A stretch of DNA of 40,017 nt from a virus (Duplodnaviria > Caudoviricetes). Below are positions 1-40,017 of the stretch, piece by piece. The notes under the pieces are model-generated. The model saw only the letters and a program-made list of their open reading frames with translations. It did no database searches and had not been told where the DNA came from. Each line of letters begins with the position of its first letter. Position 1 is the stretch's first letter. The stretch covers positions 1-40,017 of the IMG/VR virus record IMGVR_UViG_3300032236_000402; one strand, given 5' to 3'. A program made the translations under genes and the position numbers.

Positions 1-20
1 GGGGGCTGGGCTGGCTGGGG

Positions 21-54
21 TAAAGCAAAACCCCTAACCGCTGGGGCTAGGGGT
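21..54 (-). terminator. Intrinsic terminator downstream of the 75..287 gene
   Basis: Minus strand reads ACCCCTAGCC-ccagc-GGTTAGGGGT followed by TTTGCTTTA. Confidence 0.75.
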
Positions 55-74
55 CTGCTGGTTCGGCTGGCTGG

Positions 75-287
75 CTAGTTCGTGCCGAATACTTCTTGAC
101 GGGTGATTTTGCCACTCCACAAGTCCGAACAGATTGCCGAGATTTCTTGGTCAGTGTATTCGGTCTGCGACGCGAATAGGCTGTTCCACCTAGCGTCATC
201 TCGCTTTTGTGCTGACGGGTCATCTGAAAAGCAAGCAGTCCAAGTGTCTAGTTTTGCATCTACAAGTTGCTCTTTGAGTGTGGTCAT
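75..287 (-). CDS. Small hypothetical (early-type) protein, 70 aa; alternative leaderless start at 317
   Basis: Trimmed from track ORF 75..356. ATG at 287 follows an AAGGA RBS; it has its own promoter upstream and a terminator downstream. Confidence 0.7.
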   Translation of the reverse strand: MTTLKEQLVDAKLDTWTACFSDDPSAQKRDDARWNSLFASQTEYTDQEISAICSDLWSGKITRQEVFGTN

Positions 288-323
288 TTGAGATTTCCTT
301 TCGTTGTTTATCTCCATACCTAA

Positions 324-353
324 ATAGTAGCATACTGCACCGACATTGTGCAA
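324..353 (-). promoter_or_regulatory. SigA-type promoter
   Basis: TTGCAC-N18-TACTAT with a TGn extension; the spacer begins AATGTCGGTG. Confidence 0.7.
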
Positions 354-356
354 CAT

Positions 357-557
357 TTAGTTTTTAGGGCGTGTCGCGCTCGCGGGCATTGGGTTATGAG
401 TAATGACTTTGGTAGTCGAATACTGCGAGTAGCCACTTCCGTTCTTTTTGTAGGTAGCACCTACGATTGGCTGGCAAGGGCAAGTTTCGTTGAGCGCGTG
501 GTCTAACCCTAACGCGGTTCCGTCATTGGTTCTGTTGATTGTTTGGATTGCTGGCAT
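357..557 (-). CDS. Small hypothetical protein, possible metal-binding (H-x5-CPC...H)
   Basis: 66-aa ORF with AAAGGAG RBS; contains DHALNETCPCQP and ITHN. Confidence 0.7.
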   Translation of the reverse strand: MPAIQTINRTNDGTALGLDHALNETCPCQPIVGATYKKNGSGYSQYSTTKVITHNPMPASATRPKN

Positions 558-582
558 TGTGTTCTCCTTTGGTTAGGTTCTA

Positions 583-612
583 AGTCTAAGCCATACCACC
601 GACATTTTGCAA
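583..612 (-). promoter_or_regulatory. SigA-type promoter
   Basis: TTGCAA-N18-TAGACT; the spacer begins with the same AATGTCGGTG as the 324-353 promoter. Confidence 0.65.
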
Positions 613-900
613 CTTTGATTGCTCGCGCTCGCGGGGGTGAGCTGGGCGGCGGGCGGTTTATACGGAATAGTGCGAAACTTCGCGCTCGCGGCTACGCGGC
701 TGCGCGGCTGCGCTAGTTCGTGAGTTGGTTGGGTTGATTGCGCTCGCGCTCTTGATTGCTCTGGCGGTTGGGCGGGCTTGGCATTGGGTCGCTGGCGGGT
801 GCGTTGGCGCGTGGGCGGGCTTGGGGTGATTGCTCGCGGGTCTGCGCTCGCGGGTGGGCTGGCGGGCTGGCGCGGTGTTCGCGGGTCTGCGCTCGCGGGT

Positions 901-935
901 AAAAGCAAACCCCCGCCTGAACGGATAGGCGGGGG
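901..935 (-). terminator. Intrinsic terminator downstream of the 958..1203 gene
   Basis: Minus strand reads CCCCCGCCT-atccgttc-AGGCGGGGG then TTTGCTTTT. Confidence 0.8.
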
Positions 936-957
936 CTGGCTGGTCTAGGGTCGCGGT

Positions 958-1203
958 CTAGTAGGCGAACACTTCGTCATAAAGGTCTAGCACTTGGTTC
1001 GCGATTGCTGGGGTTGTGGTGTCTGGTGCGTGTAGGCTACCTAGCACTAGGTCGCTTAGCACCTTGACCGCGTTGAGTAGTTGTAGTCCGTTGTGTAGGT
1101 CGGTGTGTCCGTTTTCTAGGTCGGTAGTGACCTTAGCGGTAATCTCTAAAAGCTGGCGGGTGGCGTAGGTGAAACGCTGGTGGGCTAGTTCGCTGGTGTT
1201 CAT
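958..1203 (-). CDS. Small hypothetical (early-type) helical protein, 81 aa
   Basis: ATG with AAAGGA RBS, own promoter upstream and terminator downstream. Confidence 0.7.
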   Translation of the reverse strand: MNTSELAHQRFTYATRQLLEITAKVTTDLENGHTDLHNGLQLLNAVKVLSDLVLGSLHAPDTTTPAIANQVLDLYDEVFAY

Positions 1204-1243
1204 TGCTGTCCTTTGTTTAGGTAATCAACTTGACTACCCTTCT

Positions 1244-1273
1244 AGCATAGCACTCGCTTTTGTATTCCGTCAA
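1244..1273 (-). promoter_or_regulatory. SigA-type promoter
   Basis: TTGACG-N18-TATGCT with a TGn extension. Confidence 0.7.
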
Positions 1274-1342
1274 GTCCATAACCGCTGGCGTGTCGCGGGG
1301 ATAGGCAACCGCTACTTACAACCGCTAACACACTTCGGCTTT

Positions 1343-1720
1343 GGCTGGCTTCGTGCTTCGTGTGCTTCGTGTGTGCGCTCGCTTCGTGTGCTTCGTGTGC
1401 TGGTCGCGCTCGCGGGCTTGGGCTGGTTGCTTCACTCAACTTCACTTGCTTCGTGTGCTGGGCTGGCTGGCTGGCTAATGACTTCGTGCTTGGGCGTGTG
1501 CTTAGGTGGCTGGCTGAAAAGCTGGGCTGACTTTTTGCTTCGGGTTTGGGCTGGCTTTGTGCTTAGGCTTTTTGGCTGGCTGATTGGCTGGCTAGTTGAT
1601 TGGCTGGCTGGTGCTCTATCAACTTGACTTCATACTTCACACTTAGTCATTGACCTAGTGTGTTGCTTTTTGTATAGGGCTTTTTGCTGGGAGATTTTTG
1701 CATAGGGCTTTTGCTGGGCT
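1343..1720. repeat. Low-complexity repeat region (CTTCGTG and GGCT repeats, T-tract direct repeat)
   Basis: At least seven CTTCGTG copies in 1348-1490; many GGCT runs; TTTTTG[TC]ATAGGGCTTTT(T)GCTGGG at 1667-1691 and 1695-1718. Confidence 0.75.
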
Positions 1721-1870
1721 GACCTTTGACTTTTTATTTTTTGAGATTGAGATTTGTGGGCGCGATTTGCTGGGGCTGTCTTTGAGCATAGGCTTCGGGG
1801 CTATCTCCAAACTTCACTTCTAAATGTGCCTAGTGAGCCTCTCAACAAAAAAGTTTGTGTTGTGTTGCAC

Positions 1871-1899
1871 TTGACTTTGACCTCGCTATGTGGTATTCT
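1871..1899 (+). promoter_or_regulatory. SigA-type rightward promoter
   Basis: TTGACT-N17-TATTCT with a TGn extension. Confidence 0.6.
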
Positions 1900-2030
1900 A
1901 CAAACCCTAGAAAAGGGGGCGGCGAAAACGGGGGGCGACCCCCAAAATAGCTGCTCCCGACTCGCAGCCCAAAGTCAAAAATCGTTAATGTATCATTTTT
2001 AAATAAAGTAGATAAACTATGGCCCAAACG

Positions 2031-2039
2031 TGATACAAT
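2031..2039 (+). promoter_or_regulatory. Extended -10 element for a leaderless transcript
   Basis: TGaTACAAT, then 6 nt, then ATG at 2046; no RBS. Confidence 0.6.
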
Positions 2040-2045
2040 AATCCC

Positions 2046-2549
2046 ATGTCCAGACGTTCTGCTCGTTCTCAGGAACTTCCTAAAACGGAAGCTCAGTTTC
2101 TCGCCACTTTAAAGGGCGAACGTCTACACATTCGCGTCGCACAACTCTACTCCGTAGGTTGGACATATCAAGCAATCGGCAACGCTCTAGACCCCCAACG
2201 TCCACGCTCTACAATCAAGAGCTGGGCAGACAAGTATCCAACCGAAACCAATGCAATCGACGTCCCTATTGATTTCCCACGTCTACGCACGCCTGAAGGT
2301 GGCTACCAACGTAAGACCCCCGTTTCGCCAGGAGTTAGCACCGACGTCGCTATGGAACTTCAACGTCTAGCTCCGCTTGCCCGTGAGTATCGAAGCGGTA
2401 TGGGTCCATCGAGTTTGCAGGGTCAAGCAAATGACCAGTTCGACGCGCTCATTCGAAAACTAAAAGACAGCGACGTCTCTATCGCCGATATTGCTAGAGC
2501 TGCGAACGTAACTCACCGCGCGATTGCTAGACGACTCAAGAAAGAATAG
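2046..2549 (+). CDS. Double helix-turn-helix DNA-binding protein
   Basis: HTH-like segments GWTYQAIGNAL..PRSTIKSW and VSIADIARAANVTHRAIARRL. Confidence 0.75.
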   Translation: MSRRSARSQELPKTEAQFLATLKGERLHIRVAQLYSVGWTYQAIGNALDPQRPRSTIKSWADKYPTETNAIDVPIDFPRLRTPEGGYQRKTPVSPGVSTDVAMELQRLAPLAREYRSGMGPSSLQGQANDQFDALIRKLKDSDVSIADIARAANVTHRAIARRLKKE

Positions 2550-2558
2550 AATAAATAA

Positions 2559-2933
2559 ATGGATGAAAAGATTATCTACGACTTGTTCCCAGCACACTTG
2601 GTTGTTGCTGCCGCAGGTTTTACGGATGACGTCGCTACGCTGAGTTCCGAGCCAGCAACGCCAGGAGCCTACTACGTCGGAACCACGCGCATTATTGTTA
2701 CAGACAAGCTCGTTTTGGTTGCTGCCGATTCAAACGAAGGTCCGACAATCATTTTCCGAGAGTCTTACACCGAGTTCTACAAATCACACAAACCAGCAGA
2801 AGAGTCTTGGCTGGTAACTACGTCTGGAAAGATGCTTGCCTTCCGTAAGGACGTCAACTGCGGTTGTTCGTCACGTCTACGTTCTTGGCAGCCCTACAAG
2901 ACGCTCTATTCGCTTCGAGAAGGAAACCAATAG
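2559..2933 (+). CDS. Hypothetical protein with C-terminal CGC motif
   Basis: 124-aa ORF closely packed in the operon; NCGCSSRLRSW. Confidence 0.7.
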   Translation: MDEKIIYDLFPAHLVVAAAGFTDDVATLSSEPATPGAYYVGTTRIIVTDKLVLVAADSNEGPTIIFRESYTEFYKSHKPAEESWLVTTSGKMLAFRKDVNCGCSSRLRSWQPYKTLYSLREGNQ

Positions 2934-2936
2934 CAA

Positions 2937-3227
2937 ATGACCCCACAACTTTATTTAGACCTCCCTATTCTCCTCCTAGCGGTTTATAGAGGCACGCGCT
3001 TCCTAATCGAGGACCATCTTGCAGAGCCACTTCGCGAACGCATCTGGAAAAAATATCCACCACACACAAAGTTCGGATATTTGTTTACTTGCTACTGGTG
3101 CATGTCGTTTTGGGTGGCATCAATGGCTATCATTTGCTATACAATAGTACCTACGGCAACTGTGCTGCTCAGCCTACCTTTTGCCCTATCCGCTATTGTT
3201 GGATACATCTCTACCAAAATAGGTTAA
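2937..3227 (+). CDS. Small membrane protein, DUF1360-like
   Basis: Hydrophobic helices, YRxTR..D and LFTCYWCMSFW (CxWC) motifs; lies just upstream of the portal. Confidence 0.7.
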   Translation: MTPQLYLDLPILLLAVYRGTRFLIEDHLAEPLRERIWKKYPPHTKFGYLFTCYWCMSFWVASMAIICYTIVPTATVLLSLPFALSAIVGYISTKIG

Positions 3228-3236
3228 GGACACATC

Positions 3237-5042
3237 TTGGGAATTTTTAGACGTAGCAACGGAACGCCTTCACAGCCGAACGTTCCTGCTAACGGTGCGT
3301 TCCGTGCCAGCACCCCAAATCAGCAACAGCCCACTCAACGTGTCCAATACCGCACAGACTCTTTCGGCGTAGTTTACGCTGAGCCAGCTCCCTACTCTGC
3401 TCTACGTCCACTCACCGCTGCTGCTGCTCAAATCAATTTGAATGACAAGGGTGAAGCCGAACTTTTCAAGAAGCGTCGCCAGACTGCCTCGTCTAGCTGG
3501 CAGGTTGAGGCGTGGGAATACTACGACTCGATTGGTGAAATCAAATACGCTTTCAACCTTGTTGCCTCGGTTGTCTCTCGTATCCGTCTTTACATCGCCT
3601 ACGTCGAAGACCCAACACAAACTCCACAACCAGCTCACGACAATCCTTCTATCAAGGACCCACGTCTAATCGAAGCTGCCGAACGTGCCCTTCAACGTCT
3701 TGACTCTGCATACGGAGGCCAGGCAGGTCTACTCAAGGACGCTGCTCTAAACCTTTCGACTGCTGGCGAGTGCTACCTTGTCCAGATTCCGCCACGCTTG
3801 GGTTCTGGACTTCCTGAGAGCTGGGACATTCGTTCCGTTGACGAACTTCAGGTTGACCAAAAGGGCAACTACGTCATCAACCCACGTCGCGACATTACTG
3901 GTTCCGCAGGTAGTGTCCAGCGCAACTTCGACACCATCTCACTTCCGCCAACAGCTTTCGTTGGTCGTATCTGGCGTTCACACCCACGTTACTCTCAGGA
4001 AGCAGACTCCTCGCTACGCGGTCTACTTGACCTCTGCGCCGAACTTCTACTTCTAAACCGCACCTTCCGTGCCACCGCACGTTCACGCCTCAACGCTGGT
4101 GCTCTTTACTTGCCAGATGGTCTTTCAGTTGCCGCCAACGCTGGACCAAGCTACCCTTACGATGACGAAACAGGTCTGCTTGCTGACCCTACTCCTGAAG
4201 AACTACAGGACGACTTCGAAGACCAACTCATCGACGCGATGGTTACTCCAATCAAGGATGAGGACTCTGCCTCAGCAGTTGTTCCACTGATTATTCGTGG
4301 TCCTGCCGAACTTGGTGACAAGATTAAGCAGTTCAAGTTTGAGCGTTCTTTTGACCCAGCTCTTGCCGAGCGTGCTGACCGAGTTCTAGAGCGTATCCTT
4401 CAAGGTCTCGACGTCCCTAAGGACATCGTTACAGGTCTTGCCAACATCAAGTACTCAAACGCAATTCAGATTGACGAGACTCTTTACAAGGCACACATCG
4501 AGCCACTTATGTTGCTCATCACCGATGCCTTTACAGTTGTCTACCTACGCCCATACTTGATTGCTAACGGCTTCGACCCTGAAGAAGTTGAGCGTATGGT
4601 CATTTGGTATGACCCATCTCTTATTGCTACTCGCAATGACCGCGCAGCGGACGCAGACGCAGGTTTCGACAAGATGGCCGTTTCGTTTGAGACTTGGCGA
4701 CGCACTCACGGATTCTCAGATGCAGATGCACCGAACGCAACCGAGCTTGGTCTACGTCTGTTGATTGAGAAGGGTATGCTCAGCCCTGAGCTTACCGAGG
4801 CTCTGATGAACGCAGTTTCGCCAGACATTATGAACGCTGCTCGTGATGCAACTCAGGCTAACTCGGTTGCTCCAGAATCTCCTGACGTTGAATCAGCGTT
4901 GGGTCTAGGCGGAACACCTGCTCCTGCACCTGCTCCTGCACCTGCAAGTCCTGCCACCCCAGCTGCTCCAGCTGCTCCTGCAACTCCAGCCGCTCCAGAA
5001 AATACCGCACCTCCAATTCCTCTGGCAGAACCGTCAGAATAG
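3237..5042 (+). CDS. Portal protein
   Basis: 601 aa, TTG start with AAGGA RBS; WQVEAWEYYDSIGEIKYA, GRIWRSHPR and RSRLNAG resemble actinophage portals; Pro/Ala C-tail; first large head gene. Confidence 0.8.
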   Translation: MGIFRRSNGTPSQPNVPANGAFRASTPNQQQPTQRVQYRTDSFGVVYAEPAPYSALRPLTAAAAQINLNDKGEAELFKKRRQTASSSWQVEAWEYYDSIGEIKYAFNLVASVVSRIRLYIAYVEDPTQTPQPAHDNPSIKDPRLIEAAERALQRLDSAYGGQAGLLKDAALNLSTAGECYLVQIPPRLGSGLPESWDIRSVDELQVDQKGNYVINPRRDITGSAGSVQRNFDTISLPPTAFVGRIWRSHPRYSQEADSSLRGLLDLCAELLLLNRTFRATARSRLNAGALYLPDGLSVAANAGPSYPYDDETGLLADPTPEELQDDFEDQLIDAMVTPIKDEDSASAVVPLIIRGPAELGDKIKQFKFERSFDPALAERADRVLERILQGLDVPKDIVTGLANIKYSNAIQIDETLYKAHIEPLMLLITDAFTVVYLRPYLIANGFDPEEVERMVIWYDPSLIATRNDRAADADAGFDKMAVSFETWRRTHGFSDADAPNATELGLRLLIEKGMLSPELTEALMNAVSPDIMNAARDATQANSVAPESPDVESALGLGGTPAPAPAPAPASPATPAAPAAPATPAAPENTAPPIPLAEPSE

Positions 5043-5060
5043 TCCCTCCCAACATAAAGG

Positions 5061-5066
5061 TATAAT
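5061..5066 (+). promoter_or_regulatory. -10 element for a leaderless dps transcript
   Basis: TATAAT, then 6 nt, then ATG at 5073; no RBS. Confidence 0.65.
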
Positions 5067-5072
5067 TTCACC

Positions 5073-5624
5073 ATGAACAATTTCTCGACATCTTCTTCGA
5101 ACCCAGACTCACAGGCTCTCGCTGGTGCTCTAGCGGTTCTTCTTTCTGACGTCTACACTATGTACCACAGCGTGCACGGCTACCACTGGAACTTGAAGGG
5201 TTCTGACTTCCCAGAATTCCACAAGCTCTTCAACAAAATCTACGATGACGTCTGGGAAAGCGCAGATGGTATCGCAGAGAACATGTTGAAGCTTGGCTAC
5301 GATGCTCCATACCTTCTAACAGACTTCCTGAGCCTAACCACAATCAACGCTCAGCGTGCAAAGAGCAACGACAAGATTACTCTTTGCCTTTCGCTACTTG
5401 ACATGAACTCCAGCGTTCTTGCAAGCCTAAACAATGTCTTCCAGATGGCTCAGGACCAGAACAAGCAGGGTATCTGCAACTTCATCGCTGACCGTATCGA
5501 CAAGCACACTTTCTGGCAGTGGTGGTTGGCCGCTTCTACAGGCGTTGACATCACAACTCTTGACCAGGATGTCACTGTCGAGACTTACGAAGCTCCTGAC
5601 CTGGACTCAGACTTCCTTTCCTAA
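5073..5624 (+). CDS. dps: Dps / ferritin-like DNA protection protein
   Basis: Dps signature HGYHWNLKGSDFPEFHKLF..IY..V..SADGIAE..LKLG. Confidence 0.9.
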   Translation: MNNFSTSSSNPDSQALAGALAVLLSDVYTMYHSVHGYHWNLKGSDFPEFHKLFNKIYDDVWESADGIAENMLKLGYDAPYLLTDFLSLTTINAQRAKSNDKITLCLSLLDMNSSVLASLNNVFQMAQDQNKQGICNFIADRIDKHTFWQWWLAASTGVDITTLDQDVTVETYEAPDLDSDFLS

Positions 5625-5649
5625 ACTCCACGCATAAAAGGCGGGGAGC

Positions 5650-8600
5650 ATGGACAAGCCTACGCATTCTAGCTTTGTATTAGCTAAGAGTCACACAAGC
5701 AATCGACCACGGGCGCTAGTTGCCGCTGGAATTATCGATGCCGCTAAGCGTAGAGCCATTGTTGCTACCGAGTGGCGTGACCGATATGGCCGTTGGGTCG
5801 ATATGGGTAGAAGCGTCCGCTTCAAGTTCCGTCTAAAAGATGGAACTCTTGTAGATTCTCACGGACGTTTCCTTGGAGCTGACCGCAAACGCCCAGGCTA
5901 TGCCAGAATCTATGTAAAGGGAGATAAGTATCTTCCAGATGGCGTCTATTCTGTAAGTTCTAAGAATGGTGCAGAAGAATTAGCCAATCTTGACCCTAAA
6001 TATCTAGCAGCTCGCGGTATTCGCCCTGGATATCACCAAAATGGCAGCCCAATTACCAGCCGTTCTTACGAAGATGTCCCAAATATCGGGGATATGACCT
6101 ACACCAAGCCTACAAAACAAGATTTGCAGGACATTCAGGACTCAGTTCCGCTTCTAGACCGCCCGCTACAAGAGGGAGCTAAGAAAGCAGCGGACCTTGA
6201 GAAGGGTGACGTCATTGAACACGGAAAAACTGCACGTCGAGGCACTATTACCCACGTTTCTAACGGTGCAAAGGGTAGAAAAAACCTAACTATTGCTTGG
6301 AAAGATGGTTCCAAGGACAAAACTACGATTGACCCCAAGCAAGATGTCAAAGTTTTGAAGGAATTGCCACTAGATGAACCAAAGCCAGTGGAAAAACCAG
6401 TATCAGAGGGTCCAAAGTTTGTTCAAATCCCAGTTCCAAAGCCAATTCCACCCGTAACTACCCCAATTTTGCCCAAAACTCAGCCAGATGTGATTGGAAA
6501 ATCAAAAACTTTTGATGCAAACCTGCAACCAGTCAATCCTGGCGACAAAGTTAAGATTCGAGTTCGACCAGAAGATGGCGACCCGAAGGATGATGTCGAT
6601 GTTGAGGCAACATATCTAGGTCTAACCACTTCTGACTGGAGCGCACTGCCTCCTGATAAGGATGGTTTGCCTGTTTATTCTGCTTATCGTATTCGTGGAA
6701 GCAAAGTAGTCCCAGATGGGGACTATCTGGTTCGCCGTGAAGCAGTAAATACGACTAAACCGTCTGAGTGGGGTAAAAGCAACTACGTCGATAAAGATGT
6801 TTTGATGCTTCAGGCATACGATGACATCTCAAAGTTTCCAGTTCCGCAAGGTTCGGAAGCAGCATCGCTGCTGCACTACACCAGCGCAGCTGGTTATAAA
6901 GATATAAACAATCTGCTTCGCGCTCATCCAGATAAAACTCTCGATGAGATTATGCAACTTCCGCAGCTTGATAAAAACGAACAGAACTACACGAAGATGA
7001 TTCGTGACCTCGACAACTTGATTGACCGTTCTGAAGTTAAGCAGGACACCACTGTTTATCGAGGCATTGCTCTAGAAGACCAAGCCGAACTAGACAAAAT
7101 GCAAAAACTACTTGTTCCAGGTGCAACTTGGGACGAGCAGAGCTTTGCATCTACAAGTGAAGACCAGAATGTAGCAAGAATCTTTGCTGGAACTCGCGGC
7201 ATCGTGTTCAAAATTGTTGTGCCTAAGGGTGCTAAAGCGCTACCCGTTCTTCCGCAACAGACGATTCTATCTACAGACGAGCACGAGATGATTCTTCCTC
7301 GTAATGGGCGTCTAATTATCAAGAGCGTCAATCACAAAGCCACGCTATTTACTGACCACCTTGAGGTTGAAGCCGAGTACGAGCCACCTCGCGAGGAACC
7401 TAAGGTAAAAGAATTGACTATTGCCAAGTCAAGTCTTCCATACAGCACTGCAACAGCGACAGATACTCAAGGTGTTCGCGACATGACGACCACAGCGGAG
7501 TCAGATAAGCTAGCTGAGGCTGGCCACGAGCCAACAGCCCAAGACATTGAAAACGTAACTAAGGCTGCTGACCAAAATCTGTTGATGTCCTTGGGTAATC
7601 GAAGTCTAAGCAACCTAAGCAAGCTCGGCCAGTGGGCATACAAATACACATCAGAGTCTAAAGTTCTAAACCAAAAACTACGCAAGCACGACAAAGCAAC
7701 AGAGCAGTCGCGTGAAGTAGATGCTCTAGATACTTTGATTCGTGAAACCAAACCGCTGCCTCAGGGGTCTGTTGTTTATAGAACTGTAAAGTCTGGCGTT
7801 TGGCGTAACTGGAAACTAAAACCAGGCGATGTTGTTTCAGATGATGCTTATGTTTCGACATCTATTGGAACTAAGTTGGCAGATTCTTGTAAATCAGTAA
7901 ATAAATCTAAAGGCAAGACCGTACACGAAACTATGCGTATCATCATGCCTCAAGATACGAGTGGAATTTTTCTAGGCAAGATTAGCGACTTTGAAGATGA
8001 GAATGAGTATCTGCTTCCGCGCGGAACAAAGCTACGCTATCTAGGTTTAGACTCAGACGGATATCGTGTTATGGAGCGCGTTTCAGCGCAGCCATCTTCT
8101 GAATCTGCTGATACAGAGAAGACTCGCGAGGTCTACTTCAACAAGGCTAATAACAAGCCTCAAACGCCAGGAGTAGCAACTATCAGACTTACCCCAGGTG
8201 AGCCAGTTGGTGACTCCTACGAGCCTCCTGTAAGCGGATGGGACCATGTTGAGTATGGTTACGAGAAGCAAAACAGCAAAGAGGCCAAGCAAGATATAAA
8301 AGACTTCCTAACTCGCGCTAAAGCATCTGGTGACGAGCTTCAGTTCTATGTTCAAAATCAAAATGAAATGATTGAGATTGAAGCTAAGGACATGTATAGT
8401 CCTGGCGGAATCTATGGTCAAAACGGTAAAACGTTGCAACGTGGCAACACATACATTCACTATGACTCATCTATTGATAGTAAAGAAACTCTAGACGAGC
8501 TAATCAAGACCGTTGACTATCTACATAAGAATGCACAACTTCCCGTTGGCACTCACATTATGATTACCCCTCAGGGGGCAAAAGTTATGGGAACTAAATT

Positions 8601-9006
8601 CCCTGATGATGTCTCTGGTGCTACGTTTACTCAAAAACTTGGCAAGTTCATCGCAATCACTAGACCAGATGGTGTCCACAATGACACCACGCCAAGAAGT
8701 TTAGAAGACTACGATGTAGAGGAATCTAGCACCCACTTTGCACCTTCGGCTATGGAAGTCTCGGCTCTTGCATACACAATGTTCCACGAATGGGGACACG
8801 CTTTCGAGCGCCAGCTTCTAAGCGAAAAAGAAGAGGATGACGTCCACCAAATTGGAGAGTTTGAGCACGTCTCGGACTACGGCACAGAGTCTGGTGCAGA
8901 ATTTTTTGCAGAGGTATTTGCAGACTGCCTTATTTCAAAGATGACAGGCAGCTACATGAATTTCAAGCACGTCTACGATGAGTTCATCAAACCGCACATG
9001 CACTAA
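5650..9006 (+). CDS. Putative virion effector: two VIP2/Alt-like ADP-ribosyltransferase domains plus C-terminal zincin metallopeptidase
   Basis: ART1 (~6865-7380) VYRG..FASTS..EHE; ART2 (~7636-8080) VYRT..YVSTS..ENE; HEWGH at 8785-8799 followed by VSDYG..EFFAE. Confidence 0.85.
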   Translation: MDKPTHSSFVLAKSHTSNRPRALVAAGIIDAAKRRAIVATEWRDRYGRWVDMGRSVRFKFRLKDGTLVDSHGRFLGADRKRPGYARIYVKGDKYLPDGVYSVSSKNGAEELANLDPKYLAARGIRPGYHQNGSPITSRSYEDVPNIGDMTYTKPTKQDLQDIQDSVPLLDRPLQEGAKKAADLEKGDVIEHGKTARRGTITHVSNGAKGRKNLTIAWKDGSKDKTTIDPKQDVKVLKELPLDEPKPVEKPVSEGPKFVQIPVPKPIPPVTTPILPKTQPDVIGKSKTFDANLQPVNPGDKVKIRVRPEDGDPKDDVDVEATYLGLTTSDWSALPPDKDGLPVYSAYRIRGSKVVPDGDYLVRREAVNTTKPSEWGKSNYVDKDVLMLQAYDDISKFPVPQGSEAASLLHYTSAAGYKDINNLLRAHPDKTLDEIMQLPQLDKNEQNYTKMIRDLDNLIDRSEVKQDTTVYRGIALEDQAELDKMQKLLVPGATWDEQSFASTSEDQNVARIFAGTRGIVFKIVVPKGAKALPVLPQQTILSTDEHEMILPRNGRLIIKSVNHKATLFTDHLEVEAEYEPPREEPKVKELTIAKSSLPYSTATATDTQGVRDMTTTAESDKLAEAGHEPTAQDIENVTKAADQNLLMSLGNRSLSNLSKLGQWAYKYTSESKVLNQKLRKHDKATEQSREVDALDTLIRETKPLPQGSVVYRTVKSGVWRNWKLKPGDVVSDDAYVSTSIGTKLADSCKSVNKSKGKTVHETMRIIMPQDTSGIFLGKISDFEDENEYLLPRGTKLRYLGLDSDGYRVMERVSAQPSSESADTEKTREVYFNKANNKPQTPGVATIRLTPGEPVGDSYEPPVSGWDHVEYGYEKQNSKEAKQDIKDFLTRAKASGDELQFYVQNQNEMIEIEAKDMYSPGGIYGQNGKTLQRGNTYIHYDSSIDSKETLDELIKTVDYLHKNAQLPVGTHIMITPQGAKVMGTKFPDDVSGATFTQKLGKFIAITRPDGVHNDTTPRSLEDYDVEESSTHFAPSAMEVSALAYTMFHEWGHAFERQLLSEKEEDDVHQIGEFEHVSDYGTESGAEFFAEVFADCLISKMTGSYMNFKHVYDEFIKPHMH

Positions 9007-9035
9007 TTGCTTTTATAAGCAGTTTGTAGTAGAAT
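9007..9035 (+). promoter_or_regulatory. SigA-type promoter for the 9051 gene
   Basis: TTGCTT-N17-TAGAAT, followed by AGGAG and ATG at 9051. Confidence 0.6.
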
Positions 9036-9050
9036 AGTTTTAGGAGAAAA

Positions 9051-9344
9051 ATGGCTAAGCAGAAAAATAAAATGCGTATTGACCGCTACGAATGGTCAGA
9101 CACTAACGATGTCAAGATTGTAAGAGCATCTGACATTGAAGAACCAAGTGCGCCCGTTGTGGCCTCTGCCGCTCCAGAACTAAACGATGACCCAATCACG
9201 TTGACGGTTGATACTGAAAAAGGTCCCGTGACTCTTCAGGTAGATATTGAAAGCCTGTCTTTCATGGAACTATTTGGATATTTGCCAACAGGCAATCGAC
9301 GAGTGTATGAACGCTACAACGAACTAGCCGAACAACAAGACTAA
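9051..9344 (+). CDS. Small acidic hypothetical protein (candidate ART inhibitor)
   Basis: 97-aa ORF with AGGAG RBS and own promoter, directly after the ART gene. Confidence 0.7.
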   Translation: MAKQKNKMRIDRYEWSDTNDVKIVRASDIEEPSAPVVASAAPELNDDPITLTVDTEKGPVTLQVDIESLSFMELFGYLPTGNRRVYERYNELAEQQD

Positions 9345-9367
9345 CTATCTCTGCCTATAATAGTTCT

Positions 9368-9529
9368 ATGGCTAAAGAAGAACAAGAATCCCAACTCAGC
9401 GCTCGCATGGGTAATCTTTTGGGTGTAACTATTACTTCACCTGACGGAAACCCAACAAAGCTTGTAAACATTGTTCCGCCTAGGCAAATTACACCAAACA
9501 CGCCAGAAAACAAATCAGAGTCTAAATAA
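9368..9529 (+). CDS. 53-aa leaderless small protein, not in the ORF track
   Basis: MAKEEQESQLSARMGNLLGVTITSPDGNPTKLV...SESK*; TATAAT at 9356-9361 lies 6 nt before the ATG. Confidence 0.6.
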   Translation: MAKEEQESQLSARMGNLLGVTITSPDGNPTKLVNIVPPRQITPNTPENKSESK

Positions 9530-9603
9530 TAAGATAAACTTTCTATAAGCTTATTAGAACAAAAGACGCAGACCCTAGACCTAAAACAGGAAGGCCATTC
9601 GGC

Positions 9604-12600
9604 GTGAGCTCTATCATTAACTCGCTCATCGAATCACTGGAGAAAAAGCCAGTAATTTCGGACACAGCTGTTGACACACAGACCCTAAGACAAACCATCT
9701 CTAGCCTTGTTACTGAAGCAAATGCTAACGTTCCATCTGAGCGTCGAGTTACTCTCCGCTCTGCCCTTATTGTTGCCGAACGTTCACTCGTTGCATCTGC
9801 ATCTCTTCCAAATGAGAGCCGCCGTTTCGGTGCGCTTCGCGATGTCATTAACTTCATCTCTCTCACCATTGAGGGAAGCACAGGATTCAACGCTCCTAAG
9901 CACACTGACCTCCTAGTTACAGGTCACCCAGAATCAACAGCCCCTACTGCTCTTACTGCCGCTGCCTTCCGTCGCGAGCGTGCACGCTGGGAAGCCGCTG
10001 CCCCTGAGCTAGACGAGAACATCAAGCCTATTGTTGCTGCTGCTTTTTCGGCTCACCCATCTAGCCCAGAATATCTTTACAACTACACTCGCCTTGCATC
10101 TGCTCCAGCCGCTCAGGTTCCTGCTAGCGTAATTGCTTCTCTTGAAGAGTTTGCTCTTACTGCTGCTGGCGACCCGCTATCTGGTAAGAACTCTCACGAG
10201 GCTCGTTCGGCTCGTGCAAAGGCTCAGCGTCGTGACTCTAAGGGTCGATTCGCTAGCATGGGTGGACCTATCGAGGCTCTTATTCGTGACCTTAAGGGCT
10301 TGGTTCGCAAGCTGGTTGGTCGCGTTGTTGCCAACACCATTGGCTCTGACTCGTTCGACGTTGAAGTTCACGGCGACCCAGACATTCCAGATGGTAGCAT
10401 CGTTACGATTCCTGCCAAGGATTCGACTGCTATTGAGGCTATGCTTCCTACCTCAGCAGTCAAGAATGCTCCACGCGAAACAGTTGAAAGCCTTAGCGGT
10501 AAAGAGCCAATCGTAAACCTTGCTGACCTAATGAAGACCATCAAGGATGCCCCTTCAGGTTGGACCAAGGACCCTAACTACAAGAAGCAAAACCCGTCTG
10601 ACCCAGACGAGCGTTTTGTTTCTGGCGATGGATACATTGTTGACCGCTTCGACAAGCCAACTGCTGCAAACGAGCCAACTATTTTTGCTGGTCAAGAAGT
10701 TGCTGGTGGTAAGACTAACGTTGGTCACGATGGTAGCGAGAAGCTCGACCCAACTCAGCCTGTCTACAAGCTAAGCCGCTCGACTGACTCGTATGGCGCT
10801 GCTGGCGGTCAAGAGCTTGTTGGTGTTACCCAGAGCTGGGCAGACACTCAGGTTCTTGCTGAGAAGGACACACCAGCATTTGAAAAGGCTGCTCAGGGGG
10901 GCGTTGCTTACGCTAAGAAGCCACCTGTATCTGCTCCAGCAGAACCTTCAGCTACCCCAGAAGTACCATCTGCTGAAGATGTAGCTAAGAGCTTCGGTGT
11001 AAACGTCAAGAAGATTGACGCATTCGTTAAGGACTTCTTCGAGAAGAACCCTGAGCAAAAAGCAACTAAGAAGTTTGCTGGAAACAAGAACAACCCAATC
11101 GAGGGTCTGCTTGACGAACTAGCTCAGGGCGAAGACCCTCAGCAAATCTCGGCTGACATTTATGCTCTTGCATACGACCTACCAGCATCTGACGACAAGA
11201 CCAAGCTGCTCAAGCAGGTTCTTACCAAACTTTCGCAAGATGTTTCTGACTACAACCCTAAGAAGGTAAAGCCAGCAAAGGAAGCCAAGAAAGTAGAAGC
11301 AGAACTTCCTGCACCTACTGAAGAAGCTCCAAAGGCTGAAGCACCTGCCGCTCCAGAAGCAGAGGCTCCAAAGGCTGCAAAAGCCAAAGCTGCTCCAAAG
11401 ATTTCTCCACTATCTCCTGCCCAAGCTCAAAAGCTCGAGGCTGGCGACGAACTATACATTTTCAACAAGGGTATCCCTAAGCAGTACCACGTTGGCTCGG
11501 ATGGCTACATCTATCCAGGCTCAGCACCTGCGAACATCGATGCAGACGAGACCCAAAACAACATTGGCGACACTTACGCTCTAGCTGAAGCTATGAAGAA
11601 TGGCCAAGTTAGCGGCGTATTCAAGGGTGAGATTCCTCTAAACGAGGACAACAAGCCTATGTCATCTGCTGAGCACTTGAACGCTTTGCAGGAACAGAAC
11701 GCAGCAAAAAAGGCTGCTCAAGAAGCAAAGAAAGCTGAGAAGCTAGTTGGTCAGCCAGAGGCTAAGCCAGCCCCAGAAGCTGTCGAGTCAGAGGACAAGG
11801 TTCTACCAGAGCCATTCCCTGGCTGGAAGCCTGGAAACAAGCCAATTGTAGATACTTTCGATGAGCCAACTCATGGGATGTTTGATGGCATGGCTGACAG
11901 CAAAGACTACACAGATGACCCTAAGAAGCTTGCTTCTAAGTTCACAGAAGAGCAACTGTCTCAGGCTCTCCACGATGCAATCAACAATGGCACTGGCGTA
12001 GGCGAGCTTCCGTTTGAAAAGGGCGATGAGCAGGTAGAAGCAGACAATCTTTACCACGCTCTACACGAGCAGGGTGCAGATGCAGATAAGGTTCTTGCAA
12101 ATGCTTATGATGCTGGCACTGGAAGCACTACCAACCTCGACAATCTAAACAAGTATCGCGAAGGTCTTAAGAACGCTCCTGCTGAAAAGAAGCCAGAGCT
12201 AGACAAGATTGATGAGATTACTCCTCAGAACACAAGCGATAAGGAAATTTCTCGTGCGCTGATGGGAACTAAGCCAGCCAAGGTAGCTGAGCAGTTCATT
12301 GAAAATGAAATTAAAAATGGTAGCGATAATGCAGAAAACTACCAAGCTATTAAAGATGCCATCAAGAATATTGACCGCACTGGTGACACCGAAGAAGAGG
12401 GTGTTCAAGAGCTAGCCGAGAAGTTTGCTCCTTGGGCTATGAGCAAGGACCCTAAGAAGGTTCAAGCTTTCCTTGGTCTAATGGGTCTAGTGGCTATTAG
12501 TGATGGTGGAGATGGCGGCGGTCTAAAACAATTTAGAGCAGCCATCCAGAACATTATTACTCCAGGAACTGGACTTGTCCCTGGTAGCGGCAAGCAGAAT

Positions 12601-15600
12601 ACTGGAACAGCGGCAGACGACTTTATCCAATCGCTTGGATTTGGGGATGGAACATTCTCGGGATACTTCCCTGCTTTGCTACACAGCCGCCTTGCAGTTG
12701 CTCAAGGTAAGGAAGACCCGAACTCTGGCAACTCTGTAGCTGGTGAAACTTACAAGCTTATGGCCTTCTTGTCAGAGAATGTAAAGCGCAGCAGCTCTTA
12801 CCACCGTGGTATTGCTCTTGACCCAGACAGCCCACTGCTGAAAACTCTCACTACCGAGGGTGAAATTATCCCTATGGATGGAAAGCCATTTAGCTCTGAT
12901 AAGAGCATTGCAGAGGACTTTGCTAAAATCCACTTGGTAGACAAGCGTGACTCTGTAATTCTTTCTGTTGACTCTCCTATCTTTGGTGTAGACACCACTC
13001 AGTGGTCTACATTTATCCATGAAGAAGAGGTTCTTGCTACTGGAAACTATGAGGTGTTCCACGTTGCAGTAGAGCCTAAGCACTCAAACGGTGGAAAAAT
13101 CTACAGCGTAACGCTAGTTCCTAAGGATGACCTAGCCAACGCTAAGGGAACTGGTAAGGCTACTGAGGCTGCTCCGTCTCTTCAAGAGAATGATGCTGAC
13201 CTAAACTTCAAGTATGGAATGAACCCAGCCCCATACGAGCCTATGGAGGACACTAGCGGTCTACCTGCTGGCACTAGCGACAAGCCAGAGTGGATTGCTA
13301 AAAACTTTGACACAGACGCTCTTAAGGGTGGACTCGAGGACGCAATTGCAAATGCTGACTCTTCAGTTCGTCTAAAGACTGGTGGCGACAACGGTGCAGA
13401 ACTTAACGTTGACCCAGAGGCAGTTCGTGACGCTCTACAGATTCAAGGTGTAGACACAAACCAGCTCCTAGAAAACTATTCAAAGGCTCCAGCTGCTCCA
13501 GAAGCAGAAGCAGAAGGCCCTCAGTTTGATACTGACGCCGAGCACATGGCCAAGCAGGACCTACACACTCCTGATGACCTAAGCGGTTACAACCAGGTTT
13601 CTGGTGCTCTAGGTAGCAACGAAGGCGGAATCTACGAAAACGCTGACGGTGACCAGATTTACGTCAAAAAGCAGCAAGATGCTCTGCATGGAGAAAATGA
13701 AGTTTTGGCTTCAGCTCTCTACCAAGCTCTAGGAATCCAAACTGCTAATGTTCGTCAGGGAACTCTTTCTGATGGAACCAGGGTTACCTACTCTGCTCTA
13801 GTTCCAGGTGCTAAGCACGACTTGGCTAGCAAGAAGAACGACCCCACCTACCGCAAGAAGCTTCAGCAAGGTTTTGCCGCAGATGCTTGGCTTGCTAACT
13901 GGGACGTAGTTGGTACAGGATATGACAACGTAGTTACCGATGAAAATGGTGACCCTGTTCGCATTGACAATGGTGGCGCAATCCTATTCCGCGCTATGGG
14001 CGCACCTAAGGGTGACAGCTTTGGAACCGAGGTCAAGGAACTTGATTCCCTAACCAAGGGAAGCTACTCGGGTAAGGTCTTTGGAGATATGACCGAGGCT
14101 GACAAGAGCGCTTCAGCAGAGAACCTGCTAAAGATTAGCGATGACCAAATTGACAGCATTGTAAATTCAGCTATCACCAACAAGGCAACTGCCGCTGAGG
14201 TAGCTAAAGTTCTAAAGGACCGTCGCAAGAACATCCTAGACCACTACGGTATTAAAGACACTGCTAGCGCAGAGCCAGAAGAGCCAGTAGTTCAGGGTAA
14301 AGATGGAAAGTCTTACAGCAAGAAAGAGTGGGGAGATAGCCTAGTTGAGTGGCGCACCAACGACGGCCAGTATGCACCTAGCAATATCTCTGTAAGTCGT
14401 TCCCCTGATGGTAAGTGGCACATTCGTGACACCAATGTTGGCGCAGACCGAAACGGTACTGGTGAATCAATTGGAGCTTACGACAGTAAAGATGAAGCTG
14501 TTCAAAAGGCTGAAGACCTTGTTAAGAATGGTAGTGACCAGGGTAATGAACTAGAGCCTAAAGAAGAGGCTCCAGCAGCAGCTGGCGGTGTAGGTGGCAC
14601 TTACAGCAAGAGCACCCCAACCCTTCAAAAGCTTCTTGCTAAGAAGCTCAATTACAACGGTGAGATTCTGACCACCGATGAGTTCCTACAAAAGTATGGA
14701 CACGGTAAGAAGACTTACGAAGAGCCTAAGTATGATGACAATGGCAACCTTGTTGGTGTAAAGAAGGTTCGCTATGAGGTCTACACTGATGACCAGCACA
14801 ACTCAGCAGTTGAAGTGCCTAAGAGCGTTTACGATGCCTATGAGCCAACAAGCGGTGTAGTAGACGATACCCGTGGACAGATTGCCAAGAAAATTGCAGA
14901 TGACTCTCTAGCAAAAACTAAGCTAGACGATACTGTAACCAAGGCTGCTGACCCAGATGCACAGCCAATGTCTCCTCAAGAGGCTGCTCAAGAGTGGGCA
15001 GACAAGATGGGCGTAAAGCTCCCCTACACTATGGGAAGTTGGACACTAATCCAGCAGGGACAGCGTCTTTACGATAACCACACTGCTGCAACAATTGACA
15101 TTGTCAAGGGTAAGAATGGCTCCGTCAGCTATGTTGCTAGACATGGTGGCGGTATGACACCTGCTTCAACTTTCGAAAACGCGCAAGATGCTTTCGACTA
15201 CGTCGAGAAGATGAATGCAGACCCAGTCGATGAGCTGGAAGCCGATGCAGATGACATGCTTGATAGTCAAGATGGTCTGGACACTATAACCGAGTCACCT
15301 CTTGGTGGGGCCGTTAAGATTGCTTCAGAAGTTAAGATGAGCCAGGCTGGTGGATACAACCAGGCTAACTACTTTGACGAAGCAACCAATAACCACTACG
15401 GACACGTTCGTAGTGTTGGAAATGGTACTTTCGATGCCTACTTCGACCCAGGTATGGGTGATGACATCAAGAAAGCCAACTTTGGGGATGCAGAAACCGC
15501 CGCTAACTGGTTGGGATACCAAATTGCAGACCACCTAGGTCTAGAGAAAAACCCAATCACTGGGTACGCTCTCGGAGAAGGCCCTGCACTTCCAGATAAA

Positions 15601-18600
15601 ATTACCGTTCACAAGGGTAAGTTCTTGAATGAGCCTAGCGAAGCGCAACTTGCTTCCGCTAAGGGTTACATGGAGACCAAGGATATTCCTCAGGACCGCA
15701 AGGACTTCCTACAGGCAATCCTAGAAAAGCCAGACCTAGTTGCTGGTGAAATCGGAACGCTAATTGGCGAGCTTAAGAAGTACGAAAATCTACCTGAGGA
15801 CCAGGTCCCTGCAAAGGATAACCCTGCGGATGACATGGACAACCTGTCTGCTGTTATCAAGATTGACCCAGAGGTTGGTTCTGGATTCATTGGTGCAAAC
15901 ATCAATGATGGTGGAACTTCGTTCTTTGATGCAGATAACAAGCTAATTGCTTCGATTACACCAAGCGAACACTTTGCTGGCAAGTTTGTTGGTCAGTACA
16001 CTGACCCAATAAATGGAAAGCAAAGCTTTGTTTTCGACTCTGAAGAAAAAGCTGCTGACTACATCGGTGCTGGTCTAACCAAGACTGGACAGTGGAAGAA
16101 GAACCCATACGGTGAAGCACTAAGCGATAACTTTGCTAAGGGCGAGGAAGGCGCTATCCCTGAGGGAACTAACGCTGACCTAACTCCAATCACCGCCGAG
16201 GACATCCTAAACGCTAACCTCATTATGAATGAGGTCCAGCGCCTACACCCTGACCACACGGTTGAGGCTAACGGTGACCTAAAGCTTGCCGAGCGGACTA
16301 CTGACCCAGACGGTAATGGAAATACATTCAAGTACGAGACCATGTTCCGTCGCACCAAGCGTGAGCGTTTCTTTACTTACGTTCGCGAGACCAACCTGCA
16401 AACAGGCGAAGTTCGCGTTGTAAAAATTGGTAAAGAGCAGCACTCATACAAGGGTGTTCTAAAGAATGTTGTTCTTGGTAGAAACAATGTCTTGTTCCAC
16501 CGCGATGTTCGCAACTGGTTCCAGAAGAAGACTGGCATTGAAACTGTAAAGCCAGGCGAGGGACCAAGTAACCCATTCACTGACCTCAACCTTGGTGACT
16601 CTATTCCTAAGACTGGAGATGCAGTTAAGGATAGTCTCATTTCGATGATTGGAAACCTTGCCGAGGTAGGCGAGGCTCACGGTCCAATGCTCGATGCTCT
16701 ACACAGCACCGCAGTGGCTCAGGGGCTTTCTAAGGACTTTGTTGACCAGACTCTGGCTAAGATTCTTGAAAACAAGCAAAAGATGGCTACGGCTATGCAC
16801 CACCCAGATGGTGAGCCAGAGCCTGTAGCACCACACCTAAGCTACAACGGCAAGGAAATCAAGCCTGGCGATATCGTTGACTGGACTGACCCAGAAACTG
16901 GAACAGTCCACCGTGGATACGTTGTAAAGCTTCAATACAAGCACAACTCTAAGGACTACAAGTATTCTGACCAGACTACCTGTGTGTTCCCAACATACAA
17001 CGCTGAAATCGCAAAGCAAAAGCTTGCCGAGGGCAAACCTGCTCCTCACAAGAACCAGCAGCGTAACCGCGTAAGTTCTAACCTTATTGTTGTAGACAGC
17101 AAAGATGCTCCAATGAGCGAGCCATTCAGCCCTAAGTTGAAAGAGAAGCTCACTCAAGAAAGCGTTGCTAAGGCTGGAGAAACTAAGGTTGCCCCAGAAA
17201 AGATTGCTGAAACTCTAGAAAACTACAAGCCAGCAGTCAAGCCAGTCAAAGCTGTTTCGAGTGGTCTAAAGTTTGTTGAAGGCCAGTCTCACGATGTTGT
17301 AGTTGATGCCAATGGAGATAAGTTCGTCACATTTGGCGACCAGAAGGTTCCTACCTACAAAGATTCACCTGCGATGATGCAGGACCTGGAACCTACCTCG
17401 AAGAGCGGAACCGTTGGTGAATTCCAGCCTGGAGATGTTCTAAACATGAAGTCTGGTATTCAGCACATCCTTCAGGTTCACGACGACGGTAGTGCTATCC
17501 ACCTGACTACCGCTGTTCCTGACTCAAGTGGCAACGTAGAAATTAAGAACATCACCATCCAAAAAGATGGCTTTATGGACCAAGCAATGCTTGCTGGTTA
17601 CGCAACCAAATCTAAGCTCGCTTTTGGTTCTAAGCCATTCAAGGAGGCTACACCTGTAGCTGCACCAAATGGTGAAGTTGCACTAGATGGCGAAAGCGGT
17701 GTCTCACTTGAGCCAGCTGCCCAGACTGGAATTACTGCTAAAGATGCAGTAGATGGTGCTTCTGCAATTTCTACTAGCATCAAAAATGATGCAGATGCTT
17801 CAGCAGCTGTGAACACCACAGACCTAGATGATGCAATCAATAAGTCTGCTCAGGATGCTTCGACTGCTTCTACTTCTGATGCAACTACCCCTGTGCAGGT
17901 AACTGTTGCTAAGGATGTTAAGACATTTGGGACTGCTGGCGAGGTAACGGCCAAGGGTCTAGACAAGAAGAGCACTGCTACCGCTTCTCAGTTGGGTATC
18001 CCAGAAAACATTGATGGTGTTGCTTACTCAAGCCTGGAGCACGGTCTATCCGTTGAGCAAATCTGGAAATCTGGTTTTGACAACATCAAGGTAAAGACTG
18101 GCGACAACAAGTATGTAATCCCTGGAGCTATCGTCACAAGCGAAGACGGTTCAAGCACTGGTGTTATTACTGTTACCGACAAGGCTAGCGGTCAGGTGGG
18201 AGTCACCTGGCTACAAGGAGATAAGGCTGGCAAGCACGAAGCTGGACTGGCATCATCTTCTACCAAGGACACTGGTGTTTGGATGGACCCATCCACTGCC
18301 GCTGACCTAGGTGTGGCCGTAGATACAGACCAAATCAACAACGGTAAGCAGATTATTGCTCAAAAGATTCAGCAAATAAAGAAGGACCAAGCCGCTTCTA
18401 TCGCTGCAAAGGCAAAAGAAGCTCAGCTTAAGGCGCTTGCTGACAAGGCAAAAGTTTCTGGAACTGGTGCAGATACCGTTGTTGCAGAGGCCAAACCTTG
18501 GCACACCTCCGAGTTCGCTGGTGTAGATAGCCTAGATGATGCACTAGATAAGGTGAAGTCCAGCCCTGCTGTAAGTGCTAGTGGTCGCGAAGTTCTAGTT

Positions 18601-19785
18601 GACTCTGGAAATATCGAAGACAACAAGGTACGCGTATCGACAGTAAACCTAAAAACTGGTAAGAAGAAGGTCCGTGTTGGCTTTACTCTTACAAGTTGGA
18701 CTGCCGATGGACCTAATGGTCTAGTTTCTAAGCTTCAGCAAGTTGGTGCTAAGTCCACTGCTCGTATGCACATCAGCAAGTGGGATAAGCAAGCTGATGG
18801 TTCGTTAGTTCAAAATGGAACATGGGCAAGTAGCTATATTGACTCATCCTCAACTGGAACTACTTACACAGTGGATGTTAAGAACAAGGCTGGACAAGTT
18901 ATTGGTGTCGCTAAAATCCACCGTGCAAACAAGGATGCTGGGACTCCAAACTTTGTAGATGTTAAGACTACAAGTTCAGATAAAGCCCTTGCCTACCACA
19001 ATAAGGTTGAGCTTTTCCTAGATGACGATGTTACTTCAGATGACATTGGCTATGCTATGTCTCAAGTTGGTGTCGAGTCGTCTCGCCCAGCTACTAAAGA
19101 AGATATCCGAATTGCTAGCGAAAATAAAATTGTTTCAATGTTTGGTGACAAGCCAGATGGAACAAAGAACCTAACTGGTGAAGCACGTCAAGCAGCCCTA
19201 GACTTGGCGGCTCAAAGCTATGGTGTACGCGCTGAAGATATGGTTCCAGAGCAGATGGCTAACGGAGATATTCACGTCATGCTTCCAAAAGAAGCAGGTA
19301 AGCTTTTGGCCCAAAAGCTAAACCTAAAGAGCTTCTCGCACAACTGGCATTCAAGCATGGATGCAGACACCCTACACAGCATCCTTACTAATGGTGGAAT
19401 TCGAGCTACAACGCACCGTTGGATGCATGGAATCAATACTTCTGGTGCTTCGTCTGTAGCAGATGGCCACAACGTTGGTGGAAACTATGTATTCCACCAC
19501 GCAAACAGTGGATATGGAACGTTCTCCTTTGATGCTGCGGAAATGTGTCGTCGTCTCGACTTCTATGCAAACCCTAACGATGGTTGGGGTAAGAAGCAGG
19601 GTGGGCAACTCTCCATTCTTAAGAATGGTGCTGGTGAGGTTATGTTCAAGACATCCCCTGCCCTATCTGCACTTACTAACATAGATGTTGGCATCACGGT
19701 TAAGAAAGCCGTTCTAAAGCGTCTACAATCCGAAGGTATCACTATGATTGATGGTAAGACTGTTGAAGAAATTCTAGGTCTATAG
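9604..19785 (+). CDS. Giant 3393-aa polyvalent putative virion protein (ART-like, PI3K/HipA-like kinase, KOW/SH3-like and C-terminal ART-fold-like domains)
   Basis: Uninterrupted 10.2-kb ORF with GTG start; YHRG..FSS..EEE (~12790-13070); YVKK..ENEVLA..DAWLANWD..N..RIDNG (~13580-14250); C-terminal H..SIL..GG..YVF..GEVMF. Confidence 0.85.
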   Translation: MSSIINSLIESLEKKPVISDTAVDTQTLRQTISSLVTEANANVPSERRVTLRSALIVAERSLVASASLPNESRRFGALRDVINFISLTIEGSTGFNAPKHTDLLVTGHPESTAPTALTAAAFRRERARWEAAAPELDENIKPIVAAAFSAHPSSPEYLYNYTRLASAPAAQVPASVIASLEEFALTAAGDPLSGKNSHEARSARAKAQRRDSKGRFASMGGPIEALIRDLKGLVRKLVGRVVANTIGSDSFDVEVHGDPDIPDGSIVTIPAKDSTAIEAMLPTSAVKNAPRETVESLSGKEPIVNLADLMKTIKDAPSGWTKDPNYKKQNPSDPDERFVSGDGYIVDRFDKPTAANEPTIFAGQEVAGGKTNVGHDGSEKLDPTQPVYKLSRSTDSYGAAGGQELVGVTQSWADTQVLAEKDTPAFEKAAQGGVAYAKKPPVSAPAEPSATPEVPSAEDVAKSFGVNVKKIDAFVKDFFEKNPEQKATKKFAGNKNNPIEGLLDELAQGEDPQQISADIYALAYDLPASDDKTKLLKQVLTKLSQDVSDYNPKKVKPAKEAKKVEAELPAPTEEAPKAEAPAAPEAEAPKAAKAKAAPKISPLSPAQAQKLEAGDELYIFNKGIPKQYHVGSDGYIYPGSAPANIDADETQNNIGDTYALAEAMKNGQVSGVFKGEIPLNEDNKPMSSAEHLNALQEQNAAKKAAQEAKKAEKLVGQPEAKPAPEAVESEDKVLPEPFPGWKPGNKPIVDTFDEPTHGMFDGMADSKDYTDDPKKLASKFTEEQLSQALHDAINNGTGVGELPFEKGDEQVEADNLYHALHEQGADADKVLANAYDAGTGSTTNLDNLNKYREGLKNAPAEKKPELDKIDEITPQNTSDKEISRALMGTKPAKVAEQFIENEIKNGSDNAENYQAIKDAIKNIDRTGDTEEEGVQELAEKFAPWAMSKDPKKVQAFLGLMGLVAISDGGDGGGLKQFRAAIQNIITPGTGLVPGSGKQNTGTAADDFIQSLGFGDGTFSGYFPALLHSRLAVAQGKEDPNSGNSVAGETYKLMAFLSENVKRSSSYHRGIALDPDSPLLKTLTTEGEIIPMDGKPFSSDKSIAEDFAKIHLVDKRDSVILSVDSPIFGVDTTQWSTFIHEEEVLATGNYEVFHVAVEPKHSNGGKIYSVTLVPKDDLANAKGTGKATEAAPSLQENDADLNFKYGMNPAPYEPMEDTSGLPAGTSDKPEWIAKNFDTDALKGGLEDAIANADSSVRLKTGGDNGAELNVDPEAVRDALQIQGVDTNQLLENYSKAPAAPEAEAEGPQFDTDAEHMAKQDLHTPDDLSGYNQVSGALGSNEGGIYENADGDQIYVKKQQDALHGENEVLASALYQALGIQTANVRQGTLSDGTRVTYSALVPGAKHDLASKKNDPTYRKKLQQGFAADAWLANWDVVGTGYDNVVTDENGDPVRIDNGGAILFRAMGAPKGDSFGTEVKELDSLTKGSYSGKVFGDMTEADKSASAENLLKISDDQIDSIVNSAITNKATAAEVAKVLKDRRKNILDHYGIKDTASAEPEEPVVQGKDGKSYSKKEWGDSLVEWRTNDGQYAPSNISVSRSPDGKWHIRDTNVGADRNGTGESIGAYDSKDEAVQKAEDLVKNGSDQGNELEPKEEAPAAAGGVGGTYSKSTPTLQKLLAKKLNYNGEILTTDEFLQKYGHGKKTYEEPKYDDNGNLVGVKKVRYEVYTDDQHNSAVEVPKSVYDAYEPTSGVVDDTRGQIAKKIADDSLAKTKLDDTVTKAADPDAQPMSPQEAAQEWADKMGVKLPYTMGSWTLIQQGQRLYDNHTAATIDIVKGKNGSVSYVARHGGGMTPASTFENAQDAFDYVEKMNADPVDELEADADDMLDSQDGLDTITESPLGGAVKIASEVKMSQAGGYNQANYFDEATNNHYGHVRSVGNGTFDAYFDPGMGDDIKKANFGDAETAANWLGYQIADHLGLEKNPITGYALGEGPALPDKITVHKGKFLNEPSEAQLASAKGYMETKDIPQDRKDFLQAILEKPDLVAGEIGTLIGELKKYENLPEDQVPAKDNPADDMDNLSAVIKIDPEVGSGFIGANINDGGTSFFDADNKLIASITPSEHFAGKFVGQYTDPINGKQSFVFDSEEKAADYIGAGLTKTGQWKKNPYGEALSDNFAKGEEGAIPEGTNADLTPITAEDILNANLIMNEVQRLHPDHTVEANGDLKLAERTTDPDGNGNTFKYETMFRRTKRERFFTYVRETNLQTGEVRVVKIGKEQHSYKGVLKNVVLGRNNVLFHRDVRNWFQKKTGIETVKPGEGPSNPFTDLNLGDSIPKTGDAVKDSLISMIGNLAEVGEAHGPMLDALHSTAVAQGLSKDFVDQTLAKILENKQKMATAMHHPDGEPEPVAPHLSYNGKEIKPGDIVDWTDPETGTVHRGYVVKLQYKHNSKDYKYSDQTTCVFPTYNAEIAKQKLAEGKPAPHKNQQRNRVSSNLIVVDSKDAPMSEPFSPKLKEKLTQESVAKAGETKVAPEKIAETLENYKPAVKPVKAVSSGLKFVEGQSHDVVVDANGDKFVTFGDQKVPTYKDSPAMMQDLEPTSKSGTVGEFQPGDVLNMKSGIQHILQVHDDGSAIHLTTAVPDSSGNVEIKNITIQKDGFMDQAMLAGYATKSKLAFGSKPFKEATPVAAPNGEVALDGESGVSLEPAAQTGITAKDAVDGASAISTSIKNDADASAAVNTTDLDDAINKSAQDASTASTSDATTPVQVTVAKDVKTFGTAGEVTAKGLDKKSTATASQLGIPENIDGVAYSSLEHGLSVEQIWKSGFDNIKVKTGDNKYVIPGAIVTSEDGSSTGVITVTDKASGQVGVTWLQGDKAGKHEAGLASSSTKDTGVWMDPSTAADLGVAVDTDQINNGKQIIAQKIQQIKKDQAASIAAKAKEAQLKALADKAKVSGTGADTVVAEAKPWHTSEFAGVDSLDDALDKVKSSPAVSASGREVLVDSGNIEDNKVRVSTVNLKTGKKKVRVGFTLTSWTADGPNGLVSKLQQVGAKSTARMHISKWDKQADGSLVQNGTWASSYIDSSSTGTTYTVDVKNKAGQVIGVAKIHRANKDAGTPNFVDVKTTSSDKALAYHNKVELFLDDDVTSDDIGYAMSQVGVESSRPATKEDIRIASENKIVSMFGDKPDGTKNLTGEARQAALDLAAQSYGVRAEDMVPEQMANGDIHVMLPKEAGKLLAQKLNLKSFSHNWHSSMDADTLHSILTNGGIRATTHRWMHGINTSGASSVADGHNVGGNYVFHHANSGYGTFSFDAAEMCRRLDFYANPNDGWGKKQGGQLSILKNGAGEVMFKTSPALSALTNIDVGITVKKAVLKRLQSEGITMIDGKTVEEILGL

Positions 19786-19799
19786 GTTAGGAAAAAATA

Positions 19800-20477
19800 A
19801 TGGACAACGAAACTCTATATCCAGTATTTCCATCAGCTGGTGCATTTATCAAGTATGGCGAAGATAAATACGCGAAAGCTATTCTTGGAGCCAGCGTTGA
19901 TGGCTCAGGTAATCAAGATGGTCTCACTGTATATTTCTCTGGCTGGCAGTCTGGGACATTCCCAGTTGGCCTAGATGAACTAACGATAGATGAAAATACG
20001 GGTATAATTAGATTCAACGCATACGATGCAGATTATCTAATTCGCGAGTTCCGAGAAGAGGATGGTCTTTGGCTTTCGGCTTACCAGACCGTTCTGCCCG
20101 TAGATGCTTTAGTCAACCTAACAGAAGGACCGCTCTCCAACATGGATGTTTCAGTAGACCCAAATCAAGAAGAGTCTATGACTGCATATGCAACCGATGA
20201 TTCAGGGTATGTGCTCGGTCTTGTTTACAACGATTCTGTTGCTTCATGGCTTCGCACCAACGGCGACTGGGCGCTTCTTAGCGATGACGATGACACCTTT
20301 GATGACATGATTGCTATCCCTATCGACCCAACTAAGGCCGATGATTTTGTGAACCTTTTTGACACAAAGCACCCGTCAATCACAGAGGCAAACACCTATT
20401 CTGACCTTTCGGAAGAAGACTCCGACCTAGAGCCAGAAGACAACGGTAGCGACGAAACCCCAGTCAACGAGCAGTAA
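19800..20477 (+). CDS. Acidic hypothetical protein, 225 aa
   Basis: AGGA RBS; directly follows the giant gene; very D/E-rich. Confidence 0.75.
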   Translation: MDNETLYPVFPSAGAFIKYGEDKYAKAILGASVDGSGNQDGLTVYFSGWQSGTFPVGLDELTIDENTGIIRFNAYDADYLIREFREEDGLWLSAYQTVLPVDALVNLTEGPLSNMDVSVDPNQEESMTAYATDDSGYVLGLVYNDSVASWLRTNGDWALLSDDDDTFDDMIAIPIDPTKADDFVNLFDTKHPSITEANTYSDLSEEDSDLEPEDNGSDETPVNEQ

Positions 20478-20493
20478 CAAAGCTAAAGGATAC

Positions 20494-23400
20494 TTGATGA
20501 CAGAGGTCATTGGTCGGTCTGACCATCTAGTACTCATTGGTGACGACACCAATGGTGTAATTATCGACACCGATTTTAATCTAATCGTCGAAAGTGGTCC
20601 AAAGTCTGACCTGCAAAAATCCAAGGTTTGGGTTTTTTCCGAGTCTTACAATCTTTCAGATGATGTTATCAATCTAGCTAACGCTGCTTTGCAGTCATTC
20701 GCCGCCAAAGCCCTCACCGCGAGTGCTGGCCGCATGTATACAATTCCCAAGAGCGCCCAGGCTGAAGCAAAAAAGGCTTTGGAGTGGCACGCAACGTATC
20801 ACAGAGGTGGTACACCAGTAGGACTAAACACAGCTCGCACTCTTTCAGGAGGCGGACAAGTAAGTCTTAAAGTAGTCAAGCACATTGCTAAGTATTTCCC
20901 TCGTCACGAGGTTGATAAAAAGGGCAAGGGCTACACCCCAGGAGAAGACGGTTTCCCTTCAAACGGACGTATCGCTTGGGCACTTTGGGGCGGTGACGCT
21001 GCATGGCGTTGGGCTTCAGATATTGTTGAACGAGAGAAAAAGGCCCTAACTGCCGATGGTCAGCTAGATTCCGAAACACTTTTGAACAACCAGCAAAACA
21101 ACCCAATTGCTGCTTTTCAAGAAGCATTTACTTCGGAGGCAATCGATGGTCCAGAGTTTATTGCTAGAGTTCGTCTCGATGGTTCTGGCATTGACCGTCT
21201 TTATAAGGTAGATATTGACGGAAGCGTCTATGTCTGGGACAACTGCAACTGGGATGACCTTTGTGATGTTGATAGCGACATCTGGACTTTTGATAAAGCC
21301 CTAGATGACCCATATGACTTGGTGTCTAAGTCTCACATCCTTATTGACCCATCTTCAGCTGTTGTCATTGCAGCACGTCTAGACATGAACCCCTTTGAGT
21401 GTGTATCTGTTTTTGATATCGATTCAGAAGAAGCGATTCTTGTTGCTGATGCCATCTCGGACATCGACTGGGACCTGATTGACAATGTTGTAACTGCTGC
21501 TGGTGCTCAGGTTGCTCCTGGCTATACACCAGAAGAACGAGCACAAAATGCAGAACACCAAAAGCGTGCTACTGGCGGTAAGTTTGCTAAGCAGAAGAGT
21601 GCAACACTGCCAGCAAAGGGTACAGGCAAGGATGTTCCCGCTGCTGGGCCTAAGGAAGCTCCGACCCCCTCTGAAGCAGCGCCAGCAGATGCAGACAAGC
21701 CTGAGGCTCCTAAGCTTGACCTAACTGGAATTCTTGCTAAGGACCCAACACCTGCTCCTCAGCCAGCGGCAAAGATGGCAGGAAATCTTCCTGCAATGAG
21801 CGCACCAGATGTTCACAACATGCTGAGTAAGTGGGACTCGTTTGTTCAATCAAAGCGTGGCTCAATTCAGACTTCAGATGAAGATAAGAATGAAAAGCGT
21901 TCTGCCGTAGATAAAGCTACTGCTGCTCAACCTGCTCACGCTCAGAATGAAAAGCGCGATGTTGTTGCAGATGCAAAGCAATCAACCGAGGCCAAGGCTA
22001 CAAACCCATATGCACACCCTCTAGTCCAAGACTGGGTGAAGAACAAGGCTGCTGCCGCCTCTAGTCCAGATGCCACAAAGCAGTGGGCTGTTCCTACAGT
22101 TGCTGCCGCTGGACCTGCTGGAACTCCAGTTACTCCAGAAAACTCGGATGTTCAACCTGTATATGTAGCAATTGTTGCTGATGATGACCCTCGTGCAGTC
22201 CTAGACCTAGTTGCTATTGTCCCTGCAAGCACCACACAAAGTGCTCCTATGACTTACGTTCGCAAGAACAAGAAGTGGGTTCGCGATGACAAGATGCTCA
22301 ATGACCTTAAGTCAGCGACTCCTCCACCAACAGTCCCTCTAGATGCAACTACCCTAGACTCGGTTCTAAAGCAGGTCGATGGTATTGCCATGACTGCGGC
22401 AGCTGTAACTGGTGACCAGATTCTAAATATTCTTTGGGGTCCAAATAAAGAACTCGTTAGCTACATCAAGAACGAGGTGATGCCAACCTTCAAGTATGAA
22501 GAAACTTTGGCACATTTTGACAATGCCCTTGTTGCTGGTGGCGGTCTTGACCGTGACCGTGGTCAAGCAGAAAAGCTTCGTCACTACTGGGATTTCGGTC
22601 CAGGTGCAGCAAAGATTCGCTGGGGTATGCCTGGCGACTGGTCACGCTGCGTTCGTCACCTTGCTAAGTATCTAGGTGTTCGTGCTAAGGGCTATTGCCA
22701 ACTTCGCCACAAGGAAGTTACTGGCATGTATACAGGCACTCACGCCAAACTCGTTCGCGAAGCTGAAGGCAAGGGTGGACACCACCACGAGCACTCTATC
22801 TCGGAGCTAGCCACACAAAACTTTGATTCCATGTCTGACCACTCTGCTGATGACCCTTGCTGGGATGGCTACAAGCAGATTGGTTTCAAGGACAAGAATG
22901 GCAAGCACGTTCCTAACTGCGTAAAGGCATCTGGAGCTAAGTCAGAATTTATTATGGAAGAAGTCTGGGGCGAGAACATTGGAACCCCGACAGTAGTCAC
23001 AGATAAAGACATGCTTATGCCACTTCCTAAGATTATGAATCTTAAGGATGACATCTATGACCACCACTGGGAGCCAGATGAGGAAACTATTGGCTACCTA
23101 AAGCACCTAAACGAGTGCGATGATGCAGACTTCGAAGCACTTACCGCAGCGGGAACTTTCAAGCCTTCAGCAGGTAGCGCAGATAAGCTTCGCAACTACT
23201 GGGTCATGGGCAAGGGTGCAGCCAAGATTCGTTGGAACACTAACGGCGACTGGACCCGCTGTGTGCAGAACCTATCTAAATACATGGGACCTCGCGCCCG
23301 TGGATGGTGTGCACTTCGCGCCAAGGAAGTTTCAAACAACTGGGTTGGCGACAAAGGCTCGCGTCAGGTATACGGAAAACTTGGAAAACTTCAGGGAACG

Positions 23401-25281
23401 CACTTCAGCAACCAAAGCCTAAACGCTACTAACCACGTTATTGAACTTGCAGCCCTAAATGCACGCTCTAAGCAAGCTAAGAACCGAGTCCTTGGTTTGA
23501 CAGCTGGCGCTGGTGAATTCCAGCCAGGAGCTGCTTTTAGAATCCCTCTAGTAATTCCAGAAGGTATTGAATCTGGTGATGGACGTAAGTTCCTCCCAGG
23601 CGCAATCACCACCCGTGAACTTCCACTTCCGCTGCTTTGGCAAATTAAGACTGGCGACGGTCACCAAGGTTCTGTGGTTGTTGGTCGAATTGACCACATG
23701 GAACGCATTGAAAATGGTATTGGAAATGCCTACGGTGTGTTTGACAATGGAGAGTATGGTCAAGAAGCTCAGCGTCTAATCCAAAATGGATTTATTCGTG
23801 GTGTATCTGCTGATATGGACCGCTTCGAAGCAATCGAAGAGCCAGTAGAAGCTGGCATTGAAGACCAGCCTGAAGTCATCGGCAAGAACAAGCTTGTTAT
23901 AAATAAAGCCCGTGTAATGGCTGCTACAATAGTAGCTAAGCCAGCATTCCAAGAATGTCAAATCTTCATCAATAAAGATGAACTTCCTCAGGAGGAAAAC
24001 ATGATTCCAGACGGAGTCTACGCAGGAGAAGTTGACCCTTCAGACGCTAACTCAATCGTTGCGTGTGGATTCGTCGCTGGCGCTATCCCAGTAGAGCCAC
24101 CAGCTAGCTGGTTCGTAAACCCTAAGCTCGACAAGGCTACCCCACTTACAATCACAGACGATGGTCGAGTATTCGGTCACATCGCTGCGTGGCACGTTGA
24201 CCACATTGGTATGGCATTTGGAACTAAGCCTCCTCGTAGCAAGAGCAACTACGGATACTTCCACACTGGTGTTGTCCGCACTGAAGACGGCTCGGATGTT
24301 CCAGTAGGTCAGCTAACTCTCGCAGGTGGTCACGCTTCTCTTCACGCAAGCGCCCAGGAAGCAGTTAAGCACTACGACGATACCGCATCAGCTTTTGCAG
24401 ACGTTCACGCTGGCGAAGATGCCCACGGTATCTGGGTAGCAGGTTCGCTACGCCCAGGCACAACTCCAGAGCAGATTCGCGCTGCCCGCGCATCAGCACC
24501 TTCTGGTGACTGGCGTCCAATCCGCGGTTCGCTTGAGCTTGTTGCTGTATGTCAGGTAAACGTTCCTGGCTTCCCAATCGCTCGTGCCCGCGTTGCTTCT
24601 GGTCAAGTTGTTGCTCTTGTTGCCGCAGGTGCTATGACTCTTGCCAAGATGAAGAATGACCCAGTTGCTGAGCTTTCAAACCGCATCAACCAAATTGAAG
24701 CTTCGCTGAATCAGCCAAGCGTTGAGGCTCGCGCCGCTGAGATTCGTGCTCGCATGGAGTCAGAGTTTGGCTACATCCCACAGGCAAAGCGTCAGGAAAT
24801 GGCCAAGAAGGGTGAAGCTCTTCCAGATGGCTCATACCCAATCGCTACTAAGGGTGATGTTGAGAAGGCTATTCACGCCTACGGACGCGCTAAGCCAGAG
24901 CACAAAGCGGCTGTAAAGAAGCACATTATCAAGCGTGCTAAGTCGCTAGGTGTGTCGCACCTGATTCCAGATAGCTGGAAGCCAGTGTCAGCAGCAGCAA
25001 TCACTGCCAGCGTAGATGACCTACGCGCACGTCTTGCTTCGTTCGCTGCTGTAACAGACTTTGCTGAAATCTCGGATGAAGAGCGTAAGAAGCTTGCATC
25101 TGAAGGTAAAGCAATGCCAGATGGTTCATACCCAATTCGTAATGAGCAAGACCTAAAGAATGCCATTCAAGCATTTGGTCGCGCAAAGACCGAAGACCGT
25201 CCGATGGTAAAGGCACACATCAAAGAGCGTGCCCACGCAATCAACCACGCTGAGTTGATTCCAGACAACTGGAAGAACTAA
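20494..25281 (+). CDS. Capsid maturation (prohead) protease fused to many accessory modules
   Basis: Protease-like domain ~23530-23965 (DGR..LPL..GH..VVGRI..GVSAD..ATIV..PAF); second related domain ~24095-24590 (GGH..SGDWR..LELV..VNVPGF); directly upstream of the major capsid gene. Start may be ATG 20497. Confidence 0.8.
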   Translation: MMTEVIGRSDHLVLIGDDTNGVIIDTDFNLIVESGPKSDLQKSKVWVFSESYNLSDDVINLANAALQSFAAKALTASAGRMYTIPKSAQAEAKKALEWHATYHRGGTPVGLNTARTLSGGGQVSLKVVKHIAKYFPRHEVDKKGKGYTPGEDGFPSNGRIAWALWGGDAAWRWASDIVEREKKALTADGQLDSETLLNNQQNNPIAAFQEAFTSEAIDGPEFIARVRLDGSGIDRLYKVDIDGSVYVWDNCNWDDLCDVDSDIWTFDKALDDPYDLVSKSHILIDPSSAVVIAARLDMNPFECVSVFDIDSEEAILVADAISDIDWDLIDNVVTAAGAQVAPGYTPEERAQNAEHQKRATGGKFAKQKSATLPAKGTGKDVPAAGPKEAPTPSEAAPADADKPEAPKLDLTGILAKDPTPAPQPAAKMAGNLPAMSAPDVHNMLSKWDSFVQSKRGSIQTSDEDKNEKRSAVDKATAAQPAHAQNEKRDVVADAKQSTEAKATNPYAHPLVQDWVKNKAAAASSPDATKQWAVPTVAAAGPAGTPVTPENSDVQPVYVAIVADDDPRAVLDLVAIVPASTTQSAPMTYVRKNKKWVRDDKMLNDLKSATPPPTVPLDATTLDSVLKQVDGIAMTAAAVTGDQILNILWGPNKELVSYIKNEVMPTFKYEETLAHFDNALVAGGGLDRDRGQAEKLRHYWDFGPGAAKIRWGMPGDWSRCVRHLAKYLGVRAKGYCQLRHKEVTGMYTGTHAKLVREAEGKGGHHHEHSISELATQNFDSMSDHSADDPCWDGYKQIGFKDKNGKHVPNCVKASGAKSEFIMEEVWGENIGTPTVVTDKDMLMPLPKIMNLKDDIYDHHWEPDEETIGYLKHLNECDDADFEALTAAGTFKPSAGSADKLRNYWVMGKGAAKIRWNTNGDWTRCVQNLSKYMGPRARGWCALRAKEVSNNWVGDKGSRQVYGKLGKLQGTHFSNQSLNATNHVIELAALNARSKQAKNRVLGLTAGAGEFQPGAAFRIPLVIPEGIESGDGRKFLPGAITTRELPLPLLWQIKTGDGHQGSVVVGRIDHMERIENGIGNAYGVFDNGEYGQEAQRLIQNGFIRGVSADMDRFEAIEEPVEAGIEDQPEVIGKNKLVINKARVMAATIVAKPAFQECQIFINKDELPQEENMIPDGVYAGEVDPSDANSIVACGFVAGAIPVEPPASWFVNPKLDKATPLTITDDGRVFGHIAAWHVDHIGMAFGTKPPRSKSNYGYFHTGVVRTEDGSDVPVGQLTLAGGHASLHASAQEAVKHYDDTASAFADVHAGEDAHGIWVAGSLRPGTTPEQIRAARASAPSGDWRPIRGSLELVAVCQVNVPGFPIARARVASGQVVALVAAGAMTLAKMKNDPVAELSNRINQIEASLNQPSVEARAAEIRARMESEFGYIPQAKRQEMAKKGEALPDGSYPIATKGDVEKAIHAYGRAKPEHKAAVKKHIIKRAKSLGVSHLIPDSWKPVSAAAITASVDDLRARLASFAAVTDFAEISDEERKKLASEGKAMPDGSYPIRNEQDLKNAIQAFGRAKTEDRPMVKAHIKERAHAINHAELIPDNWKN

Positions 25282-25374
25282 GCCCAAAGATTTACTAGAA
25301 AATGCCCAATGCATTGATGGTAAAGAGGGAGAGAAATCAACCTCAACATAATAATAAACAATAGAAATCTATTG

Positions 25375-25486
25375 TAAAATTATCCTAGGTAAAGTGCCTA
25401 ACGTTTTATATGCGTATAGTCCCTTTGCTTTGGACCGAACAGCCGATAAATGAAATACATTTATCAAACTGGCCTAAGGAGGTACA
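25375..25486 (+). promoter_or_regulatory. Capsid gene -10 element and structured 5' leader
   Basis: TAAAAT at 25375-25380 after an A-rich tract; hairpin GATAAATG-aaata-CATTTATC at 25445-25465; AAGGAGG RBS at 25476-25482. Confidence 0.5.
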
Positions 25487-27538
25487 GTGGACCAGATTAA
25501 GTCGCAGGTTGATAGCCTGTCAGAGCTTAGTGACGAACAAGTCGCCGAGCTTCAAGCATCTATCATCAGTGAATTTGAATCCTTCGAGTCCCAGGACCCT
25601 ACCGCTGAGTCAGTTGACGCTATGACGTCGCTTGCCGATATGCTGGATTCCGTTCGCGGAGAAGCCCAGCGTCGTGAAGCAGCGCTCCAAGAGCTAACTG
25701 CTCGGGCATCCGAAGCAGCTATGCGCGTAAAGGGCGAAGACGTCACATCAGATAGTGAGTATGCAATGGACAACCAAACCGATGATGTCACCCCAGGTGA
25801 CCAGACCGACGTAACAGATGGCACACAGCCAGATGCTACCGACGATGGCCAGCCAACCGATGACACCACTCCTGCCGCAGAGGTAGATGTAGTTGAGGCT
25901 CAGCCAGTAGTTCCTACTGACGACCAGACCTCAGCATCTGACACCCCTATGGAGGACATGGGAGAGGCCCCAGTCGAGACCCCAGGTCAAGACGAAGGCG
26001 ACCAGACTCCAGCAGAAGAGGACCAGGAGACTCCTGAAGAGGAGAAGGCTGAGCCTATGGAAGAGGATGACCAGAAGAAGGCATACGCAGTTGAAGGTGC
26101 AGAAGCAGCAACTGAAGCAGTAGAAGGTTCTGAACTCGCAACAAACACCCCAGAAAGCGCAGAGCTTTCAGCTGATGTAGCACCCGCTACCGAGGCATCA
26201 ATCGAATCAACAGATGCTCCACAAGAGCAGGAAGGGCAGGTTCCCGTGACCGCCGCAGCAGACGAGAGCTTCTCAGCTCCAGCTGACCGCCAGCCCCTAA
26301 TCCAGGTTACAGAAGCCCCAGTAGCAATCACTGCTGGTGCAGACATCCCTGGCTACACAGCTGGTAGCACAATTGACAACATGCAAGGCGTTGCCGAGGC
26401 AATGGAGAAGCGTCTCCACTCGCTACGTCGTGTAAACGGTGGCGACGGAGAGCAGCACATTGTTGCTTCGTTCACCACTGCATTCCCAGAGGACCGTACT
26501 CTTGGAACAGATGCAGAGGCAAACTGGAACAAGGTCCAGAATGTCGTTGGCCCAGAGGCTCTTACAGCTTCGGGTGGTCACGCTGCTCCATTCCAGGTTA
26601 AGTACGACATCTACGCAATCGGTTCAACCACAGTTCGCCCAATCCGCGACTCGCTGCCTAGCTTCCAAGCTGACCGCGGTGGTATCCGTTTCGTAACCCC
26701 ACCTCGCTTCGACCAGAACTACTACGACAACGCCGTAGGTATCTGGACCGCAGCTGTGGATGCCGCTCCTTACAGCAACACCAAGACATCGCTCACCGTT
26801 ACTGCTGCTCAAGAGCAGACCGTGTCAACCGACGCCGTCACCTTGCAGCTACAGTTCGGTAACCTGATGACCCGTGCGTACCCAGAGCTTATTGCTCGCC
26901 ACAACGAGCTTGCTCTCGTTCAGCACGCACGCGAGGCCGAGGTCAACCTCGTTAGCAAGATTGGTGCAGCTTCGACAGCTGTTACTACTTCTTCGCTAAT
27001 CGGTTTTGGCCGCGACTTCCTGGTACAGGTTCGTCGCGCTGCCGTTGGTTACCGCTCACGTCACCGCATCGACGTCAACACCCAGCTGAAGGCTATCATT
27101 CCTCAGTGGGTATACGACGCGATGGCTGCTGACCTCACCCTCAACATGCCTGGTGACAACAACCTTGGCGTCTCGAAGGCTGAGATTGACGGTTACCTAG
27201 CAAACAGCAATGTAACTCTTATCCCTTCTCCAGACATGACCGTATTCTCTGCTCAGTCTGCTGGTGCTCTTCTTGAGTTCCCAGACAGCTTCGACTGGTT
27301 CTTGTTCGCTGAAGGTACGTTCTTGTTCCTAGACGGTGGAACCCTCGACCTCGGAATTATCCGTGACTCGACCCTCGTCGGTACAAACGACTACAAGATG
27401 TTCATTGAAACATTTGAGAACGCTGCATTCGTTGGTATTGAATCGCTGAAGATTACTTCTACAATCAACGTCAACGGTGTTGCTGCTGCTCTCCGCGACA
27501 CCACTGGTGGCGCAACCGCAGCTGCTATCGAGTACTAA
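25487..27538 (+). CDS. Major capsid protein with long acidic N-terminal scaffold-like extension
   Basis: Strong RBS and biased codons; ALTASGG..RPIRDSLPSFQADRGGIRF, GNL..RAYPE and LDGGTLDLGIIRDS resemble actinophage HK97-type capsids; downstream hairpin. Confidence 0.85.
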   Translation: MDQIKSQVDSLSELSDEQVAELQASIISEFESFESQDPTAESVDAMTSLADMLDSVRGEAQRREAALQELTARASEAAMRVKGEDVTSDSEYAMDNQTDDVTPGDQTDVTDGTQPDATDDGQPTDDTTPAAEVDVVEAQPVVPTDDQTSASDTPMEDMGEAPVETPGQDEGDQTPAEEDQETPEEEKAEPMEEDDQKKAYAVEGAEAATEAVEGSELATNTPESAELSADVAPATEASIESTDAPQEQEGQVPVTAAADESFSAPADRQPLIQVTEAPVAITAGADIPGYTAGSTIDNMQGVAEAMEKRLHSLRRVNGGDGEQHIVASFTTAFPEDRTLGTDAEANWNKVQNVVGPEALTASGGHAAPFQVKYDIYAIGSTTVRPIRDSLPSFQADRGGIRFVTPPRFDQNYYDNAVGIWTAAVDAAPYSNTKTSLTVTAAQEQTVSTDAVTLQLQFGNLMTRAYPELIARHNELALVQHAREAEVNLVSKIGAASTAVTTSSLIGFGRDFLVQVRRAAVGYRSRHRIDVNTQLKAIIPQWVYDAMAADLTLNMPGDNNLGVSKAEIDGYLANSNVTLIPSPDMTVFSAQSAGALLEFPDSFDWFLFAEGTFLFLDGGTLDLGIIRDSTLVGTNDYKMFIETFENAAFVGIESLKITSTINVNGVAAALRDTTGGATAAAIEY

Positions 27539-27561
27539 ACCGACAGCAACCATCTAGTGAA

Positions 27562-27593
27562 GGGTGGCGCTCTGGGAAACCAGGGCGTCACCC
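27562..27593 (+). terminator. Stem-loop after the capsid gene (no U-tract; attenuator or stabiliser)
   Basis: GGGTGGCGCTCTGG-GAAA-CCAGGGCGTCACCC. Confidence 0.7.
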
Positions 27594-27632
27594 AACACAG
27601 ATAAAAATAGATTTTATTAAGGAACAAAGAAT

Positions 27633-28529
27633 ATGGCAAAACCAGAATTTAGAGGCATTTATCCTGCTTCTCCTCTTACTCCAATGGAGTACGGCCTATT
27701 CAGCGTAGCCAAGCCAATTCATCACCAGCCAGATGACGTTGATGCACGTTGGGTTCGTGGCTTCTTGGTTGACTTTGAGTCCCGCCCGAACTACGTCCGC
27801 AACTGGAGCGAGACCAGCGCAACTAGCGAAGTTGCATTCTCGGACATTACTTCTCCGCACTATGCGGATATTCGCCCATACTTTATTGAAGTTGAAGACC
27901 ACGCGACAACGATGTCGCTCTTGGGTCTTGACCGTTTTGCTCGTGTTCTACGCCAGCTTGAAGGTGTTACTCAGCGTAACGTCGAGCGCGAACTCTGGGA
28001 AGGAACTATCACTCAGGGCGAGAACTATAAGAACCCATACCTTCGTGACCCAAACAGCGCAACTGTTTTGAATAGCGGAACTGCTCTATCGCCACAGCGT
28101 GCACTTGCTCTTCTAGAGCACCACATTACAATGATTTCTGCCCCAGGTGAGCAGGGCAACATTCACATGACCCGCGACGTAGCAACAATGCTTGGTACGC
28201 ACTGGGAACTTCTTCGCATCGATGATGGTGATGGAACCCACCACCTAGAGACAGTCTCAGGAACCAAGATTGTTCTTGGTGCTGGCTACACAGGTAATGG
28301 ACCTGTAGGTGTTTCAGGAGCAACTGCTTCTGACACCATCAAATGGATTTACGCAACTGGAAACCTAAATGTTCATCTAGGTCCTTCAGAGGTAGTAAAC
28401 GACAACCTGGCACAAGCCTACGATGTCGCAGGAAAACAGAATGACCTGAGAATCAAGGCGACTCGCCCAGCGGCGGCTTTCTTTGACAACTCGATTCACC
28501 TTGCAGTCAAAGTCGATTTGACTCTTTAA
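27633..28529 (+). CDS. Second capsid protein (putative pentamer/minor capsid protein)
   Basis: 298 aa between capsid and major tail; VERELW.G, ALALLE, GNIHM, T..GTKIV.G.GY and WIYATG motifs. Confidence 0.6.
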   Translation: MAKPEFRGIYPASPLTPMEYGLFSVAKPIHHQPDDVDARWVRGFLVDFESRPNYVRNWSETSATSEVAFSDITSPHYADIRPYFIEVEDHATTMSLLGLDRFARVLRQLEGVTQRNVERELWEGTITQGENYKNPYLRDPNSATVLNSGTALSPQRALALLEHHITMISAPGEQGNIHMTRDVATMLGTHWELLRIDDGDGTHHLETVSGTKIVLGAGYTGNGPVGVSGATASDTIKWIYATGNLNVHLGPSEVVNDNLAQAYDVAGKQNDLRIKATRPAAAFFDNSIHLAVKVDLTL

Positions 28530-28562
28530 AAATAACCAAGATAACCTAAGGAGAATAGCTAG

Positions 28563-29720
28563 ATGGCTACTCAAGAATATGCAGCTAGCATCCAGGGTGT
28601 GTCGATTCGTGTCACCCGCTTGGACGCTGCTGGAAACCTGCTGAATGGTCCTGGCGACAGCTACACCACTTCGGCTTTCCTTCGTGTTTCGTTTACCCCT
28701 GAATATGAAGAGGGCGACGAAATCACCGAGAAGGGCGCTAACGGTGTAATCTGTGTGTCTTACAAGGCTCCAGATACCCTAAAGCGTGTGAACATGGAGC
28801 TTGCAATCTGTGAGCCAGACCCAGAGCTTTCTGCTCTTATCTCTGGTGGTTTGCTGCTTCGTAAGAACCTCGGAACCAACGCTGACCCTAACTACAAGTC
28901 TGTCGGTTGGGCTGCTCCAGGTGTAGGCGATGACCCTGCTGGCTACGGTGTAGCTATCGAAGTTTGGTCATTCGCTGTGAAGGATGGTAAGCGCTCAAGC
29001 ACTAACCCTTACTTCCACTGGATTTTCCCATTCTGCCGTATGCGTCAATCGGGTGACCGCGTTATCGAGAACGGTCTGATGGCTAACACATTCGAGGGCT
29101 ACGCTCTTGGAAACGCCAACTTTGACTCTGGTATCGATGGCCGCTGGGAGTTCCCAGTTGCTGCTGAGCGTCCATACGCTTACGCACGCACCACATGGGC
29201 TCCAACTGGATTCCAAGGCTTCTACACCTGGTCTGACAACAACACTGACCCAATCTACTTCACAACTGCTAACGCTCCTGTTACCACTGCGGTCACAATT
29301 GCTAGCGCTAACGCTGTGAACACAGTTGGTACTGTTTACTTCAGCGCTGCACACAACCTCGTTGCTAACGATGTTGTACGCATCGATGGTGTTGGTTCTG
29401 CATTCAACTCAGCTAACGCAAGCCTCGGTGTGACGATTACTGGTGTAACCACTGGTGCTTCTAACTCGATTAGCTACACCTTGGACAACGCTGCTAACGT
29501 CGGTTCAACAGTTGTTGCTGCAACCCTGACTCGCTCGGCTCGTGTTACAGTCATCAACTCGGTCAACGAGAACCCACCAGTTCAGGCTAACGCTACAGCT
29601 ATTGCTGTTACAGCTCTGCCTAACACCTCGCCTGACAACAGCTACAACGTTCCTGGTAACAAGTTGTTCAACGCTGATAATGCGATTGACTACGTCATCC
29701 AGTCAAACGAGAACCTGTAA
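28563..29720 (+). CDS. Major tail protein with C-terminal beta-domain extension
   Basis: IRVTRLDAAG..FTPEYEEGDEI..G.ICV; AAGGAG RBS; followed by a strong hairpin. Confidence 0.8.
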   Translation: MATQEYAASIQGVSIRVTRLDAAGNLLNGPGDSYTTSAFLRVSFTPEYEEGDEITEKGANGVICVSYKAPDTLKRVNMELAICEPDPELSALISGGLLLRKNLGTNADPNYKSVGWAAPGVGDDPAGYGVAIEVWSFAVKDGKRSSTNPYFHWIFPFCRMRQSGDRVIENGLMANTFEGYALGNANFDSGIDGRWEFPVAAERPYAYARTTWAPTGFQGFYTWSDNNTDPIYFTTANAPVTTAVTIASANAVNTVGTVYFSAAHNLVANDVVRIDGVGSAFNSANASLGVTITGVTTGASNSISYTLDNAANVGSTVVAATLTRSARVTVINSVNENPPVQANATAIAVTALPNTSPDNSYNVPGNKLFNADNAIDYVIQSNENL

Positions 29721-29736
29721 AAAACTAACTAGAAAC

Positions 29737-29777
29737 GGGCGGCGCATCAGGAGGTCAAACCAACTGATGCGTCGCCT
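29737..29777 (+). terminator. Stem-loop after the major tail gene (no U-tract)
   Basis: GGGCGGCGCATCAG-N13-CTGATGCGTCGCCT. Confidence 0.7.
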
Positions 29778-29798
29778 GATTCATTAGAGGAGATATAA

Positions 29799-30917
29799 AT
29801 GAGCGGAAGCGGTCTTTGGATTAGTCCAGATGAGCTAGGCGATTACTCAAACACTGAGTATGCTTATGAAGCGGCGAGCGCTGCTTCGTATCTTCTTTGG
29901 TCTATGTCTGGACGTAAATTTACTGGACCTACAACAGTCACAGAGCGTTACGCCTGTGTACTTCGTAATAACCGTCTAGGTCCATCAACTAAAACTAACT
30001 CTCCAGTTCTTTTCGGTGGAGACGTTTACAACATTCCTTCTGGTGACTTTGATGAATACTCGGAACTTGTTGCCGATGGTATGTCACCTGAATCTCGTAT
30101 TATTCTTCGTGGACGCCCAGTTACTAAAATCCACACAATCCGTAACCGCCTCGGCAAATATATTGACTCATCTCAGTACTACCTTGTAGACCACTCGACT
30201 GTTCAAATTTCTGCTGGGACTCCTTGGACCCCATGTAACACGGAAATTACTTATACCTATGGTGCTCCAATCCCTCTTGCAGCAAAAATGGCTGCTCGTA
30301 AACTTGCTATCGAGTTTGCAAAGCTGTGGTCTGATGACCCAACCTGTGCCCTGCCTCAGCGTGTAACTTCTATTACTCGTCAAGGTGTCTCTTATACCGT
30401 TCTTGACCAGCAAGACTTTATTGACGAACTTAAGACTGGTATGTATGAGATTGACTTGTTTCTCAAAACAGTTAATCCAGACAAAGCTCGTGCCAAGGCT
30501 CGTGTATTTTCTGTTGATAACGCACGCGCTCGCCGCTACACGCCAAAAGCTCTTTACTACCCGACTGGTCCAAAAGATATTGTAATCACTGGTGGGCAGA
30601 CTGGAACTATAACACTTGCTCTTGCAGATATTAATGCAGAGTTCCTAGTCACCGAAACTACTTGGACACCTAGCATCACTGCTCGCAGTTACTCTGGTCT
30701 TCGTTCTTTCCAACTACCACCTAGTGCCGTATCTGTAAACCGAGTAGCTCAAACAATAACAATTACTGCTGACTATGCAAGCTGTATCGCTGTGCTTGGT
30801 ATGGCAGACCCTGGACGCTGGGACTTGTTTGTCTCCCGTCCAGACCTTTCAGACCCCAGTATCGAAGATGTCGTTCTGGTTACCTCTGGCAACCTCTCAA
30901 TTAGCTTGGTTAGCTAG
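29799..30917 (+). CDS. Head-to-tail adaptor
   Basis: AS.LLW.MSGRKF, ITYTYG..P and CALPQRVTSITRQGVS motifs; position in the module. Confidence 0.7.
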   Translation: MSGSGLWISPDELGDYSNTEYAYEAASAASYLLWSMSGRKFTGPTTVTERYACVLRNNRLGPSTKTNSPVLFGGDVYNIPSGDFDEYSELVADGMSPESRIILRGRPVTKIHTIRNRLGKYIDSSQYYLVDHSTVQISAGTPWTPCNTEITYTYGAPIPLAAKMAARKLAIEFAKLWSDDPTCALPQRVTSITRQGVSYTVLDQQDFIDELKTGMYEIDLFLKTVNPDKARAKARVFSVDNARARRYTPKALYYPTGPKDIVITGGQTGTITLALADINAEFLVTETTWTPSITARSYSGLRSFQLPPSAVSVNRVAQTITITADYASCIAVLGMADPGRWDLFVSRPDLSDPSIEDVVLVTSGNLSISLVS

Positions 30918-30949
30918 AGTTAAAATATAAATAAGAATAGGAAGTAGAA

Positions 30950-31162
30950 ATGTCAGTACAAACTAACTTTACTGCCGCAGATATGCTCGGTGCTGCTAAG
31001 CCAGCTGCCGCTAAGCCAGTTGCTCCAAAGGCTGCTGCTAAGCCAGCTAAGGCTGAAAAGGTTGTCGAAGCTCCTGTAGTTGAAGCTCCTGTAGTCGTTG
31101 AAGAGGCTCCAGTAGTAGAAGAAGTTGCACCTGTAGTTGCTGAAGAGCCAGCAGCGGAGTAA
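30950..31162 (+). CDS. 70-aa low-complexity A/K/P/E/V protein
   Basis: AGGA RBS, biased codons, fills the gap between connector genes. Confidence 0.6.
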   Translation: MSVQTNFTAADMLGAAKPAAAKPVAPKAAAKPAKAEKVVEAPVVEAPVVVEEAPVVEEVAPVVAEEPAAE

Positions 31163-31165
31163 CCA

Positions 31166-31675
31166 ATGGCTGGTCTGCTAAACATCAATGATGTTTCTGA
31201 AGACGCCCTCCACTTAAAAAATATGCTGGATGGCGTACTTGAGCGCGTCCAGTCTGTCTACCAGTCCTACAATGTGCCGCTTCCGCAGCGCCAGTATTGG
31301 ACAATGGGACAACCTGCAATCGACTGTGAGCAGTTGGTGGTTAGCCTCATTCAGATGTACCTCGGTACTCCTGGACAAGAGGCTACCACCCCACAGCGTT
31401 GCCATGTGCCAAGAAGTGCAACTATTTCTATCAGTGTTGCCCGTCAAACTGCTGTTGTTGGTATGAATGGTAGACCACCATCGGCATCTCAAATTGAGCA
31501 AAGCGCTTATAGCTCGGCAGTTGATGCTTGGATTCTTATGGAATGCGTAAACTTGTTTGACACTTGGGACCAAGGCGCTGGTTTTGGTCTAGGTGTGATT
31601 GCAACTCTCGATGTTCCAGACCCTCAGGGTGGATACAATATGCCTACCCTGAGCATCACAATGGCTGTTCCATAA
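31166..31675 (+). CDS. Putative head-tail connector / tail terminator
   Basis: Position; PAIDCEQLVV and PQGG motifs. Confidence 0.55.
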   Translation: MAGLLNINDVSEDALHLKNMLDGVLERVQSVYQSYNVPLPQRQYWTMGQPAIDCEQLVVSLIQMYLGTPGQEATTPQRCHVPRSATISISVARQTAVVGMNGRPPSASQIEQSAYSSAVDAWILMECVNLFDTWDQGAGFGLGVIATLDVPDPQGGYNMPTLSITMAVP

Positions 31676-31676
31676 A

Positions 31677-32207
31677 ATGTTTCACGGCTTAGTTAAAGAT
31701 AGCGTTGCCCTAGTTGTAGCCAAAAAAGCTATGAGCTCGATGGCTATAAAGGGAAAAAGCGGTGGCGGTAGTAGCTCTCAGGCTGCCATGCTTGGGAGAA
31801 TCCACTACAAGCTAGACAAACTATATTTCTATCAACCAGACTTTGACATCTTCCTAAAAGAGCCAGAAGGAGAAGTTGGTAAACACCTTCACCGCCTCGG
31901 TAAGTCTATGCAAATTGCCGCTAAAAGAAAAGTTGGAGTTCGCACTGGTCATTTGCGTGACTCCATATATCTAGAACACAAGCGTATGGCTCAGGGGCAA
32001 AAGATGGAAATTGGTTCACGAGTTAGCTATGCCCTCATGCACCACACGGGAACTCGTGCCCACGTTATTCGCCCAACTAAAGCAAAAATGCTTGTATTTA
32101 AGTCTCAGGGGCGTTTAATCGTTACGCCAATTGTTCACCATCCTGGCACAAAAGCAAATAAGTATCTGTCGGATACCTTACAATTGATTTATGCAGAAAA
32201 GTTCTAA
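31677..32207 (+). CDS. HK97 gp10-like tail completion protein
   Basis: VRTGHLRDSI..YA..HH.GT..H.IRP..VHHPGT..NKYL. Confidence 0.75.
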   Translation: MFHGLVKDSVALVVAKKAMSSMAIKGKSGGGSSSQAAMLGRIHYKLDKLYFYQPDFDIFLKEPEGEVGKHLHRLGKSMQIAAKRKVGVRTGHLRDSIYLEHKRMAQGQKMEIGSRVSYALMHHTGTRAHVIRPTKAKMLVFKSQGRLIVTPIVHHPGTKANKYLSDTLQLIYAEKF

Positions 32208-32264
32208 TACTGTTCTGCTATTTATACAAACTACAACGCTTTTATAGCGAGGAAGAGAAACAAA

Positions 32265-32609
32265 ATGACCGCTCGATTTAAGGACTTTGGCACTGGTGTA
32301 GATGACCAGCAAGTGTCAGACCCTATTTCATTCAAGCTTTATGGAGAAGAGTTTTCCTGCAACCCTAAGATTCAGGGTTCTGTAATGCTTCGCCTTATTG
32401 CTGACTCAGCATCTCAGGATGCATCAAAGTCTGCTGCTATCGTTACAGACTTCTTCAACAAGGTACTAACTGAAGAGAGCAAGGCTCGCTTCAATGCTCT
32501 AGTGGAAAGCCCAGACAAGATTGTCTCGATTGACACCCTAGCTGACATTACGTCATGGCTAGTCGAGGAGTATTCAAGCCGCCCTACGGAGCAGCCGTCG
32601 GTCTCCTAG
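32265..32609 (+). CDS. Tail assembly chaperone (gpG-like)
   Basis: 114 aa, two genes before the tape measure; ends WLVEEYSSRPT. Confidence 0.75.
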   Translation: MTARFKDFGTGVDDQQVSDPISFKLYGEEFSCNPKIQGSVMLRLIADSASQDASKSAAIVTDFFNKVLTEESKARFNALVESPDKIVSIDTLADITSWLVEEYSSRPTEQPSVS

Positions 32610-33004
32610 AGTGGGGGATTAACCAATGGCCTTATGTGAATGGAAAAGCGCTAGTGAACGGACTGCGACTCGCAAGCATGGATGTATCAGACATGCTCGA
32701 CGTCCTTCACTACTTCTTTGATGAGGACAGCAGATACTCAACGCCTGAAGAAGCTTCGCATCAAGATGCTGTAAGACACCATGTTTATGGAACTCTATAT
32801 CAAGAGTCTTATAAATATGCAGTGTCACCTGACTCAGAACCAGCGTCTAGGGATTTCACCCCAGACATCGGCGAAGATGATGATTTTGATGTAACTCCAT
32901 TTAACACAAAGAAAAAAGAAGTTAAACCGTTTGTACCATCGACAGACTTTGACCCAGACAGCTTTAACCCGTTTGGCGATGTTCTAGATGGTCCTATTGG
33001 CTAA
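32555..33004 (+). CDS. Tail assembly chaperone, -1 frame extension (gpT-like)
   Basis: Overlaps the preceding ORF in the -1 frame, lacks a clear RBS and directly precedes the tape measure. Confidence 0.65.
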   Translation: MASRGVFKPPYGAAVGLLEWGINQWPYVNGKALVNGLRLASMDVSDMLDVLHYFFDEDSRYSTPEEASHQDAVRHHVYGTLYQESYKYAVSPDSEPASRDFTPDIGEDDDFDVTPFNTKKKEVKPFVPSTDFDPDSFNPFGDVLDGPIG

Positions 33005-33018
33005 GGAGGTGAGTAGCA

Positions 33019-36000
33019 GTGGCAATTGTTGGTGAAGCCAGAATTATTGTTCGTGCTGACACGAGCAAAGTAAAAAGCGACATTGAAAAAGGCTTTACGG
33101 GGTTAGAAAACACCGTCGGAAAGTCTGCTGAAAATCTTTCAAGCACGTTTATCGACAAATGGAATAAAGGGTTTAGCAAAAACTCCAGCGCTAACGTTTT
33201 TACTAAACTAAGCGATGCCATCGGTGAGATGGCTCCAGCAGCAGAAAAAACTGCTACTCGCATCCAGTCCATGATTCAAAGCGGCTATCTGATGTCTCAG
33301 AAGATGGCCGTAGCAGGTAACTCTATTGCCGCAGTTGTGGGTGGTATTACCGCACTTGGTAGTGCATTTGCAGCCGCAGCTCCAGCGATGGTTGTGTTTG
33401 GTAATGGAATTGCAGCTATCAAACTTGGAACTCTTGCTCTAAAGTTTGCTATGGGCGGTGTAGATAGCGCGATTCAAACTGTCTGGAAGTCTCAAACTGC
33501 CCTAAATGACACATTCCGCGCTGCTCAGCAAGAATACATCGACGTAAAATTTGCAGCTACTGACGCAGCTCTTGCTCAGCAGGGTGCGGCCCTAGCCCTA
33601 AAAACAGCTCGTGAAAACTTGCTTAGAACTTCAGACTTGCCTTCTACAAACATTGTCCGTCAACAGGCAATGCTTCAATACGAACAAGCTTCTCAGGCGG
33701 CTGTCGAAGCGCAGCACAAAACTTCCGAAGCCGTTCGCGCAGTAAAAAAGGGTATTGGAGCTACCAATGCCTACCAGCCTCTAGCTGGTCTGACTAAAGC
33801 TCAACTGGCCTTTACTAAATTTATTGTGGCATTGAGGCCACAGATTCTTCAATTCCAATCTTTGGTATCTTCTGCGTTCTTACCTAGCTTGGAAAAATCC
33901 GTTGGAACTTTGATGACCAAAGCTTTTCCTACGGTTCAAAAAGGTTTTGTCGATTTAGCTAAATCCGCTGGTGAGGCAGTTTCTGCATTTACCAAGGTAT
34001 TTACTAGCGGTAACAACATGAAACTTTTCTCAAGTTTGCTTACCAATTCAGCTAAGATTTTTGCAAAACTCGGCACTGTTGCTGGGAACATATTCTCGGT
34101 AATTCTAAATGTTCTAAATGCTGCTGCTCCTCTAGCAAACAGATTTGTAGGCTGGGTTGTAAAGCTCACCAATACTTGGAAAACTACTTTTGAAACTAGA
34201 AACAAGTCTGGTGAGCTGACTAAATTCTTTAATGCTGCTGGAGATATGGCCGCAAAACTCGGTGCTATGCTCAAGCCGCTAGGTCAAGCATTTGCTAATA
34301 TTTTTAATCCAGTAAACGGAACTGGTAAAGCTGGCGCTTTAATTATGGTTGACTACCTGACTAAAGCTTTCCAACACTTTGCAGATGTAACAAAGTCTAA
34401 ATGGTTTGAGTCATTCTTAACTGGTTCGGCTAAGGGACTATCTTCAATGCTCAGTGCTCTTGGCAGTATTGGTGGCGCAATTTTCAAAGCTTTTAATCCT
34501 AAAAATACTCAAATTTTCTGGAACACAATTGGAAAAATTGCACCAGACATTACTAAGATTCTCGAGGGCGCTGGAGCAGCTCTCCCTGATTTTGCAAAAA
34601 TTATTAAAAATATTTTTGACGTTCTTGCCACTTTTGCAGGTGACGGAGCTATTAAAGCCTTCTTTGGAACTATTAAAGCATTCTCTGATGTGATTGTGGC
34701 AATTGTTAAGAACCCTATTGTTGCTTGGATTCTTCGTGCTACATCTGCTTTCCACGGTCTAGTTCTCGGTATTTTGGTGGTTACCAAGGTATCTAAAACT
34801 TTTGGTCTATATATTCTTGGAACTTTTAAGAAAATTTTTGCTTTCCTCGGTGGAAAAATTAACTTTTTTGACCGAATGAAAAACGGTTTTAAAAAGCTGG
34901 GTGAAGAAAAAGATACTAGAACCCTTGAGCAAAAAGTAAAAGACCTTGCTAAAGAAATGAAAGCCACTCAAAGTGCTATGGAGAAGCTTGAAAAAGCTGC
35001 CAAAAATTTGATGGCTACTATAAAAACTTTAACTACAGCATTCAATAATCTTTATACTGCGGTAAATAGACTAGCCACTCCGCTAAAAAATGCCAAAACC
35101 GCGATGAACGGTCTCAAGACCGAAACCTATAACGCTTCAAAGAAGGTAGATGGTCTAAAGACTGCCACCCAAAAAGCTGGTGGCGAGATGCGAACCGCCA
35201 CTACCAAGACGGACAATCTAAAGAGCTCTCTTCGCAGACTTAAGACTGAAGCAAAGGACGCTGAAAAGGCTCTTAAGAATGTAAAGTCCCCAGGTATGGG
35301 AGGCGGAGGTCTCGGCAGCTTCTTCAGTCGTGGCGGCGGAAAGGGCGGCGGTGGCGGAGGTATCCTAGGCAACTTGGGTTCTGGCATATTCCGCGGAATT
35401 GGCTCTAGTGCAGCCGAGGGAGCATTAGCTGGAGATGCAGCTGGAGCAGTAGGCGGAGCCGCGGCAGCTGAGGGGGCTTCGGCAGCAGGTGGTCCAATTG
35501 CTATGGCAGTAGTGGGTGCAGGTCTTGCAGCAAGTGCCGCCATATCACCGATGGTCCAGCTATATCAAGCTCAAAAACAAACTGATGCTCAAACCAAACT
35601 TTTAATTAATGAAAACGGTATTTACGGCAAAAAAGCTAAAGACCTGGCTGGCCACTTAAAAAAGGTAGCTATAGCTCAGGGTAATGTGTCTGGAACAACC
35701 GAGTCCGTTGCTGCTTCTACTCAGCAAATGTTGCTTCACTTTGAGCCACTTACCCGAACCCTCGGAAAGAGTACTGACCAATTTGATAAAGCTACCAAGC
35801 TATCTATTGATATGTCTAAGGCACTTGGTACAGATGCCCCAACCGCAGCGCAAATGCTCGGCCAAGCACTTGCTAGCCCCACTACTGCTATTGATGACCT
35901 AACTGGTGCTGGAGTTATTTTTAGCAAAAAAGAAAAAGACAAATACGATGCTGTACTAAAATCAAATGGTGTATTTGAAGCTCAAAAAACCCTTATTGAT

Positions 36001-36783
36001 GATTTAAATACTAAGTATGGAGGGTTCGCTTCAAAAACTGCTACTACCTCAGATAAATTGGCAGCAAAGTGGGAGCAGATTGGTAAAAAATGGGGAAAAA
36101 TATTTACACCGATGTTTAACTCTTTTGCGGATATCCTAAACAATCTAGCAGATGCTATTAGCAAGGTGTCCGACATTGTTAATGGAAATGTGACTAAAAC
36201 TCAGACAGCTGTAACCAAGGCGGTGGCATCTGGTGGTACAGCTGGATACGCTGGTGGAGTTACAGACATGGGGGCAGTGCAAGACCTAGGAAATTCTCTT
36301 GTATCTTCAGCTTTTTCTAGTGTCTATGGTAACGGTAAAAAAGGCAGTAATGCAAACCCTTGGGCAGCAGCTTTTGACCCTAAAAAAGATTACTCTGCAC
36401 TGGCTAAAGGAACTTTTTATGGGTCAGATGGTAAACTTCATAAACTCACCAGTGCCACAACAAAAGCAGCCTTTGGCTCGCTGGGCGCTGATTTTAGATT
36501 TAATCCTGCTGCTGCCAGTACCCTAGGGTATGCCCTAACCCCAGAAATGCTAGCTGGTTCGGGGCTTACTAATTCAATGTTGGCAGGTACTGGTTATCAC
36601 CTACAAACAGATAAAAAAACTGGCATGACTGGTGTAGTTAAGGGTGAGCTAAGTAAGACAGCTGCTGCTAGTCCTCAAATTCAAATTACAGTAAATCCGT
36701 CTGCTGGAATGAGTGAGACAGAATTAGCCAAGTCTGTATCTAGAGAAGTAGCTAAAGTCCTTGGAAGAAGCGGTACACACTAA
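33019..36783 (+). CDS. Tape measure protein
   Basis: 1254 aa, Ala/Gly/Lys-rich helical repeats; N-terminal IVGEARIIVRADT; C-terminal IQITVNP; GTG start with AAGGAGG RBS. Confidence 0.9.
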   Translation: MAIVGEARIIVRADTSKVKSDIEKGFTGLENTVGKSAENLSSTFIDKWNKGFSKNSSANVFTKLSDAIGEMAPAAEKTATRIQSMIQSGYLMSQKMAVAGNSIAAVVGGITALGSAFAAAAPAMVVFGNGIAAIKLGTLALKFAMGGVDSAIQTVWKSQTALNDTFRAAQQEYIDVKFAATDAALAQQGAALALKTARENLLRTSDLPSTNIVRQQAMLQYEQASQAAVEAQHKTSEAVRAVKKGIGATNAYQPLAGLTKAQLAFTKFIVALRPQILQFQSLVSSAFLPSLEKSVGTLMTKAFPTVQKGFVDLAKSAGEAVSAFTKVFTSGNNMKLFSSLLTNSAKIFAKLGTVAGNIFSVILNVLNAAAPLANRFVGWVVKLTNTWKTTFETRNKSGELTKFFNAAGDMAAKLGAMLKPLGQAFANIFNPVNGTGKAGALIMVDYLTKAFQHFADVTKSKWFESFLTGSAKGLSSMLSALGSIGGAIFKAFNPKNTQIFWNTIGKIAPDITKILEGAGAALPDFAKIIKNIFDVLATFAGDGAIKAFFGTIKAFSDVIVAIVKNPIVAWILRATSAFHGLVLGILVVTKVSKTFGLYILGTFKKIFAFLGGKINFFDRMKNGFKKLGEEKDTRTLEQKVKDLAKEMKATQSAMEKLEKAAKNLMATIKTLTTAFNNLYTAVNRLATPLKNAKTAMNGLKTETYNASKKVDGLKTATQKAGGEMRTATTKTDNLKSSLRRLKTEAKDAEKALKNVKSPGMGGGGLGSFFSRGGGKGGGGGGILGNLGSGIFRGIGSSAAEGALAGDAAGAVGGAAAAEGASAAGGPIAMAVVGAGLAASAAISPMVQLYQAQKQTDAQTKLLINENGIYGKKAKDLAGHLKKVAIAQGNVSGTTESVAASTQQMLLHFEPLTRTLGKSTDQFDKATKLSIDMSKALGTDAPTAAQMLGQALASPTTAIDDLTGAGVIFSKKEKDKYDAVLKSNGVFEAQKTLIDDLNTKYGGFASKTATTSDKLAAKWEQIGKKWGKIFTPMFNSFADILNNLADAISKVSDIVNGNVTKTQTAVTKAVASGGTAGYAGGVTDMGAVQDLGNSLVSSAFSSVYGNGKKGSNANPWAAAFDPKKDYSALAKGTFYGSDGKLHKLTSATTKAAFGSLGADFRFNPAAASTLGYALTPEMLAGSGLTNSMLAGTGYHLQTDKKTGMTGVVKGELSKTAAASPQIQITVNPSAGMSETELAKSVSREVAKVLGRSGTH

Positions 36784-38348
36784 TGGCAAGAACTAACCTC
36801 GCACCGAATCCTGGATTTCTAGTATCAAGCCCCCTGGGTTGGGCTACAAGCTCATCTACGTCTGTAACTTGGTATACAACATCTTCTTACTACACTGCAA
36901 CTTCGCGCTCTTCGTCAGGCTTCTCTGGTTCAAGCTTTGTTGAAGTTGTAAAAAGCTCCAATACTAACTCGGGCATTGTATCGTCTACCTTGGTGGATGC
37001 TACTCCTGGACTAAACTACGGACTATCCGCTTACATTAAAGTCCCTACTGGCATGGAATATGGTCAATTTGGACTAGCTATCGAGTGGTACGCGGCTAAT
37101 GGAACAACCCTCGTCTCGACAGCCAGCAGTGCTACTACAGCACTTAGTGCTATTTATGAAACTAGCGGATGGACAAGAATTTCTTTACTTGCAACTGCGC
37201 CCGCTGGTGGAGTAAAAGCAAAACTTTATGTGAGACAAACTAACTCTGGAACAGCCAGCCAGACGTATCTTGTAGATGCAATTTTGTTTGAGCAAGCTAC
37301 ATTTATCAATGAGTATTTTGATGACCAACACGCTCTAGCAATGTATAAGACTGTTGCCGAGGACAAGGTAGATGACTACCAAGTCCAAAGTAAAGAAACT
37401 CAAATTGTTAATACCAGCCTTGCTCCGCTCCCACCTCCATCTAAGACTGGTCTAAAACTAAATGCAGATATTCAACTTAACGGACTAACCCTAAACACAA
37501 TCGATGAAAACGATGTTGTTTGGGTCTGCACGGACATCGACGGCTGGTGGGATTTGCCTGACCCAGATATCCCAGATGTTACTCGCGGTTTGGATGACGG
37601 TTCCTACGATGTTCGTGGTCGCTACACTGCCCGTGTGATGACACTTTCTGGTTCTATTCTTCCTCCGCACCCAGACTTGGCTGCCCCTGCTCGTGCAAAA
37701 CTTATCAATGCTTTGAAGCTTGTTCACAATAGCGGTTGGCTTTTTGTTGATGAGGGTCCTGTGAAGGGTTCACTTGTCCGCCTGAGTGGTCGCCCTGTAA
37801 TCACAAGCAAAACCGCTCGAGGACGTATTGATTTTCAAGTTGGTCTAAAAGCTAATGACCCGCTCAAATACGAAATGGACTGGACTACTACTCCAGATGG
37901 CTACACAAGTCAGACCATCAGCCCTACAGTAACTGCTGGCGCGTTCTCTAGCTCACTCAGCATAAATGTTTCTGGAAATGAGACTGTGTCTGTCTACTTT
38001 AAAGCAACTGGTGCTTTAAATGCTGGAACCCAGATTGCAGTTCAAACTTCTGACCCAAACCTAACTAGCTATGACCTAACTCAAGTTCAAAAAATTAATA
38101 TTGTTAGTAGCAACACTTCTACCAATGACTACATTGAGATTGACACCTACGGTCAGACTGTTTTGTTTAACGGCCTCCCTAACTACACTTCTGGCGGTAT
38201 AAGCTATGTGGCTCGTCAAAAAGTAGATACTGTTATTGACTGGATTCGACTTACTCCTGGAATTAACAAAATTACCTTCTCTGGAACCGTTTCTTCAGGT
38301 ACGACTCCTTCGCTCTATCTCAAATACCGAGCTGGCTGGATAGGCTAG
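36783..38348 (+). CDS. Distal-tail-like minor tail protein with N-terminal carbohydrate-binding-like domain
   Basis: TAATG overlap with the tape measure; TNLAPNP.F..W..WTRIS..VDAILFE; then IDGWWD.P..R...L.G..A.DP.KY and W..L.PG.N. Confidence 0.7.
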   Translation: MARTNLAPNPGFLVSSPLGWATSSSTSVTWYTTSSYYTATSRSSSGFSGSSFVEVVKSSNTNSGIVSSTLVDATPGLNYGLSAYIKVPTGMEYGQFGLAIEWYAANGTTLVSTASSATTALSAIYETSGWTRISLLATAPAGGVKAKLYVRQTNSGTASQTYLVDAILFEQATFINEYFDDQHALAMYKTVAEDKVDDYQVQSKETQIVNTSLAPLPPPSKTGLKLNADIQLNGLTLNTIDENDVVWVCTDIDGWWDLPDPDIPDVTRGLDDGSYDVRGRYTARVMTLSGSILPPHPDLAAPARAKLINALKLVHNSGWLFVDEGPVKGSLVRLSGRPVITSKTARGRIDFQVGLKANDPLKYEMDWTTTPDGYTSQTISPTVTAGAFSSSLSINVSGNETVSVYFKATGALNAGTQIAVQTSDPNLTSYDLTQVQKINIVSSNTSTNDYIEIDTYGQTVLFNGLPNYTSGGISYVARQKVDTVIDWIRLTPGINKITFSGTVSSGTTPSLYLKYRAGWIG

Positions 38349-38396
38349 AATAGTAGTGTTCACAACTACGAAAACTATTGACGATAAGGCGTACTG

Positions 38397-40017
38397 ATGG
38401 CAGAGAATATACCTGTATTTAAACCAGCTAAATACACCTATATTGTTGCTGATGTTGTGACCAATAAGGTTTTGGCTTCAATCCCAGTCATCGACGTTTC
38501 ATTCCAACGCTCGCTTACTGGTGCTGGAAGTTTTACTGGAACTATCCCAATCAACCAGCAGACATCGCCATTTAGCCTTTACAACAATACAATGCCTGGC
38601 CGAACTGCGCTTTATGTTCTTCGCGATAACGTAAACGTGTGGGGCGGAATTATTTGGTCGCGCGACTACAACATGATTGGCCGAACCCTAGGTATCAATG
38701 CCAGCGAGTTTCCTAGCTATTTTATGCACCGAGCTATTTGGAAAACCTATAACTACACCTTTAGTGCATATGTAACTAAAGCCTCTAGTGCTTCTAAAGC
38801 TAGAGTAGTTTTTAATAACCCAAATGATAGCTATGTTTTTGCAGCTAATGACACGATTAGTCTTCAATTTATTTATGGCGATACAAACTATTCTGGAACT
38901 TATACGGTCCTAAGCACAACTACAAACCCTAAAGCTCCTGCTGACCCTGACAACATTTCTTTCTATGTTGATATCCCTGGACTTCCAACTGCCACTGGTA
39001 AATACACTGGAGTTACAGTAGTTGGTCGAATCAAGGTTCAAGACTATGTAAAACGTCTTATTCAAGAGGCTTTGGTTGATTTTAAAGATGCTAAATTTGC
39101 CAACGACATTATCAAGCCTGGCATTGAAATTCCAATTACTATTGCATCCGCAAACCTAGTTGGCGGTGTAGTTGTTGCAACTGCCACCATCCCGCCCACT
39201 ACAGCCCCTGATGTGCCAACAACACCACTGGCAGTTGGTCAAAAAATCCACGCATCTAATATGGGCTCTGCTTATGATGGCACATACGTTGTTAGCAACG
39301 TTACTCCATACTATCCAGCGGTTGGTCCGATTAGCATTACAAATGCTGTTGGTGATGGAACATATATTACTTATACGACAAACGTCGTTCACAATCTACA
39401 AACTACTCAAAAAGTGAACGTCGCTGGCATTACCCCGACTGGATTCAACCAGACAAATGCAACTATTGTTTTGGTTCCTGGCTCTGCTAGTCAGTTTAAA
39501 ATCGCAAGTAGCTTTACTGGAACCTATACATCTGGCGGAACCGTGACTAGCGTCGCAATCCCAATGACATTTAGTTATACAGCTCTAACCACCAATTTTA
39601 TCTCAAATGCAACATCAAACGTATATTCAACGCTCGGCCCCGTGAACTTCACCGTAGGTCAGGTCGTAAATATTACTGGCGCAGCTCCAACTGACTGGAA
39701 CATTACAAATGCCACAATTACGGCTATTGATAACAAGCGAAACACTTTTACAATTGCTAATACAATCAGCACATCAAATACCTACTCTGTTGGCACACTG
39801 GCCACCGCAGTTACAGCCGCGCCAGACCAGTCAATTACACTTCCAGCATCTAATCAATATACGGTCAATAAACGACAAATGTATTCAACTACTGGAAAAG
39901 TTGCTATCTCTAGCATTACCAGAAATGGAAATATTGTAAAGGTAACAACTAAGCAGCCTCACAGCTTTATTGAAGGCGACATGGTTGTTGTTAAAAATAG
40001 TGGTAATGCTGTTTACA
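38397..40017 (+). CDS. Minor tail / baseplate hub protein, truncated by the window end (not in the ORF track)
   Basis: MAENIPVFKPAKYTYIVADVVTNKVLASIP..GAGSFTG..PGRTALYVLRD..VWGGIIWSR; reads open towards the window end with Thr/Val/Asn-rich beta repeats. Confidence 0.75.
   Translation, partial: MAENIPVFKPAKYTYIVADVVTNKVLASIPVIDVSFQRSLTGAGSFTGTIPINQQTSPFSLYNNTMPGRTALYVLRDNVNVWGGIIWSRDYNMIGRTLGINASEFPSYFMHRAIWKTYNYTFSAYVTKASSASKARVVFNNPNDSYVFAANDTISLQFIYGDTNYSGTYTVLSTTTNPKAPADPDNISFYVDIPGLPTATGKYTGVTVVGRIKVQDYVKRLIQEALVDFKDAKFANDIIKPGIEIPITIASANLVGGVVVATATIPPTTAPDVPTTPLAVGQKIHASNMGSAYDGTYVVSNVTPYYPAVGPISITNAVGDGTYITYTTNVVHNLQTTQKVNVAGITPTGFNQTNATIVLVPGSASQFKIASSFTGTYTSGGTVTSVAIPMTFSYTALTTNFISNATSNVYSTLGPVNFTVGQVVNITGAAPTDWNITNATITAIDNKRNTFTIANTISTSNTYSVGTLATAVTAAPDQSITLPASNQYTVNKRQMYSTTGKVAISSITRNGNIVKVTTKQPHSFIEGDMVVVKNSGNAVY

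Follow-up and report, generated by a model that had tools for sequence, protein, structure and literature searches.

Conserved Ala-containing motifs at module borders and in leaders of phage head proteins: predicted recognition sites of a prohead protease

The head proteins encoded by the window (the whole 40,017-nt stretch of viral DNA analysed here) repeatedly contain the tetrapeptide pattern [LVIM][TV]A[ASG], which raises the question of whether the motif is read by a protease of the phage itself, as a sequence-only reading of this DNA had claimed. All 19 strict sites named by that reading were located in the translated window ORFs and every coordinate was correct; its looser variants LTAD (aa185), TVAA (aa535) and IVAC (aa1188) were likewise found in the protease-protein translation. 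Scanning of 23 ORFs identified eight further strict matches, at 2601 and 2715 (a 124-aa ORF), 3558 (portal), 15736 (body of a giant protein), 26798 (within the fold of the capsid protein) and, in tail genes, 29511, 37929 and 39810. Both sites of the 124-aa ORF were set aside because they are not conserved in relatives, some motif being present in 14 of 62 distinct homologous segments. The features whose coordinates follow all lie on the + strand. A 97-aa ORF (9051..9344) contains VVAS at 9156-9167, and no homologue of it was found among the fetched relative loci. The extended motif, (L/I/V/M)-(T/V/I)-A-(A/S/G)-(G/A), lies at the borders of head-protein modules and in N-terminal leaders.

Motif counts in head and tail proteins were compared with shuffled controls, a check which the same reading had suggested, and enrichment was found in head proteins only. 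The 11 head-region ORFs (8413 aa) contain 24 motifs against 6.1-6.2 expected, so that chance alone would supply about 6 of the 24; the count was matched by 0 of 1000 shuffles, whether global or in 30-aa or 15-aa blocks. The ten tail ORFs (3753 aa) show no excess, with 3 motifs against 4.5-4.8 expected. Taken singly, the protease protein contains 8 motifs versus 1.3 expected (0/2000 shuffles) and the capsid protein 5 versus 0.8 (5/2000), and the count of the 124-aa ORF was reached in 4/2000 shuffles; no single-protein excess was seen for the portal (161/2000), the ADP-ribosyltransferase (ART) protein (738/2000), the giant protein (196/2000) or the 97-aa protein (73/2000). In a post-hoc control with nine head proteins, the motif ranked third among 44,100 four-position class patterns (22 versus 6.0 expected, log10 p -6.4), the two patterns ranked higher being a shift and a subset of the same motif, and a Glu-ending pattern was absent from the top 25. 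In held-out cultured phages the same pattern reached a log10 p of -27.

The enrichment was replicated outside the window. Head proteins of eight distant cultured actinophages contain 89 motifs versus 21.0 expected, and other virion proteins of the same phages 38 versus 37.8. In the Gordonia terrae phages Forza and RoadKill, head counts were 13 versus 2.2 and 14 versus 2.6, respectively; enrichment was weak in BruhMoment (5/300 shuffles) and MementoMori (13/300), the latter with 9 versus 5.3 motifs in its non-head set. The heads of the unrelated phages TM4, Bxb1 and Che8 showed no enrichment (3 versus 4.0 expected). Among 143 representatives at 50% identity, 684 motifs versus 91 expected fall outside modules, and 72 versus 53 inside. 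Close relatives were de-duplicated (34 of 57 capsids, 28 of 45 polyproteins, 44 of 81 portals and 41 of 52 long cargo proteins kept), and since they share ancestry, counts among them are not independent. In these relatives the sites hold their place between modules while their letters and codons vary, indicating that constraint acts on the peptide; a DNA-level repeat was ruled out by the same codon variation.

The head-maturation polyprotein (20494..25281) comprises 1595 aa when counted from TTG 20494 (ATG 20497 may be the true start) and carries two domains with His and Ser residues, P1 and P2, not one. Strict sites at 20713, 21490, 22390, 22528, 23140, 23497, 24616 and 25000 separate its conserved modules, and looser ones at 21046, 22096 and 24055-24081 have the same placement. 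A search of the protein for a MuF domain was negative. The claim that the motif marks domain boundaries was borne out, with conservation, at the module borders and leaders of head proteins; the further claim that the precursor is diced into about ten proteins stands as a prediction, several sites being found in fewer than 60% of relatives (those at residues 185, 679, 1366 and 1407-22 were matched in 7, 12, 5 and 9 of 28). The predicted release site behind P2, LVAA-G (aa1375; 24616..24627), is invariant in 28 of 28 relatives. It falls in a stretch with pLDDT<50 of an otherwise confident AlphaFold model, as expected of a site in a linker, but the IVAC/FVAG site ahead of P2 falls in a predicted helix. 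A motif follows P2 within 25 aa in 136 of 141 representatives and precedes it in 88 of 131. P2 is motif-flanked in cultured phages too, and three cultured protease fusions carry, in linkers of their own, the (V/T)A(S/A)GGW-x-x-P sequence of the capsid junction.

The major capsid (hexamer) protein (683 aa; 25487..27538; phrog_777, E 3e-75; NF033847), for which tblastn found matches in 797 phage records, consists of a helical N-terminal region, an acidic linker, a prodomain and the capsid domain. LTAS-GG (aa359; 26561..26572) is the predicted prodomain/capsid maturation site: h-[TVI]-A-[AS]-G occurs at this junction in all 34 close and all 8 distant capsids, many distant tblastn alignments start at aa357-358, and a cut here is predicted to leave a 322-aa, 34.7-kDa capsid protein. 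For the Rosebush capsid the equivalent cut is predicted at about aa257. ITAG and IVAS (26327..26470; sites at 26327 and 26459) lie inside the conserved prodomain; kept in close relatives and mostly not retained as motifs in distant phages, they are probably structural. Of the capsid sites previously put forward or found here, 26561 fits a cut site; two or three (26327, 26459, 26798) are embedded in sequence that is both folded and conserved. The window capsid protein has no match among solved structures; the Rosebush gp15 core is likewise without a structure match, its C-terminal extra domain alone having one, and none matched the P1-P2 profile, so no mature N-terminus can be read from the PDB.

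The portal gene (601 aa; 3237..5042; phrog_776, E 6e-103) has a leader site, LTAA (aa59; 3411..3422), as its predicted propeptide cut; the column holds a motif in 44 of 44 de-duplicated close portals, and all 8 distant cultured portals have one between aa7 and aa67. The following Dps/ferritin-like gene (5073..5624; PF00210, E 2e-16) has no motif, and in relatives the Dps/ferritin-like protein is fused to motif-separated extensions. In the 1118-aa cargo protein with two ADP-ribosyltransferase domains (5650..9006; PF03496, E 1e-31, 2 stretches), the leader site LVAA (aa23; 5716-5727) stands immediately ahead of an R-D-x-x-G-R-W module, and several relatives have equivalent leader sites. The giant protein (3393 aa; 9604-19785) has four sites, at 9787, 9952, 10030 and 10156, in its leader (aa1-190; 9604..10173) versus 0.28 expected, and one in its 3203-aa body versus 2.15 expected. 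Long cargo proteins of relatives show the same layout, with 53 leader motifs versus 6.3 expected, present in 26 of 41 proteins (the strict leader motif is missing from the other 15), and 20 body motifs versus 27.3; the proposed cargo processing thus fits leaders, but bodies are without excess and do not appear to be diced. T4 propeptides have a comparable layout, as described in the available text of PMC9026906. A motif stands shortly before the shared R-D-x-x-G-R-(F/W) box in 26 of 88 distinct boxes against a background of 11%; an Atlas search gave no usable match for the R-D-x-x-G-R-F module.

Two of the positions examined are probably also translation starts. AGGAGG lies 5 nt ahead of an in-frame ATG at 24001 (M1170; 23990..24003), a likely internal start that would give a 426-aa protein of P2 and tail. 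ATG, GTG or TTG occupies this position in 27 of 28 relatives, the mean anti-SD energy (-10.3) equals the strength of the capsid gene's own start, and in Forza the part downstream is a separate gene. In the capsid gene, VTAA (aa254; 26246..26257) at the end of the acidic linker is overlaid by a putative internal start: the codon is GTG in 32 and ATG in 2 of 34 capsids (SD -5.9), and among 22 Val columns only aa254 and the initial codon of the gene show GTG almost throughout. The motif proposed there as a cut site is present, yet its codon pattern is that of a translation start, and 26246 is likely an internal capsid start as well as a motif site; initiation there would give a 430-aa product. 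In distant phages the like place has non-start codons in 4 of 6, and strong internal starts are not evident at like places in distant cultured capsid genes. Both starts can be recognised only within the DSL-LC01-like clade, where codon conservation points to nested in-frame starts at 24001 and 26246 with predicted gene products.

P1 (aa1011-1159; 23524..23970), as modelled with AlphaFold (model pLDDT 86.7), was compared with solved structures and aligned with T4 gp21 (5jbl; Z 10.0, rmsd 3.9, 127 aligned) and VZV assemblin (1vzv; Z 9.7, rmsd 2.8, 112 aligned), the first unrelated structure scoring Z 6.6, which in the model places P1 in the assemblin/gp21 beta-barrel fold. Foldseek against the PDB returned nothing at E<=0.001, the best match being EBV protease (3e-3), and the match to Pfam Peptidase_S78 (E 0.057, 14 bits) is below the cut-off of 21. 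His1057 and Ser1105 (in GVSAD) are each kept in 118 of 119 rows; their putative catalytic role was assigned by pattern, not superposition. P2 (aa1195-1365; 24076..24588), which is motif-flanked, corresponds to phrog_18402, head maturation protease (E 4e-59), and has no match to Peptidase_S78. Its His1280 is kept in 152 of 152 rows and Ser1337 (in SGDWR) in 151 of 152, with three further conserved His. No PDB match was obtained for the P2 part of the model, all protease rows covering model residues 10-170 only, that is, P1; an ESM Atlas lead to Mu-like/S80/S77 proteases (0.92-0.93) is weak, its recognition falling short of the mark. Comparison of the P1 profile with that of P2 revealed no similarity (hhalign probability 0.7%). 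A single-sequence fold of aa1001-1419 was set aside (pLDDT 31.9), and modelling P2 in complex with a peptide of the capsid junction (score 0.01) gave no evidence either way.

Because the motif marks borders and leaders, is conserved, and accompanies a gene holding an assemblin/gp21-fold domain, it is best read as a protease recognition signal, and on balance we think it probable that the motif is the recognition site of the phage's own prohead serine protease. The predicted bond, after Ala, is placed by comparison with herpesvirus assemblin only. Portal, cargo and polyprotein would enter the prohead in precursor form. P2 (His1280/Ser1337), which would be supplied from the internal start at 24001 as well, would free itself at its flanking sites, remove the capsid scaffold/prodomain by a cut near aa361, trim the leaders of portal and cargo, and divide the polyprotein into pieces of 5-23 kDa, about a dozen at most; cargo bodies would stay whole, and P1 would be an accessory second protease. 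Motif placement agrees with the earlier proposal of one phage protease trimming portal, capsid and cargo leaders; the attribution to a single GVSAD enzyme is probably wrong.

That the same code is cut mainly by P1, with P2 a second enzyme or a structural domain, appears rather doubtful. The assemblin/gp21 fold, the weak Peptidase_S78 match, the conserved His and Ser and the presence of P1 in 119 of 143 representatives all favour such a role, but P2 is commoner (142 of 143; homologues in 875 phage records versus 500 for P1, a lower bound because P1 is less conserved), and a profile search, which a very diverged copy could escape, did not find P1 anywhere in the complete Forza and RoadKill genomes. 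Nor was it found in ten long P2-only polyproteins holding 72 motifs versus 10.7 expected. All of these keep the motif and P2. The GVSAD domain, originally taken as the protease, thus has the expected fold but is improbable as the sole or main enzyme, and P2 is predicted to be the best candidate for the cutting enzyme.

The motif might instead serve for docking or capsid targeting, binding some head component without being cut, since it occurs in cargo leaders, often near the R-D-x-x-G-R-(F/W) box, and the T4 capsid-targeting sequence is described, in the available text of PMC9026906, as a short N-terminal signal. This we regard as unlikely, the motif being found also where a protease would be expected to cut, namely at the junction between prodomain and capsid and to either side of the protease domain; docking and cutting are in any case not exclusive, because targeting and cutting are coupled in T4. 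Reading by a host protease would be compatible with an enzyme-site link that is here drawn from sequence, but seems very improbable: whether the host is Mycobacterium, Gordonia, Microbacterium, Arthrobacter or Streptomyces, the motif goes with the lineage of the phage, and unrelated M. smegmatis phages lack the enrichment. Equally improbable is that Ala-rich helices or strands simply yield such tetrapeptides. Chance or structure probably does account for some sites (those of the 124-aa ORF, portal 3558, and capsid 26327, 26459 and 26798), in keeping with the approximately 6 chance matches expected; as a general cause, chance or structural bias is largely refuted by the local shuffles, the lack of excess in Ala-rich tail proteins, the replication in held-out phages and the position of sites outside modules.

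Cutting of multiple substrates at a short motif by a prohead protease, the preferred reading, is a known kind of process (T4, SPN3US, giant phages). According to the available text of PMC9026906 and PMC10052503, T4 gp21 alone cuts a short motif in the capsid propeptide, scaffold and internal cargo, including the ADP-ribosyltransferase Alt with its leader. The likeness to gp21 (L/I-X-E), SPN3US gp245 (A-X-E) and phiKZ lies in a short motif that recurs in the capsid propeptide, in the protease and in leaders of cargo proteins and, for gp21, in the modelled fold of P1 (Z 10.0). In contrast to the P1-position Glu of T4 and SPN3US cut sites, the residue predicted here is Ala, and the window phage is a siphovirus-type actinophage in which the protease would lie inside a 1595-aa polyprotein with two protease-like domains and cleavage is predicted. 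The modelled fold of the P1 domain is shared with herpesvirus assemblin (VZV Z 9.7), and the sequence pattern, a hydrophobic-x-Ala followed by a small residue, fits it too. The PrV assemblin sites YLQA-T and VQA-S are themselves predicted, in the available text of PMC4498786; the motif behind P2 resembles the assemblin release site of UL26, with the position of the bond predicted here. UL26/UL26.5 also yields a nested in-frame product from the protease gene, as the accessible portions of PMC4498786 and PMC11565193 describe, but that product is scaffold alone whereas the one here would start with the second protease-like domain, and the window phage has many more sites and substrates.

The delta-domain of HK97 is removed by its prohead protease, which cuts after Lys. 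The window capsid resembles it in having a prodomain fused ahead of the capsid fold and a predicted cut just before a Gly-Gly N-arm motif, and differs in the length of the prodomain (361 aa) and its likely internal start. Known phage records hold homologous P2 (875), P1 (500) and capsid (797), with the motif flanking P2 and recurring in portal leaders and capsid junctions; the window's protein differs from theirs by many extra modules. A search of the open literature and part of its supplements turned up no article dealing with cleavage sites of these phages. The main text of the Rosebush paper has no occurrence of 'cleav' or 'protease', and its virion mass spectrometry supplement reports gp13 in band 3 (17 spectra, 11.4% coverage), without peptides or band sizes (PMC7150772).

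A broader and tentative possibility is a two-protease head: an ancient tandem of barely related serine proteases, the second made also from a nested start, with a herpes-like Ala code and tag-bracketed modules (Dps, ADP-ribosyltransferases, enzymes), often beside the R-D-x-x-G-R-F box, that are loaded into the prohead and released. If true, this would explain module shuffling between relatives and provide a portable loading tag for actinophage capsids. The analysis points to two putative, unannotated nested gene products, and suggests that proteins annotated as 'capsid maturation protease' often carry a pair of protease-like domains. Should the motif be the predicted recognition site, the mature ends of capsid, portal and cargo would become predictable for a large actinophage group (875 P2 records), which includes mycobacteriophages such as Rosebush that grow on M. 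smegmatis, and Ala-specific cleavage, a known property of herpesvirus proteases, would have an example among phages.

The virion genes form a siphovirus-type operon on the + strand of the 40,017-base window. The portal gene (3237-5042) is followed, all on +, by a Dps-like gene, a 1118-aa protein with two ADP-ribosyltransferase (ART) domains (5650-9006), a 97-aa ORF, a 3393-aa giant (9604-19785), a 225-aa ORF, a 1595-aa head-maturation polyprotein (20494-25281), the major capsid gene, a 298-aa protein where the capsid pentamer gene is annotated, and then the tail genes. The nearest capsid records by tblastn are DSL-LC01 (69%) and Gordonia phage Forza (45%); numerous actinophage proteins annotated 'major capsid hexamer' also match, at 24-27% (797 records in all). 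Since the closest capsid records are actinophages, we infer an actinobacterial host. Window positions 1-2000 lack long + strand genes, and their + strand is strongly skewed towards T and G; this part probably holds genes running leftward, or else a repeat region.

The sequence-only reading proposed that the motif (L/V/I/M)-(T/V)-A-(A/S/G) marks sites at which one phage protease cuts head proteins. All 19 of its strict matches were recovered in place, and the 23 ORFs scanned held eight more, three of them in tail genes. Head and tail differ: the 11 head-region ORFs contain 24 matches against 6.1-6.2 expected (about six thus being the chance share), a count reached by none of 1000 shuffles, whether global or confined to 15- or 30-residue blocks, whereas the 10 tail ORFs contain 3 against 4.5-4.8. 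With A/G required in fifth place the head count is 15 (0.8 expected) and the tail count 0 (0.7 expected). Since the motif was picked by eye, 44,100 patterns of like form were scored as a post-hoc control; it came third, outscored only by a shifted form and by a subset of the motif. Tested one by one, the portal, ART, giant and 97-aa proteins showed no significant excess. In eight cultured phages (Rosebush, Adriana, Rasputia, BruhMoment, TP1604, RoadKill, MementoMori and Forza) 89 matches, against 21.0 expected, fall in portal, protease-region and capsid proteins, and 38, against 37.8, in the other virion proteins, which is no excess. Six of the eight exceeded all 300 shuffles, BruhMoment (5/300) and MementoMori (13/300) being weaker. 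The excess is missing from the head proteins of TM4, Bxb1 and Che8, phages with capsids of other types (3 against 4.0), so the signal belongs to the head lineage rather than to actinophage composition.

In homologues the same polyprotein joints are reused while their letters change. In 28 polyproteins (kept of 45 after de-duplication; Ile allowed in second place), the motif was present at aa74 in 15/28, aa185 in 7/28, aa333 in 18/28, aa535 in 17/28, aa633 in 16/28, aa679 in 12/28, aa883 in 10/10, aa1002 in 21/28, aa1193 in 19/28, aa1366 in 5/28, aa1375 in 28/28, aa1407-22 in 9/28 and ~aa1503 in 23/28, with codons varying freely. Of the matches in a set of 143 representatives (50% identity), 684 fell outside profile-defined modules (91 expected) and 72 inside (53 expected). 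The portal site is kept in 44/44 close portals, and 8/8 distant cultured portals have a motif within aa7-67. Capsid LTAS-GG (26561) is kept in 34/34 close and 8/8 distant capsids (one as LIAA), and many tblastn alignments with distant capsids start there. Of the other capsid sites, 26327 and 26459 lie within conserved prodomain sequence and are mostly lost as motifs in distant phages; match 26798 lies within the capsid domain. The expectation that sites fall in linkers held in part. In an AlphaFold model of polyprotein aa996-1400 (101 sequences, pLDDT 86.7), the invariant LVAAG (aa1375) is modelled with low confidence, which would suit an exposed site, and so is LTAG (aa1002), yet at the cut end of the modelled fragment; IVAC/FVAG falls within a predicted helix, which counts against it as a site.

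Within the polyprotein, a phrog_6439-like module occurs twice (22540-22749 and 23152-23373), as does a 70-aa C-terminal module (24775-24984 and 25069-25278). A His-rich insertion at aa ~755-815 (22600-22950) is missing from the close relatives and has similarity to several small families in PHROG. In the protease fusions of Rosebush (L142:9734-12181), Adriana (L148:6360-8933) and Rasputia (L143:14964-18812), the linkers themselves repeat the capsid junction, A/S-G-G-W-x-x-P behind the motif.

Motif counts do not point to dicing of cargo, the long proteins between portal and protease. In 41 such proteins (kept of 52) the first 200 residues hold 53 matches against 6.3 expected, at least one in 26/41, and the bodies 20 against 27.3; the window giant has four in its leader and one in 3203 further residues. 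Cargo is therefore tagged at the front, leaders being the marked regions as proposed. An R-D-x-x-G-R-(F/W) box, common to the ART protein, the giant and a polyprotein module, often stands behind the last leader site, and 26/88 distinct boxes have a motif shortly before them against an 11% background. In the window, R-(D/A)-x-x-G-(R/K)-(F/W) boxes follow the last leader motif at 5776-5796 (ART), 10231-10251 (giant) and 21565-21585 (polyprotein module). The N-terminal domains of the ART protein and giant are weakly similar (26%, E 2e-4). One segment of the giant weakly resembles an ART (PF01129, E 0.038), and another, around aa1330-1500, looks kinase-like by eye; relatives of the giant keep the leader and swap the body. 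The Dps/ferritin gene (5073-5624), directly behind the portal, is extended to 385-733 aa by motif-bearing segments in relatives (loci L065, L080, L092, L095, L135, L137 and L141), and in some proteins (P0055, P0091, P0105 and P0118) Dps is fused to the second of the His/Ser domains described below.

The polyprotein has two His/Ser domains, P1 (aa1011-1159, GVSAD) and P2 (aa1195-1365, SGDWR), both folded in the model. P1 matched T4 gp21 (Z 10.0, rmsd 3.9, 127 aligned) and herpesvirus assemblins (VZV: Z 9.7, rmsd 2.8, 112 aligned); P2 gave no match in the same structure searches, and comparison of the two profiles detected no likeness. P2 is a predicted protease on the basis of a PHROG label, a weak Atlas lead and near-invariant His and Ser. 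It occurs in 142/143 representatives and P1 in 119/143; a profile that finds the Rosebush, MementoMori and DSL-LC01 copies of P1 found none when run on the complete genomes of Forza and RoadKill. Ten long P2-only polyproteins carry 72 motifs against 10.7 expected. Because P2 is nearly universal and the motif is kept without P1, the motif travels with P2. RoadKill gp15 (L146:9985-12867), annotated 'RNA ligase', begins with a P2 domain flanked by motifs, and similar Gordonia entries bear the same label.

Two codons within these genes may also serve as internal starts. Capsid aa254 (26246), at the end of an acidic linker, is GTG in 32/34 and ATG in 2/34 relatives, against a GTG share of 11% among the Val codons of these genes. 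Just one other of the 22 Val columns, the gene's first codon, is almost uniformly GTG, and the next highest stands at 21/34. Mean anti-SD energy is moderate (-5.9). It is likely a second start, giving a predicted 430-aa form beside the 683-aa form. As distant phages have the motif at a like place with a non-start codon in 4/6, the peptide site seems older and the start was likely overlaid on it. In the protease gene, 24001 (M1170) has a strong SD, AGGAGG, five bases upstream (23990-24003), is ATG/GTG/TTG in 27/28 relatives and has a mean anti-SD energy of -10.3; its predicted product would be P2 plus tail, a part that Forza encodes as a separate gene.

The motif is a lineage-wide peptide code, and most likely a prohead-protease cleavage motif. 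We consider it reasonably probable that precursors assemble into a prohead, where P2 would release itself and then cut after the motif Ala (a bond placed by analogy with assemblin). P2 would thereby remove the capsid scaffold/prodomain, leaving a capsid of ~322 aa (34.7 kDa), trim portal and cargo leaders, and divide the polyprotein into as many as a dozen or so products. P1 as the main enzyme, the GVSAD serine being the choice of the sequence-only reading, is unlikely, given its absence from the Forza and RoadKill searches and the motifs kept in P2-only polyproteins. That the motif docks without being cut is quite unlikely, and a host protease as the cutter is very improbable. Bias as the source of the motif has just as slight a chance, since shuffling, even within blocks, did not reproduce the head count and TM4, Bxb1 and Che8 heads lack the excess.

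T4 gp21 cuts at L/I-X-E in the capsid, the scaffold and several internal proteins, among them the ADP-ribosyltransferase Alt (PMC9026906), and SPN3US gp245 at A-X-E (14 sites, 9 proteins; PMC10052503). The sites of pseudorabies assemblin, with nested UL26/UL26.5, are given as YLQA-T and VQA-S (PMC4498786; also PMC8537868, PMC11565193). The portions consulted of the Rosebush structure paper (PMC7150772), the DSL-LC01 paper (PMC10611076) and a Microbacterium survey (PMC7302621) do not mention cleavage, and our search of the openly accessible literature found no publication on this motif. If the reading is right, the alanine-centred code of this lineage would be a variant of this known kind of head processing.
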